A stretch of 64,000 nucleotides of DNA from Eubacteriales bacterium. GTDB taxonomy: Bacteria; Bacillota; Clostridia; Oscillospirales; CAG-272. The DNA lies in NCBI GenBank assembly GCA_045634485.1, contig JAZRAJ010000091.1, positions 166 through 64,165 on the forward strand, written 5' to 3'. The notes below the pieces were generated by a model. The model was not told the DNA's origin. It ran no database searches and saw only the letters and a program-made list of their open reading frames with translations. Positions 1 through 64,000 of the stretch are shown piece after piece (within the stretch, counting starts at the first letter, position 1; every line of letters begins with the position of its first letter). The translations under genes were made by a program, and so were the position numbers.

Positions 1-810
1 AAAAAGGCTCATGTTATCCTTGGCGAGTATTTTAAATACTTAACTCAACAAGAGCTGATAAATAAAAATCCTATGCTGTCCACACCGATGATTAAGAAAA
101 GCAATTTCTATGCGATGCAGGACAAGGAAGATTTGTCGACGAGCGAAACGGTAACGATTTTTACGGCGGAAGAAATAGAAAAATTGAAGGCTGAGGCAAA
201 TAAACAATACAAGACAGGGAAGAAGCTTTACCGCCAAGCGGGAGCGTATATTTTGATGCTCAACACGGGACTTCGAGCTGGCGAGATGTTGGGCGTTTTG
301 AACCGAGATATTGACCTTGTGGGGCGAGTTCTGCATCTTCAAAGGGGAGTAAAGGTCGTGAACAAACGCAACGGTGTGGAGCTTTTAGACGGCTCAACCG
401 AGGTCAAGGTTGGAAAGCTCAAAAGTGCGACGAGTAAGAGAGATATTCCGCTTAATGATGTTGCAATTCAAATGATAAAGGAGTTGCGAGATGAGTTCTA
501 CTTCGGAGAGGACAGTCCACTGATTTGCGACGAAAACGGAAATTACACCAAACCCGACTTGTTCCGCAGAAGATACCACCGACTCCTCGACGGAGCAGGG
601 ATAGAAAGCAAGGGTCTGCACTCGCTTCGGCATACATTCGCAACGAATCTCGTCAACGGAGTGAGGCAACCCGACGGAACGGTTAAGGCTCTGACCGTAA
701 GACAAGTCGCAGACCTGCTCGGACACTCAACAACGCAGGTGACCGAGATGTACTACGTTAAGAAGGATATGAAAATGCTCGACGGCGTGACGAATGATTT
801 TTGCCTATAA
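1..810 (+). CDS. int: tyrosine integrase, C-terminal 269 aa (5' end lies left of the window); copy 1 of 3
   Basis: Frame 1 is open from base 1 (KKAHVILGEYFKYLTQQELINKNPML...). It is collinear with aa 138-406 of the complete copies at 12957-14177 and 22471-23691. Catalytic-domain motifs: TGLRAGE, HSLRHTFATN, LLGHS, EMYYV. Confidence 0.92.
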   Translation, partial: KKAHVILGEYFKYLTQQELINKNPMLSTPMIKKSNFYAMQDKEDLSTSETVTIFTAEEIEKLKAEANKQYKTGKKLYRQAGAYILMLNTGLRAGEMLGVLNRDIDLVGRVLHLQRGVKVVNKRNGVELLDGSTEVKVGKLKSATSKRDIPLNDVAIQMIKELRDEFYFGEDSPLICDENGNYTKPDLFRRRYHRLLDGAGIESKGLHSLRHTFATNLVNGVRQPDGTVKALTVRQVADLLGHSTTQVTEMYYVKKDMKMLDGVTNDFCL

Positions 811-957
811 TGACTCAAAAATTGCGTCGGAGTAAGCAAAGAAAAAGGCGGTTGCGTGATGCAATCGCCGTAAAAATTGATGCTTTTTTGCATAATTGGA
901 AATTAATATATCATCAATATTATGTATATGAATTTAAAGTTTTAAGAATAATTGAAT

Positions 958-1539
958 TTATGCAGCATTTTTAAATATATCTTTTTGAATAATTAAATTT
1001 TTTCTTAATCGCAACAAAATATCCGAACGCTCTTTTTCTGTATAATTGGTATCAACTTCAATATTATTTGCATGTGCTAAAGTTTGTGTATGGCTACATA
1101 AGCAGTCTATGAGTGAAGCAAGTTCATTTGTTGAAAATTGTATGCAAATCTTTTTTCTTGAAGATTTTTCGAGGTTGTCCATAGCGGTGATTAAATTATC
1201 AATTATATCGTTTGTTAAATTTTGTTCATTAACGGCTACGATATATGCATTAAGATGTTCTTTAAACGAGTCTATCTTTTTTTGCTTGGACTTGTTTACT
1301 AAATGTATGGTTATACCTGTTACAGCAATTGTTAGAGTGGCAAGAGCAAAAACTCCAGCAGCGATGATTGCGGCATTGTTAGAGCTTTTTGAGTCATTTG
1401 TGCTTGATGTTGTATCGAGATGTTTAATTATACGGTTTGAAGTAGCATCTTTGGCTAATCCTGTTATGTTAATTTTGCCTGCAATATAGTCGTTGTAGAT
1501 GTTGGTAGGTACTACTATATGTGGTTGTATAATGGGCAT
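958..1539 (-). CDS. hypothetical single-pass membrane protein (193 aa), island cargo
   Basis: ORF 958-1653, with the start moved to ATG 1539, which is preceded by an AAGGAGAA RBS. One hydrophobic helix (AAIIAAGVFALATLTIAVTGITIHLV). No family recognised. Confidence 0.6.
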   Translation of the reverse strand: MPIIQPHIVVPTNIYNDYIAGKINITGLAKDATSNRIIKHLDTTSSTNDSKSSNNAAIIAAGVFALATLTIAVTGITIHLVNKSKQKKIDSFKEHLNAYIVAVNEQNLTNDIIDNLITAMDNLEKSSRKKICIQFSTNELASLIDCLCSHTQTLAHANNIEVDTNYTEKERSDILLRLRKNLIIQKDIFKNAA

Positions 1540-1632
1540 ATTAATTTCTCCTTCTTGTTTGATTAAAAATTGATACTTTTTTGATGCTGTACTAAATGGA
1601 AATAGTGTCACGGTATAGCACCGAAAAGAAAA

Positions 1633-1806
1633 GTGAAATATTTTGCTTCGCAAAATGTGAAATCTTCGCTCTGCTCAGGTGAAATCACTCACTTCGTTCG
1701 TGGTGAAATGAAATCCACCCACTCGCCGTAAGGCGAATTTCACTGTCCGAAGGACAATTTCACCGCCGTTTGAGGCGATTTCACCCACCCGATAGGGTGG
1801 ATTTCG
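1633..1806. repeat. phased heptamer array: 4x GTGAAAT then 3x ATTTCAC (+ATTTCG), 20-24 bp period, mostly palindromic spacers
   Basis: GTGAAAT at 1633, 1657, 1679, 1703. ATTTCAC at 1737, 1757, 1778. ATTTCG at 1801. Spacer examples: ATTTTGC-TTC-GCAAAAT, TGTCC-GAA-GGACA, CGCC-GTTTGA-GGCG, CCACCC-GATA-GGGTGG. A paralogous array lies at 16571-16744. Confidence 0.85.
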
Positions 1807-1809
1807 TTG

Positions 1810-1843
1810 AAAAAAGCCCAACGCGATTGCGTTAGGCTTTTTT
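1810..1843. terminator. bidirectional hairpin terminator abutting the tRNA-fragment repeat
   Basis: A6-AGCCCAACGC-GATT-GCGTTAGGCT-T5. An identical copy lies at 16748-16781. Confidence 0.6.
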
Positions 1844-1845
1844 CT

Positions 1846-1890
1846 TGGCAGGGGCGGGAGGACTCGAACCCGCGACCCACGGTTTTGGAG
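1846..1890 (-). repeat. 45-bp direct repeat = 3' part of tRNA-Trp (anticodon loop to CCA); att junction between island C and island B
   Basis: TGGCAGGGGCGGGAGGACTCGAACCCGCGACCCACGGTTTTGGAG is identical to 16784-16828 and to 23953-23997 inside the intact tRNA. The sequence diverges immediately beyond it. Confidence 0.95.
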
Positions 1891-2061
1891 TGGCTTCGAA
1901 GTCTTTAAAAGCCTTGAACTTGCTCGCTTTTTCGCACGGTTCAACGCACTTTCCAAACAAAACCACGTGTCATAATTGTGTCTGAAAAAAATTGATGCTT
2001 TTTTGATGCTATAAGAAATTTTTGAGTACATATTAGCCGTCAGCGTGATGTTGATGTTATG
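1891..2061. repeat. conserved integrase-distal island arm (non-coding)
   Basis: About 170 bp that align closely with 16829-17000, e.g. GCTCGCTTTTT(T)CGCACG(G/T)TTCAACGCACTTT and ACCACGTGTC(A/G)TAATTGTGTCTGAAAA. Contains TTGATGC-N5-TTGATGC at 1992-2010. Confidence 0.85.
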
Positions 2062-2090
2062 CAAAATTTGGGGCGCAATGCAAACAAAAG
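2062..2090 (+). repeat. cargo-slot boundary repeat, left copy, island B
   Basis: CAAAATTTGGGGCGCAATGCAAACAAAAG. Related copies at 12385-12414, 17001-17031 and 21932-21965. Confidence 0.8.
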
Positions 2091-2149
2091 CGATATTATT
2101 TTTGCTTTTAAAAATATGTAATCTTTTCTTTGCATTTTTGTAAAAAAAC

Positions 2150-2178
2150 TTGAAAAAATGTCGAAAACGTGCTATAAT
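2150..2178 (+). promoter_or_regulatory. sigma-A type promoter heading the WYL/dynamin cargo
   Basis: TTGAAA (2150-2155), 17-nt spacer, TATAAT (2173-2178). Confidence 0.6.
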
Positions 2179-2184
2179 AAAAGA

Positions 2185-2340
2185 GCCGCATAATCCGAAT
2201 AATTGTACCGTTAAGGGAAGATACTTTGATAAAAAGGTGTTTTCTCGTTCTTTTCATACCTTAACGGAGGAAAAAGGATTGTGTGGCAACAATCGAGATG
2301 CACTTTTTTGTGCGTCTCTGTATGGAGGCGCACTTTTTTG
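2185..2340 (+). ncRNA. structured leader or small RNA with mutually exclusive hairpins ending in a terminator
   Basis: Stem CCGTTAAGG (2208-2216) pairs with CCTTAACGG (2259-2267). Segment 1 is GAGATGCAC (2295-2303), segment 2 GTGCGTCTC (2310-2318), segment 3 GAGGCGCAC (2325-2333), followed by T6. Pairing 2:3 gives a terminator; pairing 1:2 competes with it. Confidence 0.4.
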
Positions 2341-2448
2341 TTAATAACTCGGATTATATGACTTTATTCTATTGTATCATTTCAATTAGACACACCTATG
2401 TCTTACTGTTTTGATAAAATAAAAACATCAAAAAAGGAGGCAATTTTC

Positions 2449-3420
2449 ATGGAGTCAACGCGACAAGACAGAGCTCTTGAAATCTTCTTCCGCGCCTTGC
2501 GAGGAGAGGATATTGTTGTTAATGAATTAGCGAATGAATATGGTGTGTCAACTAAAAGTATATCAAGAAATATAAGTGATTTAAAATCATTTCTTGCCGA
2601 CCACAGAGAGCTTGTCGGAAATACCGAGCTTGAGTATTCATATAAGGATAAATGTTATAGATTATATATGGACGAGTTCCTATCCAACAAGGAGTTATTT
2701 GCGCTTGTTGAGGTAATGATTGGTGCAAGAGCTTTTTCAAAAATGGAGCTTTTGACATTGATTGATAAATTAAGAAACTTTACAACGGTTGATGATAGAA
2801 GTAAGCTTAACGAGCTTATAAGAAATGAGATATATCATTATCCCGAGGTGAAGCACGATTGCGAGAGTATTCAAGACAGTCTTTGGCAGATTGTGAATTG
2901 TATTAACGAGTGTAAGGAAATTACGATTGAATATTATCGCATGGATAGGCGGTGGAAAACTCATCGTATTTGTCCTGTATCTGTAATGTTTACAGATTAC
3001 TATTTTTACCTTATTGCATTTATGGCGGAGGGAAAAAAGGACAAGCCGTATTATTTTAGACTTGATCGCATTAAGAATGTTACCGAGCATAGAAAAAAGT
3101 ATTCGGTTGACGAGATTCCTGAGTTTGATGAGGGCTTACTTCGTAAGCGTAGTACGTTTATGTGGCAAGGTAAGCTACGAACAGTTCGTTTCGAATTTAG
3201 CGGGCCATCGGTTCAAGCGGTTCTTGATAAGCTTCCAACCGCAAGAATTATTGAGCGACTTGGAGATGGAAAATATCTTATTGAGGCTGAAACCTACGGC
3301 GACGGAATCAAGATGTGGCTGCTGAGTCAGGGTAGCTGGGTTAAGGTAGTAGCACCACAGGAATTTGTGGAGGAGATAAAAGAAGAAATTAATGAAATGA
3401 GTAGTTATTACATCGAATAA
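2449..3420 (+). CDS. HTH-WYL-WCX transcriptional regulator (BrxR/CapW/PafBC-like architecture)
   Basis: AAGGAGG RBS 7 nt before ATG 2449. N-terminal HTH (NELANEYGVSTKSISRNISDLKSF). WYL-domain signature (ITIEYYRMD...RICPVSVMFTDYYFYLIAF...PYYFRLDRIKNV). C-terminal WCX-like tail (KVVAPQEFVEEIKEEI). Confidence 0.85.
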   Translation: MESTRQDRALEIFFRALRGEDIVVNELANEYGVSTKSISRNISDLKSFLADHRELVGNTELEYSYKDKCYRLYMDEFLSNKELFALVEVMIGARAFSKMELLTLIDKLRNFTTVDDRSKLNELIRNEIYHYPEVKHDCESIQDSLWQIVNCINECKEITIEYYRMDRRWKTHRICPVSVMFTDYYFYLIAFMAEGKKDKPYYFRLDRIKNVTEHRKKYSVDEIPEFDEGLLRKRSTFMWQGKLRTVRFEFSGPSVQAVLDKLPTARIIERLGDGKYLIEAETYGDGIKMWLLSQGSWVKVVAPQEFVEEIKEEINEMSSYYIE

Positions 3421-3465
3421 TATTTGCCATTTTTTTAATGTTTTCACGTGTGAGGTAGAAATGAT

Positions 3466-5931
3466 ATGAAAGAAATCATATTGGCTAATGAAGTAAAAAA
3501 GATTCTCTCGTCATCCGAACAGAGAAAGCTTCGTTATGCCAGCGACTTAAACTGGTTAAATACATGGGAAAACTTATGGACAACAGACAGAATCCGTGTA
3601 GGCGTTGTCGGTGTTACGAGCAGCGGTAAATCAACTCTGATTAACGCTTTATTGGGCGACAATCTGTTGTCTGTTGCTGTTCGTCCTTCTTCCAGCCAAT
3701 TAGTGAGCTGTTCTTATGCAAAGGAACGCTCTGCTATAGTCTATTTCTTGGACGGCAAGAAAAAGAAAATCGGAGACAATGCACAGTTGAAAGATTCAAT
3801 CGTGCAGTATTCCGATGAAAGCTATAACAAGCGGAACGAAAAGCAGGTTGCCCAGCTTGAACTTTCTACGCCTAATTTTGACTTAGGCGAAGATGTTTTA
3901 TTGGTTGATAGCCCTGGCTTAGATGCAACCGGTTATGAAGCTCACGAAAAGCTGACCTTGGAAACGCTTCTTCCTACTGTCGATGTAGTCATCTTTGTTA
4001 CTACGGTCAAATCGGAAGTTGATAAGAAGATGAAGCAGACACTTGATACCATAGCAAAGTACAACTGCCCTGTGATGGTTGTTCAGAATATGCTTGATGC
4101 CGTTCGTCCGAGCGTTGATGGTAGAAAGAGTGCTGCCGACGTAGCTAAAGAGCGAATGAACCGAGTTCAATTAGCGGTAGAACAATCAAAGATAAAGAAT
4201 AAAAACGAAGTTAAAATCACTCAAATTTCCGCTGTTATGGCAATGCAATATCGTTGCCATAAAGAGCATAGCGAAGAAGAAACTCGTAATTTTAAGCGTT
4301 CCAGATATGAAACTTTTGTTGCCGGTGTAAAAGAATTGGTCGCATCTAAAAGACCGGAAATCGAAAAGCAGCGAGTGAAGACAATTTTGGAGCACATTGA
4401 GGAGCTTATTCGTCAAGAAGATAAGCGTACCCAAAATATCAGTACCAATATCCTTGTTGATAATACACTTTCTTCCGTATCCGAAAGTGTTACTGAAGCC
4501 TTGGACACTACATACGATGATATTCAAGGCGTTATTCAAGAATTACAGAGAATGTATGATAAATACTTCTCGGATAGCAACTCCACGAAAAAGAATAAGT
4601 CAACAGTTTCCTTTTTGGGGATTGCATCATCTCTATTCTCCTCCTCAAAGGATTCTCTTGATGAGGATGAAATCAAGGAAATCAAACGAGTAGTTAAGCT
4701 GTTTGAAACAAAGGTTGTCCAGAGTGTGCGTGGTTTCTCGACACAATGTTCAGCCGCAATCAAAAAATTAAATCTACCTACTCGTGATTTATGGAGTTAT
4801 AACGGACTTCCTCGTATGCCGGAAGTCGAAGTAAAAACCAAAACTGTAGAGCGCAGCAGAACGGTCAAGAAGAAAGGCTTCGGTCATACTCTCGGTAGAA
4901 TCTTTTCTTTGGGACTTTATAAAGGCACGGAAACAGAGCACTATACCGAAACTGTTGTTGACGATGAAGCAACACGGGAATCTGCCAAGCGTTATATTGA
5001 GCGACTTCAATTTGAATATGGCAAAACGCTCGAAGCTTGGCATACCAACGCTAAATCAACAGTTGCTTCTATACAGCAAGAAATCGACCTTCGTTTTGCA
5101 GCTATTCAAGAGAAAGAACAGCAAGTTATGGATGCTGCCGATTGGAAAGAAATCCGTGCGGCTCTTGAAAAGTACATGAGCGAATATGGTGGCATAAAGA
5201 CCCCTGTTGTACAAACGGAATCTACATCAAAAGAGCAACCACAAGAAACACAAGACAGCACCAAACTTATCAAGGTTTCTGCCCAAATTGCTCATTTACA
5301 TGATGCGGCTGAAAAATACCTTTTTGCCGTGCAGAGTTCCTCGTTTAATTACGCATTAGAAGCCAAAGAACGTAAAGGCTGTCCTGCTTTTGTAGTATCA
5401 AATAGCCCAGATAATTTAACGGACTTCCTTTATCGTTTCTACGGAATAAAAAAGAATGATTTCTCAAAGGAATCCATTCTACATCTTTCCGATGAGTTGA
5501 CCGTGGCTTGTTCCCCGACAGATGCTCAGTTGGAATCCTTGAAGCAACCGGCGACAGGCACGAACATTTTCCTGTTGATAAATGGCTTGCAGTTCCATAC
5601 CGAGTACGAAACAGCACTCCGTCATGCTGTTCAAGGGAACTTAAAAGATAATGATGCCCTGTTTTTCGTTATCCAAGATTTTGAAATATTGGCTAACGGA
5701 AATGCTATTACAGAGTGCATTAGAACCGTCCGGATGGAACAAGGTTCACACAAAGGCGTTGTTCTTATCAGCCATAAAAATCCCGTGTATAACATGGCTG
5801 TTATTCACGCTCAAACAACGGAAGGAAAACTCAAAGAAGAAACGATATTCTATAATTCTTTGACAACCAAGTTCCCATCATTGGTCGATGAAGTTGCAAA
5901 GAAACGTATAAACAACATATTGCGTACCTAA
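3466..5931 (+). CDS. dynamin-like GTPase A (821 aa) with an extra C-terminal alpha/beta-like domain
   Basis: G1 GVTSSGKSTLINALLG. G3 LLVDSPGLD. G4-like VVQNMLD. Long helical middle region. C-terminal ~220 aa unassigned. GAGGT RBS. Confidence 0.85.
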   Translation: MKEIILANEVKKILSSSEQRKLRYASDLNWLNTWENLWTTDRIRVGVVGVTSSGKSTLINALLGDNLLSVAVRPSSSQLVSCSYAKERSAIVYFLDGKKKKIGDNAQLKDSIVQYSDESYNKRNEKQVAQLELSTPNFDLGEDVLLVDSPGLDATGYEAHEKLTLETLLPTVDVVIFVTTVKSEVDKKMKQTLDTIAKYNCPVMVVQNMLDAVRPSVDGRKSAADVAKERMNRVQLAVEQSKIKNKNEVKITQISAVMAMQYRCHKEHSEEETRNFKRSRYETFVAGVKELVASKRPEIEKQRVKTILEHIEELIRQEDKRTQNISTNILVDNTLSSVSESVTEALDTTYDDIQGVIQELQRMYDKYFSDSNSTKKNKSTVSFLGIASSLFSSSKDSLDEDEIKEIKRVVKLFETKVVQSVRGFSTQCSAAIKKLNLPTRDLWSYNGLPRMPEVEVKTKTVERSRTVKKKGFGHTLGRIFSLGLYKGTETEHYTETVVDDEATRESAKRYIERLQFEYGKTLEAWHTNAKSTVASIQQEIDLRFAAIQEKEQQVMDAADWKEIRAALEKYMSEYGGIKTPVVQTESTSKEQPQETQDSTKLIKVSAQIAHLHDAAEKYLFAVQSSSFNYALEAKERKGCPAFVVSNSPDNLTDFLYRFYGIKKNDFSKESILHLSDELTVACSPTDAQLESLKQPATGTNIFLLINGLQFHTEYETALRHAVQGNLKDNDALFFVIQDFEILANGNAITECIRTVRMEQGSHKGVVLISHKNPVYNMAVIHAQTTEGKLKEETIFYNSLTTKFPSLVDEVAKKRINNILRT

Positions 5932-5954
5932 GAGGACGATGAAAGGAGATTGTC

Positions 5955-6860
5955 ATGCAATCTAAGGATATAGTAATGCAGGTTTCGGAAGAAACCGCTG
6001 AAGTAATGGAAGAAATATCAGAACAGCTTATGGAAGAATCTGATGCTCGTTTCGACGAAGTTGTGGAAGCCATCGAAGAAGCTGTAAAAAAAGTTGAAAG
6101 TCTCTATGCCGAGTTTACAGGCTATGCCGGTAATTCTAATAAGCAGCTAACATCAAACCAAGCGGAACTTATGGATAAGTTTGGTACTGTTTTGGATGCT
6201 ATTGGGGTGTTCAGAAAAGAAATTGGTGAACAAACAGTACAATCAAACGAAAAGGTTGATCGTTTGATTGTAATCATGGCTGATGTTCCCCAGCTCGTTC
6301 AAGCCGTTTCAAACAGCATCTCCGAATCCGCTGATGCGAGAGGCAAATTTGAAGCTACTCTTTTGGAAGATGTAAAGGGTCTTGCTCAAAGTCTTGTCGA
6401 ATTTCAGAAGCTTCAATCCGATGTTGTGGACAAGCTAAATGCTGATGACAGTCAAGAAAAGCTGATTTCTGCTCTAAATAAATTAACTGATATTGAAAAG
6501 GAAATTCTTCAAACCAAGGACGCTATCGGGAATGTTTCTGACACGCTTCGGAATTGTAGCACTCTTATCGAACAGCTTCTGTCCTCTGTGAAAGGCTTGC
6601 AGGAGAATGACGAAAAGATTCTTAATGTTGGTGAAGAAAACACCAAGAAGGCTGATGAGCTTGGAAAACAGACCGAGGAGACTTCAAAGCTACTCTTTGA
6701 AAAAATGGGCGATATATTGATCTATCTCGATACACTCTCCCATTCCGTTCAAACTATTTCGAAAAAGCAAAACGAACTCTGTGAAAAGCAAGCGGAGCTT
6801 GATAAAGATGTGAAATATTTGAAATTGCCATTCTTTAAAAGATGGTTTACGAAAGGATGA
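5955..6860 (+). CDS. acidic coiled-coil protein (301 aa) with a basic/aromatic C-terminal tail
   Basis: AAAGGAG RBS. E/D/Q/K-rich heptad-like sequence throughout. Ends in LKLPFFKRWFTKG. Its stop codon overlaps the next gene's start. Confidence 0.7.
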   Translation: MQSKDIVMQVSEETAEVMEEISEQLMEESDARFDEVVEAIEEAVKKVESLYAEFTGYAGNSNKQLTSNQAELMDKFGTVLDAIGVFRKEIGEQTVQSNEKVDRLIVIMADVPQLVQAVSNSISESADARGKFEATLLEDVKGLAQSLVEFQKLQSDVVDKLNADDSQEKLISALNKLTDIEKEILQTKDAIGNVSDTLRNCSTLIEQLLSSVKGLQENDEKILNVGEENTKKADELGKQTEETSKLLFEKMGDILIYLDTLSHSVQTISKKQNELCEKQAELDKDVKYLKLPFFKRWFTKG

Positions 6861-8704
6861 AGAAAATTATGGTAGACTATATTATAGGCGATTCAAGGTT
6901 GCTTGAATTGTTAGACAAATACTCTGCTGTTGTCGGTGAAGGAGCTAAGGCTTCCGACATTATCAGTAAATTGGCTCAGAATGTCCAAAACCCCGAACTC
7001 ATTGTGCCCGTGTTGGGTTCGCAAGGCATGGGAAAAAGCACTCTTATAAATGCTATCCTTGGTGCTAATATCCTTCCTAATGATGCAGATGAAACAACGT
7101 GTGTTCCTGTTGAAATCCGTTATGGCACAAACGAGAAGGCTGTGGTTTACTTCCAATCTGGAGAAACGGCAGAAATCGAACTCTCATGTGATTCGCTTCG
7201 TGAGTTCGTTGACAACAACGAAAACGACGGCAACGAAAAGTGTGTGTCTCACATTGCACTTGAAACGCCGAGCGAGTTACTTAAAACAGGTCTTGTCATT
7301 GTTGACCTTCCCGGTGTTGGCTCTTTGACACAGAATAACCACGAAACAACAATGAGATACATTCGCCAGTTGTGTACAGCAATTTTTGTTATCCCTACAG
7401 TACCCACAATCAGACGAAGTGAGGAAGTCTTTATTCGTGGTGCTTGGAGCAGTTTTTCTTCTGCTATTTTTGTTCAGAACAGATGGGATGACGAGACAGA
7501 CCAGGAAGTTAATGATTCTGTGGCTTTCAACTCTTTAGTATTAAATAACATCGCTAAAAACGCCAATACAACTTTCAACGGAAAGATTTGTGTGGTTAAT
7601 GCGTATAGAGCTATTCTAAGCAGATTACATAATGATTCCGCAGAGTGTGAGCGTTCTAATCTTCCGGAGCTTCTTACCGAGTTGGAAAACCTCGGTGAAA
7701 ATAGAATCAATCTGGAAACCGCCAATTTTAAGGCAAAAGTCGGTTCCTATATTGAGGCAGCCCAAGCTGCTATTATGCAGTATATTGCCGAAAGTCAAAT
7801 GAACGAAGAACAGCTCCGTGCTGAACGAGAGAGGATTTACGAGGAGTTTAATGCTGCTACTAACGAAATCCAGCAGCTTGTTGATGATGTTTTGGAGTGT
7901 GTAGAAGACGAAAAAAACAAAGCAGACATTTTCGCCGGAAAATTGGCTAAAGAATCTGCTGAAAGTCTTCGTGCCGACACTCACAAATTGATAGGCAATG
8001 GTATTGTTGATGGCGAGCAGTTGACGGAGGCGTTTTCTGACTATCAAGAGAAGTATCTTTTGGATGCGGTTGAGCAGCACTACGATTATATGAATACCAT
8101 GACCTACGAGTTAGGCAAAAAACTTGAAGTTTTGGCAGAAAAGATTTCACTTGAACGAGCATCTTCCTTTGAAGCTCAGAAGTTTGAAAACGGACAAGCT
8201 TTCAAGTTTGAGAAAGGGTTGGAGTTTGGTATTGACCTTGCTGGAGCCATTGGTGGTACATATACTGCTGCTGCAGTTGGTGGCATGGCGTGTTGGACTA
8301 GTGGCAAAATCGGTGCAGCTCTTGGTTCTGCTGGTGGACCTATTGGTACTGCAATAGGTATTGTGGCTGGTATTGCTGTAGGTGTTGTTGTTGGACTTAT
8401 AGGAAAGAAAACTAAGCATAGCATTACTGCTAAACGTGGCTCACAAGCAAAAAAAGCAATCGAGCCTTTCATCGAGGAATTTCAAGATAAAATCTATGTG
8501 TCTATTTCCTCAAACATTAACGCAGTTATGGAGAGCATCACGGATATTCTGCAATCCTATATAGAAGACCGCAGAGCCTACTATGAAGATATGATGCAGG
8601 CGAAAGAACGTGCTGCTGATGCAGACCATGAAAGCAAATTTGACGTTGCCGAGCTGAATGAGCATTACGCTTATCTTGAAAGCAAAAAGGAGGCTTTGAA
8701 ATGA
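6857..8704 (+). CDS. dynamin-like GTPase B (~615 aa) with a glycine-zipper membrane hairpin
   Basis: G1 GSQGMGKSTLINAILG. G3 VIVDLPGVGS. G4-like VQNRWDD. Hydrophobic Gly-rich stretch GAIGGTYTAAAVGG...GIVAGIAVGVVVGLIGKK (nt ~8238-8410). The start is taken as ATG 6857 (ATGA overlap with the upstream stop); 6842 or 6869 are possible. Confidence 0.85.
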   Translation: MKKIMVDYIIGDSRLLELLDKYSAVVGEGAKASDIISKLAQNVQNPELIVPVLGSQGMGKSTLINAILGANILPNDADETTCVPVEIRYGTNEKAVVYFQSGETAEIELSCDSLREFVDNNENDGNEKCVSHIALETPSELLKTGLVIVDLPGVGSLTQNNHETTMRYIRQLCTAIFVIPTVPTIRRSEEVFIRGAWSSFSSAIFVQNRWDDETDQEVNDSVAFNSLVLNNIAKNANTTFNGKICVVNAYRAILSRLHNDSAECERSNLPELLTELENLGENRINLETANFKAKVGSYIEAAQAAIMQYIAESQMNEEQLRAERERIYEEFNAATNEIQQLVDDVLECVEDEKNKADIFAGKLAKESAESLRADTHKLIGNGIVDGEQLTEAFSDYQEKYLLDAVEQHYDYMNTMTYELGKKLEVLAEKISLERASSFEAQKFENGQAFKFEKGLEFGIDLAGAIGGTYTAAAVGGMACWTSGKIGAALGSAGGPIGTAIGIVAGIAVGVVVGLIGKKTKHSITAKRGSQAKKAIEPFIEEFQDKIYVSISSNINAVMESITDILQSYIEDRRAYYEDMMQAKERAADADHESKFDVAELNEHYAYLESKKEALK

Positions 8705-10500
8705 CTTTTTCTGACTTAAAGAAAAAACACGAAATCATTCAAAAGCTGATTGATGCTACAAACGATGAAGAACTTTCCACTTTGTCCAAGTTTATGCGTA
8801 GCAGAATTTCTTCTCCTGAAAGCTATGTTACGATGCTGGGTGAAACAAGTAGCGGAAAGACTACTTTAATCAACGGGCTTCTTAATGAACGACTTTTGAA
8901 AACAAGTGCAGTTCCAACTACAGGTGCAATCGTGGAAGTCCACTTTGATTCTGAGGTTACATCTCCAGAATATTATGCCATCAATCGTGATGCCACAATG
9001 GAGAGACTTGATGCAAATACTTTCGGGGATTTATCGAGTAATCCCGACGATTTGTTAGCAAGATTGCAAATTGCTGTTCCGGAAGTTAATGGTCTTGCTG
9101 GATTAAGATTGTTTGACACTCCTGGTTACGGTTCCATTGTGGATAAGCACGAGGAAGTTCTGCGAGAGTTCATTCCTAACAGCGATGTTATCATCTATGT
9201 TATTGGCTACAAAATCGGCATCCAAGAAAACGACTTTCTCTTTATGCGTTGCATCCAGGAGCTGATACACGATGATACGGATGTAATTGTTGTTGTAAAC
9301 CGTTGTCCTGCAACGGTCTCAGAAAAAGATAGACGTATGACGGAGATTCGCCGTTATGCAGAGGATTTGTTCCATAGGGATATTCCGATTTTTACTGTAG
9401 CAACCGAAACGAGCGATACCGGATATACGTTGCCTAAAGCTGCAAATTTGTGGGCTTATGTAAATAAATTGCTGAACTCTGCAGAGAGACAAGAAACGCT
9501 TATCAGTACACTCAACTCTTATCTGGATGACCTTTTGGCGCAGGCAGATAGCCTCATCGAAAAGCACGAGCTTGCAAACATCATGTCTCAAAAAGAGAAA
9601 GAGGAACTCAAAGCCTGTGCTGACGAGCTTCGTAGAAAAGGCAACGACATCGTAAATACGGAAATCACTCCTACGTTTGACCGCCTTATTGCAAATACAC
9701 CAAGATTGTTTGAACAGGCAAAGGAAACCATTCATGCGGAACTTTCTGAAGCTATTGCTGATGAAAGAACATGTCGCATGGATGAAACCATCGCTTTTGT
9801 AAATAACCACTCTCTCCCCATGGCAATTAACCGAGAAACCAAGGAGTATGAAAGACGGTTAATGCTGGAACTTGATGCAATGAATGAGCGTGTTGACGAT
9901 TATCTCAACGAGGCTATCGCTAACTACTACCATGAAATCGAACTTCATTTTGCAACAAACGCAGAGCTTGCAGCTCGTACAGGCGGAGGCAAAATCGTGG
10001 GTAAGATGATGGAAAACGGCTTGCGTCAATACTTTGCCGCTTTTGGCGGCGCTGGCGGTGCAGGTGCCGGTGTTGCAAACGCCGCAAAGCACTTGCTAAG
10101 TAAAACAGGAAAGCTTTTCGGTAAAAAATTCTCGCGCGAAACATACAACAAACTTGCTCACACTCTCAGTAAGATGAAATTCACGTCGCTTAAGGCAATT
10201 GGAAATGCTGTTACTGTAATAATTGAGGTTGCCCAGGTCATAATCGACTATTCGACGTGGAAGCCAAAGTTAAAGAAACAAGTCCGAAAAGGTTTGGGTG
10301 AGTGGTATGACAAGACCGTAGATACCGTAACCAAGGACTTGGAAAACCTTAAAGCTGAAAACATTAAAACACTGAAGGATATTATCGACGATATTGCCTC
10401 TACATACGAGCTGGAGGCAGAGGAAATGATTGAAAATATGCCAGAACTGATAGCGTTGAAAGCTGAAACACATAAGAAATTGGAGGAAGCAAAATTATGA
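8701..10500 (+). CDS. dynamin-like GTPase C (599 aa)
   Basis: AAGGAGG RBS and an ATGA overlap with the upstream stop. G1 GETSSGKTTLINGLLN. G3 RLFDTPGYGS. Degenerate G4 VVVNRCP. Gly-rich FAAFGGAGGAGAGVANAA (nt ~10035-10083). Confidence 0.85.
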   Translation: MTFSDLKKKHEIIQKLIDATNDEELSTLSKFMRSRISSPESYVTMLGETSSGKTTLINGLLNERLLKTSAVPTTGAIVEVHFDSEVTSPEYYAINRDATMERLDANTFGDLSSNPDDLLARLQIAVPEVNGLAGLRLFDTPGYGSIVDKHEEVLREFIPNSDVIIYVIGYKIGIQENDFLFMRCIQELIHDDTDVIVVVNRCPATVSEKDRRMTEIRRYAEDLFHRDIPIFTVATETSDTGYTLPKAANLWAYVNKLLNSAERQETLISTLNSYLDDLLAQADSLIEKHELANIMSQKEKEELKACADELRRKGNDIVNTEITPTFDRLIANTPRLFEQAKETIHAELSEAIADERTCRMDETIAFVNNHSLPMAINRETKEYERRLMLELDAMNERVDDYLNEAIANYYHEIELHFATNAELAARTGGGKIVGKMMENGLRQYFAAFGGAGGAGAGVANAAKHLLSKTGKLFGKKFSRETYNKLAHTLSKMKFTSLKAIGNAVTVIIEVAQVIIDYSTWKPKLKKQVRKGLGEWYDKTVDTVTKDLENLKAENIKTLKDIIDDIASTYELEAEEMIENMPELIALKAETHKKLEEAKL

Positions 10501-10913
10501 GTCGTGATTTTGAAATCGTTCAAAGTAGAAGAAATACCCCCACCCCTGCAGTAGACCAGGGAGATGTTACTGTTCTCCCTTCTTCTCAAAACAATTCTCG
10601 TATCGGAGATGCTATTGCAGATAACTTCGGTCAGATATTAGACCTTGCATCCAATATTGTTGAAATTGAGAAGATGAAGGTTCAGTCCGAGGCTGTATTG
10701 AAGCAGATGGAGGAATCCAGAAAGAATCTCTTGGCAGAGGCAGAGGCTTATGCCACTAAGAAAAATGCCGATACTGACAGCGTAATTCAGAAAATGCAGA
10801 TGGTCAGAGACATGATGCGTGATTTCTACCAGTACAACAACAATGCTAATCTGTCCGGCGAAGACTTCTCTCGCATAATCAGCAGCATTGTTAGTGAGAT
10901 GGGACGGTTATAA
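10497..10913 (+). CDS. hypothetical helical protein (138 aa), operon member
   Basis: ATGA overlap with the stop of the preceding GTPase gene. GGAGG RBS at 10482-10486. No family recognised. Confidence 0.65.
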   Translation: MSRDFEIVQSRRNTPTPAVDQGDVTVLPSSQNNSRIGDAIADNFGQILDLASNIVEIEKMKVQSEAVLKQMEESRKNLLAEAEAYATKKNADTDSVIQKMQMVRDMMRDFYQYNNNANLSGEDFSRIISSIVSEMGRL

Positions 10914-10914
10914 T

Positions 10915-11247
10915 ATGGTATCAATCGGTGGATTTGGCGATTTGTTTTCTGTTGTTTTAGCCGCTTCTAAGGATAAGGTTTATATGGAAACAGCCGAGAA
11001 AATGCAGGCTGCTTTTCATGAACTGATTCTTGCTGAGGCTGATGCAAGGCGAGATAAAACAGCTACGTTGATTCGTACCATGGCAAAAATCGATGGTGAG
11101 GTTATTCGATTTAAAATAGAATATAATCGTATTATTGAACAGTTATCACCAGAGGCTATAGCTGCAATTGATGGCTATTTGAAAATAATAGAGCAGAAGA
11201 AGAAAGATATTGCTCACGAAAAAAATGCAATGAAGGTTAGGAGGTAA
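10915..11247 (+). CDS. hypothetical helical protein (110 aa), operon member
   Basis: ATG lies 1 nt after the upstream stop. Same strand and compact spacing. No family recognised. Confidence 0.55.
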   Translation: MVSIGGFGDLFSVVLAASKDKVYMETAEKMQAAFHELILAEADARRDKTATLIRTMAKIDGEVIRFKIEYNRIIEQLSPEAIAAIDGYLKIIEQKKKDIAHEKNAMKVRR

Positions 11248-11252
11248 TACTT

Positions 11253-11465
11253 ATGTCATCGTTGTTGGTGAACATAAAGCATATAAATAAATGCGCATTT
11301 TGCAAGTATTGGTATGATCCTACGAATAGTGCGATTATTCCTAAATCGCCCGCTATTGGATTATGGGAAATACGCGACATTAATCAAAAATGTATGTGCT
11401 TAAAGAAAAATGCTAAAATGTCTGCTAATTCATTTTGCAGTAGCGATTTTATCAGTAAAATTTAA
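11253..11465 (+). CDS. Cys-rich small protein (70 aa)
   Basis: GGAGG RBS inside the end of the previous gene. CAFCKYW...CMC...C pattern suggests metal binding. Confidence 0.55.
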   Translation: MSSLLVNIKHINKCAFCKYWYDPTNSAIIPKSPAIGLWEIRDINQKCMCLKKNAKMSANSFCSSDFISKI

Positions 11466-11506
11466 TTTTAAAAATTATTATTTATTTGATGGAGAAAATA
11501 AAATTC

Positions 11507-11641
11507 ATGAGCATTCTTATTATGAAGCGTAAATGTGTATATTGTAAGAAGGTATATACATATAATCCAAGTGTTGGAAATTTCGGGCTTGTGTGTCCGA
11601 AATGTAATAGGAGTCAGCCGATTTCTCGTTTTATAAAGTAA
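11507..11641 (+). CDS. zinc-ribbon mini-protein (44 aa; not in the supplied ORF track)
   Basis: MSILIMKRKCVYCKKVYTYNPSVGNFGLVCPKCNRSQPISRFIK. Pattern is CxxC-N17-CxxC. GGAGAA lies upstream of the ATG. Confidence 0.45.
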   Translation: MSILIMKRKCVYCKKVYTYNPSVGNFGLVCPKCNRSQPISRFIK

Positions 11642-11715
11642 AAAAATATTAAACGGTTTAAAAACGAATTTTGGTTGAATGTTCTTATAATTTGTTTATC
11701 AAGACACCCATCTGT

Positions 11716-11768
11716 CCTCCTGTAAGTGTATAATTTTAGTACAAGCTAAAAATTATATTTACAGGAGG
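11716..11768 (+). promoter_or_regulatory. long hairpin sequestering the RBS of the 11776 ORF
   Basis: CCTCCTGTAAGTGTATAATTTT (11716-11737) pairs with AAAATTATATTTACAGGAGG (11748-11768). The right arm contains the GGAGG located 7 nt before ATG 11776. Confidence 0.55.
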
Positions 11769-11775
11769 CTTTTTT

Positions 11776-12357
11776 ATGATATTCGATTGGAAGAACAACA
11801 AAGAGGAAGCGTTAGCTAACGGTGTGTATGAGAAAAATATTTTATCTGTTGGCTTAGTTATGATGAAAACGACAAACAAGGTGGTTGCGCATCATACGTT
11901 CCGCAACTTTGAAAAGCTGGAATTTGAAGAGGGAACGCTCATTGAGGATTGCATTTTTGAGGATTGCGGCACGATTACGTTTAACGAGTGCAGAATTGAG
12001 AATTGCTCATTTTCTCGTATAGAATTTATTTATTCTACCGACGATTGCTTTAGCAATTCAAAGTTTTCAAAGTTGGTGTGCGATGATGATATGCTAATAA
12101 GCTTAGAGAACACAGAAATCACTCATTGTAGCTTTGATGACGTGGAGCTTCGTGAGGATTCCTATCTTTGCGATGGCGTTGGAACAGCGTGGATTGAGCA
12201 TTGTAGCTTTTCAAATATTCGCACAAGCAGAGAGGATAAGGAAATTATTATTAGCGAGCAAACTGTCGGTAAGATTTTCAAGCGCAAGGAGCAGTTTTGC
12301 ATTGTAGATGAAGAAACCTGCACCGGACTTGATTCTATTATTGAATTAGAGGATTGA
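11776..12357 (+). CDS. hypothetical protein with repetitive Cys/Phe-containing beta-helix-like repeats (193 aa)
   Basis: Repeats such as IEDCIFEDCGTITFNECRIENCSFSRIEF and ITHCSFDDVEL...IEHCSFSNIR resemble pentapeptide/beta-helix repeat proteins. The family assignment is not secure. Confidence 0.6.
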   Translation: MIFDWKNNKEEALANGVYEKNILSVGLVMMKTTNKVVAHHTFRNFEKLEFEEGTLIEDCIFEDCGTITFNECRIENCSFSRIEFIYSTDDCFSNSKFSKLVCDDDMLISLENTEITHCSFDDVELREDSYLCDGVGTAWIEHCSFSNIRTSREDKEIIISEQTVGKIFKRKEQFCIVDEETCTGLDSIIELED

Positions 12358-12384
12358 AGCTTTTAAAATGGTTTTTTCGCCCCT

Positions 12385-12414
12385 CAAAATTTGGGGCGCA
12401 TAAACAAAGAAGAA
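12385..12414 (+). repeat. cargo-slot boundary repeat, right copy, island B
   Basis: CAAAATTTGGGGCGCATAAACAAAGAAGAA. Partners at 2062-2090, 17001-17031 and 21932-21965. Confidence 0.8.
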
Positions 12415-12450
12415 GGATTTTTGAAATCAAGTAAATTTACGGTCATTATC

Positions 12451-12479
12451 TTGACAAGTTTTTCGTCTTGTGTTATAAT
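12451..12479 (+). promoter_or_regulatory. perfect consensus promoter (extended -10), specific to island B
   Basis: TTGACA (12451-12456), 17 nt, TGtTATAAT (12471-12479). The ~100 bp containing it is absent from the homologous region of island A. Confidence 0.65.
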
Positions 12480-12550
12480 CAAATAGAACGATATGTTCTT
12501 AAAATTGAAAGTGAGCTATCCGCCCATCTGTGAAAATGGGGAGCAAGGGT

Positions 12551-12611
12551 GAGCATCAGGAGATATTGTAGAGTTTTTCTGCGGTCTTTTGATGCTCATT
12601 TTTTTATTTTT
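12551..12611 (+). terminator. long-stem intrinsic terminator (conserved backbone element)
   Basis: GAGCATC (12551-12557) ... GATGCTC (12591-12597), followed by ATTTTTTTATTTTT. The homologue is at 22008-22067. Confidence 0.6.
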
Positions 12612-12956
12612 GCGAGTGGTGGTATATTTGAATTTCACTCATTTTGGAGTGATTTTGAGCCGAAAATTCCCGCCGTATTTTGTTGCAGGAATAAGGGCGA
12701 CGTCGTGTGCGACGTTTCGCCCGAACACATCGGTCGGCAACGCCGACCGTTCAAGGCTTTGTGAGGATTTCTTCTACGACGTCGTGTTGCGCAAATTTTT
12801 GGTGAAACAATGGCGTTTTGCGCAAAAATCTGCGTGAGCTTTAGAGTTGCAAGGCTTTGTTTTGCAGTCGTAAAAGTTTTTGCGTCAAATTTCAAAAAAT
12901 GCTGGATATATCGTGGAATTTGTGGTATTGTATGTGCTAACGAAAGGAGATTTTTT

Positions 12957-14177
12957 ATGGCAACTAAAAAACTATTAACTAACGGAAATGCGTTCAAGCG
13001 GACTGACGGTCGTTGGGGTGGTACGGTCTGGTATATGGATGAGTCGGGCGAGCGAAAACGCAAGAGCTTTTCGGGTACGATCAAGCAAGAGGTAAACAAG
13101 AAAATGACTGCCTATATTGAGGACTTCAACCGTGAAATTGAAAACTCAATCGAGGCGAACAAGACGCTAAAAGATAGTATGACGAATTTGCTTCAAGTCT
13201 TTAAATTCCCGTCGGTCGAACGCACAACATACGATAGGTATGAGTGTACCGCCATCAATCAAATTTATCCGTTGATTGGGGAAAAAACGGTTGGGAATAT
13301 TTCTTCTGCCGATATAAAAAAAGTCCTCAATCATTGGATGAATGAGGGCTACGCATATACAACGGTCAAAAAAGTACACATTATTCTCGGTGAATATTTT
13401 AAATATCTCACTCAACAAGAGATGATAACGAAAAATCCTATGCTTTCAGCGCCGATGATTAAAAAGAGTAATTTCTATGCTATGCAGGACAAGGAAGATT
13501 TGCCGACGAGTGAAACGGTAACGATTTTCACGGCGGAAGAAATAGAAAAATTAAAGGCAGAGGCGAGCAAAACCTATAAGACTGGAAAGAAACTTTACCG
13601 CCAAGCGGGAGCGTATATTTTGATGCTAAACACGGGACTTCGAGCTGGCGAAATGTTGGGCGTTTTGAACGCAGATATTGACCTTGAGAGGCGAGTTCTG
13701 CACTTGCAAAGGGGAGTAAAGGTTGTGAATAAACGCAACGGTGTGGAGCTTTTAGACGGCTCAACCGAGGTAAAGGTCGGAAAGCTGAAAAGTGCGACGA
13801 GCAAACGAGATATTCCGCTTAATGATGTTGCAATTCAAATGATAAAGGAGCTGCGAGCGGAGTTCTACTTTGGCGAGGACAGTCCGCTGATTTGCGACGA
13901 AAACGGAGATTTCACAAAACCCGATGTGTTCAGACGGAGATTTCACCGACTACTTGACGGAGCAGGGATAGAAAGCAAAGGTCTGCACGCACTACGTCAT
14001 ACGTTTGCGACAAACCTTGTAAACGGAGTAAGGCAACCCGACGGAACGGTTAAGGCGCTGACCGTAAGGCAAGTCGCAGATCTGCTCGGACATTCAACAA
14101 CGCAGGTAACCGAGATGTATTATGTGAAAAAGGATAACAAAATGCTGGGTGGGATAACGGATGGGTTTTGTTTGTGA
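12957..14177 (+). CDS. int: tyrosine integrase with N-terminal arm-binding domain (406 aa); copy 2 of 3
   Basis: AAAGGAG RBS. N-terminus FKRTDGRWGGTVWYMDESGERKRKSFSG resembles the Tn916-type arm-binding domain. Catalytic motifs: LRAGE, HALRHTFATN, LLGHS, EMYYV. Same length as copy 3 and closely collinear with it. Confidence 0.93.
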   Translation: MATKKLLTNGNAFKRTDGRWGGTVWYMDESGERKRKSFSGTIKQEVNKKMTAYIEDFNREIENSIEANKTLKDSMTNLLQVFKFPSVERTTYDRYECTAINQIYPLIGEKTVGNISSADIKKVLNHWMNEGYAYTTVKKVHIILGEYFKYLTQQEMITKNPMLSAPMIKKSNFYAMQDKEDLPTSETVTIFTAEEIEKLKAEASKTYKTGKKLYRQAGAYILMLNTGLRAGEMLGVLNADIDLERRVLHLQRGVKVVNKRNGVELLDGSTEVKVGKLKSATSKRDIPLNDVAIQMIKELRAEFYFGEDSPLICDENGDFTKPDVFRRRFHRLLDGAGIESKGLHALRHTFATNLVNGVRQPDGTVKALTVRQVADLLGHSTTQVTEMYYVKKDNKMLGGITDGFCL

Positions 14178-14405
14178 GGGGTTGCAGATTTTGTGAAAAT
14201 ATGATATAATGATCTTGTTTATCAAGAGTGTACGAAATAAAGCGAAAAATAAGAGTTTTGTGGTGTTTTATATAGAAAAAAGCAAAATGCAACCGGTAGT
14301 TGACACATTGAAAGCTGGCGGTTGGTAGTGTGCAAGTGCGATTTGTGCTATAATATAGGCACGATAAAGCGCAGGCTTTACGAATTTATCAAACGAGGTA
14401 TTTTT

Positions 14406-15206
14406 ATGATTTTGGCAGATAAGATTATTAGATTGCGAAAAAAGAATGGTTGGTCACAAGAGGAGCTTGCAGATAAAATGAATGTATCCAGACAAGCTGT
14501 TTCAAAATGGGAAAGTGCGCAAAGCATCCCCGATTTAGAAAAAATATTACAGCTTAGCAAGTTGTTTTGTGTTACAACAGATTATTTGTTAAAGGATGAT
14601 ATTGAGGATGAAGAATTTACGAATGATTCGTATGATGCGTCCGTTAAAAAAATCACCATAGAAGAGGCGAACATTTATCTCAATCAAAGAAAAAAAGCTT
14701 CTTGGCGTATTGCGCTTGCTACATTTTTATGCATTATATCTCCCATAACTCTCATTATTTTGACTATATTATCGGAACAACCTAATTCTATTGTAACGGA
14801 AATAACAGCATGCGTAATTGGATTAATTGTTTTGTTTGCTGTTGTTTTGTGTGCTGTTCCGATTTTTATCTATTGCGGATTTAAAAACCAGCCGTATGAA
14901 TTTCTTGATAAGAATATTCCATTTGAGCTTGAATACGGAGTTAGAGGATTGGTAAACGAAAAGAAGAAAGCTTTAAGAACTGCTTATGTTACTTATAATA
15001 TAATCGCAACCTGTTTATGTATTTTTTCTGTTATTCCACTAATTTTATTATCTTTTACGGAAAACGAGGTGCTTATTGCGGTTGCACTTGCTGTAGCTTT
15101 AGTTATTGTAGGTGTAGGCGTAGGAATGTTTATCGTAGTCGGAACTCAAAACGCAAGTATGCAAAGGCTTCTTAAAGAGGGGCACTTCGCTGAAAATCAG
15201 CGTTAA
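14406..15206 (+). CDS. membrane-anchored XRE-family HTH protein (266 aa)
   Basis: GAGG RBS before ATG 14406. HTH_3 motif (IRLRKKNGWSQEELADKMNVSRQAVSKWESAQSIPDLEKILQLSKLF), followed by about 4 hydrophobic helices. Confidence 0.8.
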   Translation: MILADKIIRLRKKNGWSQEELADKMNVSRQAVSKWESAQSIPDLEKILQLSKLFCVTTDYLLKDDIEDEEFTNDSYDASVKKITIEEANIYLNQRKKASWRIALATFLCIISPITLIILTILSEQPNSIVTEITACVIGLIVLFAVVLCAVPIFIYCGFKNQPYEFLDKNIPFELEYGVRGLVNEKKKALRTAYVTYNIIATCLCIFSVIPLILLSFTENEVLIAVALAVALVIVGVGVGMFIVVGTQNASMQRLLKEGHFAENQR

Positions 15207-15232
15207 AATAAAGATTTTACGGAGATAGTTAT

Positions 15233-15766
15233 ATGAAAAATAAAAATACTGATTTTAAAGAAATTGGTGGTTTTAGCGTTAATGACAAGAAACCACAAAC
15301 GGTATTGTCGGTAATGTTTTTGCTGATAGCAGGTGTTGGCGCAGGTATTGTGTTTCTTACTCAAGCATATGCAAACAATGTCGTTCCCGTTTGGGTAATA
15401 ATATTGTCGGTAATTGCTTTTATCATCATACACGAATTGATACACATTGTATTTATGTCTGCTTTTTCAAAAGGTAAGATTAATGCTAAAATCAAATTTC
15501 CTACGATAGCTGTTGGTTCAGATGCGTATTTTAGTAAAGTGCAATATGTAATTATCGCATTAGCGCCTGTTATTATTTTGGGAATAGCGAGCTTGATTTG
15601 CTTATTATTGCTTCCACACAAGCTATTATTCTCTATATTATTAGTATTAAATTTTGCTACTGCAAGTGGAGATTATATTTTAACTTATTATGCATTAAAG
15701 CAAAATAAGAATACATATTTTGTGGATATGGCAGAAAAAACAATAATTTATTCACAATGCGATTGA
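15233..15766 (+). CDS. polytopic membrane protein with HExxH motif (DUF3267-like putative zincin peptidase)
   Basis: IIHELIHIVF (HELIH) at a helix end. Several TM helices. 177 aa. Confidence 0.65.
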   Translation: MKNKNTDFKEIGGFSVNDKKPQTVLSVMFLLIAGVGAGIVFLTQAYANNVVPVWVIILSVIAFIIIHELIHIVFMSAFSKGKINAKIKFPTIAVGSDAYFSKVQYVIIALAPVIILGIASLICLLLLPHKLLFSILLVLNFATASGDYILTYYALKQNKNTYFVDMAEKTIIYSQCD

Positions 15767-15840
15767 TTATAAATGTATTGAGTAAATTGGATATGATATA
15801 ATAATTGTGTTAGTGAATAGTTTAATGAGGTAGTTTATAC

Positions 15841-16446
15841 ATGAATAAATATGAAAAACGTTCCCAAAAAAACTATGATAAAAAAGCAGAAAAATACGAT
15901 TCTACATTTGACGGAAAATTTACTGTAAAATTAAATGAAACCTTATGTGATATGATTTCGACAAATGATGAAGATATTATAGCTGATGTTGCTTGCGGTA
16001 ACGGACGCTTGTTGTATATGCTCGCTCAAAAAAAATCGTTTAAAGGATATGGCGTTGATCTTTCTGAAAAGATGATTTTAGAAGCGAAAAAGCAAAATCC
16101 TAAAATGGATTTTTTCGTTGCGGGGTGTGAAAATCTTCCGTTTAAAAATCAAGAAATAGATATAATGACGGTTTGTGCAGCATTTCATCATTTTCCGGAT
16201 ATTCAAAAATTTGCCCAAGAAGCAGGTAGAGTGATAAAGAAAAATGGAGAATTATATATCGCAGATGTATATTTGCCCACATTTTTCAGATTGATATGTA
16301 ATCCATTTGTGAAGTTGTCAAAATCCGGTGATGTTAAATTTTATTCGCCAAAAGAAATTGTTGAACTGTTTGAAAATAATGGCTTTGTAAAAAATAGCGT
16401 TGAAATAAAAGGTAAGTTTCAACTTATAAAATTACAAAGAATTTGA
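15841..16446 (+). CDS. class I SAM-dependent methyltransferase (201 aa)
   Basis: Motif I DVACGNGRLL. Post-I GVDLSEKM. Methyltransf_11-like layout. Confidence 0.8.
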   Translation: MNKYEKRSQKNYDKKAEKYDSTFDGKFTVKLNETLCDMISTNDEDIIADVACGNGRLLYMLAQKKSFKGYGVDLSEKMILEAKKQNPKMDFFVAGCENLPFKNQEIDIMTVCAAFHHFPDIQKFAQEAGRVIKKNGELYIADVYLPTFFRLICNPFVKLSKSGDVKFYSPKEIVELFENNGFVKNSVEIKGKFQLIKLQRI

Positions 16447-16570
16447 TTGATTTTATCGTAAATATGCATAAAAGGCTGACGAATTTTTAATCGTCAGCCT
16501 TGAATTTTTGATACTTTTTTGATGCTGTACTGTACGGAAATAGTTTCACGGTATAGCACCGAAAAGAAAA

Positions 16571-16744
16571 GTGAAATATTCGGCTTTGCCGAATGTGAAA
16601 TAATCCACTTCGTGAATTGTGAAATATTTCCCTTCGGTCGATGTGAAATGAAATTTGCCCACATTCGCGTCAGCGAATATTTCACATTTGCGGAGCAAAT
16701 ATTTCACAGCAAAGCTATTTCACTTGCCTAAAGGGCAAATTTCG
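16571..16744. repeat. phased heptamer array, second copy (island B integrase-proximal end)
   Basis: GTGAAAT at 16571, 16595, 16619, 16643 (exact 24-bp period). ATTTCAC at 16679, 16701, 16717. ATTTCG at 16739. Spacer examples: ATTCGGC-TTT-GCCGAAT, AATCCAC-TTC-GTGAATT, ATTTGC-GGA-GCAAAT, AGC-AAA-GCT, TTGCCT-AAA-GGGCAA. Confidence 0.85.
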
Positions 16745-16747
16745 TTG

Positions 16748-16781
16748 AAAAAAGCCCAACGCGATTGCGTTAGGCTTTTTT
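16748..16781. terminator. bidirectional hairpin terminator abutting the tRNA-fragment repeat
   Basis: Same sequence as 1810-1843. Confidence 0.6.
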
Positions 16782-16783
16782 CT

Positions 16784-16828
16784 TGGCAGGGGCGGGAGGA
16801 CTCGAACCCGCGACCCACGGTTTTGGAG
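16784..16828 (-). repeat. 45-bp direct repeat of the tRNA-Trp 3' part; att junction between island B and island A
   Basis: Identical to 1846-1890 and 23953-23997. Confidence 0.95.
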
Positions 16829-17000
16829 TGGCTTAAAAGTGCCGTGAAGCCTTGAAAATGCTCGCTTTTTTGCACGTTTCAACGCACTTTTCACACTAAA
16901 CCACGTGTCGTAATTGTGTCTGAAAATTTTTGATGCTTTTTTGATGATATGATAAAATTTCAGCTTACATATTAGCCGCTAACGTACTTTTGACGCTCCT
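16829..17000. repeat. conserved integrase-distal island arm (non-coding)
   Basis: Aligns with 1891-2061. Contains TTGATGC-N5-TTGATGA at 16930-16948. Confidence 0.85.
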
Positions 17001-17031
17001 CAAAATTTGGGGAGCTATAAACAAAGAAGAA
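17001..17031 (+). repeat. cargo-slot boundary repeat, left copy, island A
   Basis: CAAAATTTGGGGAGCTATAAACAAAGAAGAA. Confidence 0.8.
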
Positions 17032-17099
17032 TAATTTATAAAGATGAAAGGCTTAATGTAAAGAAAAAATAATTATTTTAATAAAGATACTTTACTTTT

Positions 17100-17128
17100 A
17101 CGCTGAAATGTGATATAATTTTCAGCGT
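17100..17128 (+). promoter_or_regulatory. abiE promoter -10 embedded in a 9-bp inverted repeat (putative AbiEi operator)
   Basis: ACGCTGAAA-tgtgaTATAAT-TTTCAGCGT. TATAAT is at 17114-17119, and the ATG is 18 nt after the repeat. Confidence 0.55.
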
Positions 17129-17145
17129 AAAAGGTAGGTGGTTTT

Positions 17146-17739
17146 ATGACAAAGACGGAAAAGTTAAATGATTTAATTAAATTAAGTAATGGATATCTTT
17201 ATATTGCCGATGCGGAGAAGCTTGGTATTTCTAAGGTTTATATTCGAGAATACGTTCTTGCTAACAATCTTGAACGTGTGGCGCATGGATTATATAAGTC
17301 TTCTGATGTTTGGACGGATGATCTCTATATTTTGACATTTAATAATAAAAAAGCGGTATATTCATTTGATACTGCTCTTATGTTAAATGGGCTAACCGAG
17401 CGAGAGCCATCGGAAATATTCGTCACTGTATCAAGATCATACAATGCTTCGCACTTGCGTAGTAAGGGTATTATTGTTAATTATGTTAAAGATGAATGGT
17501 TAGATTTAGGGCGAACTGTTGCTAAAACCGTCTATGGGAATGAAGTGTCGGTTTATGATATGGAGAGAACGATTTGCGATATTATTCGTGTGAGGGATAA
17601 AAAAGATCCGCAGATGTTTACCTATGCTATAAAAGAATACGCAAAAAGTGCAAATAAGAATCTCCCAAGACTTATGAAATATGCAAAGGAATTCGGCGTA
17701 GAAGCGGAATTGCGTAAATATATGGAGGTGTTGTTGTGA
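17146..17739 (+). CDS. abiEi: AbiEi-family antitoxin / transcriptional regulator (197 aa)
   Basis: N-terminal winged-helix-like LIKLSNGYLYIADAEKLGISKVYIREYVLANNLERVAHGLY. GTGA overlap with the downstream AbiEii gene. Size and order are typical of AbiE pairs. Confidence 0.8.
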   Translation: MTKTEKLNDLIKLSNGYLYIADAEKLGISKVYIREYVLANNLERVAHGLYKSSDVWTDDLYILTFNNKKAVYSFDTALMLNGLTEREPSEIFVTVSRSYNASHLRSKGIIVNYVKDEWLDLGRTVAKTVYGNEVSVYDMERTICDIIRVRDKKDPQMFTYAIKEYAKSANKNLPRLMKYAKEFGVEAELRKYMEVLL

Positions 17740-18599
17740 TTATAAAGACATCAAGACAACTCAAGGATAAGGTATCGAATCTATCGGGAAATGACAGCAA
17801 GAAAGCGCAGACATTGATAAGAAAATATATGATGGAACGCTTCCTCGCAAGAATATCCCATTCAAAGTATAAAAACAACTTCATCCTCAAGGGTGGAATG
17901 CTCGTTTCTGCGCTTGTAGGCGTAGAATCAAGGGCTACTATGGATATTGATACAACCGTAAGAATGTTGCCTTTAACAAAGGATAATGCAATTGAAGTGA
18001 TTGCCGAAATTATGAAAATAGATCTTGATGACGATATTTCCTATGAAATCAAAAAGGCTGAGGATATTATGGAAGAACACGACTATTCAGGCGTTCGTTT
18101 TACCATTTCGGTAACGCTTGAGAAGCTGCGTGATACCATTAAAATTGACATTTCCACCGGTGATGAAATAACGCCATCTGCTATTGAATTTTCTTATCCT
18201 ATGATGTTTGACGACGAAAGGATTAATATTTGGTCATATAATCTTGAAACTATGCTTGCAGAGAAGCTTGAAACTGTTATTGCAAGATCAACGCTTAATA
18301 CGAGGATGCGTGATTTTTACGATATACATATATTATGGTCAGAAAAAGCAAATATGATCAATATTGAAACGCTTCGTCGTGCAATTATCAATGTTGCTCG
18401 TAAGAGAGGAACTCTTGAACTCTTTGATAATATGGATGAAATTCTTGATGATATTGTGGAAAGCGATTATCTTCGTAATAATTGGAATAATTATAGAAAA
18501 GGCAGTTACTATGTTGGTGACCTTGAATGGGCGGATGTGCTTGAAATAACAGTTAATATACTAAAAAATGAGATTGGAAGCTTGAGCGTTAAGGCGTGA
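17736..18599 (+). CDS. abiEii: AbiEii/AbiGii-family nucleotidyltransferase toxin (287 aa)
   Basis: GTG start overlapping the upstream stop. FILKGGMLVSALVG...RATMDIDT nucleotidyltransferase motif. ETMLAEKLETV and FYDIHIL are typical of the DUF1814 family. Confidence 0.85.
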   Translation: MIIKTSRQLKDKVSNLSGNDSKKAQTLIRKYMMERFLARISHSKYKNNFILKGGMLVSALVGVESRATMDIDTTVRMLPLTKDNAIEVIAEIMKIDLDDDISYEIKKAEDIMEEHDYSGVRFTISVTLEKLRDTIKIDISTGDEITPSAIEFSYPMMFDDERINIWSYNLETMLAEKLETVIARSTLNTRMRDFYDIHILWSEKANMINIETLRRAIINVARKRGTLELFDNMDEILDDIVESDYLRNNWNNYRKGSYYVGDLEWADVLEITVNILKNEIGSLSVKA

Positions 18600-18640
18600 A
18601 AAGATGATTTTATAGTTAAATAAATTATTGCGAGGTTATT

Positions 18641-21600
18641 ATGTCTGAAACGGATAATAAAAAATCAATTATAGATAATATCACACTTAAAGAGCTGATA
18701 GAAAAATATGGATTGCCGATAGATGTGAAAAAATCGTGGTGGTTTGGCGATTACTATTTTCGTGCAGAAAAAATTCAGCATACAGGCGTTGTTGCGGGTA
18801 CAATTTTTAAAGATGGGAAAATACATGAGTCTAAAAGTTTTTCTCAAGGTGAGATTATGCAATTATTGACTCCTTCATCAATTGAAGAAAGTAAAAGTGC
18901 AAAAAAGAAATCTTATATATTCTTGCCTAATCCAAACAAATTGGATACCGATATTACGCATTATATCAAGGGAGAAACTAAACTTTTTGTTAAAAGTGGC
19001 AATTCAATCAAAGTTGCTATTTTTGACCATTTTAGAGAGAAAAATGATCAACTTCTCATATATGTGATTCCAGAAGGGGCAATAAATGTGAAATTCTATC
19101 CTTTCCCACAAAGTGAATTAGTATTTCCAAATAAGGATGATGCCAGAAGTAAAATTGATAAAGAAAGTCGTCGATTTGAAATTTCGCATTCTCGTAATAT
19201 TGTTTCTGCATTTAAGAAAAAACCTAAATCGCGTAAGCCTTCTGAAAATACATCTGATGAGTATGAATATGAACGTGGATATCATCAAAAAGTGGATAGT
19301 AAATTAGAGGATGATTTGCGCATTCCTGAAGAAAATAAACGTGTCGCTCAATACGATTTGGCTTATGCAGATGAAGAATTAAGAGAAGAAATTGTTTCTG
19401 CTCGTGAAAATAAATATATTGTTGACGATCATACTATAATTTCACACAAAATAAGAAAGGAAACTGCTGATTCTCGTATTCTTTCTGCACAAGATGAGAT
19501 ATTAAGAATACGAGGAATACGCAGTAAACCTTATTTTGCACGAATAGATTGTGGAGAAAGTATGCGAGATTTGCATACAGTTTATCTTGGAAATGATGAT
19601 ATTGATGGATATGTTGTTTCTTGGAAAAATGCTGAATACGGTAATGCATATTATCAATCTTCTGTGCTTCAAGGACGACAAGATATTGTTTTAGCTTTAA
19701 AACGTATTGTGGATATTACATATGGTGATTTCAAGGGATATGAAGATGAGATTTCATTATATGCCGATGGTGACATTTTTGAAAAAACAGAGAATGAAAT
19801 TGTTGAAGGAAAGACCGACGAACTTTTGAATAGATTGTTGCTCGAAAGTCGTGCGGATAAGCAAGTCCATGATATTATTAAAACCATACAAGGTGAGCAG
19901 TACGATATTATAACAGCGGATTTCAGAAAAAATGTAATAGTTAACGGATGCGCTGGTTCCGGAAAGACAATGATTATGTACCATCGCCTTTCCTATATGG
20001 CGTATAATTATCAATTATATCTTGGAAAAACACTTGACACTAATTTAGTATATATAATATCTCCGTCGCCGTTTTTTGATTCAAGTAATGATGAATTGTT
20101 AACAAAATTATCAATCGGTACAGTTTATCAAGCGCCATTTTCTAATTTTGTGGATAAACTTCTTGATTTATATTGTTCAAAAAAATCAATAATACCATTC
20201 TATGGATTAACGTCTTACTTGGATGCTCTTGGAGATAGTCCATCTGAATTTTTTAATACGAATGAGTTTAACTCGTTTACCGATGTTATTGAGGCGGTTG
20301 ATGAAAACACTTTGTTATATAAACAATGGGCACTTTCTTTGATAAATCAATTTTTAACGGCACAGAATTTCAAAAAAATTGATTTTGAAGTGATTGCAAA
20401 ATATGCAAATGAGGCTTCTACTTTTTTCTCTTCCTCGGATTATTATTATAATGAGTGTTTTGCAAATAAGAATAATGGTGAAACTAAATATTATTCAAAA
20501 CAAGCCATTGTTGGAATATCTATGGAAAATGTAATCGCTGCTTTAAATACGAAGCATGGAAAATCAAGTGCTATATACAAGCAAAGATTGAAGAAAATAA
20601 CCAAGTATCTTTCTATACTAAGATGTTGTTTATCATTAAAAACAAAGAAAACTTTAGGATCAGAAATTTCAACGGATATATCTGATTTTTGGGACTTGCT
20701 TGATAATACAAAAGTGTTTGAAAAAATGCTGTCAATTATCCTTGCGGAAAGATTGTTTGAATGTATATCCACTTCTGTAAATGTGGAAAGAGGATATATG
20801 CTAAAGTGTTTATATGCTTTTCAAAATACATATAGTAAAAATGAATCTGAAGTTGTAAAATTATATTTTCTACATTCTCTTAGTAAAAAATATGGTGCTA
20901 TTGTATCCGAAGATGCTTTAGTTTTTGTCGATGAATTTCAAAATTATTCTGCTTTCGAGTTGCAATGTGTAAAAGAAGCTTATGAACATCCCGTATTTAA
21001 CCTTTTCGGTGATTACGATCAGCGCATAGAGGAAAAGGGAGCAAACTTGAAAGCTCAATTGAAATCAATTTTAGTAGAACCTAATATATATAATATCAAT
21101 GTGAATTATCGTAATGCGAAACAAATTACAGAATATATTAATAGATGTGTACATAAAAACATGCAATCAATAGGAGTAGATGGATCGGTTATCGAAGTTG
21201 CGCTCGAAGATTGTGATTTTAAACTATCTGATAGAACTGCAATTATTTGCAAGGATATTAAAATGGCATTAACATTTATTAAGCGATATATAGATGCTAA
21301 GCTAATAAATAATTCTACTTCTACTAAAGAATTGGCTATGGATAAATATACATTAATTACTGTTGATGATTCAAAAGGACTTGAATTTGATACTGTGTAT
21401 GTACTAGATTATGGAATGTCAGATAACGAAAAATATGTTGCATATACTCGTGCATTAGATACGCTTATTGTTATTTCAGATGATTTAGAAGCAATAAAAA
21501 AATCTGAAGAGGAGGCAGAGAAAAAAAGAAGAGAGCAGGAACGGTTAACATTAGAAACACGAAAAAAAGAAGAAAATTTTCAAAAACATATTGTTGAGGA

Positions 21601-21874
21601 AAATGCTGAATATGAATTTGAAGAAGAAAAAATAAAAATTCGTGAAGAAGCTGAACGTAAACTACGTATGGAAATTGAACGTCAAGTTCGTGAAGAGATT
21701 GCACATGAAATTCGCGAAGAAATTGAACATCAACTAAGAGAAGAAGCAGATGTTGCTGAGAAGAGAAAAAAAGAATATAATCGAATGTGTAATGTTTGTC
21801 AATATTGTGGAGGACGTTTTAAGGGATTGCTCGTTAAGCGTTGCTCTGCTTGTGGTAAACGAAAAGATTATTAA
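18641..21874 (+). CDS. HelD-like UvrD-family (SF1) helicase with unassigned N-terminal domain, C-terminal E/K/R coiled coil and 4-Cys zinc ribbon (1077 aa)
   Basis: HelD-type segment KPYFARIDCGE...TVYLGNDDIDGYVVSWKNAEYGNAYYQS. Walker A GCAGSGKT (19946-19969). DEFQN Walker B. GLEFDTVYVL...YVAYTRALDTLIVI. Tail REEIAHEIREEIEHQLREE, then CNVCQYCGG...CSACGKR. Confidence 0.8.
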   Translation: MSETDNKKSIIDNITLKELIEKYGLPIDVKKSWWFGDYYFRAEKIQHTGVVAGTIFKDGKIHESKSFSQGEIMQLLTPSSIEESKSAKKKSYIFLPNPNKLDTDITHYIKGETKLFVKSGNSIKVAIFDHFREKNDQLLIYVIPEGAINVKFYPFPQSELVFPNKDDARSKIDKESRRFEISHSRNIVSAFKKKPKSRKPSENTSDEYEYERGYHQKVDSKLEDDLRIPEENKRVAQYDLAYADEELREEIVSARENKYIVDDHTIISHKIRKETADSRILSAQDEILRIRGIRSKPYFARIDCGESMRDLHTVYLGNDDIDGYVVSWKNAEYGNAYYQSSVLQGRQDIVLALKRIVDITYGDFKGYEDEISLYADGDIFEKTENEIVEGKTDELLNRLLLESRADKQVHDIIKTIQGEQYDIITADFRKNVIVNGCAGSGKTMIMYHRLSYMAYNYQLYLGKTLDTNLVYIISPSPFFDSSNDELLTKLSIGTVYQAPFSNFVDKLLDLYCSKKSIIPFYGLTSYLDALGDSPSEFFNTNEFNSFTDVIEAVDENTLLYKQWALSLINQFLTAQNFKKIDFEVIAKYANEASTFFSSSDYYYNECFANKNNGETKYYSKQAIVGISMENVIAALNTKHGKSSAIYKQRLKKITKYLSILRCCLSLKTKKTLGSEISTDISDFWDLLDNTKVFEKMLSIILAERLFECISTSVNVERGYMLKCLYAFQNTYSKNESEVVKLYFLHSLSKKYGAIVSEDALVFVDEFQNYSAFELQCVKEAYEHPVFNLFGDYDQRIEEKGANLKAQLKSILVEPNIYNINVNYRNAKQITEYINRCVHKNMQSIGVDGSVIEVALEDCDFKLSDRTAIICKDIKMALTFIKRYIDAKLINNSTSTKELAMDKYTLITVDDSKGLEFDTVYVLDYGMSDNEKYVAYTRALDTLIVISDDLEAIKKSEEEAEKKRREQERLTLETRKKEENFQKHIVEENAEYEFEEEKIKIREEAERKLRMEIERQVREEIAHEIREEIEHQLREEADVAEKRKKEYNRMCNVCQYCGGRFKGLLVKRCSACGKRKDY

Positions 21875-21881
21875 AATATCT

Positions 21882-21909
21882 TTTTTAGTTTTTAGTTTTT
21901 AGTTTTTAG
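21882..21909 (+). repeat. tandem heptamer (TTTTTAG)x4
   Basis: Read directly, just after the helicase stop codon. Confidence 0.9.
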
Positions 21910-21931
21910 TTTGGCTAATTGGTTTACTTCT

Positions 21932-21965
21932 CCAAATTTGGGGCGCAATAAACAAAGAAAAAGAA
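21932..21965 (+). repeat. cargo-slot boundary repeat, right copy, island A
   Basis: CCAAATTTGGGGCGCAATAAACAAAGAAAAAGAA. Confidence 0.8.
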
Positions 21966-22007
21966 ATTTTCAAAATCAAGCGTTTTTTAGATGTGCAAAA
22001 CAATAGT

Positions 22008-22067
22008 GAGCATCAGAAGAATTTACGGAGTTTATCCGTGTTCTTTCGATGCTCATTTTTTGTTTTT
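22008..22067 (+). terminator. long-stem intrinsic terminator (conserved backbone element)
   Basis: GAGCATC-AGAAGAA-TTT-ACGGA-GTTTA-TCCGT-G-TTCTTTC-GATGCTC, followed by ATTTTTTGTTTTT. Confidence 0.65.
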
Positions 22068-22470
22068 GAGAGTGGAGAATAATTCTAATTTCGCTCATTT
22101 ATGGGCAATTTTGAGCCGAAAATCTCCGCCGTATTTTTTTGCAGGAATAAGCAAAGTCACCTTTCGGCGACTTTTGCGTTTTACATCGGTCGGCAACGCC
22201 GACCGAAAAGGGCGAAAAAGGCAGATGCTGCAAGGGCTTTTGAGGTTCGGGCGTGGGTGATTTTTGTTTTTTGAATTAGGGACAATTTTTCGAGTTTGTA
22301 GAGCCATTGGGGACAAGATTGCGAAAAAGTCCCATATTACAAGGAAAGTTGCGGCGACTTTCGTGCGCATTTAAAATAATTGTGTCTTGTATGATAACTT
22401 TTTCAAAATCGCTGGATATTCGAAAAATCTTGTGGTATTGTTGTAGTAAAAAAGTAAAGGAGGTTTAATT

Positions 22471-23691
22471 ATGGCAACTAAAAAACTATTAACTAACGGA
22501 AATGCATTCAAGCGGACTGACGGTCGGTGGGGCGGTACTGTTTGGTTTATGGATGAGTCGGGCGAGCGTAAGCGAAAGAGTTTTTCGGGTACGACCAAGC
22601 AAGAGGTAAACAAGAAAATGACCGCCTATATTGAAGATTTTAACAATGAAATTGAAAACTTAATCGAGGCGAACAAGACGCTCAAAGAGAGTATGACGAA
22701 TTGGTTGCAAGTTTTCAAATTTCCGTCGATCGAGCGCACAACATACGATAGGTATGAGTGTACTGCAATCAATCAAATATACCCATTGATTGGGGAGAAA
22801 ACGGTCGGAAATATTTCTTCTGCCGACATTAAAAAAGTCCTCAATCATTGGATGAATGAGGGCTATGCCTATACAACGGTTAAAAAGGCGCACGTTATTC
22901 TCGGCGAGTATTTTAAATACTTGACTCAACAAGAGCTGATAAATAAAAATCCTATGCTATCCGCGCCGATGATTAAAAAGAGTAATTTTTATGCGATTCA
23001 AGAAAAGGAAGAATTGCCGACAGCCGAAAGCATTACGATTTTTACATCGGAAGAAATAGAAAAATTAAAGGCGGAAGCAGCGAAATCATACGCAACCGGA
23101 AAGAAGCTTTACCGCCAAGCAGGGGCGTATATTCTTATGCTCAACACGGGCTTGCGAGCTGGCGAGATGTTGGGCGTTTTGAACGCAGATATTGACATTG
23201 AGAGGCGAGTTTTACATCTTCAAAGGGGAGTAAAGGTTGTAAACAAACGCAACGGTGTGGAGCTTATTGACGGCTCTGTTGAGGTTAAGGTCGGCAAGCT
23301 AAAAAGTGCGACGAGCAAACGAGATATTCCGCTAAATGATGTCGCAATTCAAATGATAAAGGAGTTGCGAGAGGAGTTTTATTTCGGCGAGGATAGTCCG
23401 CTGATTTGCGACGAGAATGGAAATTACACCAAACCCGACGTGCTCAGACGGAGATTCCACCGACTTCTCGACGGAGCGGGGATAGAGAGTAGGGGTCTGC
23501 ACGCGCTACGCCATACCTTTGCGACCAACCTCGTCAACGGAGTAAGGCAACCTGACGGAACGATTAAGGCTCTGACCGTCAGACAAGTCGCCGACCTGCT
23601 CGGACACTCAACAACGCAGGTGACCGAGATGTATTATGTGAAAAAGGATACAAGTATGCTCACTGGCATCACTAATGACTTCTGCCTATAA
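22471..23691 (+). CDS. int: tyrosine integrase with N-terminal arm-binding domain (406 aa); copy 3 of 3, adjacent to the intact tRNA
   Basis: AAGGAGG RBS. Same motifs as copy 2. The stop codon is 261 bp from the tRNA-Trp 3' end. Confidence 0.93.
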   Translation: MATKKLLTNGNAFKRTDGRWGGTVWFMDESGERKRKSFSGTTKQEVNKKMTAYIEDFNNEIENLIEANKTLKESMTNWLQVFKFPSIERTTYDRYECTAINQIYPLIGEKTVGNISSADIKKVLNHWMNEGYAYTTVKKAHVILGEYFKYLTQQELINKNPMLSAPMIKKSNFYAIQEKEELPTAESITIFTSEEIEKLKAEAAKSYATGKKLYRQAGAYILMLNTGLRAGEMLGVLNADIDIERRVLHLQRGVKVVNKRNGVELIDGSVEVKVGKLKSATSKRDIPLNDVAIQMIKELREEFYFGEDSPLICDENGNYTKPDVLRRRFHRLLDGAGIESRGLHALRHTFATNLVNGVRQPDGTIKALTVRQVADLLGHSTTQVTEMYYVKKDTSMLTGITNDFCL

Positions 23692-23914
23692 TGACTCAAA
23701 AATTGCGTCGGAGTAAGCAAAGAAAAAGGTGACCGCAGAAAACGAAAATCTGCGGTCTCCTTGATGCTCTTTTGACGCTCATGATACTTTTTTGATGCTG
23801 TACTGTACGGAAATAGTGGCACACAATGTGATAAATGGCACGATTGTGCTTTCGTGTTGATTGAGAAAACGGTTGAAAAAGTAGATAGAAAACCGCTTTT
23901 GTACAGAAAAACAC

Positions 23915-23948
23915 AGAAAAAAAGAAAACCGAAGCCTTTCGACTTCGG
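23915..23948 (-). terminator. intrinsic terminator of tRNA-Trp, supplied by island A sequence
   Basis: Minus strand reads CCGAAG-TCGAAAGG-CTTCGG, followed by TTTTCTTTTTTT, starting 4 nt after the CCA end. Confidence 0.7.
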
Positions 23949-23952
23949 TTAT

Positions 23953-24028
23953 TGGCAGGGGCGGGAGGACTCGAACCCGCGACCCACGGTTTTGGAGACC
24001 GGTACTCTACCAACTGAGCTACACCCCT
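23953..24028 (-). tRNA. trnW: tRNA-Trp (anticodon CCA), 76 nt with encoded CCA
   Basis: Reverse complement is AGGGGTGTAGCTCAGTTGGTAGAGTACCGGTCTCCAAAACCGTGGGTCGCGGGTTCGAGTCCTCCCGCCCCTGCCA. Acceptor stem AGGGGTG/CGCCCCT. Anticodon loop CU-CCA-AA. T-loop TTCGAGT. Discriminator G. Confidence 0.93.
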
Positions 24029-24040
24029 GTGCACTTGACT

Positions 24041-24069
24041 ATTATATCACATTCTTTTCTATTTTGCAA
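24041..24069 (-). promoter_or_regulatory. tRNA-Trp promoter
   Basis: Minus strand reads TTGCAA (24064-24069), 17 nt, TATAAT (24041-24046), about 12 nt upstream of the tRNA 5' end. Confidence 0.65.
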
Positions 24070-24182
24070 GTCTTTTTTTGAAAAAAATTGCATTTTCTTT
24101 TATTTTTATTCGATTTTCTTTTAATATCTATGATTTTTTGCCTTTTGAAACAATAAATTTTAATTTCTCCCTATTTAATATA

Positions 24183-24211
24183 TTGATTTTTCTCTCTTTT
24201 TATGTTATACT
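24183..24211 (+). promoter_or_regulatory. metF promoter
   Basis: TTGATT, 17 nt, TATACT. The leader is only ~40 nt. Confidence 0.5.
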
Positions 24212-24253
24212 TTTTTTATTACTTTAATATAGTAAAGCTTTTTGGAGGCTCTT

Positions 24254-25129
24254 ATGAAGCTTATTGAACTTTTTAATCAAGACAAGATGCATCTTTCCTT
24301 TGAGGTTTTTCCCCCGAAAACCTCTACCGCCTTTGACAGTGTAAAGCATGCGACCGAAGAAATTGCAAAGCTTTCTCCGTCCTTTGTCAGTGTTACCTAC
24401 GGTGCGGGCGGCGGTACGAGTCGCTACACTCTTGAAATTGCCGAAAATATAAAGAAGAACTACGACGTTCCCACTCTTGCTCATCTTACCTGTGTTTCCT
24501 CGACCAAGGAAACCGTACGTGAGCGCATAGAGCAGATTCACTCTGCGGGAATAGACAACATTATGGCTCTGCGCGGAGATCTTACACCTGAGCTTGAGGC
24601 TACCGACCGTTCAGCTTGGGCATACCGTCACGCAGTTGACCTTATTCGTGACATAAAAGAAAGCGGTTACGATTTTTGCATTGGTGGTGCTTGCTATCCC
24701 GAGGTACATCCCGAGAGTGCAAATCAAGCTGATGATATTAAATATCTTAAGGAAAAGGTTGATGCGGGTTGCTCATTTTTAACCACTCAGATGTTTTTTG
24801 ACAACAATTTGCTCTACAATTTTCTTTACAAGATACGCGAGGCGGGTATAACCGTGCCGATAATTCCGGGTATTATGCCTATTACTAATGCAAATCAGAT
24901 TGAGCGTGCGATAAAGCTTTCGGGCTCCTTTGTTCCTCAACGCTTTAAGGCGTTAGTTGACAAATTCGGTCACAATCCCGATGCTATGAAGCAGGCGGGA
25001 ATTGCCTATGCTACCGACCAGATAATCGATCTTTTTGCCAACGGAATACTCAACGTTCACGTTTACTCGATGAACAAGCCCGACGTTGCGGCAAGTATTC
25101 AGTCCAATCTTTCAAGTATTATAGGTTGA
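24254..25129 (+). CDS. metF: 5,10-methylenetetrahydrofolate reductase
   Basis: GGAGG RBS before ATG 24254. SFEVFPPKT, VTYGAGGGT and LAHLTC motifs of the MTHFR family. Confidence 0.9.
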   Translation: MKLIELFNQDKMHLSFEVFPPKTSTAFDSVKHATEEIAKLSPSFVSVTYGAGGGTSRYTLEIAENIKKNYDVPTLAHLTCVSSTKETVRERIEQIHSAGIDNIMALRGDLTPELEATDRSAWAYRHAVDLIRDIKESGYDFCIGGACYPEVHPESANQADDIKYLKEKVDAGCSFLTTQMFFDNNLLYNFLYKIREAGITVPIIPGIMPITNANQIERAIKLSGSFVPQRFKALVDKFGHNPDAMKQAGIAYATDQIIDLFANGILNVHVYSMNKPDVAASIQSNLSSIIG

Positions 25130-25135
25130 TTTAAA

Positions 25136-25732
25136 ATGGCGTTGACCTTAGTAAAAACCTACGCCTTACCACCGATAGACAGGCGTGAGGTGCTTCGCTA
25201 TGCGGGTGTGCGTTCCCAAGGTGGGGAAACCGACGAGCTAAACTGTAGACTTGATGAGGCAATCTCCTTAGTAGAGAACAAGCTGAGTCCCCGTGTTTGC
25301 TACTGTGAGCTTGATGTGTCCGAGTGTGATTTTTGTGGCTCGGTTGATTTAAAAAGAAATCTTCGTAGCAGTCATTCGGTTATTATTTTTGCCTCTACTC
25401 TCGGAGTTGAGCTTGACCGACTTATATTTAAATATTCGGTGCTTTCGCCCGCTACGGCTCTTTTGCTTGAGGCGTTGGGCAACGAGCGCATTGAGGCACT
25501 GTGCGACACCTTTAACGAGGATATGCGTAAATTAAAGCTTACGCTTGGCGAGTCGCTCCGTCCTCGATTTAGTGCGGGCTACGGAGATTTACCGCTTGAA
25601 TATCAACGTAGGATTTTTGATATTCTTGATCCGCACACGCATATAGGGCTTACTCTTAACGATAGCCTACTTATGTCGCCCTCAAAGTCGGTTACGGCGT
25701 TGATTGGCGTTGAAAAAATAAAGGAAATATAA
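25136..25732 (+). CDS. stand-alone methionine synthase activation-domain-like protein
   Basis: RPRFSAGYGDLPL resembles the RxSxGYP motif of the MetH reactivation domain. Sits directly upstream of a MetH that lacks this domain. Confidence 0.6.
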   Translation: MALTLVKTYALPPIDRREVLRYAGVRSQGGETDELNCRLDEAISLVENKLSPRVCYCELDVSECDFCGSVDLKRNLRSSHSVIIFASTLGVELDRLIFKYSVLSPATALLLEALGNERIEALCDTFNEDMRKLKLTLGESLRPRFSAGYGDLPLEYQRRIFDILDPHTHIGLTLNDSLLMSPSKSVTALIGVEKIKEI

Positions 25733-25734
25733 AA

Positions 25735-28137
25735 ATGAAGCTTTTAGAACTTTTACAAAACAAAATTTTATATCTTGACGGTGGAATGGGTACGCTTTTG
25801 CAAAAGCGTGGACTCTCTGCGGGAGAACTTCCCGAGAGGTGGAATATTACTCACTCCGACGTTATCGTTGATATACACAAGGCATACCTTAACGCAGGCT
25901 CAAACGTAATAAGCACCAACACCTTTGGCGCAAATTCGCTTAAGTTCTCGGACGAGGAGCTTGATGAGATAATCAAGTCTGCGGTTGCCAATGCAAGGCG
26001 TGCTATCGAGCTTTCAAGTCAAGATACCGCCTTTGTGGCTCTTGACATCGGACCTACGGGTAAGATGCTCCGTCCCTATGGAGATCTTGACTTTGAGGAT
26101 GCGGTTTCGGTTTTCTCTCGTACCGTTGAGCTGGGTGTTAAGTATGGAGTTGACCTTATCTTTATTGAAACTATGAACGATTCCTACGAAACTAAGGCGG
26201 CTTTGCTTGCGGCAAAGGAATGCTCCGAGCTTCCCGTATTCGTTTCAAACGCTTACGGCGAGGACGGAAAGCTTATGACGGGTGCCGACCCTCTTACTAT
26301 GGTTGCACTTCTTGAGGGTATGGGTGCCGATGCGATTGGCGTTAACTGCTCGCAGGGTCCTTCGGCTCTTGCTCCTATCGTGCGTGAATATCTTAAATAT
26401 TCCTCGTTGCCTATAATTATGAAGGCGAATGCGGGGCTTCCCACGGCTCTAAACGGTGTTACCGTTTTTGATATTGACGAGAAGCAATTTGCCGACGAGG
26501 TTTCGATTTTGGCTAAGGAGGGCGTAAGAGCTTTAGGCGGGTGCTGTGGCACTACGCCCGCTCACATAGAGGCTCTCGTTAATGCTACTAAGGATATCGA
26601 GCCCGTAGAGATTAAAGAGAAAAATATATCGGTCGTTTCCTCGTATTGCCGTGCCGTTAGATTTGGCGAGCGCCCCGTGCTTATTGGCGAGCGCATAAAT
26701 CCCACGGGTAAGAAGCGTTTTAAGGAGGCTTTGCGCGCAGGGGATATCGATTATATTTTAAAGGAGGGAATTGCGCAGGAGGAAAAGGGTGCGCATATTC
26801 TTGACGTAAACGTTGGACTCCCCGAAATAGACGAGGTTCAGATGCTTCGCCGTGTTGCTTGTGAGCTTCAGGCAATTTCTCCCTTGCCCTTACAAATAGA
26901 TACCTCGGATGCCCTTGCTATGGAGGCGGCGCTTCGCCGTTACAACGGTAAGGCTATGATAAATTCGGTAAACGGTAAGCCCGAGAGCATGGCGGCGGTA
27001 TTTCCGCTTGTTAAAAAGTACGGCGGACTTGTTGTTGCCTTGACACTTGATGAATCAGGTATACCCGAAACGGCAGAGGGCAGACTTGAGATTGCTCGAC
27101 ACATTCTTTGCGAGGCGGAGAGCTACGGAATTTCCAAGAAGGATATAATTTTTGATCCGCTTGCGCTTACCGTAAGCGCTGATGATAATGCGGCAATTCA
27201 GACGCTTCGCGCGGTGGAAATGATAAAAAATGAGCTTGGTTGCCTTACCTCGCTTGGTGTTTCTAACGTTTCGTTTGGACTTCCGTCAAGAGAAACGGTT
27301 ACCGCTACGTTCTTTACTATGGCGCTTACAAGGGGCTTGTCGGCGGCTATAATGAACCCTTACTCAATTGATATGCAAAAGGCGTATTACTCGTACTTGG
27401 CTCTTTCGGGGCTTGACGCAAGCTGTGCAAAATATATTGAATTTGCCTCGGCACTTCCTATGCAGCAAAGCGCAACTCAAGCAGTGCAGGGCGTTGCAAC
27501 GGTAAATAGCGGGGAAGAATTTAAATCCGAGCTTCAGCGTGCGATAATTAAGGGTCTTTGCACCGATGCCGCAAGGCTTGCCTCGGAGCTTATTGCCTCG
27601 GGTATTTTGCTTCTTGACGTTGTTCAAAATGAGGTCATACCCGCTCTTGACACAGTTGGAGTCGGATTTGAGAAAAAGACGGTTTATCTGCCCTCGCTTC
27701 TTATGAGCGCAGAGGCAGCAAAGGCTGCGTTTGAGGTTGTTAAATCGCATATGCCCGCAGGCGAGGGTAATGCAAAATCGACGGTTGTTATTGCCACCGT
27801 TAAGGGCGATATTCACGATATCGGTAAAAATATCGTTAAGCTTTTGCTTGAAAATTACGGCTTTAACGTGGTTGACCTTGGACGTGACGTAGCCCCCTCG
27901 GCTATCGTTGATAAGACTGTTGAGCTTGGCGCTCCCGTGGTTGCCTTAAGCGCTCTTATGACGACGACTGTTCCCGCTATGGAGGAAACGATTAAGCTTC
28001 TTCGCATATCTGCCCCCTTTGCAAAAGTGGTAGTTGGCGGTGCGGTGCTTACTCAGGAATATGCAGATATGATTGGCGCCGATGCCTACGCTAAGGACGC
28101 TATGGGCGCTGTTAGGTATGTTGAGAGTATTGAATAA
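25735..28137 (+). CDS. metH: cobalamin-dependent methionine synthase (Hcy-binding, pterin-binding, cap and B12-binding modules; no activation domain)
   Basis: LYLDGGMGT and GGCCGTTPAHI (Hcy S-methyltransferase). ERINPTGKK (pterin-binding). GDIHDIGKNIV (DxHxxG B12 motif). Confidence 0.92.
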   Translation: MKLLELLQNKILYLDGGMGTLLQKRGLSAGELPERWNITHSDVIVDIHKAYLNAGSNVISTNTFGANSLKFSDEELDEIIKSAVANARRAIELSSQDTAFVALDIGPTGKMLRPYGDLDFEDAVSVFSRTVELGVKYGVDLIFIETMNDSYETKAALLAAKECSELPVFVSNAYGEDGKLMTGADPLTMVALLEGMGADAIGVNCSQGPSALAPIVREYLKYSSLPIIMKANAGLPTALNGVTVFDIDEKQFADEVSILAKEGVRALGGCCGTTPAHIEALVNATKDIEPVEIKEKNISVVSSYCRAVRFGERPVLIGERINPTGKKRFKEALRAGDIDYILKEGIAQEEKGAHILDVNVGLPEIDEVQMLRRVACELQAISPLPLQIDTSDALAMEAALRRYNGKAMINSVNGKPESMAAVFPLVKKYGGLVVALTLDESGIPETAEGRLEIARHILCEAESYGISKKDIIFDPLALTVSADDNAAIQTLRAVEMIKNELGCLTSLGVSNVSFGLPSRETVTATFFTMALTRGLSAAIMNPYSIDMQKAYYSYLALSGLDASCAKYIEFASALPMQQSATQAVQGVATVNSGEEFKSELQRAIIKGLCTDAARLASELIASGILLLDVVQNEVIPALDTVGVGFEKKTVYLPSLLMSAEAAKAAFEVVKSHMPAGEGNAKSTVVIATVKGDIHDIGKNIVKLLLENYGFNVVDLGRDVAPSAIVDKTVELGAPVVALSALMTTTVPAMEETIKLLRISAPFAKVVVGGAVLTQEYADMIGADAYAKDAMGAVRYVESIE

Positions 28138-28150
28138 CGTTATAAATAAT

Positions 28151-28240
28151 GCGGGGATGGAAGCTTCTTGAAAGAAGCTTTCCTTCCCCGTAACCCCATC
28201 CTTCAAGAACCTTGAAGTGAGGGGGATTTTTTTGTTTTTG
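28151..28240. repeat. double-hairpin REP/MITE-like element, copy 1
   Basis: GGGGATGGAAGCTTCTTGAAAGAAGCTTTCCTTCCCC plus CCCCATCCTTCAAGAACCTTGAAGTGAGGGGG. Same design as 37427-37502, 61329-61394 and 61616-61689. Confidence 0.75.
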
Positions 28241-28440
28241 TGAGGACGATATCTCATAGGTGGAAAGTTAACATCCACCACTATCGCACGAACCCCCAAA
28301 GTTCGCAAGCTTACTTCGGGGAACCCCGCGGTGGTCCCCCTTCTCTCACAAGAGAAGGCTATATGTGCGAATATTATCTGTTCGCCCGTTTGCATCAAAT
28401 TAAATTGAAACGATATTTGAGCGCATTATGTAATAAAAAA

Positions 28441-28492
28441 ACTTCCCTTTCAGGAAGTTTTTTGGTGTTACCTTTTTTTCAAAAAAGGTAAC
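28441..28492. terminator. two bidirectional terminator hairpins between convergent metH and the GH20 gene
   Basis: A7-ACTTCC-ctttca-GGAAGT-T6, then GTTACC-T7-c-A6-GGTAAC. Confidence 0.7.
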
Positions 28493-28515
28493 GAAAAATA
28501 CTTAATACAAGCTAA

Positions 28516-29700
28516 CTACCCCATAGCCTCGCCCGATGCGAGGAGGTAGGGGGTAATGTTATCAAGAATTTCGTCGGGAGATTCAGCCGAGGGCTTGTCG
28601 CACCAAAGGCAGAAGGCACCGCCGTATATTTTGTGCTTGGCGGGGTCAACTCTAAAACGAGAGGTGGGCGAGTCGAAAACGTAGGCGCTCCAATCGTTTT
28701 TTAGCTGAGAGGGAGTAATACCGCTCTTCATACCCGAGCCGAGAACGTAGTAGGTGTAAAAGTTTAGGAGATTGTAGATTTTGTAGCCCTCGTCAAGGTA
28801 GGTAAATACGTTGTTTTTTGCGCCGTTTGCGTAGGGCATCCAAAACTCGATATCGATGCTTTTATCAAGCTCAACAACACGCCTCCAATCGGTGTCGCCA
28901 CTCCTAAGAACATCATCGTTCCACATACGCACCGAGGTGTAGCCAAGCGAGCGCATAAGACCTGCGCTTTCATTCATATATAACAAAAACGCATCGTAGG
29001 CAGCGGCTTTTTCGTTGCCCGTTTTGTTTTGTGCAAGTGATTGCCAATGGTCAAGGCTCTGCCATTTTGAGTAGGAATCGTCGATATTTTCTCCAAAGCC
29101 CAAAAGCTCGTCGCCTCCGATATCAAAGGATTTAGCGCCAAGAGAATGGAAAAGCTCGCCGTATTCAATTAAAAGTGCGTGCGCAAATCTAACTGCCTCG
29201 GGATTTGAAATATCTATTCCGCGAGAGAATCGCCTTTGCGCATCCTCGCCCGGAATACTCGAGCCCTGAACTATCGAGCGCTTGCCGTTTTTGTGGAAAT
29301 AATTTCCGATATCCGTACCGTAATGCTCGTTATATCTTTTAACCGCATAATTCATATGCCCGGGGGAGTCAAAGGAAGGAATAAGGTCTATTTTGTAATC
29401 GCTTGCAATCGAGGCGATATAGCGCATTTCCTCCTGAGTGAGAAATTTTTTATCGTTTTCTGCTTCTCCGTTTGCCGCACCGTGAACGCAAAGCGTGTGA
29501 TCGCCACCCGCAAGCCACGGAAATTGCTTTGATTCAAGTCTAAGCCCCATTTCCTCGGAGAAGTGGAGGTAAAGGGTGTTCAGCCCCGCAAGCCTTAGCG
29601 TGGGAATCATTTTTTCAAACCATTTCGGAGAAAAATATTTTCTTCCGCAATCAAGAAAAAATGCACGCTCATCTACGTTGTAAATAGTGTTTTTACTCAT
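28516..29700 (-). CDS. glycoside hydrolase family 20 (beta-N-acetylhexosaminidase-like)
   Basis: FDSPGHMNYA and FDIGGDE catalytic-region motifs. TIM-barrel-size protein of 394 aa. Confidence 0.8.
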   Translation of the reverse strand: MSKNTIYNVDERAFFLDCGRKYFSPKWFEKMIPTLRLAGLNTLYLHFSEEMGLRLESKQFPWLAGGDHTLCVHGAANGEAENDKKFLTQEEMRYIASIASDYKIDLIPSFDSPGHMNYAVKRYNEHYGTDIGNYFHKNGKRSIVQGSSIPGEDAQRRFSRGIDISNPEAVRFAHALLIEYGELFHSLGAKSFDIGGDELLGFGENIDDSYSKWQSLDHWQSLAQNKTGNEKAAAYDAFLLYMNESAGLMRSLGYTSVRMWNDDVLRSGDTDWRRVVELDKSIDIEFWMPYANGAKNNVFTYLDEGYKIYNLLNFYTYYVLGSGMKSGITPSQLKNDWSAYVFDSPTSRFRVDPAKHKIYGGAFCLWCDKPSAESPDEILDNITPYLLASGEAMG

Positions 29701-29720
29701 TTTTTATAAATTTTATAATT

Positions 29721-31991
29721 TCAATCTTTTTTCTTTTTTAGTGTGGCAATACCGAAAATAGCCGATATCGCAATAATAGCCGATATCGAGGTTGAGGCAA
29801 AGCAACCGTTTATCATATTTGCAATATCCTTGCCGTCCTTTTGGGGGCTTGAGGGGGTGCTTCCGTTAGAGTCCTGTGAGGAGCCTTCGCTTGCATTAGC
29901 GCCATTCTGCGAGGTTGATTGCTCGGTGGAGCTACCGCTAACCGAGCCACCTTCGATGCCCGAATTACCGTTGTCGGGGATATTGCCCGCACCGTTTTGG
30001 CTACCGCCTTGAGAGCCACCTGAGCCTTGTGAGTCGCCCGATTCGTTTGAATTGCCCGAGCCTTGTGAGTCGCTCTCGTCAGGTGCTTGGCTTGAAAAGC
30101 TTATTGAGTCGGTTGCCTCGTTATACTTACCGTCTACCTCGTCGCTAATTGCCGCAATGGTTATCTTTAAGCCTCTTATGCTTTTGGGAAGAGTAAAGCT
30201 ACCGTCAAAAAATATCCTTTCGCCGTCGTTGATTTGATAATAAAATTTAACCGTCGGTAAATCCTTGAGCGATTTTGAATACTCGTTTTCAACGCTTGCC
30301 GTTACGCTAACGGTGTCGCCTCCCTTGTAGGAGGATTTGTTGGTTGAAAGCGTAACTTTTGGAGTGCTTTCTTTAACCTCTATTTTTATTTCTGCCTCTA
30401 TCTCGTTATACTCGGCGCTCGTGGGAGTAAATACTACTGTTACGGTGTCGCCGTTTTCGGGAATAAGGCTTACATCCTTAAAGCTCCACGTGCCTCGTAT
30501 CTCGTTTTGATGCAGGCTGTCTATTACCTCTCCGCCCGTGATGCTTGATTTATCTAAGCTCTGACCGTATTTAACGCTTGATGCGGTGGGGAGCGACTTA
30601 AGGGTTGCCACGCCGATATTTACGTTTTTCGTGTACGCCTTTATTCTTGCGTTAAATTTAGTAGACGTATTGCTTGGGTCGGCGGGGTCGTAGAATGCGT
30701 TATCGTTTATCGAAAAATAGGTTTGATTTAGTAAAACCTCTGCGTCGGATTCAACGAGGACGGTGCTTCCGTCCATTATATTTTGGTCGGAGTCAATTGC
30801 AAGGTACGCATCGGTTTCTATAAGAACTATAAAGGTGTCGCCCTTGTTTAGCATTACCGATTTCGTAAGCGGAATAGTGGTAAAGCCTGCCTCGGTTAAT
30901 ATGCCGGATTGCTCGTGTATGGGTGTACCCTTATTGAATTTGCTTGGGGTAAGCTTGTCGGGATTTACGTATATCTTAAGCGAGTAATTTGCGTTTGGCG
31001 TATCGTAGGTAATAAGGCTTACCGCCATAAGCTCCTCGTTGTCCTTTGCGGTAAAGATGTTTGCCGCCGAGGTTTTATCGTAATTAGAGTAGGTAAGCGA
31101 GAGTCCGCCATCGTGCTGATAATTGTTGTCGTAGGCGTATTCGCTTGCGGGGGTAACGTCAAATGCCGTTGCCGAAATTACGCTTTTATCCTCGTAGGAT
31201 ATCCAAAAGTAGCCGTTGAGTCCCCAATTTTCGCCCCAACTGTTTTTAACGAGCCACGCTCCGTTGCTTTTAGGACGTGCGCTTGACTTAAAATTCGTGC
31301 GAGGGTAATTATCGTTCCAGCCAACTATTGTAACCGCATGGTTAGAGGTGTATGCGTTGGGACAGTAGTGGGCGTATATCTTGGTCGAGGCGCTTGTATA
31401 GTTAATATAAGAGTCGCTTGAATAATATGCGGTTTCCACTGCGCCGTAGGTCATTATTGCTTGCTTAACCTTATCGATATCGTTGGGTAGGGAATAGGTG
31501 TATGCGCCGTTAAGGTAATACTCAACGTTTCCGTACATTAGGCTATCGTTAAGCGTTAGGTCGGGGTTTTTTGTAAAGTCATCGTACTCCGCCACGCTCT
31601 CGTCAACGAGTCCTATCCAATTGGAAAAGGTAAATATCGGAAGCTGAGAGTAGCCGCCGTTTTTATAGAAGGGCGAAATAGCGGTTATCGTATCGCCGGT
31701 ATCACGCTCGCCGTTGTAGGCAAAGTATGCAAGATGAAGCTCGGAGAGGTCTATATCGTTCGGGTCTGCGCCGTGGTTTTTTATAGCCTCGGCCTCACAG
31801 CAGGCAATAGCCGCAAACGCCCAGCAGTTGCCGTAATCGCCTTGCGACTTTACCGACGTTACGTTTTCCAAATTCATATAATTACTGTTATATGCGCTCG
31901 GTGTTGTGCTTGCCGACGCTAAAATAGCGCTTGAGGAAAGAGCGGTTATTATAAAAATTAGTGATATGATTGCGCAAATGGCTTTTTTCAT
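29721..31991 (-). CDS. secreted papain-like (C1 family) cysteine peptidase with Ig-like repeats, S/G/N-rich linker and C-terminal hydrophobic anchor
   Basis: Start moved to ATG 31991 (GAGGTG RBS). Signal peptide MKKAICAIISLIFIITALSS. VKSQGDYGNCWAFAA (catalytic Cys). SNHAVTIVGW (His). VKNSWGENWGLNGYFWI. Tail AIIAISAIFGIATLKKKKD. Confidence 0.85.
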   Translation of the reverse strand: MKKAICAIISLIFIITALSSSAILASASTTPSAYNSNYMNLENVTSVKSQGDYGNCWAFAAIACCEAEAIKNHGADPNDIDLSELHLAYFAYNGERDTGDTITAISPFYKNGGYSQLPIFTFSNWIGLVDESVAEYDDFTKNPDLTLNDSLMYGNVEYYLNGAYTYSLPNDIDKVKQAIMTYGAVETAYYSSDSYINYTSASTKIYAHYCPNAYTSNHAVTIVGWNDNYPRTNFKSSARPKSNGAWLVKNSWGENWGLNGYFWISYEDKSVISATAFDVTPASEYAYDNNYQHDGGLSLTYSNYDKTSAANIFTAKDNEELMAVSLITYDTPNANYSLKIYVNPDKLTPSKFNKGTPIHEQSGILTEAGFTTIPLTKSVMLNKGDTFIVLIETDAYLAIDSDQNIMDGSTVLVESDAEVLLNQTYFSINDNAFYDPADPSNTSTKFNARIKAYTKNVNIGVATLKSLPTASSVKYGQSLDKSSITGGEVIDSLHQNEIRGTWSFKDVSLIPENGDTVTVVFTPTSAEYNEIEAEIKIEVKESTPKVTLSTNKSSYKGGDTVSVTASVENEYSKSLKDLPTVKFYYQINDGERIFFDGSFTLPKSIRGLKITIAAISDEVDGKYNEATDSISFSSQAPDESDSQGSGNSNESGDSQGSGGSQGGSQNGAGNIPDNGNSGIEGGSVSGSSTEQSTSQNGANASEGSSQDSNGSTPSSPQKDGKDIANMINGCFASTSISAIIAISAIFGIATLKKKKD

Positions 31992-32078
31992 ATGGTCACC
32001 TCGTAAAACGTTAAGCATATATAATAATTATATCATAATAATTATTAAAATACAAGCATAAAAAAGATATTAAAATGC

Positions 32079-32107
32079 TTGAAAAAAGCGTATACGTGTG
32101 GTATAAT
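32079..32107 (+). promoter_or_regulatory. mgtE promoter (extended -10)
   Basis: TTGAAA (32079-32084), 17 nt, TGgTATAAT (32099-32107). Leaves a leader of ~175 nt. Confidence 0.6.
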
Positions 32108-32283
32108 AACTGTGTATGTGAATACAGCTATATTTTTTGAGATTTTAAATTTTTTTGAAGGGAAGTGCGGATATGAGTGCAGACGGGTGTTATCGAGGTA
32201 TAACTGAATATTACGCAGGTCACGCTCCGCACGGTCTTGGCTTTTAAGACGGAACGTACCTTAGAATATAAGGAGGAAACGCT

Positions 32284-33732
32284 ATGCTTGAAAATCAAGA
32301 AAACAAAAACAACGAAAATAACGATAATAACGAAAACAACGAAATTGTCGAGGAAATTTCCATAGAGGAGGAGCGTGATTACGGCTCTGCGATACTCTCA
32401 ATTATCCGCGGAGATAATGATGACGAGCTTCTTCGTGAGCTTCTTTGCGATTACCACGACAACGATATAGCGTCAATTCTTGACGAGCTTACTCCCGACG
32501 AGCGTGAGCGACTTTTGCGAGTGCTTGGAATTGATGCGATGTCGGATATTTTGCCATATGCCGACGATGCGGCGGAATATATTGCCGAAATGGATGCCGA
32601 CGAGGCGGCGGACGTCATCGAGCAGATGGAAATTGACGATGCGGTTGAAACCCTCGAGGCGCTTGACGAGGAAACTCGAAACGAGCTTTTGGAGCTTATC
32701 GAGGAGGAGGTCAAGGAGGAGATAGAGCTTATTGCCTCCTACGGCGACGATGAATTCGGTAGCGCTATGACCACGAATTTTATTTCGATAGAGCGCACGA
32801 ATGACGTTAAGGGTGCTATGCGCTCGCTTGTTGAGCAGGCGGCGGAGAATGATAACATCTCAACGATATTCGTAACCGAGGACGGCACGTTCTACGGAAC
32901 TATAGATTTAAAGGAGCTTATTGTTGCAAGAAGCTCTGTGTCGCTTGAGGATTTGATTTCGCTTAACTTCCCCTTTGTTTACGCAAAGGAGAGCATTTCG
33001 GAAAATATAGAAAAAATTATAGATTACGCCGAGGAGCTTATTCCCGTGCTTGACGAGCAAAAAAAGCTTATCGGTGTTATTACAACGCAGGATATACTCG
33101 ATCTTGCAACGGCAGAGCTTACCGAGGACTACGCACGATTTGCGGCTCTTAGCTCGGATGAGGATATAAGCGAGCCGATATTTAAGAGCGTTAAAAAGAG
33201 AATACCGTGGCTTGCAATACTTTTGTTCTTGGGACTTATAGTTTCCGCCGTGGTAGGACTCTTTGAGGGGATAGTTCAGGAGCTTCCGCTTATAGTAAGC
33301 TTCCAATCCTTGATTCTCGGAATGGCGGGTAACGTTGGAACGCAGTCGCTTGCGGTTACCGTTCGAACCCTTAACGCCGAGCAGATGAACGCAAAAAAGA
33401 CCTTTAAGTTTATTTTCAAGGAAACGCGCGTAGGCTTTATGAACGGACTTATTATAGGCATCGGCTCGGTGCTTATAATAGGTGGATATCTCTGCTTGCG
33501 CGGAACGGCTCCCACTCTTGCATTTACAACGGCGGGATGCGTTGCTCTTGCTCTTTGCTTTGCAATGATGATTTCGGGACTTACAGGTGCGGGAATACCA
33601 ATGATATTCTCAAAGCTTGGCATAGACCCCGCTATTGCATCTGGTCCGCTTATAACAACGCTTAATGACCTCGTGGCGGTTATCAGCTACTACGGCCTTG
33701 CGTATATATTGCTTTTAAAAATAGCGTTTTAA
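32284..33732 (+). CDS. mgtE: magnesium transporter MgtE
   Basis: Acidic N-domain, CBS pair, and a TM domain with GNVGTQSLAVTVR and DPAIASGPLITTLNDLVAV. Confidence 0.92.
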   Translation: MLENQENKNNENNDNNENNEIVEEISIEEERDYGSAILSIIRGDNDDELLRELLCDYHDNDIASILDELTPDERERLLRVLGIDAMSDILPYADDAAEYIAEMDADEAADVIEQMEIDDAVETLEALDEETRNELLELIEEEVKEEIELIASYGDDEFGSAMTTNFISIERTNDVKGAMRSLVEQAAENDNISTIFVTEDGTFYGTIDLKELIVARSSVSLEDLISLNFPFVYAKESISENIEKIIDYAEELIPVLDEQKKLIGVITTQDILDLATAELTEDYARFAALSSDEDISEPIFKSVKKRIPWLAILLFLGLIVSAVVGLFEGIVQELPLIVSFQSLILGMAGNVGTQSLAVTVRTLNAEQMNAKKTFKFIFKETRVGFMNGLIIGIGSVLIIGGYLCLRGTAPTLAFTTAGCVALALCFAMMISGLTGAGIPMIFSKLGIDPAIASGPLITTLNDLVAVISYYGLAYILLLKIAF

Positions 33733-33759
33733 CTTTAATTTAACACGGAGGCTTTTGAT

Positions 33760-34572
33760 TTGAATATAAAGCAAAAAATAAAAGAAGCCGCCGAATTTCT
33801 TGGTAGAAGGGGACGGCGGATAGAACTGATATTCTTCGGCTTAATACTCGTTTTCGTATTTTTCTCGCCGTTGTTTTTCTATTCCTACACAGAATATCTT
33901 TTTGCATGGCTTACCGAATATATAGTAGAGTCTGCACACCTAACTCCTACGCAGGGCGAAGGCTTGCTTTCGGTTTTTGACATAGCGGCGCTTTGCTTTG
34001 CTATTTTGCTTGCAATCTTCGTTACGCTACCGATATTCTCCTGCTTCTTTAACTACGCATATCGACTCTATCGCGAGGGAATTGCCGGAGGCAAGCGTTA
34101 TCTTTCCTTTGGTAAGCGAGGATATTTTGGCGCTATCGGCTCGGGTGCGGTAATTTGCGGAATTTTTGCGCTTTGCTTAACTCCCGTTGTGACCTTTGTT
34201 ACGCTTGGAAATCAACTCGTGTTTTCCGAGGATGAGCGCATAGTAATACTCGTTAAATATCTTTTTATCTTTGCGATTGCGGCAGGACTCGTGCTTGGAT
34301 TTTTGATATTTATGCTCTTTAGACCCTTCTTCCTTTTCGTGTATTATATATCAAGAGGCGAAAAAGTGACAAGAGCAGTAGCTGACAGTGTAAGACGAAT
34401 GCGCTCGCCGAGGGCGAAGCAGATTTATATGGGATATATAAAGGCATTTTTGCCGTCGCTTCTTTTATCGCTTGCGTCGGTTTTGGTAATATTTTTAATT
34501 GATACGCTACCCAAAATGTCTATAGTTTACTTTGAGGCTGCCGACGAGATTATTTACGGCGAGCAGCAATAG
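33760..34572 (+). CDS. hypothetical polytopic membrane protein (270 aa, TTG start)
   Basis: GGAGG RBS and multiple hydrophobic helices. No family recognised. Confidence 0.6.
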   Translation: MNIKQKIKEAAEFLGRRGRRIELIFFGLILVFVFFSPLFFYSYTEYLFAWLTEYIVESAHLTPTQGEGLLSVFDIAALCFAILLAIFVTLPIFSCFFNYAYRLYREGIAGGKRYLSFGKRGYFGAIGSGAVICGIFALCLTPVVTFVTLGNQLVFSEDERIVILVKYLFIFAIAAGLVLGFLIFMLFRPFFLFVYYISRGEKVTRAVADSVRRMRSPRAKQIYMGYIKAFLPSLLLSLASVLVIFLIDTLPKMSIVYFEAADEIIYGEQQ

Positions 34573-34617
34573 CTTACTAAAGAAAAAATATACTTTAATA
34601 TAAAGAGGAACTGAAAA

Positions 34618-36579
34618 ATGAAAGAGAAATTTTACATTACAACGGCAATAGCCTACGCTTCAAGAAAGCCTCACTTCGGTAACACCTACGAGGTTATTAT
34701 GACCGACGCTATTGCAAGATACAAGAGAGCGCGTGGCTACGACGTATTCTTTTGCACAGGTACCGACGAGCACGGTCAGAAGATAGAGGACCTTGCAAAC
34801 GGTGCGGGTATCACACCTCAAAAGTACGTTGACGGTGTTGCGGGCGAAATCCGTGGAATTTGGGATAAGATGAACACAAGCTACGATTATTTTATCCGCA
34901 CCACCGACGATTATCACGAGGCTACCGTTAAGAAGATATTTAAAAAATTCTACGAAAAGGGCGATATATACAAGGGCAAGTACGAGGGCTGGTATTGCAC
35001 CCCCTGCGAGTCCTTCTTTACCGAAACTCAGGCGGCAGAGGGTAAGTGCCCCGACTGTGGCAGACCCGTGCAGAAGGCAAGCGAGGAGGCTTACTTCTTT
35101 AAGATGAGCAATTATGCCGACAGACTTATGGCGCATATCGAGAGCCATCCCGAGTTTATCGAGCCTGAGTCAAGAAAAAAGGAAATGGTTAACAACTTCT
35201 TAAAGGCAGGACTTCAGGACCTTTGTGTTTCACGTACCTCCTTTAAGTGGGGAATACCTGTTGATTTTGACGATCGCCACGTTGTTTACGTTTGGCTTGA
35301 TGCTCTTACTAACTATATCACGGCTCTCGGCTATGATGCGGATAAGTCATACGAGGAGCAGAGCGAGCATTTTAAAAAGTATTGGCCCTGCGACGTTCAT
35401 ATAATCGGTAAGGATATTCTTCGCTTCCACACCATTTATTGGCCTATATTCCTTATGGCGCTTGATATTCCGCTTCCTAAAAAGGTATTTGGACATCCTT
35501 GGTTTAACTTTGGCGTTGAGAAGATGTCAAAGTCACGTGGAAACGTTATTTACGCAGATTCTCTTGCAGAGAGATTCGGCGTTGACGGAGTAAGATACTA
35601 CGCTCTTGCCGAGATGCCCTATGCATCCGACGGAAGCATTACCTACGATGCGGTTATTAAGAGATTTAACACCGACCTCGTAAACAATCTTGGAAACCTC
35701 GTTAAGCGTACTCTTGATATGCAAAAGAAGTATTTTGACAAGGAGGTTTTAGCCCCCACCGCTCCCGAGGCTCTTGATGACGAGCTTTCTGCGGCTTGCG
35801 TTAAGGCGTATAACGAGTATATCGCTAATATGGACGGCTTCCGTATTGCGGACGCTATCGATAGCGTAATAGAAATGCTTTCCCGCGCAAATAAATATAT
35901 TGACGAAACCACTCCTTGGACTCTTGCAAAGGACGAGAGCAAGAAGGAGCGCTTGGCAACGGTTCTTTATAACCTTCTTGAGGCTATCCGTTGGGGCGCT
36001 ACTATGCTTTATCCCATTATTCCCCAAACCGCAGAGGAGATACTCGAAAAGCTTTGCGTAGAAGGCGTAGACTTTGAGTCTATCGGCACTGCGGATAAGT
36101 TTGGCGGTATCAAGGTTGGCTCTGTTTTGGGCGACTCGAGAGTTATGTTTGCAAGAATTGACGAGGCTAAAATGCTTGCCGAAATAGAGGCAGAGCGTGA
36201 GGCGGCTCGTATTGCCGAGGAAAAGGCTAATGCAAAGCCCGAAAAGCCCGAGGGCTGCGCTCTTATCGGTATCGAGGACTTTATGGGCGTTGAGCTTCGC
36301 ACCGCAAAGGTTCTTTCCTGCGAGCGTGTTCCTAAGGCTAAAAAGCTTCTTTGTATGCAGCTTGATTTGGGATATGAGCAGCGTCAGGTTGTTTCGGGTA
36401 TTGCGGCTTACTACACTCCCGAGCAGATGATTGGCAAAAAGGTTATCATCGTTGCAAACCTTAAGCCCGCAAAGCTTTGCGGAATTGAGTCACAGGGTAT
36501 GATTCTTGCAAGCGGCGAGGAAGACGTAAGAGTCGTATTCTTGGCAGAGGACACTCCTCTTGGCGAGCGTGTGAGGTAA
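34618..36579 (+). CDS. metG: methionyl-tRNA synthetase with C-terminal tRNA-binding domain
   Basis: HFGNTYE (HIGH-type), CPDCG zinc knuckle, KMSKSRGN, C-terminal Trbp111-like GIESQGMILA. Confidence 0.95.
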   Translation: MKEKFYITTAIAYASRKPHFGNTYEVIMTDAIARYKRARGYDVFFCTGTDEHGQKIEDLANGAGITPQKYVDGVAGEIRGIWDKMNTSYDYFIRTTDDYHEATVKKIFKKFYEKGDIYKGKYEGWYCTPCESFFTETQAAEGKCPDCGRPVQKASEEAYFFKMSNYADRLMAHIESHPEFIEPESRKKEMVNNFLKAGLQDLCVSRTSFKWGIPVDFDDRHVVYVWLDALTNYITALGYDADKSYEEQSEHFKKYWPCDVHIIGKDILRFHTIYWPIFLMALDIPLPKKVFGHPWFNFGVEKMSKSRGNVIYADSLAERFGVDGVRYYALAEMPYASDGSITYDAVIKRFNTDLVNNLGNLVKRTLDMQKKYFDKEVLAPTAPEALDDELSAACVKAYNEYIANMDGFRIADAIDSVIEMLSRANKYIDETTPWTLAKDESKKERLATVLYNLLEAIRWGATMLYPIIPQTAEEILEKLCVEGVDFESIGTADKFGGIKVGSVLGDSRVMFARIDEAKMLAEIEAEREAARIAEEKANAKPEKPEGCALIGIEDFMGVELRTAKVLSCERVPKAKKLLCMQLDLGYEQRQVVSGIAAYYTPEQMIGKKVIIVANLKPAKLCGIESQGMILASGEEDVRVVFLAEDTPLGERVR

Positions 36580-36587
36580 TTAAATTT

Positions 36588-37412
36588 ATGCTATTGGAAG
36601 AAATAAGAAATACCGATTGTGCGTTTTTTGATTCGCATGCGCATTATTACGATGAGCGTTTTCGCGGCAAAAAAAATCCACACGGTGTTGATGCGCTTCT
36701 TGACGCTCTTTTCGAACAGGGGATTTTGGGTATTATAAATGTTGGCACAAGCTATTCTTCGGCTTTAGAGGTTATCGAAAAAGCAAAGCAGTATGAAAAA
36801 ATGTATGCGGCGGTTGGTGTTCATCCAAGTGACCTTGATAGTGACGGAATGTCTTATGTTGAGCAGATAGCCAAAATACGTGAGCTTGCAAAAAATCGTG
36901 AGGAAAATAAAATAATTGCAATTGGCGAGGCTGGGCTTGACTATTATTGGACTCAAGATACTAAAGCAGAGCAAAAGGATTGCTTTGAGCGTCAGCTTGC
37001 TCTTGCAGAGGAGCTTTCGATGCCTATTATAATTCACGATAGAGAGGCTCACGGAGATTGCTTTGAAACCGTTTTGCGCTATCCTAACGTTAAAGGCGTT
37101 TTTCATTGCTATAGCGGTAGTGCCGAAATGGCTAAGGAGCTTATAAAACGTGGTTGGTATATTTCTTTTTCGGGTGTAATTTCATACGATAATGCCGAAA
37201 AAATTAAAGGCGTTGCCGCAATTGTTCCCGATGATAAAATTTTAATAGAAACCGATGCTCCTTATCTTACTCCTCAACCATATAGAAATAAATTAAATCA
37301 TTCGGGTAGGCTTTTCTATACTGCATCTGCTCTTGCTCGCGAGCGCGGTGTTGATGTGCGTACTATCTCGGATATTACTTACCGTAATGCGAGAGATTTG
37401 TTTGGAATTTAA
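36588..37412 (+). CDS. TatD-family metal-dependent hydrolase
   Basis: FDSHAHY, GEAGLDYYW, IIHDREAH, FHCYSGS, ETDAPYL. Confidence 0.9.
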   Translation: MLLEEIRNTDCAFFDSHAHYYDERFRGKKNPHGVDALLDALFEQGILGIINVGTSYSSALEVIEKAKQYEKMYAAVGVHPSDLDSDGMSYVEQIAKIRELAKNREENKIIAIGEAGLDYYWTQDTKAEQKDCFERQLALAEELSMPIIIHDREAHGDCFETVLRYPNVKGVFHCYSGSAEMAKELIKRGWYISFSGVISYDNAEKIKGVAAIVPDDKILIETDAPYLTPQPYRNKLNHSGRLFYTASALARERGVDVRTISDITYRNARDLFGI

Positions 37413-37426
37413 TAGTGGTATTTTGT

Positions 37427-37502
37427 GGGGAAAGAAAACTTTTTGAAAAAAAGCTTTTCTTTCCCCCATACCCCCATTCTTTCAAAAACCTTGAAAAAAG
37501 GG
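37427..37502. repeat. double-hairpin REP/MITE-like element, copy 2
   Basis: GGGGAAAGAAAACTTTTTTGAAAAAAAGCTTTTCTTTCCCC plus CCCATTCTTTCAAAAACCTTGAAAAAAGGG. Further inverted GGACCG...CGGTCC hairpins at 37574-37595 and 37708-37728. Confidence 0.75.
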
Positions 37503-37821
37503 CTTTTATTTTTATCATAATTAGTGCGTTTGACGATGGAACGTGGTGTGTTCGCACTGAACCTCGATTGTAGGGACCGGCGTCCTCGACGGTCCAAAAA
37601 CCTAGGATTTTATGTTGTCATCAATCAAGAAAAACATAAACAAAAATGCGGGAGGGGAGGGGCGTGCTCCTCCCGAATAAATAATTAAATTTGCATTTGT
37701 TTAAAATGGACCGTCGAGGGTGTCGGTCTTATTTTTATTTCTCGAAAAAATCGATATTATTGGTTAAATAAAAAGCTATCTCAAGCACGTGCTTGAGATA
37801 GCTTTTTAATAATATTAAATA

Positions 37822-38436
37822 TTACTTTTTCTTCATTTCCTCAAGGATAGCCTTAAGAAGGTCCTCGGTTGTAGGATTAATAAGGCGGTCTGCTTCAGCC
37901 TTTGCCTTAGCCTCTGCCTCGGCTTTAGCCTTAGCCTCTGCCGCTGCGGCTTCCTTTTCGGCAATATAAGCCTCAATGTTCTTTTTGGTGGGCTTAATTC
38001 CACGAGATTTCATTATCTTGCGGTCTTCCTTGGTAATCTTTTTCATTCTGCTTTCAAGATTTTCCGAGTTCTCACGCATAGAGTTAATGGTTTTAACTAT
38101 GCAGAAAAGAACGAAAGCAACGATAAGGAAGTTGATTATTGCTATAATAAATGCTCCCCAGTCGATGTAAATTGAGTTTTTAAGGTCGATTTCTGACGTA
38201 GGCACGCCCGCCTCGTCAAGAACGTAAACCTTTTCGCCAAGGAATGTGTAGACCTCTGAAAGAGCATCCTTGCCGAGTATGAGTCTTAAAATGTGGTTAA
38301 TGATAGGCTTTAATATGTTATTGCTGAGAGCGTTTACAATTGCGGTAAAGGAGCTACCAACGATAACACCGACAGCCATATCAACGATGTTGCCGCGTGT
38401 GATAAATTTCTTGAATTCGCCAAAAAACTTTTTCAT
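37822..38436 (-). CDS. mscL: large-conductance mechanosensitive channel with an Ala/Glu/Lys-rich C-terminal extension
   Basis: FKKFITRGNIVDMAVGVIVGSSFTAIVNALSNNILKPII is a typical MscL N-terminus. At 204 aa it is long for the family, owing to a C-terminal Ala/Glu/Lys repeat tail. Confidence 0.9.
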   Translation of the reverse strand: MKKFFGEFKKFITRGNIVDMAVGVIVGSSFTAIVNALSNNILKPIINHILRLILGKDALSEVYTFLGEKVYVLDEAGVPTSEIDLKNSIYIDWGAFIIAIINFLIVAFVLFCIVKTINSMRENSENLESRMKKITKEDRKIMKSRGIKPTKKNIEAYIAEKEAAAAEAKAKAEAEAKAKAEADRLINPTTEDLLKAILEEMKKK

Positions 38437-38506
38437 AATTTCCTCCTAATATTTAATTCATATTTAATTTTTACAAGGATAATTATACAGTATTTTTGTC
38501 GATTTG

Positions 38507-38935
38507 TCAAGCAAATTCAAGAATTGGAACCTTTTTGGGCGTAACTTCGGGGGTTTTGTGCTTTATGGCAAAGGCAAGAGCCCTCCTTTTTAGCCTAAAC
38601 GCCGAGCTTCGGGAAATCTCCATAATATCGCCACAGCGCTCTATAGGCTCGCAATCGATATAATGCAGATATAATAAAATTTTCTCGCTTGAGTTTGGCA
38701 GAGCGAGAATAAAATCTCTTATTTCAAACATTTTTACTCTTGCAAGGGTAAGGTCGCCCGGGCGCTCGCTTGACCATTCACGTGTGCGCAAGAACTCACG
38801 CTCGTATTTTTCAAGCTCGAGAAGGTCACGGTAAAGCCTGTAGCCCGAAAGATAATTTTTCATTTCCTCGATTTGTGATTGATTGCTTTTGCTTGATGAA
38901 TTGCTTAAAAACAGCGTCTTTGCTATATTGGTCAT
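38507..38935 (-). CDS. sigma-70 region-4-like / ArpU-like small transcriptional regulator (142 aa)
   Basis: C-terminal HTH EPIERCGDIMEISRSSAFRLKRRALAFAI. Size and N-terminal helical region resemble phage late-gene regulators. Tentative. Confidence 0.5.
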   Translation of the reverse strand: MTNIAKTLFLSNSSSKSNQSQIEEMKNYLSGYRLYRDLLELEKYEREFLRTREWSSERPGDLTLARVKMFEIRDFILALPNSSEKILLYLHYIDCEPIERCGDIMEISRSSAFRLKRRALAFAIKHKTPEVTPKKVPILEFA

Positions 38936-38988
38936 TGTTTTCCTTTCTTAAATATTTACAGGTGATATGAAAAAATCGTATATGCGCA

Positions 38989-39192
38989 TCAAGTATATCT
39001 TGGGGTTAGGTGCGCTAATGTGGCGCATTCGCCACAGAAAAATTTGTTGCCTTTAAATTGAAACGGATTGCCTCGGTAGATTTTGCTGCCACACCGAAAG
39101 CAAACGCCGAGCAAGCCGAATATCAATTTTTTAGGTGTGTCCTGCGTTGGACACGAGCCAAAGCAAAATGGCTCCTTACAGTATTCGCACAA
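38989..39192 (-). CDS. Cys-rich zinc-finger-like small protein (67 aa)
   Basis: CEYC...CFGSC...CFRCG...CGEC, i.e. four CxxC-like pairs. GGAGGAG RBS. Confidence 0.5.
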   Translation of the reverse strand: MCEYCKEPFCFGSCPTQDTPKKLIFGLLGVCFRCGSKIYRGNPFQFKGNKFFCGECATLAHLTPRYT

Positions 39193-39264
39193 GTCTTGAA
39201 TAGCTCCTCCTTTCTTATTTATTATTTAAAAATGTATTTCGCATTTGTTTATTATAAAAACCTC

Positions 39265-39293
39265 TTGACAAATTAAAAGGTATGGTATATAAT
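39265..39293 (+). promoter_or_regulatory. consensus promoter of the LexA-like repressor gene
   Basis: TTGACA, 17 nt, TATAAT. Flanked by direct repeats TATTTCGCATTT at 39235-39246 and 39342-39353. Confidence 0.6.
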
Positions 39294-39391
39294 AAACTTA
39301 CTGATTAAATTATAACGGATTTCCGAATTGTTGTCAATAGTTATTTCGCATTTCCGTAATATTTGTTTATTCCTACAATATGGAGGCATAA

Positions 39392-40027
39392 ATGGACTAT
39401 AATATTTTTGAAAAATTACTAAAAATGAATAAAACCACCGTTTACCGCGTATCAAAGGAAACGGGTATAGCCGCCTCAACCCTTAGCGATTGGAAAAGCG
39501 GACGCTCGGTTCCAAAGCTTGATAAAATAAAGCTTATTGCAAATTACTTTGACGTTCCGCTTGAGTATATGCTTACGGGAGATAGCGACACGCTTTTAAT
39601 TGAGGATAGCAGTGCAAAGCGAGCGCCGTTTCAGCGTGGAAAGCGAGTTGCGATAATTGGAGAGATACGCGCAGGCTCGCCGATTATAACAAACGAGTCG
39701 ATACAGGGCTACGAGTATGCCGAGGTTGCGGATGCCGAGGAGTATTTTTATCTTCGTGTGCAGGGCGACAGTATGAAGAATATCGGAATGATAGAGGGCT
39801 CGCTCGTGCTTTTTCACAAGCAGCAGTACGCCGAGGACGGAGATATAGTTGCTTGCCTTGTTGGTGGGGATAGCGCAACAGTTAAGCGCTTTAGACGCTC
39901 AAAGAAAAATATTTTTCTCGTTCCCGAAAACGATGATTACACCCCGATAAGGCTTACCACCGATGATTTTGAGTCGGGCGAGGCACGTATTCTCGGAGTT
40001 GCGTGCGAAATTAAAATAAAGCTGTAA
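39392..40027 (+). CDS. XRE-HTH / S24 peptidase repressor (LexA/CI-like, self-cleaving type)
   Basis: HTH_3 N-terminus (TVYRVSKETGIAASTLSDWKSGRSVP). S24 motifs VQGDSMKN (Ser) and ATVKRF (Lys). Confidence 0.85.
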   Translation: MDYNIFEKLLKMNKTTVYRVSKETGIAASTLSDWKSGRSVPKLDKIKLIANYFDVPLEYMLTGDSDTLLIEDSSAKRAPFQRGKRVAIIGEIRAGSPIITNESIQGYEYAEVADAEEYFYLRVQGDSMKNIGMIEGSLVLFHKQQYAEDGDIVACLVGGDSATVKRFRRSKKNIFLVPENDDYTPIRLTTDDFESGEARILGVACEIKIKL

Positions 40028-40057
40028 GGATTAAAAATATAAATAAGGATATAAAAG

Positions 40058-42007
40058 ATGATTGCTTTAACAGTAGATAATATTTCTCATTCCTTTGGTA
40101 CGAAGCCTGTTCTTGCGGATATTTCCTTCTCGCTTGACGAAAGCGATAGGCTTGGCGTTATAGGCGTTAACGGCTCGGGAAAATCAACGCTTTTTAAAAT
40201 ATTACTTGGCGAGCTTGAGCCTGAGCAGGGCGGAGTTTATATTTCCAAGGATAAAAGCGTTGGAATATTAAAGCAGGACGATGCTATGGCGGCGTTCTCA
40301 GATGACGAGCAGAATATGCCTGTGCTTGAGGTAATGTATAATTCCTTTCCGCATCTTCTCTCAATGGAGAGTAGGCTGCTTATGCTTGAGGAGCTTTTGC
40401 ACAGCGGAGATGAGGGCTCGGAGGAGTATTCCCGTGCCGTGCGTGAGTATTCAACGCTAAATGAAAAATTTATCGCCGAGGGTGGACTTGAGTTCAAGGC
40501 TCGATGCGCCTCGACATTGCTTAAGATGGGCTTTGACGAAAAGGACCAAGGGCGCTCCTTTTGCGAGTTTAGCGGAGGGCAGAGAACTCGACTTGCTCTA
40601 ACTCGTGAGCTTTGCCGTGCACCCGATATTTTGCTTTTGGACGAGCCGACAAATCACCTTGATATGGAAACGCTCCAATGGCTTGAGGGCTTTTTGTCAT
40701 CATATAAAAAGTGCTTGCTCGTTATCTCACACGATAGATATTTTCTTGATAGAGTAACTAATAAAACGCTTTGCATTGAGAATAACCGCGCAAGGCTTTA
40801 TAACGGTGGCTACACCAAGGCGATGGAGCAAAAAAGGGTTGACCGTGAGATAGAGGAGCGACATTATAAAAATCAGCAAAGGGAGATAGCACGTCAGGAG
40901 GCGTATATCGCTCAGCAGAGGGCTTGGAACAGAGAGCGGAATATTATTGCCGCCGAGAGCCGTCAAAAGCTGCTTGATAAAATGGAAAAAATAGAGCGTC
41001 CGCAGGATGCTCCTAAGGGCGTTAAAATTAGATTTGCCGATGCCCCTGCAAGCGGAAACGAGGTTATGAACGTTAGGGATATAGCGTTTGCCTACCCCGG
41101 AGGTAGGAACGTGCTTTTGGATGTAGGCTTTGGCGTGCGTAAGGGAGATAAGCTCTTTTTGGTGGGCGCTAACGGAAGTGGAAAGTCAACGCTTATAAAG
41201 CTTATACTCGGTAAGCTTTTGCCATCCTCGGGATATATCGAGATGGGATATAACGTTCGACTTGGATATTATGATCAGGAAAACCAAAACCTTTCTCCGC
41301 AAAACACCGTTTTAGAGGAGCTTTGGAGTGCTTATCCGCATCTTACCGAGCTTGAGGTGCGTAACACGCTTGCTCAATTTAGATTTATCGGTGACGACGT
41401 TTATTTGCGTGTTTGCGAGCTTAGCGGTGGAGAGCGAGCGCGGCTTACTCTTTCAAAGCTAACTCTTATGCAAACTAATTTACTCGTGCTTGACGAGCCG
41501 ACGAACCACCTTGATATAGCATCGCGTGAGGCACTTGAGGAGGCGCTCGACTCCTACGAGGGAACCGTTGTAATAGTTTCGCACGACCGTTATTTTATCG
41601 AAAAGCTTGCAACGAGAATAATAGATATTATTCCCGCATCGGAGGGCGGTGGCTCGGTTGACGTTACGGTGCTAAGCCGAGGTCAGGGCTATTCCGAGCT
41701 TTGCCGTGACCGTGAAAGACGTCAGGCACAAAAGGTTGAGGCTTTGGACGGTAGCGTATCCTCAATGAGTAGTGCAAAGGAGCAATATTTAAAAAATAAA
41801 AAGGAAAATGCCGACTCACGCAAGGCTAAAAAGCAATTGGAACGCTTGCAAAGGGAGGCAACGAAAATCGAGGAGGAGCTTACCCAAATCGATGAGGAGA
41901 TGAACGGCGAGGCGGCGTACGATTATAACCGTCTTACCGAGCTTGATGAAAAAAAGAACGCTCTTGAGGAGCGCTTGCTTGAAATTTATGAGGAGCTTGA
42001 GGGCTAA
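40058..42007 (+). CDS. ABC-F family ATPase (two ABC domains, C-terminal coiled coil)
   Basis: GVNGSGKST / LSGGQRTRLAL / LLLDEPTNHLD, then GANGSGKST / LSGGERARL / LVLDEPTNHLD. No TM domain. Confidence 0.92.
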   Translation: MIALTVDNISHSFGTKPVLADISFSLDESDRLGVIGVNGSGKSTLFKILLGELEPEQGGVYISKDKSVGILKQDDAMAAFSDDEQNMPVLEVMYNSFPHLLSMESRLLMLEELLHSGDEGSEEYSRAVREYSTLNEKFIAEGGLEFKARCASTLLKMGFDEKDQGRSFCEFSGGQRTRLALTRELCRAPDILLLDEPTNHLDMETLQWLEGFLSSYKKCLLVISHDRYFLDRVTNKTLCIENNRARLYNGGYTKAMEQKRVDREIEERHYKNQQREIARQEAYIAQQRAWNRERNIIAAESRQKLLDKMEKIERPQDAPKGVKIRFADAPASGNEVMNVRDIAFAYPGGRNVLLDVGFGVRKGDKLFLVGANGSGKSTLIKLILGKLLPSSGYIEMGYNVRLGYYDQENQNLSPQNTVLEELWSAYPHLTELEVRNTLAQFRFIGDDVYLRVCELSGGERARLTLSKLTLMQTNLLVLDEPTNHLDIASREALEEALDSYEGTVVIVSHDRYFIEKLATRIIDIIPASEGGGSVDVTVLSRGQGYSELCRDRERRQAQKVEALDGSVSSMSSAKEQYLKNKKENADSRKAKKQLERLQREATKIEEELTQIDEEMNGEAAYDYNRLTELDEKKNALEERLLEIYEELEG

Positions 42008-42030
42008 GCTGAATTTAGGAGGTAATAAAA

Positions 42031-42723
42031 ATGATAGGAATTATTGGCGCTATGAGCGTTGAGGTTGCCGAGCTTAAGGCGAAGGTTACAGACGCAAAAA
42101 AGGAGATTGTGTTCGGCACGGAATATGTAAGCGGTAAGCTTTGTGGCAAGGATGTTGTTATTGCACAGTGCGGAGTCGGTAAGGTTTTTGCGGCTACCTG
42201 CGCTTCAACTATGATACTGAAATATAACGTAAATGCAGTGATAAATACTGGCGTTGCGGGAACTCTTGTTTCTTGCCTTAATATACTTGACTTTGCGGTT
42301 TCCTCGGCGGTTGTTCAGCACGATATGGATACTACGGCGGTTGGGGATGCGCCCGGACTTCTTTCGGGCATAAATATGGTGGAAATTCCTGCCTCTCGCC
42401 GTCTTTCAAGCCTTGCGCTTAACACGGTGCTTGATCAAGGCACGGCTTGCGCTCGCGGAATTATTGCATCGGGAGATCAGTTTATTTCAAGCGTTGAAAG
42501 AAAGGATTATATACGCACCACCTTTGGCGCAATTGCGTGTGAAATGGAGGGTGCGGCGGTAGGTCACGTTTGCTATCTTGCGGGCGTTGAGTTCGTTATA
42601 ATCCGTTGCATTTCGGATAGCGCTACGGGCGAGGCAGAAATGGAGTATCCCGAAATGGTAAGCCACGCGGCTAAAAAATCCGAGGCGGTGGTTTTGGGTA
42701 TGCTTGAGGCTATGGAGGACTGA
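42031..42723 (+). CDS. mtnN: 5'-methylthioadenosine/S-adenosylhomocysteine nucleosidase
   Basis: MIGIIGAMSVEV, GVGKV, EMEGAAV motifs. Confidence 0.92.
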   Translation: MIGIIGAMSVEVAELKAKVTDAKKEIVFGTEYVSGKLCGKDVVIAQCGVGKVFAATCASTMILKYNVNAVINTGVAGTLVSCLNILDFAVSSAVVQHDMDTTAVGDAPGLLSGINMVEIPASRRLSSLALNTVLDQGTACARGIIASGDQFISSVERKDYIRTTFGAIACEMEGAAVGHVCYLAGVEFVIIRCISDSATGEAEMEYPEMVSHAAKKSEAVVLGMLEAMED

Positions 42724-42724
42724 T

Positions 42725-43198
42725 ATGAATAACGTAAATGAGGTAAGAAGAATAAGCAGCTTCTCGGTTGATCACGACCTAATCGACGAGGGGATATACG
42801 TATCTCGAATTGACGGAGATATAACAACCTACGATATGCGCACCCGTAAGCCTAATATGGGCGACTATATGGATAATATAACCATGCACTCGGTTGAGCA
42901 TATGTTCGCAACCTATATAAGAAATTCGAAAATCGGTGGCGACGTTATATATTTTGGACCGATGGGATGCCGTACGGGATTTTATCTTCTCGTAAGAGAG
43001 GCAGATAACGCCGTTGTGCTTAACGAGGTCAAGGCGGTTCTTGCAAGAATTGCGTTTGAATCAAGCGAAATGTTTGGCGCTTCAAGAGTGGAGTGCGGAA
43101 ATTATCTCGAGCTTTCGCTCGACGCTGCAAAGGTTGAGGCTAAGCGCTATCTTGATATATTAAATTCAAGAGAGCAGAGCTTTGCTTATAATAATTAA
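42725..43198 (+). CDS. luxS: S-ribosylhomocysteine lyase
   Basis: Start moved to ATG 42725, 1 nt after the mtnN stop. HSVEHMFATY and GPMGCRTGFY metal-site motifs. Confidence 0.93.
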   Translation: MNNVNEVRRISSFSVDHDLIDEGIYVSRIDGDITTYDMRTRKPNMGDYMDNITMHSVEHMFATYIRNSKIGGDVIYFGPMGCRTGFYLLVREADNAVVLNEVKAVLARIAFESSEMFGASRVECGNYLELSLDAAKVEAKRYLDILNSREQSFAYNN

Positions 43199-43221
43199 TA
43201 TAATGAAAAGGGGTAGGAAAA

Positions 43222-44085
43222 ATGGCAATTAAAATGAACAACTGGACAAATGCAAACCGTAAGGTTATTTGCGAGCTTGACAATTTTAGAGTGGTTGAGC
43301 ATCAAAAGGATTTAAGCGTTAGCCGCGCAAGCGCTGTTAACGAGTATTTCTCCTCACAAATGAACGTAAAGCGCAGACAGGTTGAGATATCGCTTGACGG
43401 TAGAGGAACCGTGAAAACGCAGGCAGGCGCTATGCAGATGCTTGTAGGCAATATTTCTATGGAAACCGGTGTAAAGAGCGCAAAGAGCTTCTTGGGCTCT
43501 ATGGTTAAGTCGGCGGTTACCAACGAAACCGCAGTTAAGCCTGAGTATTCAGGTGTAGGTCAGCTTATACTCGAGCCTACCTATAAGCATATTATATTGC
43601 AGGAGGTTTCCGATTGGGGACCTGCAGGACTCGTTATCGAGGACGGAATGTTCTTGGCAAGTCAGGGAAGTGTTCAACATTCGGTTATATCTCTTACTAA
43701 TGATATAGGTACTGCATTTTTGAGCAACGAGGGATTGTTTAATTTGTGCTTTACAGGCTCGGGCGTTGTAGCGCTTGAAAGCTACGTTCCCATGGAGGAG
43801 CTTATAGAAATAGAGCTTCATGATGACGTATTGAAGATTGACGGTAATATGGCGGTTTGCTGGAGTGGCTCGTTGAGATTTTCAATAGAAAAGGCAACAA
43901 AGAAATTCCTTGGCTCGCTTGCAAGCGGAGAGGGCTTTGTAAACGTTTACAGAGGTACGGGTAAGGTATGGGTTTCTCCCGTGTCGGGCACTCGTGAAAG
44001 CACGCCTAAGGGAATGAGCAACGGCGGAAGCACCGATAAGGACCCTAAGCCAAGCGGTGGATTCCTTGACTCTTTGTTTGGTTAA
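43222..44085 (+). CDS. AIM24-family protein
   Basis: Length and sequence pattern (VKTQAGAMQMLVGNI..., GQLILEPTYKHI, GLVIEDGMFLA, GEGFVNVYRGTGKVWV) are typical of the AIM24/DUF124 family. Confidence 0.75.
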   Translation: MAIKMNNWTNANRKVICELDNFRVVEHQKDLSVSRASAVNEYFSSQMNVKRRQVEISLDGRGTVKTQAGAMQMLVGNISMETGVKSAKSFLGSMVKSAVTNETAVKPEYSGVGQLILEPTYKHIILQEVSDWGPAGLVIEDGMFLASQGSVQHSVISLTNDIGTAFLSNEGLFNLCFTGSGVVALESYVPMEELIEIELHDDVLKIDGNMAVCWSGSLRFSIEKATKKFLGSLASGEGFVNVYRGTGKVWVSPVSGTRESTPKGMSNGGSTDKDPKPSGGFLDSLFG

Positions 44086-44121
44086 TATCTAATTCTTATA
44101 TAAGATTATTATATAAGAATT

Positions 44122-44170
44122 AAAAATCAAGGGAGAACCCTCACGAGGGCTCTCCCTTGATTTGTTTTTT
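44122..44170. terminator. bidirectional terminator between the convergent AIM24-family gene and dapB
   Basis: A5-TCAAGGGAGA-ACCCTCACGAGGGC-TCTCCCTTGA-TTTGTTTTTT. Confidence 0.8.
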
Positions 44171-44211
44171 ATATAGCATATTTGGCACAAGAGGCGCAAA
44201 AAAATATTTAC

Positions 44212-44970
44212 TTACTTCCCCTCAATCATATCGGTCATATTGTAAAGACCGTTTTCTTTTTTAGAGAGATAGATAGCGGCGCGGATAGCACCGGTTGCAA
44301 AGATTTCACGAGATGCCGCCGAGTGAGAAATGGTAACTATCTCGTTCTCGCCTGCAAAAATAGCCTCGTGCTCGCCAACAATGGTTCCGCCTCGAACCGA
44401 GTGTATGCCTATTTCCTTGGATTCGCGAGCCTTACGAACCGAATGGCGGTCATATACGTATTCGCTCTCGGTGCGCTCACTTGCAATTGCGTCTGCAATC
44501 ATAATAGCCGTTCCGCTTGGAGCGTCGAGCTTTTTGTTGTGATGCTTTTCAACTACCTCAACGTCGAAGTCCATTCCAAGAGTTTTTGCCGCTTGCTTTG
44601 CAAGGGTAATAAGAAGATTTATACCAAGGGAGAAGTTGCCCGAACGGAATATAGCAATTTCACTTGCCGCATCGTTTATAAGCGCAAGCTCCTCGTCGGT
44701 GTGACCTGTGGTTGCAATAACAATGGGGGTTTTCGTGCTTTTTGCGTATTCTATAAGAGAGTAGATTGCAGTGTGGTGCGAAAAGTCGATTATAACGTCT
44801 GCCTTATCGGGAAAGTCGGAGATTTTTTCGTATATAGGAAAATCGCAAGCCGCCGCAAGCGATGAGGCGTTTATGTCAACGCCCGCAACTATAGAGCAAT
44901 CGCCCTTAGCCGATGCAATTATTGCCTTACCCATTCTTCCGCCGCATCCGCAAAGAATAATATTAGTCAT
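44212..44970 (-). CDS. dapB: 4-hydroxy-tetrahydrodipicolinate reductase
   Basis: GCGGRMGKA NAD(P)-binding motif. EKHHNKKLDAPSGTA signature. Confidence 0.95.
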   Translation of the reverse strand: MTNIILCGCGGRMGKAIIASAKGDCSIVAGVDINASSLAAACDFPIYEKISDFPDKADVIIDFSHHTAIYSLIEYAKSTKTPIVIATTGHTDEELALINDAASEIAIFRSGNFSLGINLLITLAKQAAKTLGMDFDVEVVEKHHNKKLDAPSGTAIMIADAIASERTESEYVYDRHSVRKARESKEIGIHSVRGGTIVGEHEAIFAGENEIVTISHSAASREIFATGAIRAAIYLSKKENGLYNMTDMIEGK

Positions 44971-45006
44971 ATTAAAACACCTTTCTTTTGTACGTGTTAG
45001 ACTTAA

Positions 45007-45900
45007 TTAAAGCAAGCCGTGCTTCTTAAGCGAAGATACGAGTCTTGCCTTGGTAGCATCCTCCATCTCGCAAAGGGGCAAGCGCATTTCGATATCGCAA
45101 AGTCCCATTTCTGCCATAGCAGTCTTTACGGGAACGGGGTTTACCTCGCAGAAGAGGGAGTTGATAAGCTCAAGATACTTAAGCTGGAGAGCCGCCGCAT
45201 CCTTATAATTACTGTTAAGGCAAAGCTTTGCCATATCGTGTGTTTCCTTGGGGAGAAGGTTAGAGAGAACCGAAATTACACCCTGACCACCAAGCGACAT
45301 AATTGGAACTATCTGGTCGTCGTTGCCCGAGTAAACGTCAAGGCTATCTCCGCACTCTGCAATAAGCTCGGCAACGGCGCTAATGTTGCCCGAGGCCTCC
45401 TTTACGGCAACGATTCTCTCGTGCTTTGCAAGCTCCTTGTAAACGGGGAGAGAAATGTTGCATCCCGTACGAGAGGGAACGTTATAAAGAATTATAGGCT
45501 TGTCGGTAGCCTCTGCGGTGTCAAGAAAGCTCTTAATGAGTCCCTTGGGGGTTGCTTTGTTGTAGTAGGGAGTTACGAGAAGGAGTGCGTCTGCGCCAAT
45601 CTCGCAAGCGTATTTTGAAAGCTCAATACCGTATGCGGTATCGTTGGAGCCTGTTCCCGCAATAACGGGAACTCTGCCCGCTACTGTGTCAACAACGAAC
45701 TTCATACAGTCCATATGCTCCTCGTGAGTAAGGGTTGCCGCCTCGCCTGTAGTGCCTGCAACAACGATTGCGTCAATGCTTCCCGCAATCTGCTGCTCGA
45801 TGATATTTTTAAAGCTTGCGTAGTCAATTGTGCCGTTTTTAAAGGGCGTTATGATAGCGGTTGCAGCTCCTGTGAATATTGATTTCTTAAGTTTGCTCAT
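45007..45900 (-). CDS. dapA: 4-hydroxy-tetrahydrodipicolinate synthase
   Basis: GTTGEAATLT, YNVPSRTG, VAVKEASGN (Schiff-base Lys). Confidence 0.95.
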   Translation of the reverse strand: MSKLKKSIFTGAATAIITPFKNGTIDYASFKNIIEQQIAGSIDAIVVAGTTGEAATLTHEEHMDCMKFVVDTVAGRVPVIAGTGSNDTAYGIELSKYACEIGADALLLVTPYYNKATPKGLIKSFLDTAEATDKPIILYNVPSRTGCNISLPVYKELAKHERIVAVKEASGNISAVAELIAECGDSLDVYSGNDDQIVPIMSLGGQGVISVLSNLLPKETHDMAKLCLNSNYKDAAALQLKYLELINSLFCEVNPVPVKTAMAEMGLCDIEMRLPLCEMEDATKARLVSSLKKHGLL

Positions 45901-45944
45901 AAATAAGTGTTTCCTTTCAAAAATAATTTAAAAGAATTCATATA

Positions 45945-46196
45945 AAAACAAAAAAACTGGTTGAAAACCAGCTGAATTTGTACTATAATATAAGGGAGCA
46001 AAATTTTCCCCTGTTACAGTCAACAAAAACAGATAGCTCTCCATCAAAAAGATGACAGTCCCACGATTATGCATCGAAGGACCAGAAAGTGCGCCGCCGC
46101 AGCGCGCTATCTTCGGCGTTCTACCCTTGGTGTTATCCTCGGCGGTCACGGCGACCATCGGATAAAAGCATCAGTTGTAAAACGCGCCTCTATCAT
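45945..46196 (-). promoter_or_regulatory. lysine riboswitch (L-box) with terminator, leader of dapA-dapB
   Basis: Minus strand reads GATAGAGGCGCG...GCCGAAG...TGGGACTGTCA...TGGAGAGCTATC, which are L-box hallmark blocks. This is followed by the CTGGTT-TTC-AACCAG hairpin plus T7 (45948-45971). Confidence 0.8.
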
Positions 46197-46278
46197 TATT
46201 ATATGTATCCTACATATTATAATAGCATAGATTTCATTTTATGTCAATAGTTTTAAATATTTTAAAAAGGATTTTTTT

Positions 46279-47352
46279 ATGATTATTATTAACGAGAAGA
46301 AGCCTACCGAGCTTTTAGCATCAGATTTTTATTACGATCTTCCCGAGCGCTTGATTGCCCAGCACCCAATGGAGAAGAGAGATCACTCTCGCCTTATGGT
46401 TATAGACCGCAAGAGCGGAGAGGTAACGGACAAGCATTTTTACGATATAATCGATTACTTGCGTGAGGGCGACGTGCTTGTTATCAACGATTCAAAGGTT
46501 ATCCCCGCACGTCTTTACGGACATCTTGAGGGACGTGAGGAGGCACTTTTGGAGCTTTTGCTTCTTCGTCAGCACAACCTTGACGAGTGGGAGTGCCTTG
46601 TTAAGCCGGGTAAGCGAGCAAAAATCGGAAATAAGGCAGTTTTTGGCAACGGTATTCTCCTTGGTGAGGTTATAGACATAGTTGAGGAGGGTAACCGAGT
46701 AATTAAATTCGATTACGACAGAGAGCGCTACACAAGCATATACGAGGTTTTGCAGGAGGTCGGTATGATGCCGTTGCCCCCATACATAACCGAGCGCCTT
46801 GAGGATAAATCACGCTATCAAACGGTTTACGCTCGTGAGGAGGGCTCTGCGGCGGCACCCACGGCAGGACTTCACTTCACGCCCGAGCTTTTGCAAAAAA
46901 TAAAGGATAAGGGCGTAAAAATCGCACCCGTTATGCTTCACGTCGGTCTTGGAACCTTTCGTCCTGTAAAGGTTGAGCGTATTGACGAGCATATTATGCA
47001 CACAGAGTTTTTCTCCGTATCGCGAGAGAGCGCCGAGATAATTAACACCGCAAAGGCAAACGGCGGCAGAATTATCTGCGTTGGAACCACCTCGTGCAGA
47101 ACTATCGAGAGCGTTGCCGAGGATAATGGACATATCCCCGCTATGACGGGAGATACGGGTATATTTATTTATCCCGGATATAAATTTAAGGCGGTGGATG
47201 CGCTTATCACAAATTTCCATCTCCCCGAAAGCACGTTGCTTATGCTCGTTTCGGCTTTCTATGATAAGGAAAAAATGATGGAAATATATAATAATGCCGT
47301 AAGCAAGGAATATCGATTTTTTTCCTTTGGCGACGCGATGCTGATTGTATAA
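46279..47352 (+). CDS. queA: S-adenosylmethionine:tRNA ribosyltransferase-isomerase
   Basis: [30 protein letters not shown] motifs. Confidence 0.93.
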
Positions 47353-47562
47353 AATCCGCAATACCGCGTTGTCGGGCGACGCAGTCGGCTCGGAGTAGGT
47401 AACTACACCGTCGCCTTCCTTGCGCCCTTACGCCTTGTCTTGCGAATTTTCTCCTAACCAGCATATTTCGTCTTGTATAGCATCAACATTGTAGACTCGA
47501 TGCTTATTCAGTGAGCATGCAATGAATTGCACAGACGTGCATATAAAAAAGGAGGCATTGCT

Positions 47563-48519
47563 TTGAATAATTTGAATAAAAAGAAAATACTTGCCGTTGT
47601 CGGTCCAACTGCGAGCGGAAAAAGTGCGTTAGCGCTTGAGCTTGCAAGGCAATACGGCGGCGAAATAGTATCCTGCGATTCTATGCAGATATACAAAAGA
47701 ATGAATATTGGAACGGCAAAGCCAACGGCGGACGAGCTTTTGGCAGTTCCTCATCATATGATAGATATTGCCGAGCCAACCGACAATTTTTCCTGCGAGG
47801 ATTACGTAAGGCTTGCCTCGGCGGCTATAGACGATATCTGCTCGCGCGGTAAGCTACCAATCGTTTGCGGCGGCACGGGGCTTTATCTTGATGCGCTTTT
47901 GCGTGGCGGAGTTTCTGCTCCCTCTATTGATACAAGCGACATTCGCACCGAGCTTTGCGCACGCGCCGAGAGGGAGGGCATCGACAATCTTTACGCCGAG
48001 CTTAAGGCGGTTGACCCCGAGAGCGCTGCGGCAATTCATCCAAATAACGAGAAGCGTATTATTCGTGCGCTTGAGATATATCTTGCCACGGGCAGAACAA
48101 AGTCCGAGCTTGACAGAGAGTCAAGGGGCTTTGAGTCGCCGTATGACGCCACGGTTGCCTATCTCACCTTTGAAAGCCGAGATATTCTTTACAGCCGAAT
48201 TGACCGCAGGGTGGATATGATGGTAAGCGACGGACTTGTCGAGGAGGCACGTAGCCTTATGGACGAGGGCGTTTTCGCACTTAACAGAACGGCGGCGCAG
48301 GCTATTGGATATAAGGAGCTTTTTGGATATTTAGAGGGCAGAGAGTCGCTTGATAGCGCTCTTGAGGCGCTAAAGCGTTCAACGAGAAGATACGCTAAGC
48401 GACAGATAACCTGGTTTTCCGCAAAGGATTACGCTATACCTCTAACGGTAGACGAGGAAAAAGAGATAAAAAGCTTTGAAAATATTGTAAATAATGCAAA
48501 AAAGCTCTTTTCACTTTGA
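47563..48519 (+). CDS. miaA: tRNA dimethylallyltransferase
   Basis: AAGGAGG RBS, then TTG 47563 (the ORF track starts at 47527). P-loop VVGPTASGKS, CDSMQIY, GGTGLY. Confidence 0.9.
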   Translation: MNNLNKKKILAVVGPTASGKSALALELARQYGGEIVSCDSMQIYKRMNIGTAKPTADELLAVPHHMIDIAEPTDNFSCEDYVRLASAAIDDICSRGKLPIVCGGTGLYLDALLRGGVSAPSIDTSDIRTELCARAEREGIDNLYAELKAVDPESAAAIHPNNEKRIIRALEIYLATGRTKSELDRESRGFESPYDATVAYLTFESRDILYSRIDRRVDMMVSDGLVEEARSLMDEGVFALNRTAAQAIGYKELFGYLEGRESLDSALEALKRSTRRYAKRQITWFSAKDYAIPLTVDEEKEIKSFENIVNNAKKLFSL

Positions 48520-48578
48520 GCTTTTTGTGGTATAATATATTGATATGATTCTTTAATTTTTTGAAGGGAGGAGATTTT

Positions 48579-49832
48579 ATGCTTGTAAAAAAGAGTAAGG
48601 CTTTTTTGCCAAAGGTGGCGATGTTTATTTTTATTGCTATAGTCTTTGTTTATACGGCGTATCATTTGGTAAATCTCTTTCTTTCGGAGGATATAGAAAC
48701 CATAATTTCGGGTGTTACCACCGAGAGTGATTCGGTTAGCGGAACGGGATACATTTTCCGTGACGAGATACTCTTTACCTCGGGTACTGCGGGAGCGGTT
48801 GATTACTTTGTTGCCGACGGCGAAAAGATAGGCGTTGGTCAGCAGATAGCAAACGTTTACGGCGTAAGCCTTGCAAGTGACGGAGTTCTTGCAAAGCGAA
48901 TGCTTTTTCTTACCGATAAGCAGATTGCCCTGCTTGAAAAGAGTGTTATAAGCGGTGCAGAGGTTACCGACCTTGCATCCCTTCGCAAGGATGCGGGCGA
49001 CACCTATTATAAAATCTTAAACCTTATCTCCGAGCGTGACACGAGTGAGCTTGCCGTTCAAACCGAAAATATGATGGTAACGATGAACAAGATGAATGTT
49101 CTTACCGACGGCTCATCCTCGGTTACAAGGTCGCTTGAAGCATTAAGGTCGCAAAGAGAGTCCTATTTGGTTGGCGAGCATATGCCACAGACCTCAAATA
49201 TGAGCGGATATTTTTATTACACTCCCGACGGCTTTGAGGCAAGATTTAAGCCTGCGGCGCTTGAGGATATGACGGCTAACGAGTTTTACTCGTTGGTGCA
49301 TTATTACGAGAACACCGAGCCTAAGATAGACAGTGCGGTTTACGGCAAGCTTGCCGAAACAACCGTATGGTATTTTGCAATGCCGCTTTCACAAAAGCGT
49401 GCGGCATCCTTGGTTGACGGCGAGGATTACCGACTTACCTTTAAGGAAAACAACAACACCACGCTCACGATGACGCTTGAAAAGAGAATAGAGGCGAATT
49501 CGCGCGAGGAGTCGATAATGATATTTAAGTGCAATCGCTTGCCCGATAATTTTTCGCTTGACCGTTGCCAAAACGCAGAGATAGAGATATCCGCAATAGA
49601 CGGAATTTACGTTCCCCTTACGGCTATGAAAAAGGTTAACGGCGTGCGCGGAGTTTACGTTCTTCGCGGAAGCGTGGTGCATTTCAGAAAGGTAGATATC
49701 ATCTATAACGGCGCAGACTATTGCCTTGTTGCCGAGAGTGGCGAGGCAGAGGGCGATTACGAATATCTTGGCACGAACGAGCTTATTATAACTAACGGTA
49801 AAAATCTTTTTGACGGGAGGATATTGGGATGA
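48579..49832 (+). CDS. hypothetical membrane-anchored protein (417 aa)
   Basis: GGGAGGAG RBS before ATG 48579. N-terminal TM helix VAMFIFIAIVFVYTAYHLV. The rest is predicted extracytoplasmic. No secure family (a HlyD-like fold is possible). Confidence 0.6.
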   Translation: MLVKKSKAFLPKVAMFIFIAIVFVYTAYHLVNLFLSEDIETIISGVTTESDSVSGTGYIFRDEILFTSGTAGAVDYFVADGEKIGVGQQIANVYGVSLASDGVLAKRMLFLTDKQIALLEKSVISGAEVTDLASLRKDAGDTYYKILNLISERDTSELAVQTENMMVTMNKMNVLTDGSSSVTRSLEALRSQRESYLVGEHMPQTSNMSGYFYYTPDGFEARFKPAALEDMTANEFYSLVHYYENTEPKIDSAVYGKLAETTVWYFAMPLSQKRAASLVDGEDYRLTFKENNNTTLTMTLEKRIEANSREESIMIFKCNRLPDNFSLDRCQNAEIEISAIDGIYVPLTAMKKVNGVRGVYVLRGSVVHFRKVDIIYNGADYCLVAESGEAEGDYEYLGTNELIITNGKNLFDGRILG

Positions 49833-50524
49833 GCCTTGAGTATATAGATAAAAACGTTGCCGAGGTAAGAGAAAAAATAGAGTCTGCAAAGGTGGCGGCA
49901 AAAAGAGAGGGCGACGACGTTATGCTCCTTGCCGCGGTTAAATACGCAGAGCCCTATGAGATTGAGTATTTATACCGCCACGCAGGAATTACGCACGTTG
50001 GCGAAAACCGAGTTCAGCAGCTTCTTGCGCATAGGGAGGCTATTGATTGCGAGGGCTTGGATTTTCACTTTATCGGTACGCTTCAAACCAATAAGGTAAA
50101 ATATATTATCGATAAGGTGAGCATGATTCACTCGCTTGATTCGATAAAGCTTGCCCGTGAGATAGATAAGCAGGCTAAAAAGCACGGCATAATTATGGAC
50201 GTTTTGGTTGAGATAAACAGTGGAGCCGAGGAGAGCAAAAGCGGGGTTTTGCCCGAGGAGCTTGAGGCGTTTTGTAAGGAGCTTGAGGCGTTTTCAAGCA
50301 TAAATCACAAGGGATTTATGACTATGGCGCCAAAATGCGAAAAAAAAGAGGATTATTTAAAATATTTTCAACAAACTTATCGCCAAGTCCTTGACATTTG
50401 GGCAAAAAAAAGGCATAATATAGATAAGCCTATAATTTCTATGGGAATGAGCGATAGCTTTGAAGAGGCTATACTTTGCGGCTCTGATATAGTAAGAGTT
50501 GGCAGAAGACTTTTTGTTAAGTAA
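49829..50524 (+). CDS. YggS/YlmE-family PLP-binding protein
   Basis: LLAAVKY (PLP Lys), HFIGTLQTNK, MGMSDSFEEA. Position upstream of sepF. Confidence 0.9.
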   Translation: MSLEYIDKNVAEVREKIESAKVAAKREGDDVMLLAAVKYAEPYEIEYLYRHAGITHVGENRVQQLLAHREAIDCEGLDFHFIGTLQTNKVKYIIDKVSMIHSLDSIKLAREIDKQAKKHGIIMDVLVEINSGAEESKSGVLPEELEAFCKELEAFSSINHKGFMTMAPKCEKKEDYLKYFQQTYRQVLDIWAKKRHNIDKPIISMGMSDSFEEAILCGSDIVRVGRRLFVK

Positions 50525-50560
50525 AATAAATAATTATTAAATATACGGAGGATAAAAAAG

Positions 50561-50974
50561 ATGGGAATTTTCGGAACAAAAAATGACAGATTCGGTTTTA
50601 GCAAGAACGGAAACGGATTTGACGATTACGTTGATGACAACGGCTTTGAGGATGAGGTTGAGGATGATGTTGCTTCTGTAGAGGCTCCTGCGGCTCCCGC
50701 ATTTACACCCGCACCCCTTTCGCTTAAGATAGTTGCTCCCAAGGCATACGAGGATGCAAAGGAGATTACTGATTTCCTTATGAACGGTAACACCATTCTT
50801 CTTAATATGGACGGCGTTGACCGTGAGCTTACTATCCGCATCATCGACTACTTAAAGGGTGCAGTTCAGGTTGTCGGCGGTATGATAACCAAGGCTGGTA
50901 AGTCCACTATCGTTGTTGCTCCTAAGAACGTTGACATCAGCAGCATCGAGGCTATGGTTGGCTCTAACGACTAA
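50561..50974 (+). CDS. sepF: cell division protein SepF
   Basis: Conserved C-terminal domain (AKEITDFLMNGNTILLNMDGVDRELTIRIIDYLKGAV). ylmE-sepF-yggT synteny. Confidence 0.9.
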   Translation: MGIFGTKNDRFGFSKNGNGFDDYVDDNGFEDEVEDDVASVEAPAAPAFTPAPLSLKIVAPKAYEDAKEITDFLMNGNTILLNMDGVDRELTIRIIDYLKGAVQVVGGMITKAGKSTIVVAPKNVDISSIEAMVGSND

Positions 50975-51085
50975 TTTCGATAACATTTGATAATATTTAT
51001 TTAGGCACGTTCTAAGAGCTTGAACGTGCCTAAATATAAGCAAGAGATTTATTAAAGCATTATTTTTTTAAAAGGAGGGGTTGGC

Positions 51086-51358
51086 TTGCAGTTCTATATA
51101 GTGCTTGAGGTTATAAGGGGAACGGTTTGCGTTTTGCTTTCGGCAATACAGCTTGCAATGACGGCGCGCGCTATCCTCTCGTGGTTTCCAATTGAGCCAA
51201 ACAAGCTAACGCAGTTTTTGGATATAGTAACCGAGCCTGTGGTTTATCCTATAAGAAAGCTTTTTGAAAAGATGAATTGGTTTCAGGATATACCGCTTGA
51301 TATGTCGTTTATGACGGCGTATATTGTGCTTTCTATCGTTTTGCTGTTTTTGGCTTGA
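51086..51358 (+). CDS. YggT-family membrane protein (TTG start)
   Basis: ARAILSWFP motif, two TM helices, synteny. Confidence 0.85.
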   Translation: MQFYIVLEVIRGTVCVLLSAIQLAMTARAILSWFPIEPNKLTQFLDIVTEPVVYPIRKLFEKMNWFQDIPLDMSFMTAYIVLSIVLLFLA

Positions 51359-51375
51359 TTTTTATTTAGAGAGCT

Positions 51376-52164
51376 ATGGATATAAAAAGCTTTGATAGCC
51401 TTTTTGCAAGGCTTGATGATCTTAAGGAGTGCGCTGTCCGAGGAAATTTGGGGGTCAGCGCATTTTTTTCTCCAAGAGAGGAATTGGCGGCGTGCGAATA
51501 TTTAAGGCGCACTAAGACCTCGTTTATCTCGTTTGGCGGATATAGTGACGCCGAGCGGAGAAAAATATATATTTTGCCCGATTATATAGAGCTTGACGAG
51601 GGTAATGACGGTATAGAGATTATTTCGGATTACGGATTTTCCACCGAAATAGAGTCCTTGCGCATAAAGGGCAGTGGCTTTGAGTCGCTTTCGCACCGAG
51701 CGGTTATGGGCTCTATACTTGGACTTGGCGTTGAGCGTGACGCTATTGGCGATATAATTATGCTTGATGCTCACAGTGCAGTATTTTTTTGCGAGTCGAG
51801 GCTTGCCGAGTTTTTTTGCGAAAATCTTTTGCGCATTGGGCGTGATAAGGTGAAAATTGCTCGCATTGACCTTGACGAGAGCATATTACCCGAGCGCAAA
51901 ACTCAAAAAATAAGCGACACCGTGGCTTCCGCACGTCTTGATTGCGTTGTTGCGGCGCTTTGCTCCTGCTCGCGTGAGAGGGCTAAGGAGGCAATTCTTT
52001 CCTCCATAGTCGAGCTTAACTATGAATGTGAGGAGAGAGTGGATAGGGAGGTAAGCGTTCCATCGGTTATATCGGTAAGGGGCGTGGGAAAATTTAGAGT
52101 TACCTCGCTTTCGGACAAAACTAAAAAGGGAAGATACCGTCTTGCGGCGGAGAAATTTATATAA
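51376..52164 (+). CDS. YlmH-like RNA-binding S4-domain protein
   Basis: C-terminal S4 motif ARLDCVVAALCSCSRERAKEAILSSIVELN. Synteny. Confidence 0.8.
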   Translation: MDIKSFDSLFARLDDLKECAVRGNLGVSAFFSPREELAACEYLRRTKTSFISFGGYSDAERRKIYILPDYIELDEGNDGIEIISDYGFSTEIESLRIKGSGFESLSHRAVMGSILGLGVERDAIGDIIMLDAHSAVFFCESRLAEFFCENLLRIGRDKVKIARIDLDESILPERKTQKISDTVASARLDCVVAALCSCSRERAKEAILSSIVELNYECEERVDREVSVPSVISVRGVGKFRVTSLSDKTKKGRYRLAAEKFI

Positions 52165-52201
52165 TTTATAATTACTGTAAAAATAATAAGGAGCGTTTTA
52201 T

Positions 52202-52900
52202 ATGCTTATTTGGTTACTTATAATTGCGGGATGCGTAATACTTGACCAAGCCTCTAAGGCGTGGGTTATGTACGGACTCGGGCTTGACGAGGTTGGAGAG
52301 AGCCTACCGCTTATAGAAAACGTTTTTCATTTTACCCACGTGCGCAACACGGGTGCGGCGTTCGGCATGCTTGGCGGAGATAACGAGAGATGGATTTTTA
52401 TAATAATTTCAACCGTCGGTATTATTGCTCTTTTGGTGTATCTTTGGAAATTCCGTCCGCAGTCTAAGTGGGCTTGCACGGCACTCTCAATGGTTATTGG
52501 CGGCGGAATCGGAAATATGATAGACCGTTGCTTTAGAGTTGGAATAGTTCGTGGCGAGGAGCGCCATTACGTTTTTGATTTCCTTGATTTTTGTGCATTT
52601 CCAAAGCTTTGGAAGTGGACCTTTAACGTAGCCGACGCCTTTGTTTGTGTTGGTGCAGGAATACTTATGGTGTGGTGCGTTGGCTCCTTTATCATCGAAG
52701 CCCGCAAGGAGGCAGAGCTTAAAAGGCGTATGTCAACCATTCTCACACATGAAAGAGTGTATAATCCTAAGAGCGCTTCGGAAAATGCCGAGGATAGTGC
52801 TAATGACTATGAAAGCACCGAGGAAAACGAAGATATAGAAAACATCGAAAATATCGAAAATATCGAAAATATTGAAAAAGACGAAAATAACGAAAATTAA
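52202..52900 (+). CDS. lspA: lipoprotein signal peptidase II with an acidic repeat tail
   Basis: FHFTHVRNTGAAFG, GNMIDR, FNVAD motifs. The last ~70 aa are a non-canonical extension ending in (ENI)-type 9-bp repeats. Confidence 0.9.
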   Translation: MLIWLLIIAGCVILDQASKAWVMYGLGLDEVGESLPLIENVFHFTHVRNTGAAFGMLGGDNERWIFIIISTVGIIALLVYLWKFRPQSKWACTALSMVIGGGIGNMIDRCFRVGIVRGEERHYVFDFLDFCAFPKLWKWTFNVADAFVCVGAGILMVWCVGSFIIEARKEAELKRRMSTILTHERVYNPKSASENAEDSANDYESTEENEDIENIENIENIENIEKDENNEN

Positions 52901-52919
52901 TTTTTAACGGAGATTGCTT

Positions 52920-53930
52920 ATGAACGATGCGTTTATACTTGAAAATGAATATCAGCTTGACGCATCGGAGGCGCCCGAGGCGTTATTGCTAAGGGCAGAG
53001 AGTGGCGACGCCGGAAAGCGTATAGACGCCTTTATCGCCGAAAAAACAGACCTTACCCGCTCTGCGGCGTCAAGACTTATCGAGGGTGGCGACGTTGCGT
53101 TAGAGGGCGCAGAGGATAAGAGGCTTGCTAAAAATTATAAGCTTCGAGAGGGTGATGCTATCGTCGTTACTCTACCCACTCCCGAGCCGTGTGAGGCACA
53201 GCCCGAGGATATCCCGATAGATATTATTTACGAGGATAGCGATATAATAGTTATCAATAAGCCCGAGGGGATGGTGGTTCATCCTGCGGCGGGAAATAGT
53301 AGCGGTACGCTTGTAAACGCTCTGCTTTATCATTGTAAGGATGGGCTTTCGGGTATAGGTGGCGTTATTCGTCCGGGAATCGTTCATAGAATAGATAAGG
53401 ACACCGGAGGACTTTTGGTGGTTGCCAAAAACGATGCGGCTCACTTGTTTTTAAGCGAGGAGATAAAGTATCACAAAGTAGAGCGACTCTACCACGCGAT
53501 AGCCAAGGGTAATTTTAAGGAGGATAGCGGAACGGTTAACGCACCGATCGGCAGACATCCTACCGACCGTAAGAAAATGGCGGTCATTCGAGGCGATGAA
53601 TACAAGAGCCGTGAGGCTATAACTCATTGGTGTGCCTTAGAGCGCTTTGGTGGTTTTACGCATATTGAGTGCGAGCTTGAAACAGGCAGAACTCATCAAA
53701 TAAGGGTTCATATGGCAAGCATTGGACATCCGCTTGTTGGCGATACGGTTTACGGCGGAGGGCAGACACCGTTTGAGAATAGGCATAAGGCTTATATATC
53801 GGGTCAGTGCCTATTTGCCTCAAGGCTTACGCTCACACATCCAAGAACTCGCCGGTGTATGACCTTTACCGCGCCCTTACCCGAGAATTTTGAAAAGCTT
53901 TTGACAATTTTAAGAGCCTCGGTAGAATAA
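52920..53930 (+). CDS. rluD: 23S rRNA pseudouridine synthase, RluD subfamily
   Basis: GGAG RBS, then ATG 52920. S4 domain. HRIDKDTGGLLVVAKN. GRTHQIRVHM. Confidence 0.9.
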   Translation: MNDAFILENEYQLDASEAPEALLLRAESGDAGKRIDAFIAEKTDLTRSAASRLIEGGDVALEGAEDKRLAKNYKLREGDAIVVTLPTPEPCEAQPEDIPIDIIYEDSDIIVINKPEGMVVHPAAGNSSGTLVNALLYHCKDGLSGIGGVIRPGIVHRIDKDTGGLLVVAKNDAAHLFLSEEIKYHKVERLYHAIAKGNFKEDSGTVNAPIGRHPTDRKKMAVIRGDEYKSREAITHWCALERFGGFTHIECELETGRTHQIRVHMASIGHPLVGDTVYGGGQTPFENRHKAYISGQCLFASRLTLTHPRTRRCMTFTAPLPENFEKLLTILRASVE

Positions 53931-53947
53931 AAATAAGGATTTATAAA

Positions 53948-54790
53948 ATGTCAAATAAAAGTAAAAAGTTTGGAAGCATAGTGATTGCGAGCGATCTTGA
54001 CGGAACTTTTTTCGGTTCAAGAACTAATTTGGTGGAGCGCAATCTTGAAAAAATTAAATATTTTTGTGATAATGGCGGCAGATTTACCTTTGCTACGGGC
54101 AGACTTCCGCTGTTTATAAAAAGACCTATTCCAAATCCCGAGGATATCGTTAATTTTCCCGCAGTAATGGGAAACGGCACTTGTCTTTTTGATTATCAAA
54201 GGCAGATAGCGCTTGAGGAGCATTATTTGGATACCGCCTTACTTGCAGAGGTAGAGAACTATTTAATTAGGGAAACCGGATTTGAAGCCGCTATACGCGC
54301 AACCTATGCAGACGGAGTGGTAATGTCTACTCTTGAAAATTCGGCGCTTAAGCGGGAATTTGAAACCTTTCCCGAGTACGTAGAGCGTGTTGTTTGCTCT
54401 GCTCGTGATTGGGGTGGATATAAGCTTTATAAGGCAAATATAAGGGGGAGTGTTGACGTCATTCCCGAGCTTTATCCGCGTGTTAAAAAGGAGTTTGGAG
54501 ATATATTTAACGTAACCACGTCGGCAAAAACTATGATAGAGCTTATGCCGCTTGGAATAAGTAAAGCATCTATGCTTGTTGACGTTAAGGAAAAAATGCT
54601 TGATAAGGGCACGATACTTTGCACCGTAGGAGATTATGATAACGATTTGGAGATGCATTCAATTTCCGATCTTGCGGTTTGTCCTTCAAATGCTAATGAT
54701 GCCGTTAAATCTGTTTGCAAGCTTCAGCTTTGCAGTAACGACGAGGGAGTTATTGCCGACCTCGTGGAGTATTTTGATAAAAACGCTTAA
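53948..54790 (+). CDS. Cof-type HAD-IIB hydrolase
   Basis: IASDLDGTFF (DxDGT), GDYDNDLEM. Confidence 0.85.
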   Translation: MSNKSKKFGSIVIASDLDGTFFGSRTNLVERNLEKIKYFCDNGGRFTFATGRLPLFIKRPIPNPEDIVNFPAVMGNGTCLFDYQRQIALEEHYLDTALLAEVENYLIRETGFEAAIRATYADGVVMSTLENSALKREFETFPEYVERVVCSARDWGGYKLYKANIRGSVDVIPELYPRVKKEFGDIFNVTTSAKTMIELMPLGISKASMLVDVKEKMLDKGTILCTVGDYDNDLEMHSISDLAVCPSNANDAVKSVCKLQLCSNDEGVIADLVEYFDKNA

Positions 54791-55109
54791 TAATTTTAAA
54801 ACGGAGAAGAGGAAAGTAGAAGCCACTTCTCCGTGATTTTGTTTTTAGGAACCTTTTACAATATTATTTTGATGGAATTTTATGTAAACGGGAGGCTAAT
54901 AGCCGACCCTACACCGCACACATCAATATGCCTCGGTTGGCTAACATTGTTCACCCGCTTGCATATTTTTAAAGCATATTAAAGTATTCCTGCTTAATTT
55001 CCATTATTTTGTAAAAATTATGTTGACAACTTGAACAAATAGTGATAAAATGAACTTAGAGGAGTAATAATCCTCGGTTACATTTTAAGCTACGAAAAGG
55101 AGAAGTACT

Positions 55110-56651
55110 ATGTTTAAGAAAATTATTTGCCTGTTTTCAGTATTATGCTTGCTCTTTTCACTTGCCGCTTGCTCCGAGCCCGACGAAACGGATGCTCCCG
55201 ACAAGACAGAGGGAAAGTATACGGTAATTTACAGCGTTGATTACGGAAGAACTCACGCAAGAGTTGTCAGCGTTGACGGCTTTACGGGAGGCTCTCTTGT
55301 GATTGACTCGGAGTATATGGGCGTACCCGTTACCACGATTTCCGCAGACGTTTTCACGGGAATGAAGAGCATTACCTCGGTAACGCTTCCCGATACGATC
55401 ACCACTATCGGTCAGAACGCATTTAGCGGTTGTACCGGATTAAAGGAAATTAACATACCCGTAGGCGTTCAGTATATGGGACAGAATGCATTTAAGGGTT
55501 GCACTGAGCTTGCGGTAAACCTTGCAACCAATGCAATTCCCGACGTTTGGCCCGAAAATTGGAACGACGGATGTAAAGAGGTTATTTTTGGCACTATGAG
55601 CGTTCCGGACTTTAGTACCGACAACAATAACGCTAATAACGAGAATAATGCTAATAACAATAACAACGATAATAACAACAATAATAACACGCAGACCGCT
55701 CAGTATAGCGAGGGCTTGATATTTGAAAGCTACTCAAGCGGCTCGGGCAGAGGATATGCGGTTAAGGGTGTTGGCACCTGTAAGGATGAGCATATAAAGA
55801 TTCCGCCCACCTATAAGGCGTTTAACGATAGAGAAGAGGTTCCTGTTGTTGCAATCAGCGATAACGCATTTAAGAATGCAACCTTTATTAAATCGGTTAC
55901 TATTCCTGATAGTGTATATAAGATAGGAAAGGCTATTTTTGCAGGATGCTCTAATATTGAAAGCATCACAACTCCCCTTATAGGTGCAGATTACAGTAGC
56001 TCAGAGGTTCTTGGATACCTCTTTGGCTCAAATGAGTTTGACGGCGCAGAGCTTATCTCTCAACAGACTATGATGGGCTATAACGCTTCGCTTCAAAACA
56101 AGGAATACTACATTCCCACCTCGCTTCGCACGATAGTGCTTACTAAGTCGGATTATTGCTTTGGTATGTTCTCGGGATGCTACTTCCTAACCTCTGTAAC
56201 CTTGAAGAATGATGATGCAAAACACCCAAATCTTGGTAGCTATGCATTTAACGGATGTAAGGGACTTACCGAAATTAAGCTTTCGGCTAAGTATGAAAGC
56301 ATCGGAGATTATGCATTCTACGGATGTGAAAATCTTAAGAGCGTTACCTTTGAGAACGATTATAGCTATATAATGCTTGAGGAAATTGGCGATAGTGCAT
56401 TTGAAGGATGTAAGGCTCTTACAAGCTTCACTATTCCCAATAACGTAAAGAAGATTGGCGACTATGCATTCTCCGATTGTGAGTCCTTGACAAGCGTAAC
56501 CATTCCTTCGGGCGTAACCTACGTAGGAAATAAGGCGTTTGACGATGGATGCAAGGCTCTTACAAGCATTCGTGTTTTGGCAAGCAGCTCTAACCGTAAT
56601 GGCTGGGATGACCGTTGGAATACAAGCGGTGTTACCCCGAGCTATAATTGA
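55110..56651 (+). CDS. lipoprotein with BspA-type leucine-rich repeats and an Asn-rich linker
   Basis: Lipobox LFSLAAC. Repeats of the form IP..V..IG..AF.GC..L.S. Poly-N segment NNNANNENNANNNNNDNNNNNN. Confidence 0.85.
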   Translation: MFKKIICLFSVLCLLFSLAACSEPDETDAPDKTEGKYTVIYSVDYGRTHARVVSVDGFTGGSLVIDSEYMGVPVTTISADVFTGMKSITSVTLPDTITTIGQNAFSGCTGLKEINIPVGVQYMGQNAFKGCTELAVNLATNAIPDVWPENWNDGCKEVIFGTMSVPDFSTDNNNANNENNANNNNNDNNNNNNTQTAQYSEGLIFESYSSGSGRGYAVKGVGTCKDEHIKIPPTYKAFNDREEVPVVAISDNAFKNATFIKSVTIPDSVYKIGKAIFAGCSNIESITTPLIGADYSSSEVLGYLFGSNEFDGAELISQQTMMGYNASLQNKEYYIPTSLRTIVLTKSDYCFGMFSGCYFLTSVTLKNDDAKHPNLGSYAFNGCKGLTEIKLSAKYESIGDYAFYGCENLKSVTFENDYSYIMLEEIGDSAFEGCKALTSFTIPNNVKKIGDYAFSDCESLTSVTIPSGVTYVGNKAFDDGCKALTSIRVLASSSNRNGWDDRWNTSGVTPSYN

Positions 56652-56996
56652 GTAAGAGTTGATTGAAAAAATTAATTAAATAGTTAATTAAAAGCGAAGC
56701 TCTCCAAACGGAGGGCTTCGTTCGCTTGTATCAAATTTAATTAAAACTATATTTGAATGAGCAATCTTCGCACAAAACCTGTGAGTTTTTGTAGGAAATA
56801 ACCAAAAAATGGCTAATAAATTTTAAGTTGCGGATATAATTTTATTGTCAAAATGTATTGCAAAATGCACAGAAATATTGTATAATTATTAAAAGGTTTG
56901 TTAAAAAGAACCAATAAAAGGCTTAAGTTACTAAAAAACATAGCCTATAAAAAATACAATGTTACCTTCGCAGAGGCGGAGGGGAGGAGGTAGCCA

Positions 56997-59054
56997 ATGG
57001 CTAATTTTGACACAAAAAGAATAAGAAACATCGTATTGCTTGGACATGGAGGTTGCGGAAAGACCTCGCTTGCAGAGGCGATGGCATATATAACGGGCTG
57101 CACTGACAGACTCGGAAAAATAGAGGACGGAAACACCGTTTCGGATTTTGACGCGGAGGAAACAAAGAGAGGCTTCTCGCTCTCAACCTCTATTCTTAAT
57201 ATGACATGGAAGGATAGCAAGATAAATGTTCTTGATGCCCCCGGATATCTTGACTTCGTTGGCGAGGTAAACCAGGCGGTGCGAGTTGCGGATAGCGCTA
57301 TTATCGTTGTAGACGGTAAGGCGGGTATCGAGGTTGGAACAGAGCTTGCTTGGGGCTATGCTACCGAGGCAGGACTTCCCAAGGCTCTCTTTATAAATAA
57401 GTTTGACGATAACGACGCAAGATTTGCTCGTGTTCTCGATGATCTCCACACAACCTTTGGAAAGCATATTTGTCCTCTTACCATTCCTATGGTTAAGGAT
57501 GGCGAGGTTAAGGGATGTATTGACCTTGTAGAGCAGATTGCCCACGTATTCGACGATAACGGACGCCATAGCGTAGAGCTCATTCCCGACGAGTCTAAGG
57601 AAGCCGTAGAGAAGTTCCGCGATATGCTTATGGAGGCAGTTGCAAGCACAAATGAAGACCTTATGGAGAAATACTTTGGCGGCGAGGAGATAACCTATAT
57701 GGAGGTTATTAATGCCGTTCACGAGGGTATTATTAATGGTGAGATAGTTCCCGTATTCTGCGGAGCCGCAACAAAGCTTTGGGGCGTATGGACTATGCTT
57801 GATAAGATTACAGAGTCCTTCCCACGTCACACTGCAAAGAAAAACGAGCTTCTTGCAGATGGCGATGAAATGGAAATTGCTCCCGAGGGCGAGCCTGCTA
57901 TATTCGTATTTAAGACTGTTGCCGATCCGTTTGTTGGTAAGATGTCTTACTTTAAGGTAATGAACGGTACAATTAAACGTGACCTTCTTATGACTAATAA
58001 TACCACGGGCGACACCGAAAAGCTTGCTCATATTTACATAGTAAACGGTAAAAAGCAGGTAGAGGTTGACGAGCTTGCATGCGGAGATATCGGTATGGTT
58101 GCAAAGCTTACCGCAACCAATACAAACGATACTCTTACATGGAACAAGGCGTTCTCTTACGCTCCCATTGAGTATCCTAACCCCTATTACACTAAGGCAA
58201 TGACTCCAGCAAGCGCAAAGGACGAGGGTAAGATTTCGCAGGCTATTGCAAAGATGCTTGAGGAGGACCTTACCGTTAAGTATGAAAATAACCCCGAAAC
58301 AAAGCAGATGCTCGTGTCTGCTCTTGGCGATATGCACCTTGCGGTTCTTTCGGCAAAGCTTAAAAATAAATTCGGCGCAAGCGTTGTGTTTGACACTCCC
58401 AAGGTTGCATACCGTGAGAAGATAACGAAGCGTGTTGACGTTGAGGGTAAGCATAAGAAGCAGAATGGAGGCTCGGGTCAGTACGGTCACGTTAAGATAA
58501 GATTTGCTCCTTCCGATAGCGACGGACTTGAGTTTAGCGTATCGGTAGTTGGCGGAACCGTTCCAAAGAACTTCTATCCCGCAGTTGAAAAGGGCTTACA
58601 GGATGCTATGGTTAAGGGCGTTGCGGGCTTCCCGATGGTTGGTCTTGCGGCAGATCTTTACGACGGCTCCTATCACGACGTTGACTCCGACGAGCTTTCC
58701 TTTAAGACGGCGGCAAATATTGCTTATAAGAAGTGTCTTGAAACGGCAGCTCCTGTTCTTCTTGAGCCTGTTGGAGATATTGATATAACCGTTCCCGACT
58801 CCTTGGTTGGTGACGTTATGGGTGACCTTAACAAGCGTCGCTCGGCGGTTATGGGTATGGATCCCGCCGCTAAGAAGGGCTATACCGTTGTTCACGCAAT
58901 TGCTCCTAAGGCAGAGCTTGTGGAATATCCCATAGTTCTCCGCGCTATGTCGCAGGGCAGAGGAAGCTTTGAGTACAACGTAACGGGCTACGATACCGTT
59001 CCCACCAATATTGCGCAGAAGATAGTTGACGCTTATAAAAAGGAAAATGCTTAA
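56997..59054 (+). CDS. elongation factor G paralogue
   Basis: NIVLLGHGGCGKTSLAEAM (G1), LDAPGYLDF (G3), INKFD (G4). Five-domain length of 685 aa. Confidence 0.88.
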   Translation: MANFDTKRIRNIVLLGHGGCGKTSLAEAMAYITGCTDRLGKIEDGNTVSDFDAEETKRGFSLSTSILNMTWKDSKINVLDAPGYLDFVGEVNQAVRVADSAIIVVDGKAGIEVGTELAWGYATEAGLPKALFINKFDDNDARFARVLDDLHTTFGKHICPLTIPMVKDGEVKGCIDLVEQIAHVFDDNGRHSVELIPDESKEAVEKFRDMLMEAVASTNEDLMEKYFGGEEITYMEVINAVHEGIINGEIVPVFCGAATKLWGVWTMLDKITESFPRHTAKKNELLADGDEMEIAPEGEPAIFVFKTVADPFVGKMSYFKVMNGTIKRDLLMTNNTTGDTEKLAHIYIVNGKKQVEVDELACGDIGMVAKLTATNTNDTLTWNKAFSYAPIEYPNPYYTKAMTPASAKDEGKISQAIAKMLEEDLTVKYENNPETKQMLVSALGDMHLAVLSAKLKNKFGASVVFDTPKVAYREKITKRVDVEGKHKKQNGGSGQYGHVKIRFAPSDSDGLEFSVSVVGGTVPKNFYPAVEKGLQDAMVKGVAGFPMVGLAADLYDGSYHDVDSDELSFKTAANIAYKKCLETAAPVLLEPVGDIDITVPDSLVGDVMGDLNKRRSAVMGMDPAAKKGYTVVHAIAPKAELVEYPIVLRAMSQGRGSFEYNVTGYDTVPTNIAQKIVDAYKKENA

Positions 59055-59213
59055 TTTTTAAGATAAAGCCAAAAAAGCAGAGGTATATTCTCTGTTTTTT
59101 TGGTATATACTTGTCTTTGCTCCAAAGAAGTGCTATAATTCAATGGTTAAATATTTTTATACAAATTATTAAATCTTTATAAATTAATTTTATAGCTGAA
59201 TATGGAGGAATTT

Positions 59214-60581
59214 ATGCAGGTTTTATTAAGCTTGTCGATAGCGCTTCTTGCGGGACTTTTGCTATCTCGACTTGCTAAGGTTATGAAGCTTCCCGCCGTA
59301 ACGGCGTATCTCGTTGCGGGTATTTTGGTAGGACCGTTTTTGCTTGGCAGACTTACGCTCTTTGGAGTGCATTTCGGCTTCGTTGAGGCAGATCTTGACG
59401 CATTTAAGATAATTTCCGAGGTTGCACTTGGATTTATCGCATTTTCGATAGGAAATGAATTTAGACTTTCCGATTTAAAAAAGAACGGAAAGGCTGCAAC
59501 CGTTATAGGAATTTTTCAAGCCGTGGTTGCAACGCTTCTCGTTGATGCCGTACTTATCGTTATAGCGCTTACAACGAATATAATAAGCATCGAGGCGGCA
59601 ATAGTTCTTGGCGCAATAGCGTCGGCAACCGCGCCTGCGGCAACGCTTATGGTTGTTAAGCAATATAAGGCAAAGGGACCGCTTACCGATATTTTGCTCC
59701 CCATAGTTGCAATTGACGATGCGGTTGGACTCGTGCTGTTTGCTATCTCCTTTGGCGTTGCAAAGGCAATAGGCTCGGGCGAGATAAGCCTTATCTCAAT
59801 TTTGTTAGAGCCGATAATAGAGGTTGTGCTTTCACTTCTTCTCGGTGCTATTATGGGACTTTTGTTCCATCTTTGCGAAAGATTTTTCCATTCGAGATCA
59901 AAGCGACTTGCCGTTTCGGTTACCTTTGTGCTTCTCACGGTTTCGCTCTCTATGATTAAGCTTAACGTAGGCCCCGTGCATATCGGATTTTCCTCGTTGC
60001 TTGTTTGTATGATGCTCGGAACGGTGTTCTGCAATATATGCGACTTCTCGGTTGAGCTTATGGATAGAGTGGACCGTTGGACGGCACCTCTCTTCGTGCT
60101 TTTCTTCGTAATAAGCGGAGCAGAGCTTGACCTTAGCGTGTTCATGAATATAGGCATAGTTCTTGTCGGCGTTGCTTACATTGTGGCTCGCTCGGCGGGT
60201 AAGTACCTTGGGGCATTTTCAAGTGCAAAGGCTATGAAGTGTGATAATCAGATAGTAAAATATCTCGGAGTTACGCTTTTGCCTCAGGCGGGCGTTGCAC
60301 TTGGTATGGCAATTAAGGCATCCGACCCCGTAAACGGACTTGGAGAAACAGGCGCTATCGTTGCTCAGATAACTCTCTTTGCGGTGCTTATTTACGAGCT
60401 TGTTGGACCGCTTCTTACAAAGATTGCGCTTACCAAGGCGGGAGAGATTGTTCCCGAGGAAAAGAAGAGCGCAAGAGAAGAGGCTTGGAATATTCTCTCG
60501 GTGCTTCATATCGACCATAGGCACGAGCGCCACGCAAGTCATATCGAGCGCCACGAGGATAAAAAAATAAATAAAAAATAA
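59214..60581 (+). CDS. cation:proton antiporter (CPA2-like) membrane protein
   Basis: GGAGG RBS before ATG 59214. About 12 TM helices. The N-terminus LPAVTAYLVAGILVGP is typical of Kef/Na-H exchanger families. Confidence 0.8.
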   Translation: MQVLLSLSIALLAGLLLSRLAKVMKLPAVTAYLVAGILVGPFLLGRLTLFGVHFGFVEADLDAFKIISEVALGFIAFSIGNEFRLSDLKKNGKAATVIGIFQAVVATLLVDAVLIVIALTTNIISIEAAIVLGAIASATAPAATLMVVKQYKAKGPLTDILLPIVAIDDAVGLVLFAISFGVAKAIGSGEISLISILLEPIIEVVLSLLLGAIMGLLFHLCERFFHSRSKRLAVSVTFVLLTVSLSMIKLNVGPVHIGFSSLLVCMMLGTVFCNICDFSVELMDRVDRWTAPLFVLFFVISGAELDLSVFMNIGIVLVGVAYIVARSAGKYLGAFSSAKAMKCDNQIVKYLGVTLLPQAGVALGMAIKASDPVNGLGETGAIVAQITLFAVLIYELVGPLLTKIALTKAGEIVPEEKKSAREEAWNILSVLHIDHRHERHASHIERHEDKKINKK

Positions 60582-60602
60582 AATAATTTACGAGGTGTAA
60601 AA

Positions 60603-61313
60603 ATGAAGGTTACTGTTTGGAATGAAAATCAGCACGAAAAAAAAGACCCCATTGTTCTTGAGTACTATCCCGGAGGTCTTCACGGCTATATTGCTAATTT
60701 TATAAAGTGCGACGATATAGAGGTTCGCACGGCTACTCTTGACGATGAGGAATGCGGTCTTACCGATGAGGTGCTTGCAGATACCGATGTTCTCGTTTGG
60801 TGGGGACACAGAGCGCACGATAAGGTTCCCGACGAGGTAGTTGACAGAGTTCAAAAATACGTTCTTTCGGGTATGGGACTCGTTGTTCTCCATTCGGGAC
60901 ATCATTCAAAGATATTCCGTAGACTTATGGGTACAACCTGCAATCTTAAGTGGAGAGATAACGCTCACGAGAGAATTTGGACGATTAAGCCTAACCACCC
61001 GATAGCCGCAGGCGTTCCCGAAACCTTCGTTCTCGATCCCGAGGAGATGTACGGCGAGTGCTTTGATATTCCCAATCCCGAGGAGGTAATCTTTATGGGT
61101 TGGTTTAATGGCGGAGAGGTATTCCGTAGCGGTTGCACGTGGACTCGCGGTCACGGTAAGATATTCTACTTCCAGCCCGGTCACGAAACCAATCGCTCAT
61201 TCCAAAACGAGAACGTTCAGTGCATTATTAAGAATGCCGTAAGATGGGCTTGCCCCGTTAACAAGAACATTCCTCTCGTTTGTCCCAACGTTCAGCCTGT
61301 TGAGAATGTATAA
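60603..61313 (+). CDS. ThuA-domain protein
   Basis: KVTVWNENQHE..., DVLVWWGHRAH, VVLHSGHHSK are typical of the ThuA-like class-I glutamine amidotransferase fold. Confidence 0.75.
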   Translation: MKVTVWNENQHEKKDPIVLEYYPGGLHGYIANFIKCDDIEVRTATLDDEECGLTDEVLADTDVLVWWGHRAHDKVPDEVVDRVQKYVLSGMGLVVLHSGHHSKIFRRLMGTTCNLKWRDNAHERIWTIKPNHPIAAGVPETFVLDPEEMYGECFDIPNPEEVIFMGWFNGGEVFRSGCTWTRGHGKIFYFQPGHETNRSFQNENVQCIIKNAVRWACPVNKNIPLVCPNVQPVENV

Positions 61314-61328
61314 TAGTTGATATTTATT

Positions 61329-61394
61329 GCGGGGAAAACTTTCTTAAAAGAAAGCTTTTCCCCGCACCCATTTCAAAGAATTTTTGAAATGGGG
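61329..61394 (+). repeat. double-hairpin REP/MITE-like element, copy 3 (left terminal inverted repeat)
   Basis: GCGGGGAAAACTTTCTTAAAAGAAAGCTTTTCCCCGC plus CCCATTTCAAAGAATTTTTGAAATGGGG. Confidence 0.8.
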
Positions 61395-61615
61395 TTTTAT
61401 TTTTTATCAAAATTTGTGCGCTCGCCGATTGATAGTGATGTGTACGCACTGCACCCAAGTGGTAAGTTTTTAGTCAAGTTTTTTTCAAAAAAACTTGCGA
61501 GGGTATTAGGCGAGTAGCCCCTACCTCTTTCAAAGAATGTGTAAAAGAGGGATAATTTTTATCGTAATTTGTGCGTTAAACGGTCAAGACACAAATTAAT
61601 GGCAAAAAAATAATG

Positions 61616-61689
61616 CCCCTTTCAGCAAAGTTCTTGAAAAGAGGGGGCGTGGGGGAGGAAAAGCTTCTTTTAAGAAGTTTTCCTCCGCC
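61616..61689 (-). repeat. double-hairpin REP/MITE-like element, copy 4 (right terminal inverted repeat)
   Basis: CCCCTTTCAGCAAAGTTCTTGAAAAGAGGGG plus GGGGGAGGAAAAGCTTCTTTTAAGAAGTTTTCCTCCGCC. This is the reverse-orientation version of 61329-61394. Confidence 0.8.
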
Positions 61690-61708
61690 ATATATAGTAT
61701 AAAATAAT

Positions 61709-63175
61709 TCAATTCAATTCAACGAGATATTCCTCAAGAGTGATAGAATCCTCGTAGATTATCGTTGCGGCATATACGCCAACAAAGCGATAATGCCAAG
61801 GCTCGTAGCTATATTTGGTAACGTCGGTTTTATCCTTGGGATAGCGAAGGATAAAGCCATATTTGTGAGCGTTTTGCGATAGCCAAGCAAATGCCTCGGT
61901 TTCCTCAAAGGTTTCGTCAAGCTCACGGTTTAATCCACGCTTTTCAACAAGGTCAACGCAAAGACCGGTGTGATGCTCGCTCGTGCCTGCGGGGGCAGAG
62001 GTAAGCAAAACCTGCTCGCGAGCCTCCTCCTCGGAAACGTCATGCTTTCCCATATAGTCGTCAACGTAATCCTCAAGGAGTCCTGCTTGATATGAAAAGG
62101 AACGGTATGCACTCGAAACGAGAATTTTGTCATCGCCCTCAAGAGTCTTATTAGCCTCATTTACCATAGCAATAAGAGCGAGTGCGGCGATAGGGTCAAA
62201 AAAATCCCTGTTATTGGCGGTTTCAAGTGATGAGAAGATGGGAAGTCCTAATTCCGTAAGGGAAATCAAGCCCTCGGTTGTAACCTCATCCTCTGTTAAG
62301 GGATGCGATTTGTTAACGAGCGTAAGCTTTTCAACGCAAAGCGCCGCGGCTGTTTTTGCATCTATATCGGGCGTTGGATAGCTTGAAAGCTGAATATCGC
62401 TTGCATAGTCAAAGCATTCCGAGGCAAAGGATATAGGGGGATTCGTGCCGTTACTGTAGGATATACGGTGTATCGTTACCTTGTTTTTGGAGTTTACCTT
62501 AACAAGCATACCAACCGAGGTTCCGTCTGCCTTGTGCGAGAAAAGCTTTTCAATAAAGCTAAAGGGAACGAGGCATTTGCCGTCCTCCTTTTCGGTTGCA
62601 TCGGTAATTTGCACCTTGCCGCCAACCTTTACGGCATCTCCGTTTACCGTTGCGGTTGAGGAATCGTCGGTAAGTCTAACGTACGTGCCGTCGGTGCAGG
62701 TAAGCTTAATTCTACCGTTGCTTCCGCTAACGGTAATTTCATCGTTTGCGTATTTTGCTATTATGCGAAGGTCGAAGTAGAACTGACCAAGCTTGTTAGC
62801 CTCCTTGTATTTTAACTCGTAAGGCTCCTCGTCGCCAATGCATACCTCATAATTTGCCTTGGAGGGTCCGCTTTGCGCCTTTAATATAAGAACCACCGCT
62901 ACCGCCGCAATCATTGCTAAGAGCAAAATAATTACGAAGGAAACGAAGATAACCTTAAGCTTATTCTTTTTTGCGTAGCGCTTTGCCTCTGCCATATCCG
63001 ACTTATCGTAGGGGTCAAGCTTGCTTCTGTCAATGCCCTTACGCTTAGTGTTTTTAATCATCTTAAGCTCTGCCTTGCTAAGAGGCTTTTGAGAGTCTAT
63101 GGGAGCATCGGGCGACTTTAGGTCGGTTTTTTCAAAATCGTCCTGAAAATTTATTTTTTTATTCTTTTTCTTCAT
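61709..63175 (-). CDS. membrane-anchored D-alanyl-D-alanine carboxypeptidase (VanY/M15B family)
   Basis: N-terminal TM helix. SAYRSFSYQ, SEHHTGLCVD and YEPWHYRFVG zinc-site motifs. Confidence 0.85.
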   Translation of the reverse strand: MKKKNKKINFQDDFEKTDLKSPDAPIDSQKPLSKAELKMIKNTKRKGIDRSKLDPYDKSDMAEAKRYAKKNKLKVIFVSFVIILLLAMIAAVAVVLILKAQSGPSKANYEVCIGDEEPYELKYKEANKLGQFYFDLRIIAKYANDEITVSGSNGRIKLTCTDGTYVRLTDDSSTATVNGDAVKVGGKVQITDATEKEDGKCLVPFSFIEKLFSHKADGTSVGMLVKVNSKNKVTIHRISYSNGTNPPISFASECFDYASDIQLSSYPTPDIDAKTAAALCVEKLTLVNKSHPLTEDEVTTEGLISLTELGLPIFSSLETANNRDFFDPIAALALIAMVNEANKTLEGDDKILVSSAYRSFSYQAGLLEDYVDDYMGKHDVSEEEAREQVLLTSAPAGTSEHHTGLCVDLVEKRGLNRELDETFEETEAFAWLSQNAHKYGFILRYPKDKTDVTKYSYEPWHYRFVGVYAATIIYEDSITLEEYLVELN

Positions 63176-63200
63176 ATGTTATATTTTCCTCTTTATTGCA

Positions 63201-63761
63201 TTACGGCTTATTTTCTATAATGATGAAAAACGGCGACGTAGGGGAATTGAGAATATTTATTCTCGTAGCGCAGACCTTGTAGCGTGAAAGCGATGAGAGG
63301 TAGTCGCAGATAAGCTTGCCTTCCTCCTCGCCCTCCTTATGTCCGGGGTAAACGGCAATAAGGATTATAGCATCTCTATCCATAAGCTCGATAGCCGCCT
63401 CAATAGCAGGTAGCGTTGTTGAGCGCATGGTGGTAACCTTTTTGTCGCTTCCGGGAAGATATCCGAGGTTAAACATACCCGCCTTTATCGGCACGTCAAC
63501 GTATTTTTTAACGTTGTGGTGCGAGTCGAGAATAAGCGTGTAGTTGTTGGGGCAGTTTGCGTTTTTGAGGTTTTCGGAGGTTGAGGCAAGAGCCATCTCC
63601 TGAACGTCAAAGGCGTAAACGTGGCCAAATTCGCCAACGGTTTTGGAGAGAAATTCGGTGTCGTGACCGTTGCCCATTGTAAAGTCAACGGCAACGCCGC
63701 CCTCGTGCAGGTGGTTGCAAATAAAATATTTCTGAAGCTGAAGAAGATCAAGCATTGGCAT
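63201..63761 (-). CDS. mnmM: YtqB/MnmM-like class I SAM-dependent methyltransferase
   Basis: VAVDFTMGNGHDT motif and a length of 186 aa are typical of the putative rRNA_methylase / tRNA mnm5s2U methyltransferase family. Confidence 0.7.
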   Translation of the reverse strand: MPMLDLLQLQKYFICNHLHEGGVAVDFTMGNGHDTEFLSKTVGEFGHVYAFDVQEMALASTSENLKNANCPNNYTLILDSHHNVKKYVDVPIKAGMFNLGYLPGSDKKVTTMRSTTLPAIEAAIELMDRDAIILIAVYPGHKEGEEEGKLICDYLSSLSRYKVCATRINILNSPTSPFFIIIENKP

Positions 63762-63769
63762 TGCGGTTT

Positions 63770-64000
63770 TTATCCTTTTTTAATTGTATTTGGGGGATTG
63801 TGCAGGTCGGAACGCAGGAATTTTACGGCGCGTTCCACGGCGTCTTTGGAGTTGTACCAGGGCTCCTCGTCGTAGCGGTAGTCAAACTTTTTGCAGAACC
63901 AGCTGACGTCCTCGCGAAGCGTGTCAAAGTATGGCTCGACGACGCCGGCTGCTGCCTTGGAGAACTCGGCGTATTTCTTGCGTGCAAGCTTTGCTTTGGC
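63770..64000 (-). CDS. C-terminal 76 aa of an unidentified protein (5' end outside window)
   Basis: The minus-strand frame is open from base 64000 to TAA at 63770-63772 (...SWFCKKFDYRYDEEPWYNSKDAVERAVKFLRSDLHNPPNTIKKG). Not in the ORF track because no start codon is present. Confidence 0.55.
   Translation of the reverse strand, partial: AKAKLARKKYAEFSKAAAGVVEPYFDTLREDVSWFCKKFDYRYDEEPWYNSKDAVERAVKFLRSDLHNPPNTIKKG

Follow-up and report, generated by a model that had tools for sequence, protein, structure and literature searches.

A tandem array of related integrase-bearing islands at a tRNA-Trp gene in gut Oscillospirales

Tandem islands are a known way for genomes to gather accessory genes. 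Tandem accretion at att sites has been documented for ICEs, IMEs and CIMEs, for example ICESt1/CIME of Streptococcus thermophilus and IME_Sag2603_tRNAlys (PMC5704250), which insert site-specifically at the 3' end of a gene, are separated by direct repeats when stacked, include att-bounded remnants without an integrase and can excise singly or as composites. It has likewise been documented for the tycheposons of Prochlorococcus (bioRxiv 10.1101/2020.12.28.424599), cargo elements with tRNA-specific tyrosine recombinases, several of which can lie side by side with only a partial tRNA between them, and whose arrays build genomic islands of defensive or adaptive cargo. Defence systems are also found on chromosomally integrated mobile elements (PMC10201445), and in the hotspots of P2/P4-like prophages and satellites a conserved backbone surrounds a hypervariable anti-phage slot that is swapped between near-identical elements.

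Such traits recur in the island family of the locus presented here, which lies at one end of a 64,000-nt stretch of DNA (hereafter the window) from gut Oscillospirales, a host that, like the tRNA-Trp target, sets it apart from the ICE/IME/CIME examples. Unlike those elements, the window's islands possess no relaxase, oriT-associated or conjugation genes, and their integrases share ~90% of amino acids, whereas those of functional tandems are described as 'generally distantly related' (PMC5704250). None of the replication modules (primase/helicase) or PICI-like genes that tycheposons bear occurs here, and the integrase lineage is unrelated to theirs as far as tested, short of a direct comparison with tycheposon recombinases. 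In contrast to the P2/P4-like hotspots there is no phage backbone, and besides a variable arm module there are two slots, not one. We interpret the window, with a probability of about 0.85, as holding the end nearest the tRNA of a tandem array in which three or more integrative islands, site-specific and all from one previously undescribed gut-bacterial family, came together by accretion and modular cargo exchange.

The intact tRNA-Trp(CCA) gene occupies 23953-24028 (minus strand), with a promoter-like site at 24069-24041. A first-pass annotation of this DNA had noticed two further perfect copies of the gene's last 45 nt, running from the anticodon loop to the CCA end, and both points hold: the 45-mer TGGCAGGGGCGGGAGGACTCGAACCCGCGACCCACGGTTTTGGAG corresponds to tRNA-Trp positions 32-76, beginning with the base that opens the anticodon loop (CTCCAAA), and occurs three times without a mismatch, within the intact gene (att copy 1, 23953-23997), at the junction of islands 2 and 1 (att copy 2, 16784-16828, minus strand) and at that of islands 3 and 2 (att copy 3, 1846-1890, minus strand), while no copy is expected in shuffled sequence. 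The claims that the accessory block is richer in A and T than the DNA to the right of the tRNA, and that each island supplies its own terminator to the tRNA or its fragment, were borne out as well: GC content is 38.1% in 1-23952 (35.2% in island 1) against 44.6% in 24029-64000, an island-supplied intrinsic terminator directly follows the intact tRNA (23950-23927, minus strand), and bidirectional terminators (A6-hairpin-T6) abut att copy 3 (1810-1844) and att copy 2 (16748-16782).

Each island encodes one tyrosine integrase on the plus strand, transcribed towards the tRNA: IntA in island 1 (22471-23691, 406 aa), IntB in island 2 (12957-14177, 406 aa; its start was set at the homologous MATKKLL, the listed ORF beginning at 12810) and IntC in island 3 (<1-810). 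The first-pass annotation had described them as nearly identical in length and sequence; strand and similarity agree with this (pairwise identity 89-92% in protein, 85-86% in DNA), but only the 3' 269 of 406 codons of IntC are present. Since the window start cuts IntC and thus island 3, three islands are a lower bound, and the array's far end lies outside the window. The proteins are colinear, with invariant R229, H344-x-x-R347, H379 and Y388/389, and IntA and IntB differ at 105 codons synonymously and at 35 non-synonymously; all three have diverged under purifying selection and are intact. They form one clade in the integrase tree, with IntB and IntC as sisters; such a single clade is also expected from local duplication and to that extent speaks against accretion. 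Pfam recognises a Phage_integrase and a SAM-like domain and no N-terminal arm-binding domain. Among relatives of solved structure, Tn1549 Int (6EN0, E 6e-7) matches best, and integrases of the lambda/Tn916/Tn1549 type likewise combine a SAM-like core-binding with a catalytic domain and have arms on both sides in which phased double repeats keep a set spacing to the core. The present ones differ from that type in the missing Pfam-recognised arm-binding domain, in the absence of Xis and in their identity of at most 27% to the integrases in 50,697 phage records.

The backbone of an island consists of the core, two arms that each contain a TGATGCT double repeat, three copies of a motif M, the integrase and two cargo slots. 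Family-wide, the double repeat (TGATGCT-N4-TGATGCT) precedes 44 of 65 cores by ~166 bp and follows 22 of 60 cores at ~94 bp; it favours one strand over the other by 112 to 16 and would represent the arm-type sites of the integrase. In the window it occupies the plus strand of the right arms of island 3 (TGATACTTTTTTGATGCT, 1571-1588), island 2 (16509-16526) and island 1 (23782-23799, 171 bp from the core, the family mode being 166), and of the left arms of island 2 (1891-2090; double repeat 1993-2010, M 2060-2090) and island 1 (16829-17031; double repeat 16931-16948, M 16998-17031). The 34-nt motif M is found at three fixed places, one in the left arm, one ahead of the integrase and one right behind its stop codon, and keeps these positions, always on the integrase strand, across the family; its other copies here are the pre-integrase ones of island 2 (12382-12415, +), where homology to island 1 resumes, and island 1 (21930-21963, +), and the identical post-integrase ones of island 3 (814-847, +) and island 1 (23695-23728, +). 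Backbone homology breaks off precisely where M lies. The right-arm repeat of islands 2 and 3 lies 275 bp from the core instead of the usual ~166, and their post-integrase M is displaced by cargo, which could impair recombination. Quantitative alignment of the backbones, proposed in the first-pass annotation, gave besides the integrase values above 88% identity for 1789-2022 versus 16727-16960, 90% for 1570-1663 versus 16508-16601 and 90-95% for a 41-nt block at 1571, 16509 and 23782; the homologous non-coding ends noted there are real, and of the right arm island 1 has only the 41 nt in common with the other two. A consensus promoter (TTGACA-17-TATAAT, 12451-12479) opens a plus-strand region (12451-12604) in which a ~117-nt conserved unit ends in an intrinsic terminator. 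Neither an excisionase nor a conserved small ORF could be identified.

Cargo is held in slot 1, between the left-arm and the pre-integrase M, and in slot 2, between the post-integrase M and the right-arm repeat. Slot 1 of island 1 contains, all on the plus strand, AbiEi (17146-17739, E 1.6e-65), AbiEii (17736-18599, E 1.4e-96) and a 1077-aa HelD/UvrD-like SF1 helicase with a coiled coil and a Cys-rich tail (18641-21874). Slot 1 of island 2, also on the plus strand, contains an HTH-WYL-WCX regulator (2398-3420) and a block spanning 3466-12357 with three dynamin-like GTPases (3466-5931, 6842-8704 and 8701-10500; LeoA/LeoBC matches of E 1e-10 to 7e-22), a coiled-coil protein (5955-6860) and small ORFs (10497-10913, 10888-11247 and 11776-12357). 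IntB and IntC do not adjoin their att copies, as ~2.6 kb and ~1 kb, respectively, of further cargo intervene: in slot 2 of island 2 (14178-16507) an HTH-XRE membrane protein (14406-15206, +), a DUF3267 zincin-like protein (15233-15766, +), a SAM methyltransferase (15841-16446, +) and a terminator (16472-16501), in that of island 3 a 231-aa ORF without family match (958-1653, -). Transfer, replication or phage genes are absent from these three islands. The label of defence hotspot fits in part: a defensive role is fairly indicated for AbiE by its strong matches and is plausible for the WYL and dynamin-like block, for which the LeoA/LeoBC matches are weak, whereas the other cargo here and much of that in the family have no recognisable defence function. 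Family-wide, and again at variance with the P2/P4-like hotspots, cargo is mixed and includes regulators, efflux and metabolic genes, with relaxases in a few members.

Integrases of this family are widespread in gut Oscillospirales, nearly always lie upstream of tRNA-Trp and often come in several copies. We found 207 relatives in species-representative genomes and fetched 77 loci with 79 full-length integrases, 52 of which are followed by tRNA-Trp or by its 45-nt piece; the distance is 184-410 bp for 23 of them and 0.9-9 kb for the other 29. At least two integrases are present in 11 of the 77 loci and at least two cores in 11; 14 att-bounded segments across the fetched loci measure 1-10.8 kb. 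Among 2.9 million viral contigs only two loci carry integrase relatives, and the family is essentially absent there. Comparison with related genomes, likewise suggested earlier, revealed a related species with the same trnW-metF-metH site as the window, where four perfect cores, with a host terminator at the distal end, delimit two full islands (12.5 and 14.9 kb) and a 0.78-kb remnant without integrase; only the backbone matches the window, and the cargo is entirely different. One integrase protein (P0136) recurs unchanged in nine contigs with differing contexts: its slot 1 holds either an R-M system or AEP/DEAD/PLD, Schlafen-AlbA2 and Macro genes, with homology starting at M, and both the downstream islands and the arm modules differ between samples. 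Exact look-ups of the window's flank proteins returned no match.

Identical cores, a homologous backbone, the family survey and the related-species site together support the earlier proposal of one island family stacked at trnW. Because the core comprises tRNA-Trp positions 32-76, integration would regenerate the tRNA gene, and an incoming element could then recombine with a core already held by a relative, which would amount to accretion. Since no core differs from another, excision could release one island or a composite, and both excision and integration may be going on today; an order of island arrival and a route of cell-to-cell transfer can likewise only be inferred. Cargo, together with the core-proximal arm segment, may be swapped between islands at the conserved backbone boundaries. 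The first-pass annotation had left a choice between successive integrations and duplication followed by cargo swapping, which are not fully separable: swapping on an unchanged integrase is seen directly, and a recent duplication is excluded by the 14% divergence of integrase DNA. An array that arose mainly in place, by unequal core-core recombination duplicating a resident island, with later divergence and cargo replacement through homologous recombination in the conserved backbone and no repeated integration from outside, is possible though rather unlikely. The single clade with its IntB-IntC sister pair, the frequent clustering of same-genome integrase copies in other genomes and the cargo replacement at backbone boundaries would all fit it, but the divergence is mostly synonymous, so that any duplication must be old, and yet the cores are still perfect; moreover, co-resident integrases are not sisters in several genomes (L038, L039, L045 and L052), and an identical integrase beside different neighbouring islands in different samples requires whole-island movement or exchange.

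Accretion with cargo exchange also has to be weighed against immobility. That the islands are fixed, vertically inherited remnants, their repeats being scars of ancient events, is improbable: excisionase, transfer and replication genes are lacking, islands 2 and 3 depart from the usual arm spacing and integrase-less remnants are known in relatives, but purifying selection acts on all three integrases, each of them intact, the cores are perfect, the related species' array at the same site is wholly different in content and one integrase protein occurs in nine contigs of differing context. Very little credence attaches to degraded prophages or PICI- or P4-like phage satellites. Such elements would be small, with integrase and defence cargo at a tRNA, as here, and the Gut-1 pair treated below is found in viral contigs too, once directly before a large terminase gene; however, capsid, terminase, primase/replicase, repressor-antirepressor and packaging genes are absent from all three islands, and the integrases are as remote from phage records and as rare in viral contigs as stated above. 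Almost no weight can be given to repeats produced by misassembly, even though the window, like its source contig of an implied 64,313 nt, begins inside an integrase, where assemblers break on repeats, and many contigs of the family reach no more than 1-3 kb, since the units differ by ~14% in their integrases, carry unrelated cargo and distinct arms, and the same architecture is seen in independent assemblies.

An unexpected observation concerns the orphan Rfam motif Gut-1 (RF01706), which was described as a candidate sRNA standing on its own and known from contigs of human-gut metagenomes only (Weinberg et al. 2010, PMC2864571). Here two copies of it face each other as a convergent pair in the arms of island 3 (1619-1809; plus copy 1619-1690, 32.8 bits, minus copy 1732-1809, 72.4 bits) and island 2 (16569-16747; plus copy 16569-16654, 42.8 bits, minus copy 16674-16747, 60.3 bits). 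Both minus-strand copies exceed the gathering score of 50. As in the Rfam model, each of these two has three short hairpins with GUGAAAU between them; in contrast to the published description, Gut-1 here belongs without exception to a convergent pair, after which come a bidirectional terminator and an att core of tRNA origin, all in the arm of a mobile element. In viral contigs, the pair lies in one case immediately upstream of a large terminase gene, and the module also adjoins att cores derived from other tRNAs.

The only tRNA gene that ARAGORN detects in the window, tRNA-Trp(CCA) at 23953-24028 on the minus strand, stands intact at one end of an array of direct repeats that correspond to its 3' part, the gene being thereby regenerated. 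The 45-mer TGGCAGGGGCGGGAGGACTCGAACCCGCGACCCACGGTTTTGGAG occurs in three copies with 0 mismatches (1846-1890, 16784-16828 and 23953-23997) and has no copy in shuffled sequence; this core comprises tRNA-Trp positions 32-76, beginning where the anticodon loop begins and ending with the CCA. The first-pass annotation had read the region as a stack of three islands, each with one integrase gene, bounded by perfect copies of the tRNA 3' end, with homologous non-coding ends, a terminator for each island and a more AT-rich accessory block. The copies, the non-coding homologies that it listed and the individual terminators were all recovered here, and GC content is 38.1% in the part with the islands versus 44.6% in the flank. 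Parts of its reading need correction: three integrase genes are indeed present, but the outermost island (island 3, counting outward from the intact tRNA gene) is cut by the window start, and homology of the right ends extends to islands 2 and 3, while only 41 nt of the right arm are common to them and island 1.

The tyrosine integrase genes of islands 1, 2 and 3, namely IntA (22471-23691), IntB (12957-14177) and IntC (<1-810), all lie on the plus strand, are colinear and group as one clade, with 89-92% identity at the protein and 85-86% at the DNA level. IntA and IntB differ by 105 synonymous and 35 non-synonymous codon changes. Given this DNA identity and the mostly synonymous differences, the three genes are, judged by their sequences, intact, long diverged and under purifying selection, and the same divergence rules out a recent duplication or an assembly repeat as their source. 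Pfam assigns a Phage_integrase domain (E 6.6e-18) and a SAM-like domain, and has no match for an arm-binding domain in the N-terminal 75 aa. R229, H344, R347, H379 and Y388/389 are invariant across all three copies, and we take these to be the catalytic residues of the known R-H-R-H-Y motif. The best solved relative is the Tn1549 Int; identity to any integrase in 50,697 phage records is at most 27%, and 2.9 million viral contigs yielded two relatives. IntB is separated from its core by 2.6 kb.

Junction alignment, combined with comparison to relatives, revealed a common island backbone. The core is followed by a left arm of ~200 bp, which contains an arm repeat (DR, TGATGCT-N4-TGATGCT) and a 34-nt motif, M (CTCAAAATTTGGGGCGCAATAAACAAAGAAAAAG in the window), then by a first cargo slot, a second M, ~550 nt of conserved non-coding sequence and the integrase gene. 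Downstream of the latter lie a third M, which in the window starts 3 nt past the integrase stop codon, a second cargo slot (empty in island 1), the right-arm DR and a variable core-proximal segment with a terminator, and finally the next core. Within the window the DR is confined to five arms and M to six copies inside the islands (814-847, 2060-2090, 12382-12415, 16998-17031, 21930-21963 and 23695-23728), both on the plus strand throughout. In the window and in many related loci M, with the family consensus CTCAAAATTTGCGCCGCATAAACAAAGAAA, is always found on the integrase strand and at three fixed positions of the backbone. The boundaries between conserved and variable DNA coincide with M, and between islands 1 and 2 homology breaks off and restarts exactly there. 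M could be bound by a protein, delimit cassettes or be nothing more than the edge of the backbone; a hairpin or terminator was rejected, as the stem varies across the family and a T-run is missing. Mimicry of the att core was also considered, but M has CTCCAAA alone in common with the core, in opposite orientation. Across six aligned islands no reading frame for an excisionase or other small protein is conserved upstream of the integrase.

Between slot 1 and the integrase gene, at 12451-12604, a perfect sigma-70-type promoter (TTGACA-17-TGnTATAAT, starting at 12451) drives a unit of ~117 nt, highly conserved and closed by an intrinsic terminator; downstream of this unit lie covarying hairpins and an invariant CATCGGTCGGCAACGCCGACCG. 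Promoter and unit recur in the related contigs L285 (~9500-9700), L286, L287 and L288; island 1 retains just the terminator part (22001-22067). The unit has no Rfam match, and could encode an sRNA or attenuate the integrase gene.

The cargo differs from island to island and has its own promoters. Island 1 carries adjacent genes, overlapping by 4 nt, for an AbiEi antitoxin and an AbiEii nucleotidyltransferase (PADLOC E 1.6e-65 and 1.4e-96; Pfam AbiEii E 3e-41), a layout predicted to represent AbiE, a type IV toxin-antitoxin and abortive infection system. It also encodes a HelD/UvrD-like helicase of 1077 aa (18641-21874), in which a HelD-like N-terminal region, an SF1 helicase core, a long Glu/Arg-rich coiled coil and a C-terminal CxxC-CxxC can be discerned; this protein might supply an AbiE-linked defence system with a third component. 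Slot 1 of island 2 is occupied by an HTH-WYL-WCX regulator, three Dynamin_N GTPases, a coiled-coil protein and small ORFs. The GTPases give partial and weak matches (E 1e-10 to 7e-22) to the LeoA/LeoBC models of Eleos, but the described layout of that system has two genes, whereas here three GTPases accompany a WYL regulator. Slot 2 of island 2 holds an HTH-XRE membrane protein, a DUF3267 protein and a methyltransferase, and slot 2 of island 3 a 231-aa protein without family match. Genes for an excisionase, a relaxase or replication, and phage genes, were not found in the three islands.

Exact look-ups of the flanking MTHFR (with two start choices) and Met_synt_B12 proteins and of IntA returned nothing, and no sequence of the same species was found; in a metagenome scan with MTHFR the best match reached 85% aa identity, and none of 80 loci had tRNA-Trp beside this gene. 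A protein search, however, identified the same trnW-metF-metH site in a related species (ENA scaffold_713 of ERZ28593640), whose flank is 76.7% identical to that of the window at the DNA level. Merged over 36.5 kb, the site contains four perfect copies of the same 45-nt core and reads, in order, distal host flank with its own terminator, 12.5-kb island, 0.78-kb integrase-less remnant, 14.9-kb island and intact tRNA. Matches to the window are limited to the backbone (integrases, arms and pre-integrase region), and no cargo is shared. Further evidence comes from P0136, an integrase protein of this family that is unchanged in nine contigs from different samples. In slot 1 it is accompanied either by restriction-modification genes (Dam/IceA/N6-N4 methylase) or by a set comprising AEP-DEAD-PLD, Schlafen-AlbA2, Macro and RNase_T, with homology beginning exactly at M; the neighbouring island downstream carries either DUF1016 with HTH or a 310-aa recombinase with a giant LRR protein; and the core-proximal arm has either a pair of Gut-1 motifs (an orphan Rfam RNA, RF01706) or an ATTCATT/AATGAAT array.

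The best explanation, to which we assign a probability of roughly 0.85, is that members of one island family would accrete in tandem and site-specifically at trnW, with cargo exchanged as modules at conserved backbone boundaries. The related-species array and the P0136 contexts bear out the earlier interpretation of integrase islands stacked at tRNA-Trp: variation is bounded by att and backbone, and instead of vertical conservation of the whole block, islands and their neighbours differ. The three islands may have been separate arrivals or may stem from an old local duplication: they form one clade, in other genomes co-resident copies often do not, and neighbouring islands are exchanged as wholes. 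The usual model would make island 1, next to the tRNA gene and lowest in GC content, the newest.

The integrases, the tRNA-derived repeats, the link to the target and the variable content are those of tRNA-targeting tyrosine-integrase genomic islands. Among more specific classes, an integrative and mobilizable element (IME), marked by its own relaxase and/or an oriT, finds no relaxase or mobilisation domain in any ORF of the window, and an oriT would not be recognisable by sequence alone; for an integrative and conjugative element (ICE) the type IV secretion and conjugation genes are absent, and the islands measure 7.1 and 14.9 kb. Searches of Pfam, PADLOC and NCBIfam for a prophage or a PICI- or P4-like satellite found no structural, packaging, primase-replication or repressor modules. 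Tycheposons combine a recombinase of their own clade with a replication or PICI-like module; the islands of the window have no replication module. An integron was rejected, the integron integrase model scoring 21.8 bits against a cut-off of 265, M being a conserved sequence in contrast to the attC-like palindrome of variable sequence, and the cargo having its own promoters. It is established that ICEs, IMEs and CIMEs accrete in tandem and that integrase-less remnants occur among them (PMC5704250), and side-by-side elements with partial tRNAs between them are described for tycheposons (bioRxiv 10.1101/2020.12.28.424599); tandem islands at a tRNA gene are ordinary as a phenomenon. New are the family itself, its two-slot architecture with M boundaries, the placement of Gut-1, and direct evidence that cargo, neighbours and arms can be swapped while the integrase stays unchanged.

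When one genome per species was scanned, 207 relatives emerged, and 77 loci were retrieved; with few exceptions these belong to gut Oscillospiraceae, Acutalibacteraceae, Ruminococcus and unclassified Clostridia. Of the 79 full-length integrases, 52 have tRNA-Trp downstream, complete or as the 45-nt fragment, with the relative orientation unchanged; the distance is 184-410 bp for 23 of them and 0.9-9 kb for the other 29. The integrases without it are mostly cut by contig ends. At least two integrases were present in 11 of the 77 loci and at least two cores likewise in 11, and the 14 att-bounded segments span 1-10.8 kb, including 1-kb segments without integrase. The DR precedes the core by ~166 bp in 44/65 cases and follows it by ~94 bp in 22/60, and M occurs ~25 nt past the integrase stop, ~110 nt ahead of the integrase start or within the left arm, at a depth of 160-260 bp. 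The cargo (108 proteins from bounded islands) is mixed, with defence-related matches (AbiE, PDC-S04/S09, AriA, mad, HEPN/NTase), regulators (MerR, AraC, Rrf2) and Fic, MatE, BlaR1 and a PLP enzyme; AbiE alone is shared between the 77 loci and the window (52-58% aa identity), and in those loci it sits in slot 2. Because some relatives, a few distant ones, carry Relaxase or NikA-like proteins, mobilisation is a candidate transfer route, as is helper-dependent packaging.

These islands constitute a widespread and apparently undescribed family of very small, integrase-only cargo carriers of gut Oscillospirales, whose members pile up at one tRNA gene and swap anti-phage and other genes at fixed backbone boundaries. 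This makes trnW a predictable target when hard-to-culture gut bacteria are mined for new defence systems, and the pile-up also explains why assemblies break there.

Gut-1 was described in 2010 from human-gut metagenome contigs only and proposed to be an sRNA (PMC2864571); having been an orphan since, it here gains its first genomic context, as an att-adjacent module of integrative elements. Minus-strand copies in the right arms of island 3 (1732-1809, 72.4 bits) and island 2 (16674-16747, 60.3 bits) exceed the gathering score of 50 of the Rfam covariance model, and their plus-strand partners fall below it (1619-1690, 32.8 bits; 16569-16654, 42.8 bits). Each module consists of four GTGAAAT units and then three or four ATTTCAC units, with short hairpins between, whose sequence varies while pairing is kept (253 Watson-Crick pairs, 46 distinct spacers). 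Either strand folds far better than shuffles (z-scores -6.9 and -8.4), and the counts of G·T versus A·C, which bear on the folding strand, are 5 vs 3. Since the commonest loops on the GTGAAAT strand, TTC and TGC, read GAA and GCA on the opposite strand, a single-stranded DNA form is possible. Convergent pairs were located in the window (1619-1809 and 16569-16747), in L233 (250-430), L279 (837-1000), L169 (4998-5180), L283, L282, L292 and the merged L285/L286, and the convergent pair invariably precedes a bidirectional terminator and then the att core. In viral contigs a loose pattern gave mostly noise (2/12 loci tested were real) and a stricter one 11 loci. There the module abuts tRNA-Asn-like and tRNA-Val-like 3' fragments (L233, L282, L279, L283), lies 3' of a large serine recombinase gene (L278) or directly 5' of a large terminase gene (L169). 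Gut-1 was rejected as part of the family backbone, as no array was found in 157 loci (77 integrase and 80 MTHFR-flank loci, ~1.9 Mb); within the family it is present in the closest sublineage only.

Candidate roles for Gut-1 are an edge insulator, a 3'-UTR stabiliser, or a cis site for the packaging, replication or transfer machinery of a helper. A more far-reaching conjecture, which we consider improbable as a whole, holds that the core-proximal arm is a swappable 'handle', formed by a convergent Gut-1 pair or, on an unchanged integrase, by an ATTCATT/AATGAAT array, with Gut-1 a cis-acting structured element of mobile-element ends and M the cassette boundaries. Rather than being a free sRNA, Gut-1 would then act as DNA, also in single-stranded form, or as the untranslated tail of an RNA, either recognised in trans by helper machinery or serving as a transcription or RNA-decay barrier at the edge. 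If true, this would explain how integrase-only islands spread between strains, and M would mark the boundaries for cargo exchange.

Several further features were observed in relatives. In L288 (6200-6415), L289 (1730-1945) and L077 (~5780-5950) the core-proximal arm has an alternative module, ATTCATT repeats followed by inverted AATGAAT repeats, which replaces the Gut-1 pair on an identical integrase. Att-bounded segments of 0.8-1 kb without integrase, which look like CIME-type remnants, lie within arrays in merged L285/L286 (14007-14786) and L047 (1194-2211 and 6915-7931); the former retains its left arm, M and a Gut-1 pair, along with an N-terminal stub of Fic. Just inside the left arm of some islands (L286 1742-2674, L289 2315-3247) the gene for a second, shorter tyrosine recombinase (310 aa) adjoins that of an LRR protein of 1,585-1,997 aa. 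The segment between arm repeat and core contains in some relatives tRNA-like T-arm/acceptor fragments or a structured insert of ~200 nt that begins with the first 18 nt of the core (L014 ~9200-9540; upstream of the core in L003, L013, L031, L069 and L072), which may be relics of further att sites or of a different RNA gene. Finally, the core genome part of the window contains a lysine riboswitch (RF00168, 83.4 bits, 46026-46200, minus strand) that is unrelated to the islands.

What the first reader, a model, noticed from the sequence alone, without database searches (positions are those of the whole stretch)
1633..1806. Phased GTGAAAT / ATTTCAC heptamer array with palindromic spacers next to the att site
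Seen:
- Four GTGAAAT repeats (1633, 1657, 1679, 1703) are followed by ATTTCAC in the opposite orientation (1737, 1757, 1778) and a degenerate ATTTCG (1801).
- The period is 20-24 bp, about two helical turns, so the sites lie on one DNA face.
- Most spacers are themselves small hairpins: ATTTTGC-TTC-GCAAAAT, TGTCC-GAA-GGACA, CGCC-GTTTGA-GGCG, CCACCC-GATA-GGGTGG.
- The array ends at the bidirectional terminator and the 45-bp tRNA repeat.

I do not recognise this design. The repeat is far too short for CRISPR, and it is not a simple iteron because the spacers are structured.

Inference, three hypotheses:
(i) arm-type or recombination-directionality-factor binding sites;
(ii) a transcribed multi-hairpin RNA;
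(iii) single-strand DNA hairpins used during transfer or replication of the excised island.
Basis: partly seen in the sequence, partly recalled or inferred. Interest (0 to 1): 0.7.

Follow-up and report, generated by a model that had tools for sequence, protein, structure and literature searches.

The report
Double Gut-1 hairpin array beside tRNA
The heptamer/hairpin array is real, but it is a mirrored double copy of the already catalogued, still function-less "Gut-1" structured motif of gut bacteria, which sits just after tRNA gene terminators and is not part of the island integrase's attachment machinery.

Summary
Seven exact GTGAAAT/ATTTCAC heptamers, with hairpin spacers, lie at 1633-1808. 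A second array of the same plan lies at 16571-16746.

The tRNA-proximal half of each array scores above threshold for Rfam RF01706, the Gut-1 RNA motif (72.4 and 60.3 bits; cut-off 50). Weinberg et al. described Gut-1 in 2010 from gut metagenomes, with no function or organism. The other half is a weaker, inverted, longer-period copy.

The same plan of 8 heptamers and 7-8 hairpins recurs in 30 further arrays, mostly from gut Clostridia MAGs. It directly follows the terminator of tRNA genes of at least 12 identities, always in one polarity. Hairpin stems covary (89% Watson-Crick against 28% shuffled), and so does an 11-nt long-range complement.

Six related islands from other samples (integrase 84-91% identical), and island 1 of this window, lack the array. 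It is therefore not the integrase's arm-type site.

Best reading: an accessory, modular structured element that folds as a single strand. I favour RNA made as a 3' trailer. Single-stranded DNA is not excluded, and loop chemistry even favours the opposite strand. Function remains unknown. This is a new member of a known motif, with new context.

The parts
1633..1709 (+). Left (long-period) half of array 1. Four GTGAAAT heptamers (1633, 1657, 1679, 1703) separated by hairpins A (1640-1656), B (1664-1678) and C (1686-1702). B and C carry a TC/TC 2x2 internal loop.
   Evidence: Weak Gut-1 match at 1619-1690 (+), 32.8 bits. The same positions are conserved in 32 parsed arrays.
1710..1736 (+). Centre of array 1. 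Segment X is GAAATCCACCC (1710-1720). Hairpin D is TCGCC-GTAA-GGCGA (1723-1736).
   Evidence: I1: arms 1707-1725 and 1790-1808, 19 nt, 84% complementary. X/X' are exactly complementary over 10-12 nt in 26 of 38 candidate centres parsed, with at least 6 sequence types.
1732..1809 (-). Right (short-period) half of array 1, a full-length Gut-1 motif. Read on the - strand it is CAACGAAAU, hairpin G (1785-1800), GUGAAAU, hairpin F (1764-1777), GUGAAAU, hairpin E (1744-1756), GUGAAAU. X' (GGGTGGATTTC, 1795-1805) overlaps the 3' arm of hairpin G.
   Evidence: Rfam RF01706, 72.4 bits against a gathering score of 50, E = 9e-14, model positions 1-77 of 77.
1809..1844 (.). Bidirectional intrinsic terminator T_b (A6, a 16-bp stem, T6). 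It lies between the array and the tRNA fragment.
   Evidence: (I2). The sequence is identical at 16747-16782.
1846..1890 (-). 45-nt 3' part of tRNA-Trp (att core repeat O3).
   Evidence: Three exact copies in the window: 1846, 16784 and 23953.
1571..1611 (+). Conserved integrase-arm segment, TGATACTTTTTTGATGCTGTAC..GGAAATAGTGTCAC. This is the likely true arm-type region. Homology to array-less islands ends at about 1611.
   Evidence: Alignment A1 of five P' arms. TTTTGATGMT is enriched in the window, 35 matches against 19.2 +/- 4.2, and clusters in both arms of each island.
16571..16746 (+). Array 2, with the same plan. GTGAAAT on the + strand at 16571, 16595, 16619 and 16643. X is GAAATTTGCCC. 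ATTTCAC at 16679, 16701 and 16717. Last hairpin at 16724-16738, followed by ATTTCGT.
   Evidence: Gut-1 match at 16674-16747 (-), 60.3 bits. Parsed.
16784..16828 (-). att core repeat O2 (tRNA-Trp 3' 45 nt). It is preceded by terminator T_b at 16747-16782.
23953..24028 (-). Complete tRNA-Trp (core O1 = 23953-23997). The adjacent island 1 arm has a different terminator and no array.
1..810 (+). 3' part of integrase int3 (island 3). Its paralogues are int2 at 12957-14177 and int1 at 22471-23691.
   Evidence: tblastn shows 89-91% identity among the three. Homologues carry Pfam PF14659, PF22022 and PF00589.

Best explanation
**What it is.** The array is a dyad-symmetric double copy of the Gut-1 element (Rfam RF01706). 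Gut-1 is a chain of short G+C-rich hairpins with position-specific identities, joined by a conserved heptamer (GUGAAAU).
- The tRNA-proximal half is a canonical Gut-1 motif on the tRNA strand.
- The distal half is an inverted copy with a longer period.
- An 11-12-nt segment (X) just after the fourth heptamer is complementary to the 3' arm of the last hairpin plus ATTTC (X'). The right half can therefore either close on itself or form its terminal hairpin.

**Where it sits.** It is an accessory, recombining module whose normal home is directly after the terminator of a tRNA gene, or sometimes a protein gene, in a fixed polarity. In this window it rides in the tRNA-proximal arm of two of three tandem integrase islands. 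It is not the integrase's arm-type binding site.

**How it most likely works.** It folds as a single strand. I favour RNA made as the 3' trailer of the upstream tRNA or gene, by read-through and processing. In that model the hairpins are the scaffold, and the 8-10 copies of the heptamer are the sites read by a multimeric partner, or form a repeated tertiary motif.

**Shown versus inferred.**
- Shown: family membership, conserved architecture, covariation, polarity, and independence from the integrase.
- Inferred: that the folded molecule is RNA, that it comes from the tRNA-sense strand, and that the heptamer is a binding site.

**Confidence.** The value given (0.5) is for the whole statement, including the RNA mechanism. 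For identity as a Gut-1 member that is not an integrase arm site, I would put it above 0.9.
For: **Family membership**
- Rfam RF01706 hits of 72.4 and 60.3 bits, full length.
- Further Gut-1 hits in 18 of 20 fetched loci, including Akkermansia.

**Conserved architecture**
- 32 fully parsed arrays share 8 heptamers and 7 hairpins plus the centre.
- 22-28 distinct sequences occur at each hairpin position.
- 89% of nested pairs are Watson-Crick, against 28 +/- 1.5% in shuffles.
- The outer stems are position-specific: ATT/AAT, AAT/ATT and ATC..GAT.

**Long-range pairing**
- X/X' are exactly complementary over 10-12 nt in 26 of 38 candidate centres parsed.
- There are at least 6 sequence types, and even the first base is compensated (TAAAT...ATTTA).

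**Concerted heptamer change**
- GTGATAT-type arrays keep the whole plan, with ATATCAC in the second half and TATAT in X.

**Polarity**
- 22 of 22 complete tRNAs within 150 nt lie upstream on the GTGAAAT-reading strand.
- 22 of 27 upstream protein genes are co-directional, while downstream genes split 11:11.
- Some arrays start 17-26 nt after a stop codon with no terminator in between.
- In several loci a terminator in tRNA sense follows the array.
- On the GUGAAAU strand only, each stem can be extended by U.G + A-U from the linkers.

**Not integrase arm sites**
-.
Against: - A strong bidirectional terminator always lies between the tRNA and the array.
- No sigma-70-like promoter is found next to the array on either strand. 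A transcript therefore needs read-through.
- Loop chemistry points to the opposite strand. On the GTGAAAT strand, 140 of 225 loops are T..C. That makes them C-GNA-G or C-GNNA-G on the ATTTCAC strand, closed by C-G in 201 of 225.
- Hairpin C has tandem TC/CT mismatches, which read as tandem G.A on the other strand.
- RNA-parameter energies slightly favour the ATTTCAC strand (-0.27 kcal/mol; 87 against 41 hairpins).
- Wobble pairs are rare (44 of 1568 stem positions) and show no strand bias (24 against 20). That is unusual for a purely RNA-level constraint.
- In the double array each strand carries one half of each kind.
- No expression data could be consulted.
- The literature gives no function.
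Confidence: 0.5

Rival explanations
1. **A single-stranded DNA element.** The hairpins fold in ssDNA on the ATTTCAC-reading strand, for example on the lagging-strand template or on a displaced or transferred strand. A strand-specific enzyme (HUH nuclease or transposase, primase or primosome, or a recombinase acting on folded DNA) then reads each hairpin together with its flanking heptamer. This would be analogous to REP/BIME-RAYT, IS200/IS605 ends, integron attC or ssi signals. The dyad symmetry would place the 'GNA-loop' half on the 3' side of either strand.
For: - C-G-closed GNA triloops and GNNA tetraloops dominate on the ATTTCAC strand. From memory (Hirao et al.), d(GCGNAGC) mini-hairpins are exceptionally stable in DNA and much less so in RNA.
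- Triloops are common (103 of 225).
- Wobble pairs are rare and unbiased.
- Hairpin C carries tandem G.A on that strand.
- The architecture is dyad-symmetric.
- Many arrays are bracketed by terminators on both sides, and no promoter is found.
- Similar arrays spread among different tRNA loci and genomes, and their halves reassort.
- Integrase-less mini-islands exist.
Against: - No HUH, Rep, relaxase or RAYT gene lies in the window islands or was seen recurrently next to arrays.
- The nearest-neighbour DNA energy model available shows almost no strand difference.
- Fixed polarity relative to upstream genes is equally explained by co-transcription.
- Stem sequences differ between copies, unlike REP families.
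Confidence: 0.25
2. **Duplex DNA protein-binding sites.** The heptamers would be arm-type or RDF sites of the island integrase, iterons of an island origin, or centromere-like ParB-type half-sites. The spacers would be incidental.
For: - There are repeated short sites in two inverted sets next to an att core.
- The heptamer changes in concert throughout an array (GTGATAT type), as expected for one DNA-binding protein.
- From memory, ATTTCAC equals the P1 ParB box A heptamer and resembles parS/NBS half-sites.
- One locus (L099) has a ParB-like gene 581 nt away.
Against: - The array is absent from 6 of 6 related islands with the same integrase, and from island 1.
- No heptamers occur in the P arms.
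- Spacer palindromy with compensatory change, conserved loop type and position-specific stems are unexplained by duplex binding.
- The spacing is not helically phased: 16-22 and 24-25 bp.
- No rep or par genes lie in the islands.
- No similar sequence occurs in plasmid or phage isolate collections.
Confidence: 0.08
3. **A passive or selfish repeat that at most acts as a transcriptional buffer.** The array would be a MITE-like mosaic repeat that accumulates and recombines at tRNA 3' flanks. Its hairpin-plus-AUUUC units would only damp read-through in both directions between the tRNA and neighbouring accessory genes.
For: - Arrays occur in tandem or duplicated without genes between them (L110, L066, L034).
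- The halves reassort between loci.
- Flanks are identical but the hairpin subfamilies differ in the window's two arrays.
- Arrays sit at hot spots with variable accessory genes.
- On the ATTTCAC strand each hairpin is followed by a short U-run, and the double array presents that orientation to transcription from both sides.
Against: - The exact heptamer is strongly conserved, including its CAC/GTG part.
- Position-specific stems and the X/G5/X' three-way complementarity are kept across at least 6 subfamilies and in the GTGATAT class. That implies more specific selection than a generic hairpin barrier.
- A U3 tract is a poor terminator.
Confidence: 0.15

Closest known systems
Gut-1 RNA motif (Rfam RF01706; Weinberg et al. 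2010, Genome Biol 11:R31, PMC2864571)
   Same: - Full-length matches above the gathering score on the - strand at 1732-1809 and 16674-16747.
- Same consensus: CAAUGAAAU, hairpin, GUGAAAU, hairpin, GUGAAAU, hairpin, GUGAAAU, with covarying stems.
- Same habitat (gut).
   Different: The published motif is only the three-hairpin core. It was reported as 'human gut only', in no sequenced organism, with no context or function.

Here it is one half of a unit of about 175 nt. That unit has a mirrored longer-period half, a long-range X/X' complement and a fixed position after tRNA terminators. Carriers are identifiable (Clostridia/Oscillospirales MAGs, and Akkermansia). The mirrored second half is visible in the flanks of Weinberg's own alignment but is not part of the model.
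REP/BIME (REPIN) extragenic palindromes of Proteobacteria and their RAYT transposases
   Same: - Short conserved single-stranded tag next to an imperfect palindrome.
- Arranged in clusters with inverted orientation.
- Extragenic, typically just after gene 3' ends and terminators.
- Strand-specific recognition is plausible.
   Different: REP stems are nearly identical within a genome family. Here only the 7-nt linker is constant and every stem differs, with compensatory change. No RAYT/IS200-like gene was seen nearby. The taxa differ. This comparison rests on my own knowledge of REPs and was not tested.
Arm-type integrase sites of lambda-like attP
   Same: Repeated short sites in inverted sets within about 50-200 bp of a tRNA-derived core, close to a tyrosine integrase gene.
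   Different: Tested and not met. The array is absent from related islands with the same integrase and from the P arm. A different conserved segment (TTTTGATGCT repeats) fills the arm role.
3'ETS / tRNA-trailer-derived small RNAs (e.g. E. coli 3'ETS-leuZ)
   Same: Encoded immediately 3' of a tRNA gene, on the same strand. Would be released from the precursor without a promoter of its own.
   Different: Known 3'ETS RNAs end at the operon terminator. Here the array lies beyond a strong terminator, and its expression is unproven. The comparison is from memory.
Integron attC sites
   Same: Structure is conserved while sequence is not. Function (for attC) as folded single-stranded DNA. Association with accessory gene cassettes and a tyrosine recombinase.
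   Different: attC is a single imperfect palindrome with R''/L''-L'/R' boxes and extrahelical bases. There is no heptamer-linked multi-hairpin chain, no IntI, and no attC-like core sites here.

Membership tests
Gut-1 RNA motif (RF01706) | Covariance-model score at or above the curated gathering score (50 bits) over the full model | tested here: met
   72.4 bits (1732-1809, - strand) and 60.3 bits (16674-16747, - strand), model positions 1-77 of 77. The left half reaches only 32.8 bits.
Gut-1 RNA motif (RF01706) | Three hairpins with covarying stems separated by GUGAAAU linkers, with a 5' (C)AAUGAAAU | tested here: met
   The alignment to the model is shown. Family-wide, 89% of nested pairs are Watson-Crick against 28% in shuffles, over 151 distinct hairpins.
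Gut-1 RNA motif (RF01706) | Functions as a transcribed RNA (Rfam type: Gene; sRNA) | not testable with these tools
   No expression data are available. No promoter was found. Polarity supports co-transcription, while loop chemistry favours the opposite strand.
Integrase arm-type / RDF binding sites | Conserved in the att arms of related elements that use the same integrase | tested here: not met
   Six related islands (integrase 84-91% identical) and island 1 of the window lack the array but keep another arm segment.
Integrase arm-type / RDF binding sites | Sites present in both the P and P' arms, or at least specific to one integrase/core | tested here: not met
   No heptamers lie in 1891-6800 or 16829-19000. 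Near-identical arrays lie next to tRNAs of at least 12 identities.
Integrase arm-type / RDF binding sites | Bound by the integrase N-terminal domain or by Xis | not testable with these tools
   Needs EMSA or footprinting.
Iteron-type replication origin | Identical 17-22-bp direct repeats next to a rep gene and an A+T-rich/DnaA-box region | tested here: not met
   Only 7 nt are constant. The spacers are G+C-rich palindromes. No rep gene appears among the island ORFs scanned.
REP/BIME-RAYT | Palindrome sequence nearly identical among copies in a genome; a cognate RAYT gene | tested here: not met
   Stems differ in every unit and between the window's two arrays. No IS200/RAYT-like neighbour appears among clustered flanking ORFs. 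Presence of a RAYT elsewhere in the genome was not tested.
CRISPR array | Repeats of about 23-50 nt with non-palindromic spacers of similar length; cas genes | tested here: not met
   The repeat is 7 nt, the spacers are 9-18-nt palindromes, and the number of units is fixed.
Type III antitoxin RNA (ToxI-like) | Near-identical tandem repeats of about 34-45 nt immediately upstream of a toxin endoribonuclease gene | tested here: not met
   Units are 16-25 nt with different stems. The neighbours are variable accessory genes.

The most novel reading that the evidence does not exclude
The double Gut-1 array is the cis-acting module of an unrecognised class of integrase-less mini-cassettes that pile up at tRNA 3' ends. 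It would fold as single-stranded DNA into C-GNA-G mini-hairpins. A trans-acting protein would recognise it through the concertedly evolving heptamer. One candidate is the Avd-like four-helix-bundle PF05635 protein, whose gene lies within 100 nt of GTGAAAT arrays in at least 9 loci, including plain (GTGAAAT)n repeats in other phyla. The X/G5/X' alternative pairing would act as a conformational switch.
Probability: 0.12. Interest if true: 0.8.

Novelty: new member of a known kind. Interest (0 to 1): 0.45.

Why it matters
Gut-1 has been an orphan motif since 2010: "human gut only", with no organism, no context and no function. This locus and its relatives give it five things.
- **Carriers.** Gut Clostridia/Oscillospirales MAGs, and Akkermansia.
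- **A fixed address.** It sits immediately after the terminator of tRNA genes and some protein genes, in one polarity.
- **A larger true unit.** The unit has 8 heptamers and 7-8 position-specific hairpins, a mirrored half and a covarying long-range complement.
- **Heptamer classes that change in concert.**
- **A recurrent neighbour.** This is the PF05635 Avd-like gene.

Together these turn an uninterpretable motif into one that can be tested by RNA-seq, probing and pull-downs in defined strains.

For annotation of this window, the practical point is negative. The array should not be taken as the recombination machinery of the tRNA-Trp defence islands. Their likely arm sites are the TTTTGATGCT-type repeats.

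Tried and rejected
- **Heptamers of the two halves pairing with each other.** This would give a ladder of 7-bp helices and four-way junctions. MFE folds do use such pairs. But mixed units in L330 and L352 are not compensated in a nested scheme, L114 and L003 have near-cognate second halves, and L007 pairs GTGAAAT arrays with GCATCAT arrays. The model is rejected as a general one.
- **Wobble-pair strand test.** A first count (19 A.C against 7 G.T) suggested the ATTTCAC strand. With a filter that treats G.T and A.C alike and more loci it became 24 against 20. It is not informative.
- **DNA-parameter folding of individual hairpins on both strands.** Triloops gave identical energies on both strands, and tetraloops gave about 0.4 kcal/mol in favour of the G..A strand. 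This energy model cannot decide.
- **Promoter search next to the array and by eye in left flanks of 30 loci.** No conserved promoter was found.
- **Exact-sequence look-ups of three window proteins.** None was on record. I switched to integrase homologues.
- **blastn of the array against isolate phage and plasmid collections.** No match. In IMG/VR only about 8 of 120 pattern hits are true arrays, at tRNA or prophage edges.
- **MAFFT alignment of 32 full arrays.** It was good for the left half but out of register in the right half. Pair statistics were therefore computed from a heptamer-anchored parse instead.
- **Coding remnant.** Rejected. Unit lengths are not multiples of 3, and the only ORFs across the array are short and not conserved.
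- **Literature.** Only Weinberg 2010 mentions Gut-1 or RF01706. The term 'GTGAAAT' gave nothing relevant.
Full report
**1. Observation**

The sequence at 1633-1808 reads as follows:

GTGAAAT-hpA-GTGAAAT-hpB-GTGAAAT-hpC-GTGAAAT-[GAAATCCACCC-ACT-hpD]-ATTTCAC-hpE-ATTTCAC-hpF-ATTTCAC-hpG-ATTTCGT

- The window holds 25 exact heptamers against 11.4 +/- 3.8 in shuffles. Fourteen of them lie in two clusters of about 150 bp.
- The second cluster, at 16571-16746, has the same layout.
Spacers B and C are hairpins with a TC/TC 2x2 internal loop.
- A bidirectional terminator follows at 1809-1844.
- After it comes an exact 45-nt copy of the 3' part of tRNA-Trp. That 45-mer occurs three times, at 1846, 16784 and 23953. 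The last copy lies inside the complete tRNA-Trp gene at 23953-24028 on the - strand.

**2. Local context**

The three core repeats delimit three tandem islands. Each has a tyrosine integrase (1-810 partial, 12957-14177, 22471-23691) that is 89-91% identical to the others.

| Island | Extent | Cargo or feature |
|---|---|---|
| 1 | 16829-23952 | AbiEi/AbiEii and an SF1-helicase-like protein |
| 2 | 1891-16783 | WYL/WCX regulator, three dynamin-family GTPases, then int, an HTH protein, DUF3267 and a SAM methyltransferase |
| 3 | runs off the left end of the window | integrase int3, one ORF, array 1 |

- Islands 2 and 3 each end, on the tRNA-proximal side, with: conserved arm segment, 21 nt, array, terminator T_b, core.
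- Island 1 has the same arm segment but then about 105 nt of unrelated sequence and a different terminator.

**3. Identity**

An Rfam scan matches RF01706, "Gut-1 RNA", on the - strand.

| Region | Strand | Score |
|---|---|---|
| 1732-1809 | - | 72.4 bits, E = 9e-14, full model |
| 16674-16747 | - | 60.3 bits (gathering score 50) |
| 1619-1690 (left half) | + | 32.8 bits |

- Each array is therefore a canonical Gut-1 motif plus a mirrored, more divergent copy.
- Gut-1 was described by Weinberg et al. 2010 (PMC2864571). [quoted passage not shown] No function or context was given.
- No later paper in the library mentions it.
- Weinberg's raw alignment already shows tRNA-plus-terminator upstream and inverted heptamers downstream in some rows, and a GUGAUAU/AUAUCAC variant.

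**4. Relatives**

- After filtering for hairpin spacers, 104 half-arrays remained in 74 loci.
- 32 arrays, two of them in the window, could be parsed completely into the same plan.
- The carriers are mostly gut Clostridia, Eubacteriales, Oscillospiraceae, Acutalibacteraceae and Christensenellaceae MAGs.
- Rfam confirms Gut-1 in 18 of 20 further loci, including Akkermansia.

*Features of the plan.*
- The left period is 24-25 bp (76 of 96 intervals). The right period is 16-22 bp.
- Each hairpin position holds 22-28 distinct sequences.
- 89% of nested pairs are Watson-Crick, against 28 +/- 1.5% after shuffling.
- The outer stems are position-specific: hpA ATT/AAT, hpB AAT/ATT, hpC ATC-TC..TC-GAT.

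*The long-range complement.*
- The 11-12 nt after the fourth heptamer (X) are exactly complementary to the 3' arm of the last hairpin plus ATTTC (X') in 26 of 38 candidate centres parsed.
- There are at least six sequence types: AAATCC, TTTGCCC, TTCGCC, CCACCC, CCGTCC and TTCGTTCC.
- Even the first base is compensated (TAAAT...ATTTA in L043 and L027).
- The 5' arm of the last hairpin repeats part of X. X:X' and the terminal hairpin are therefore mutually exclusive pairings.

*The heptamer variant class.* A metagenome scan for the GTGATAT variant found the same plan, with ATATCAC second halves and TATAT-type X/X'. The heptamer therefore changes in concert throughout an array.

**5. Position and polarity**

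- In 22 of 22 cases where a complete tRNA lies within 150 nt, it is upstream and on the strand on which the adjacent half reads GTGAAAT. At least 12 tRNA identities are involved.
- The terminator starts 1-2 nt after the encoded CCA, and the array starts right after its T-tract.
- One-directional arrays follow protein genes in the same polarity (22 of 27). Downstream genes split 11:11.
- Some arrays start 17-26 nt after the stop codon with no terminator between.
- Several arrays are followed by a tRNA-sense terminator (L034, L066, L106, L069, L089).

**6. Relation to the integrase**

Homologues of the integrase are abundant. I fetched their contexts.

| Loci | Integrase identity to the window's int1 |
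|---|---|
| L121-L124 | 84% |
| L133, L134 | 86% |
| L376 (same host locus: MTHFR/MetH beside tRNA-Trp) | 91% |
| L377 | 87% |
| L378 | 87% |

- All of these sit next to intact tRNA-Trp.
- All keep the arm segment with TTTTGATGMT repeats. That motif is enriched in the window (35 matches against 19.2) and is present in both arms of each island.
- None has a heptamer array.
- The alignment of five P' arms shows that [array + T_b] exactly replaces [about 105 nt + another terminator] between the arm segment and the core.
- The array is therefore not this integrase's arm-type or RDF site.

Conversely, arrays about 90% similar to the window's occur next to other tRNAs with different terminators. The right half of array 2 resembles that of L099, which sits beside tRNA-Glu. 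Left and right halves also reassort: the left half of array 2 resembles those of L076 and L018.

The window's two arrays have identical flanks but belong to different hairpin subfamilies. The array behaves as an exchangeable module.

Some arrays lie in integrase-less mini-islands:
- L093 has a 23-nt exact tRNA-Ser 3' repeat 899 nt beyond its array.
- Six loci have tRNA T-arm-like fragments 15-62 nt from the distal end, against about 0.5 expected.

**7. Which strand, which molecule?**

For tRNA-sense RNA (the Rfam orientation):
- the fixed polarity described in section 5;
- the absence of any promoter requirement under co-transcription;
- the fact that the linker extends each stem by U.G + A-U only on that strand.

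Against it:
- the intervening strong terminator;
- no promoter nearby;
- 140 of 225 loops read T..C on that strand, which is C-GNA-G or C-GNNA-G on the other strand, and 201 of 225 are closed by C-G;
- tandem TC/CT mismatches, which read as tandem G.A on the other strand;
- a small RNA-energy advantage for the ATTTCAC strand;
- few and unbiased wobble pairs.

C-GNA-G mini-hairpins are, to my knowledge, a hallmark of very stable DNA hairpins. The DNA energy model available here does not encode this and could not discriminate.

In the double array each strand carries one half of each kind. I therefore rank the readings as follows:

| Reading | Confidence |
|---|---|
| RNA | about 0.45-0.5 |
| Single-stranded DNA | about 0.25 |
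| Selfish repeat or buffer | about 0.15 |
| Duplex binding sites | about 0.08 |

**8. Other leads**

- The most recurrent neighbour is a PF05635 (23S_rRNA_IVP, Avd-like four-helix-bundle) gene of about 115 aa. It lies within 100 nt of GTGAAAT arrays in at least 9 loci.
- In some of these it sits so close (L255: 25 nt) that it must be transcribed through the array.
- It also lies next to plain (GTGAAAT)n tandem repeats in other phyla.
- PF05635 proteins are known as scattered genes in rRNA intervening sequences, cas loci and DGRs.
- This protein is a candidate reader of the heptamer, but only about 10% of arrays have it adjacent.

**9. Verdict**

- The finding is real and far from chance.
- It is a new, double-form member of a known but functionally orphan motif family.
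- The att-site interpretation is refuted.
- The multi-hairpin-RNA interpretation is the best supported but unproven.
- The ssDNA interpretation remains a serious rival.

Noticed in passing
window 1-24028: Three tandem tyrosine-integrase islands occupy one tRNA-Trp. The 45-nt core repeat occurs at 1846, 16784 and 23953. The cargo looks like phage defence: AbiEi/AbiEii plus an SF1-helicase-like protein of 1077 aa (17146-21874), and a WYL/WCX regulator plus three dynamin-family GTPases (2398-10500).
   Followed up: partly
L008, L027, L042, L058, L060, L073, L085, L255 (hairpin arrays); L022, L029, L112 (tandem heptamers): A PF05635 (23S rRNA intervening-sequence / Avd-like four-helix-bundle) gene lies within about 100 nt of GTGAAAT arrays. 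It is sometimes only 25 nt away, with no room for a promoter of its own. This also holds for plain (GTGAAAT)n repeats in Chlorobi and other phyla. It is a possible functional partner of the heptamer.
   Followed up: partly
window 1571-1611, 1985-2010, 16506-16526, 16928-16948, 23770-23799: TTTTGATG(C/A)T repeats cluster in both arms of every island and in all related islands from other samples. They are the likely real arm-type integrase sites.
   Followed up: partly
L261, L277, L292, L308, L322, L330, L352 (metagenome contigs): A second heptamer class exists. GTGATAT/ATATCAC arrays have the same architecture, including X/X' (TATATTCGCC / GGCGAATATA). A few arrays mix single ATTTCAC units among ATATCAC ones.
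   Followed up: yes
L093 (array 4738-4891); L116, L117, L043, L031, L033, L066 (5032-5183): These are integrase-less mini-islands. L093 has an exact 23-nt tRNA-Ser 3' repeat 899 nt beyond its array, enclosing only the array and a methyltransferase gene. The other six loci have degenerate tRNA T-arm fragments 15-62 nt from the distal end of their arrays.
   Followed up: partly
L007 3300-3900; L039, L012, L111, L114: Gut-1 arrays are sometimes followed or preceded by other heptamer systems. Examples are GCATCAT-linked hairpins, AATTCAC-linked hairpins, and spacer-less 7-nt tandem repeats (TATTCAC, TAATCAC, TTGTTCA). One-directional arrays end in GTTRAGGARG, which pairs with a downstream CYTCCTYAAC in L039.
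   Followed up: no
window 1633-1808 against 16571-16746: The two arrays share identical flanks: 21 nt on the left, and terminator T_b plus the core on the right. Almost every hairpin differs between them. The halves match different foreign arrays (L076/L018 for the left half of array 2, L099 for its right half). This suggests cassette-like exchange at the heptamers.
   Followed up: partly
window 46026-46200 (-): A lysine riboswitch (RF00168, 83.4 bits) lies in the host part of the window.
   Followed up: no
heptamer itself; L099 (ParB-like ORF 581 nt from the array): From memory only: ATTTCAC is the P1 ParB box A heptamer, and GTGAAAT(A) lies between the parS (GTGAAACA) and Noc NBS (GGGAAATA) half-sites. 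One array has a ParB-like gene nearby. This was not tested.
   Followed up: no
L376 (ena:ERZ28593640 scaffold_713): This is the same host locus as the window (tRNA-Trp next to the MTHFR and methionine-synthase genes). It carries a single island with a 91%-identical integrase, a DUF4379 protein of 764 aa and no array. It is a useful comparator strain.
   Followed up: partly

Follow-up and report, generated by a model that had tools for sequence, protein, structure and literature searches.

In integrons, variable cargo that lacks a recombinase lies between direct copies of a short site, attC, which starts within a few bases of a stop codon; arrays of such sites follow attI and the Pc promoter, the cassettes are mostly single promoterless genes of one orientation, and attC conserves structure and acts as a folded bottom strand for the integrase IntI. 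In pdif modules and IMEX, modules that have no recombinase and occur in unrelated backbones are flanked by sites of ~28-32 bp, on which host Xer recombinases act; these dif-like sites consist of two 11-bp inverted arms, with inner ends of the TTATG type, around a 6-bp spacer, and they occur as inverted pairs in pdif modules. The modular evolution of phages involves linker or boundary sequences between functional modules, which are far less conserved than the motif described here, and cluster A mycobacteriophages possess stoperators, 13-14 bp sites for a phage-encoded repressor. Tandem accretion and CIME formation occur at att sites, and plasmid cointegration mediated by a relaxase is known from the Pre/RS_A system. 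Deletion between direct oriT copies occurs in the Mob/oriT system in Bacillus (PMC4902927), and TrwC integrates DNA into oriT copies (PMC3264647). Two further reports describe oriT-only islands (iOriT; bioRxiv 10.64898/2026.01.13.699239), a class lacking transfer genes, and islands at tmRNA that combine an integrase with defence genes (PMC12595487).

The DNA analyzed here (the window, 64 kb) contains three islands inserted in tandem into a tRNA-Trp gene (A, B and the partial island C; Table 1). Repeat family analysis showed that 49 nt of the tRNA 3' end are repeated at the boundaries of each island; as in IMEs, a tyrosine integrase adjoins the tRNA, whose 3' end is directly repeated at the far end. 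The integrases of islands A and B, in which Phage_integrase, Phage_int_SAM_3 and Phage_int_M are the only Pfam domains, are tRNA-targeting, arm-binding enzymes of the lambda type; judged by sequence, the TTGATGCTTTTTTGATGCT repeats are probably their arm-type sites. While Pfam searches revealed no relaxase gene in the window, related islands encode relaxases either of the MobA/VirD2 type (PF03432) or of the MobL type, and the family hence consists of integrative mobilizable elements. The islands in the window are relaxase-less derivatives that have kept an oriT-like hairpin region (region X), a putative oriT.

Table 1. Features of the tandem islands in the 64-kb window
Feature	Position	Strand	Evidence or remarks
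tRNA-Trp gene, integration target	23953..24028	-	ARAGORN; Rfam tRNA
49-nt tRNA-Trp 3'-end copy, att junction island C/island B	1842..1890	.	repeat family D5
49-nt tRNA-Trp 3'-end copy, att junction island B/island A	16780..16828	.	repeat family D5
49-nt tRNA-Trp 3'-end copy	23949..23997		repeat family analysis
Candidate arm-type integrase sites TTGATGCTTTTTTGATGCT, attR arm of island B	1992..2010	+	repeat family D10; putative function
TTGATGCTTTTTTGATGCT equivalent, attR arm of island A	16930..16948		repeat family D10; putative function
TTGATGCTTTTTTGATGCT equivalents, attL arms	1570..1588, 16508..16526, 23782..23800		repeat family D10; putative function
Tyrosine integrase, island B	12957..14177	+	conserved promoter CTGGATAT..TGTGGTATTGT at about 12902-12932
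Tyrosine integrase, island A	22471..23691	+	promoter at about 22412-22441
Perfect sigma-70 promoter match, TTGACA-17-TATAAT with TG	12451..12479	+	inside ~90-bp island B insert, missing in island A
Long hairpin with TGATGCTC arms, then T-run, island B	12548..12610	+	island A counterpart 22007-22067
Region X, island B, oriT-like: GCAGGAATAAG, variable hairpin, ACATCG, CGGTCGGCAACGCCGACCG hairpin	12683..12760	+	upstream of RHH-relaxase genes in relatives
Region X, island A, oriT-like	22139..22215	+	
Motif m(1), island B, attR arm/cargo boundary	2061..2092	+	profile, 22 bits; second half degenerate
Motif m(2), island B, cargo/integrase-module boundary	12384..12416	+	profile, 40 bits
Motif m(1), island A	17000..17033	+	profile, 29 bits
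Motif m(2), island A	21931..21964	+	profile, 34 bits
Divergent motif m(3), island A	23696..23729	+	4 nt past integrase stop, 33 nt before attL arm repeats; repeat family D7
Divergent motif m(3), partial island C	815..848	+	directly past island C integrase stop
Cargo, island B: WYL regulator, three dynamin-like GTPases, small ORFs	2093..12383	+	Pfam, PADLOC
WYL regulator, island B cargo	2398..3420		Pfam, PADLOC
Dynamin-like LeoA/LeoBC-type GTPases, island B cargo	3466..5931, 6842..8704, 8701..10500		Pfam, PADLOC
Cargo, island A	17034..21930	+	AbiEi, AbiEii, helicase
AbiEi, island A cargo	17146..17739		
AbiEii, island A cargo	17736..18599		
UvrD/GajB-like helicase, island A cargo	18641..21874		
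Second cargo slot, island B, 3' of integrase gene: HTH membrane protein, DUF3267 peptidase, methyltransferase	14322..16446	+	

An initial annotation of this DNA had pointed to four direct repeats of about 30 bp, and these are present (2062-2090, 12385-12414, 17001-17031, 21932-21965). Chance would account for none of them; the 27-mer had no match in 100 shuffles, and AAACAAAGAA was counted four times against 0.46 expected. A profile built from these four sequences and run over the window yielded six matches only, all of them within islands; the two further matches (814-849 and 23695-23729; m(3) in Table 1) are weaker and both lie directly 3' of integrase stop codons. Across more than 200 related contigs we found about 160 distinct copies of what is a self-contained motif of 32 bp with the consensus T-CAAAATTTG-N4-GC-N1-3-AAACAAAGAA, which lies between the modules of a large mobile-island family that inserts at tRNA genes in gut Clostridia (gut Oscillospirales). 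In 137 non-redundant copies, conservation sets in at position -1, where the information content climbs from background to almost 2 bits, and is lost again after about +31; neither flank is conserved. Of 143 matches in loci that could be oriented by the integrase gene, 141 are co-oriented with it; the remaining two score 8 bits and echo the motif's palindromic core. The consensus contains a single dyad, CAAA-A-TTTG, with no relationship between its outer blocks, and the gap between the two conserved blocks varies from 1 to 3 nt (31, 30 and 91 of 161 copies, respectively). Islands carry two to three copies; a search of the 72,556 PLSDB plasmids retrieved none.

The motif is situated at the boundaries of modules. 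Within the window, its copies separate the attR arm, the cargo, a module composed of the oriT-like region and the integrase gene, and the attL arm. Throughout the family it is found between attR arm and cargo (35 copies follow attR arm repeats), between cargo or relaxase and integrase (38 copies lie upstream of the integrase gene), and between integrase and attL arm (16 copies lie after the integrase gene or before attL arm repeats). It occurs 3-70 nt past the stop codons of relaxase genes of both families, and in island A, as in the related loci L051, L052 and L096, one copy lies on either side of the integrase gene.

The genes initially assigned to the bracketed cargos, WYL/dynamin in island B and AbiE plus helicase in island A, were recovered; neither cargo contains a recombinase gene, and the two are unrelated: BLAST found no match between islands A and B from the distal arm to the region past the second repeat. 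Among the complete islands of other genomes, 15 of 22 have cargo bracketed by motif copies, and at least 10 unrelated cargos occupy the slot (ABC transporter, MatE, BlaR1, PLP enzyme, FtsX, DUF6076 and defence genes are among those bracketed). The proposal that a specific ~30-bp sequence brackets the cargo as a direct repeat, in a manner that mere divergence would not produce, is supported. Cargos measure 1-10 kb, are often multi-gene, lie on either strand and have promoter-like sites of their own. Two are single-gene Fic cassettes (L143, L199) with the flanking copies located within 17-114 nt; these copies are 94-95% identical over 37-39 nt and have rare variants in common. Locus L059 holds three copies and two cargo units, L189 a tandem array of copies, and L047 two integrase-less, att-flanked mini-elements of 1.06 kb with a single copy.

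In pairs of islands that differ in their cargo, homology often begins exactly at the integrase-proximal copy (L045/L048, L046/L044, L042/L039) and stops at the distal copy (L059/L045, and island A versus island B). Between the latter two, backbone homology had been described as resuming exactly at the second repeat; it does so at or just after this repeat, but island B has ~90 bp extra there, including the perfect sigma-70 promoter. In Acutalibacter-type islands, backbone homology begins 120-370 nt before the integrase-proximal copy and stops ~100 nt before the distal one; hence, motif copies do not coincide with the breakpoints in every case. Neighbouring copies of a locus are 2.0 edits apart in the variable part, compared with 3.4 for random pairs, and 8 of 36 adjacent pairs are identical (1.9% expected). 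Copies of one locus have rare variants in common, as is expected from duplication or exchange; such variants could also stem from gene conversion among repeats with a different role. The empty backbone with one copy (arm, motif, integrase) for which the initial annotation suggested a search was not present among 195 copies, nor did we find a cassette common to two loci with both ends at motifs. Upstream copies or the whole motif are missing from L026, L028, L037 and L057 and from the closest integrase relatives. The observation that had been named as speaking against cassette insertion, family members with cargo boundaries at variable positions without the repeat, thus applies in part.

We compared the motif with known types of sites. 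The left flank had been reported to pair, with compensatory changes, with the GGGG block in three copies; only two copies can do so (12379-12398, 16996-17015). In 171 distinct family copies, pairing of the left flank with the block after TTTG equals the shuffled expectation in four registers, and there is no covariation. Folding was better than that of shuffled sequences in only one of five window copies (z -3.1). Local alignment of the motif with tRNA-Trp, on both strands, is at chance level (685-1852 of 2000 shuffles as good; 740 and 685 for the att core). The same consensus adjoins integrases that are only 24-28% identical, and in L128, which represents the divergent lineage with an integrase of only 26% identity, a tRNA-Met-type fragment and arm repeats TATGGGTCAG instead of TTGATGMT are found; use of the motif by the island's own integrase is consequently unsupported. 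In these sequence comparisons, the motif does not vary with the lineage of the integrase or its att specificity. An overlap of 6-8 bp between inverted binding arms, as in a tyrosine-recombinase core, is missing, and the consensus is without the two ~11-bp inverted arms and 6-bp spacer of a Xer/dif-like site. No terminator call overlaps any copy, no -35 signal was detected at spacings of 13 to 21 in 137 copies, and no Rfam 15 family matched any copy, even at E values up to 1. An attC site is likewise rejected, given the lack of a conserved hairpin and the multi-gene cargos with promoters of their own in either orientation. The designation as a nested att or integron-like site thus could not be upheld.

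Collectively, the motif system looks like a new form of cassette-like organization. It resembles integrons in the recombinase-less variable cargo between direct copies of a short site close to stop codons, in loci with more than two sites and in the single-gene Fic cassettes. Unlike attC, it conserves sequence and forms no hairpin, its cargos are often multi-gene with promoters of their own, and it is not tied to the lambda-type, tRNA-targeting integrase of the islands. As in pdif modules, sites of similar length flank recombinase-less modules in unrelated backbones and the catalyst would be host-encoded, but the symmetry of dif is missing and all copies are direct. With IMEs, iOriT, tmRNA islands and CIMEs, the islands have in common the tyrosine integrase, the att duplication of a tRNA 3' end, tandem arrays, defence or other cargo without transfer genes, the relaxases of relatives and integrase-less att-flanked forms (L047); in the accessible parts of the IME, iOriT and tmRNA-island descriptions, no conserved internal motif is repeated at module boundaries. 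Phage linkers and stoperators are also short conserved sequences of one orientation between functional modules; in contrast to stoperators, no common regulator is encoded in the islands.

We tentatively favor the reading that the motif is a recombination joint for the insertion and exchange of modules. A module that is circular or comes in from elsewhere would recombine through its single copy with a resident copy, so that it becomes bracketed by two direct copies, and recombination between these would remove it. The asymmetry and variable internal spacing of the motif favor recognition on single-stranded DNA or via a conserved host or helper factor, with RecA exchange over the short common sequence as a fallback; the island's own integrase is unlikely to be the enzyme acting there. 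An exchange joint is supported by the sharp self-contained limits, the strand specificity, the presence at every kind of boundary, the bracketing of unrelated cargos, the variants common within a locus, the homology breakpoints, the L047 mini-elements, the L189 array and the sameness of the motif whatever the integrase lineage or att specificity. Against it speak the lack of a recombination product (no empty island among the 195 copies), of the inverted-repeat layout of tyrosine or serine recombinases and of a linked dedicated recombinase, the family members without the motif and the breakpoint offsets of the Acutalibacter type. The strong conservation of 32 bp is also easier to reconcile with a routine cis-acting function than with rare module exchange. 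Such a function could be that of a directional binding site for a conserved host factor (roadblock, insulator or regulator site) which separates the transcription of modules or controls the integrase promoter, its boundary position reflecting usefulness there and not DNA exchange. This is a less likely explanation, albeit one of some weight: copies lie right past integrase, relaxase and RHH stop codons, 38 of 203 within 30 nt of the end of a plus-strand ORF; in many islands the conserved integrase promoter follows the motif at a distance of 3-70 nt; the motif occupies strictly one strand relative to the integrase gene; its sharp limits are binding-site-like; it depends on neither integrase nor relaxase type, as would suit a host factor; and purifying selection would readily follow. 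However, it contains neither a hairpin with U-tract nor a -35 element, its distance to the promoter ranges from 3 to >500 nt, cargo genes occur on both strands, with 42 of 203 copies next to the end of a minus-strand gene, and the variable block spacing would rotate the two halves against each other on double-stranded DNA. Rare variants and flanks that the copies of a locus have in common are not predicted, and no candidate factor is known.

The model of the initial annotation, in which the island's tyrosine integrase recombines a nested att or integron-like site that is duplicated on cassette insertion, would account for direct repeats around recombinase-less cargo; the integrase is the sole gene common to all elements and adjoins one copy, or even lies between two. 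The chance-level similarity to the att core, the missing inverted arms and attC-like hairpin, the variable cargo orientation and the divergent integrases make it very improbable. The least probable explanation is an RNA-level element, which an RNA-binding protein, an sRNA or a processing enzyme would recognize in the 3' or 5' UTR of transcripts. Strand specificity, tolerance of variable spacing by RNA and the many loci with the motif between the integrase stop codon and a downstream terminator hairpin would suit it, but Rfam matches, covariation, a stable fold and a complementary copy on the opposite strand are all missing, and for many copies (after att arms, or abutting minus-strand gene ends) a plus-strand transcript would not be expected. 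Somewhat more credit, although still rather little, is due to an oriT-type nick or termination site recognized on single-stranded DNA by a relaxase of a related mobilizable element or conjugative helper: transfer would begin at one copy and stop at the following one, and cargo and backbone would move as separate circles that can re-insert at a resident copy. The family does consist of mobilizable elements, their relaxases being of the MobA/VirD2 or the MobL type, and the motif adjoins relaxase genes, with which it is co-oriented and directly 3' on the same strand in at least seven loci (L051, L059, L121, L122, L150, L161, L202). An asymmetric site with flexible spacing suits single-strand recognition, the motif is kept in relaxase-less islands as in oriT-only hitchers (bioRxiv 10.64898/2026.01.13.699239), and direct oriT repeats can delimit a segment that relaxases excise or insert without a classical recombinase (PMC4902927; PMC3264647). 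Unlike an oriT, the motif has no conserved adjoining inverted repeat, occurs in more than one copy per island and with two different relaxase families, and was not found in the PLSDB plasmids; nicking at it would be a candidate activity only. It is also missing from some relaxase-bearing members: the MobL elements L026 and L037 are without it but have retained region X upstream of their RHH-relaxase genes, and region X is therefore the better oriT candidate. That a relaxase acting in trans moves cassettes and an integrase-attP backbone, partitioned by motif copies, as separate circles is doubtful; if true, it would amount to a relaxase-driven cassette system in gut Clostridia, integron-like in its working and entirely different in its chemistry. 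The TGCGCCG sequence of the motif also occurs in AAGTGCGCCGGG upstream of the L051 mob operon, a sequence that we take to resemble a MOBQ nick core.

Three integrase genes (85–91% identical to each other at the DNA level), each located upstream of one tRNA-Trp copy, are present in the window; hence, with three integrase genes and three tRNA-Trp copies, it comprises three tandem islands (A, B and the partial island C) at a single tRNA gene, beyond which the host genes metF and metH are found. The tRNA 3′ end recurs between the islands as repeat family D5. The cargo of island B consists of a WYL regulator and three dynamin-like LeoA/LeoBC-type GTPases, and that of island A of AbiEi/AbiEii and a UvrD/GajB-like helicase. 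These assignments by Pfam and PADLOC, which detected no recombinase in either cargo, agree with the initial annotation of unrelated, recombinase-free cargo modules. Islands A and B are homologous over a 170-nt distal arm (the attR arm), through the end of the first repeat flanking the cargo; homology restarts shortly past the second, integrase-proximal repeat, behind which island B possesses an additional ~90 bp with a perfect match (12/12) to a sigma-70 promoter. A second variable slot extends from the integrase gene to the attL arm, the integrase-side arm beside the tRNA copy. It harbors three ORFs in island B (an HTH membrane protein, a DUF3267 peptidase and a methyltransferase) and one minus-strand ORF in island C, is empty in island A, and in three relatives (L205, L213, L218) contains HipA, a kinase, Fic or DUF4379.

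Coordinates of features in the window and in related loci (L-numbers)
Feature	Position	Strand	Remark
tRNA-Trp gene	23953-24028	-	integration target
D5 repeats	1842-1890; 16780-16828		last 45 nt of tRNA-Trp + 4 nt
Island C	ends at 1841		partial
Island B	1891-16779
Island A	16829-23948
Second slot, island B	14178-16507
Second slot, island C	849-1560
Second slot, island A	23730-23780
Weaker motif copies	814-849; 23695-23729	+	directly past integrase stop codons
Sigma-70 promoter match, island B	12451-12479		within the ~90-bp insert
TTTTTAG, four in tandem, island A	21886-21913		between helicase stop codon and integrase-proximal motif
Long hairpin with T-run, both islands	12548-12610; 22007-22067		between junction motif and region X
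Region X, island B	12683-12760
Region X, island A	22139-22215
Region X, L019	1985-2045
Region X, L026	4590-4650
Region X, L038	~9560-9640
Region X, L047	1640-1720
L047 mini-elements	1149-2212; 6870-7932		1.06 kb each
L128 integrase and tRNA 3′ fragment	3571-4060
L189 tandem array	1400-2250		122-bp unit
Minimal ~3-kb islands	about 8700-10000		L218/L221 coordinates
Gut-1 RNA (RF01706)	1732-1809; 16674-16747	-	72 and 60 bits
Gut-1 RNA, weaker match	16569-16654	+
Lysine riboswitch (RF00168)	46026-46200	-	83 bits; host DNA

The four ~30-bp repeats bracketing the cargo of islands A and B were all recovered, and they exceed chance: the 27-mer yielded no match in 100 shuffled sequences, and AAACAAAGAA was observed four times vs. 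0.46 expected. A profile of this junction motif, a 32-bp element, matched the 64-kb window six times, always on the plus strand and always within the islands; two of these copies are weaker. We fetched 77 related loci from Oscillospiraceae, Acutalibacter, Ruminococcus and related gut MAGs with the integrase of island A as the query (62–88% identity). Their insertion site is tRNA-Trp in every locus with a tRNA in range, and tandem arrays are common. All 123 matches at E<1 in the window and these loci lie on the integrase strand; after inclusion of 18 further loci the tally was 141 on this strand vs. two on the opposite one, the latter being 8-bit echoes of the palindromic core of the motif. A pattern scan found the motif in five IMG/VR contigs and in at least 120 metagenome contigs. 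Across 137 non-redundant copies, conservation begins abruptly at position −1, is gone near +31, and the flanks are at background level. The consensus reads T-CAAAATTTG-(CGCC)-GC-N1-3-AAACAAAGAA-(aagg), with a linker after the GC of 1, 2, or 3 nt in 31, 30, and 91, respectively, of 161 distinct copies.

Thirty-five copies are positioned past the attR arm, 20–190 nt inward of a conserved TTGATGMT-N3-TTGATGMT pair situated ~95 nt from the core; this distance is constant within sub-lineages and variable across the family. Another 38 lie 20–650 nt upstream of the integrase start, mostly 40–70 nt ahead of a conserved promoter (CTGGATAT..TGTGGTATTGT), and 16 are found just past the integrase stop codon and/or 29–41 nt ahead of the attL arm pair. 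The other 106 copies are on short contigs or at other internal positions; many of the 46 among them with flanks long enough for inspection sit tightly between gene ends. Counted over 203 copies, 38 follow the stop codon of a plus-strand ORF within 30 nt and 42 precede that of a minus-strand ORF within the same distance. Distal and integrase-proximal copies are both present in 15 of the 22 islands with a mapped left end, while four or five have one copy and two or three have none. One locus (L059) contains three copies and two cargo units. In L189, four or five copies occur in a tandem array, interleaved with GACGATGAGGACGATAAGGACGATGA repeats; the array unit looks like the C-terminal tail of a relaxase together with the motif.

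Exact-sequence look-ups with both window integrases queried returned no match. Contigs with integrases 84–91% identical mostly have another set of genes ahead of the integrase gene: HTH_36, an excisionase-like HTH_17 gene, and a 101-aa ORF that abuts the integrase gene; of the motif they retain the post-integrase copy only. The closest of these relatives (L218, L219, L221, L222) are minimal islands with this set of genes, devoid of cargo and of an upstream motif. L213, the same chromosomal locus from another sample, as seen from the metF and metH genes that follow, carries other cargo and region X (a conserved non-coding element); its integrase-proximal copy is degenerate. Bracketing by the motif is thus widespread in the family without extending to every member, and by the standard set in the initial annotation itself this counts in part against the cassette proposal.

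In many relatives a relaxase gene, either of the MobA/VirD2 type (PF03432; L051, L128) or MobL (PF18555; L019, L026), is located just upstream of the integrase gene, with an RHH or NikA/MobC protein encoded ahead of it. The motif follows the relaxase stop codon by 3–70 nt in at least seven loci, representing both relaxase types. Upstream of the RHH-relaxase genes of L019, L021, L022 and L026 lies region X, which consists of GCAGGATAAAG, a first hairpin whose sequence varies between lineages while its stem is preserved, ACAWCG, and a second hairpin with a GGCAACGCC loop. Rfam contains no match to it; RNAalifold recovered the second hairpin only, since the first could not be aligned in register. 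Region X is probably an oriT. Both window islands retain it, as do many relatives that have no relaxase. If region X is indeed an oriT, islands A and B would be relaxase-less derivatives of the recently described ‘oriT-only’ kind (bioRxiv 10.64898/2026.01.13.699239). Their gene content is like that of integrase-plus-defence islands at tmRNA (PMC12595487). The islands belong to known kinds: tandemly accreted, tRNA-integrating elements, probably mobilizable or oriT-only. L047 contains two integrase-less and gene-less elements in the order att copy, arm, one motif, region X, arm, att copy, with tRNA-Trp fragments at their ends and both arm-repeat pairs present; they are similar to cis-mobilizable elements (CIMEs), with only att and oriT-like DNA kept. 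The long hairpin preceding region X in islands A and B contains the arm-repeat word TGATGCTC in its arms.

Several comparisons bear on recombination at the motif. In three pairs of loci with the same integrase module and different cargo (L045/L048, L046/L044, L042/L039) the alignment starts exactly where the integrase-proximal copy begins, and in L059/L045, as in island A vs. B, the distal-arm alignment stops where the distal copy ends. In other island pairs the shared block starts 120–370 nt earlier, because region X is shared as well; breakpoints thus fall often, though not exclusively, at the motif. Copies from the same locus differ at non-conserved positions by a mean edit distance of 2.0 vs. 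3.4 for random copies, and 8 of 36 same-locus pairs are identical (1.9% expected). Extra flanking bases are often common to them, such as GGGG in all four window copies, CGGG..TGT (L179/L199), CATG (L143) and GGCGGT (L033). Two single Fic genes are each bracketed, within 17–114 nt, by copies 94–95% identical over 37–39 nt. No empty arm-motif-integrase island was present among 195 copies (the ‘core’ match of one candidate, L145, proved to be a false positive), and no cassette common to different loci with motifs at both ends was seen.

The reading that makes use of most of this evidence, which we put forward tentatively, is that the motif would serve as a recombination joint for the insertion and exchange of modules. 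It is suggested by a sharply bounded, asymmetric, one-strand element found at every kind of module boundary, by its independence of integrase, relaxase, tRNA and cargo, by its consistently direct orientation, and by the signs of duplication or homogenisation among neighbouring copies. The variable 1–3-nt spacing and the asymmetry would speak for a site recognised in single-stranded form, or by a conserved host or helper factor. That the island integrase itself acts on the motif, as the proposal of a nested att site implied, is very unlikely. An arm-type integrase site was rejected too: the arms have TTGATGMT pairs of their own, whose distance from the core is constant, with the motif beyond them at variable distance. 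The same motif lies 90–450 nt upstream of integrases of a second lineage (24–28% identical), one of which uses different arm repeats. In L128, a tRNA 3′ fragment whose anticodon loop reads CTCATAA (anticodon CAT in our reading, Met/Ile2 type) follows an integrase 26% identical to that of the window; TATGGGTCAG repeats replace TTGATGMT on both sides of this fragment, and the next island opens with the motif 10 nt past the last arm repeat. The motif is not integrase-specific. Its likeness to a degenerate, inverted tRNA-Trp anticodon-loop core (TGGGGCGC in the window vs. TGGGTCGC in the tRNA) was rejected as chance, since its alignment to tRNA-Trp scores like shuffled motifs; the motif is unrelated to the att core.

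An oriT-type site is a live, if rather improbable, possibility because relaxases are able to excise the segment between direct oriT copies and to insert DNA at such a copy (PMC4902927, PMC3264647); the motif, however, is multi-copy, accompanies relaxases of two families, and is not present in L026 or L037. Somewhat unlikely, in our estimate, is a directional host-factor site insulating modules from each other, which would account for the strong conservation and for the position past stop codons, but would leave the shared variants, the variable spacing and the copies abutting minus-strand genes unexplained. We consider a role as RNA to be the least likely of all. The compensatory hairpin of the initial annotation did not withstand scrutiny: in the window, left-flank pairing is confined to the copies at 12385 and 17001, of which only the latter folds better than shuffled sequences (z −3.1), and among 171 distinct copies the complementary fraction corresponds to the shuffled expectation in four registers (highest z 2.2), with no covariation. 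The motif matches no known RNA and was rejected as an intrinsic terminator; as a promoter (CAAAAT as −10, TTGTCA/TTGTAA upstream in some lineages) it has no general −35 signal. If a recombination joint, the motif would function like cassette-bounding sites such as attC, pdif or repeated oriT, while the defining features of none of these are found in it.

Other candidates were discarded as well. The consensus, as read, lacks the symmetry of dif, and likeness to Xer/dif, IHF, CodY or boxA sites, judged by eye, extends in no case past 5–7 bases. An apparent correlation of the tRNA-Trp likeness with host lineage fails for L013 and L052. In 12 metagenome contigs (the ‘GH43 group’) a lone motif seemed to border a variable stretch of host DNA; it proved to adjoin a decayed integrase and tRNA genes and so does not count as a clean host-only site. 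The motif is absent from PLSDB, and its phage matches are confined to two uncurated gut ‘Bacteriophage sp.’ records, both resembling island or host DNA. A full-text search with the motif core retrieved only unrelated papers and no description of it.

Should the motif be an exchange joint, it would account for the trading of defence, resistance and metabolic cargo among small integrase-only islands of gut Clostridia whose backbones differ in integrase, relaxase and tRNA target. Cargo slots could then be located in metagenomes by a simple sequence handle, and the enzyme could be sought with a testable 32-bp substrate. Even as a regulatory punctuation mark, it would be a widespread and sharply defined cis-element of abundant gut mobile elements.

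Two structured RNAs were detected in the window. The lysine riboswitch is an ordinary one and unrelated to the junction motif. Gut-1 RNA, a metagenome-derived orphan motif, scores above the Rfam gathering threshold within the GTGAAAT repeat run between the integrase-side arm and the tRNA fragment. It may belong to the att arm of these islands, since the attL arms of both C and B contain it; island A is without it.
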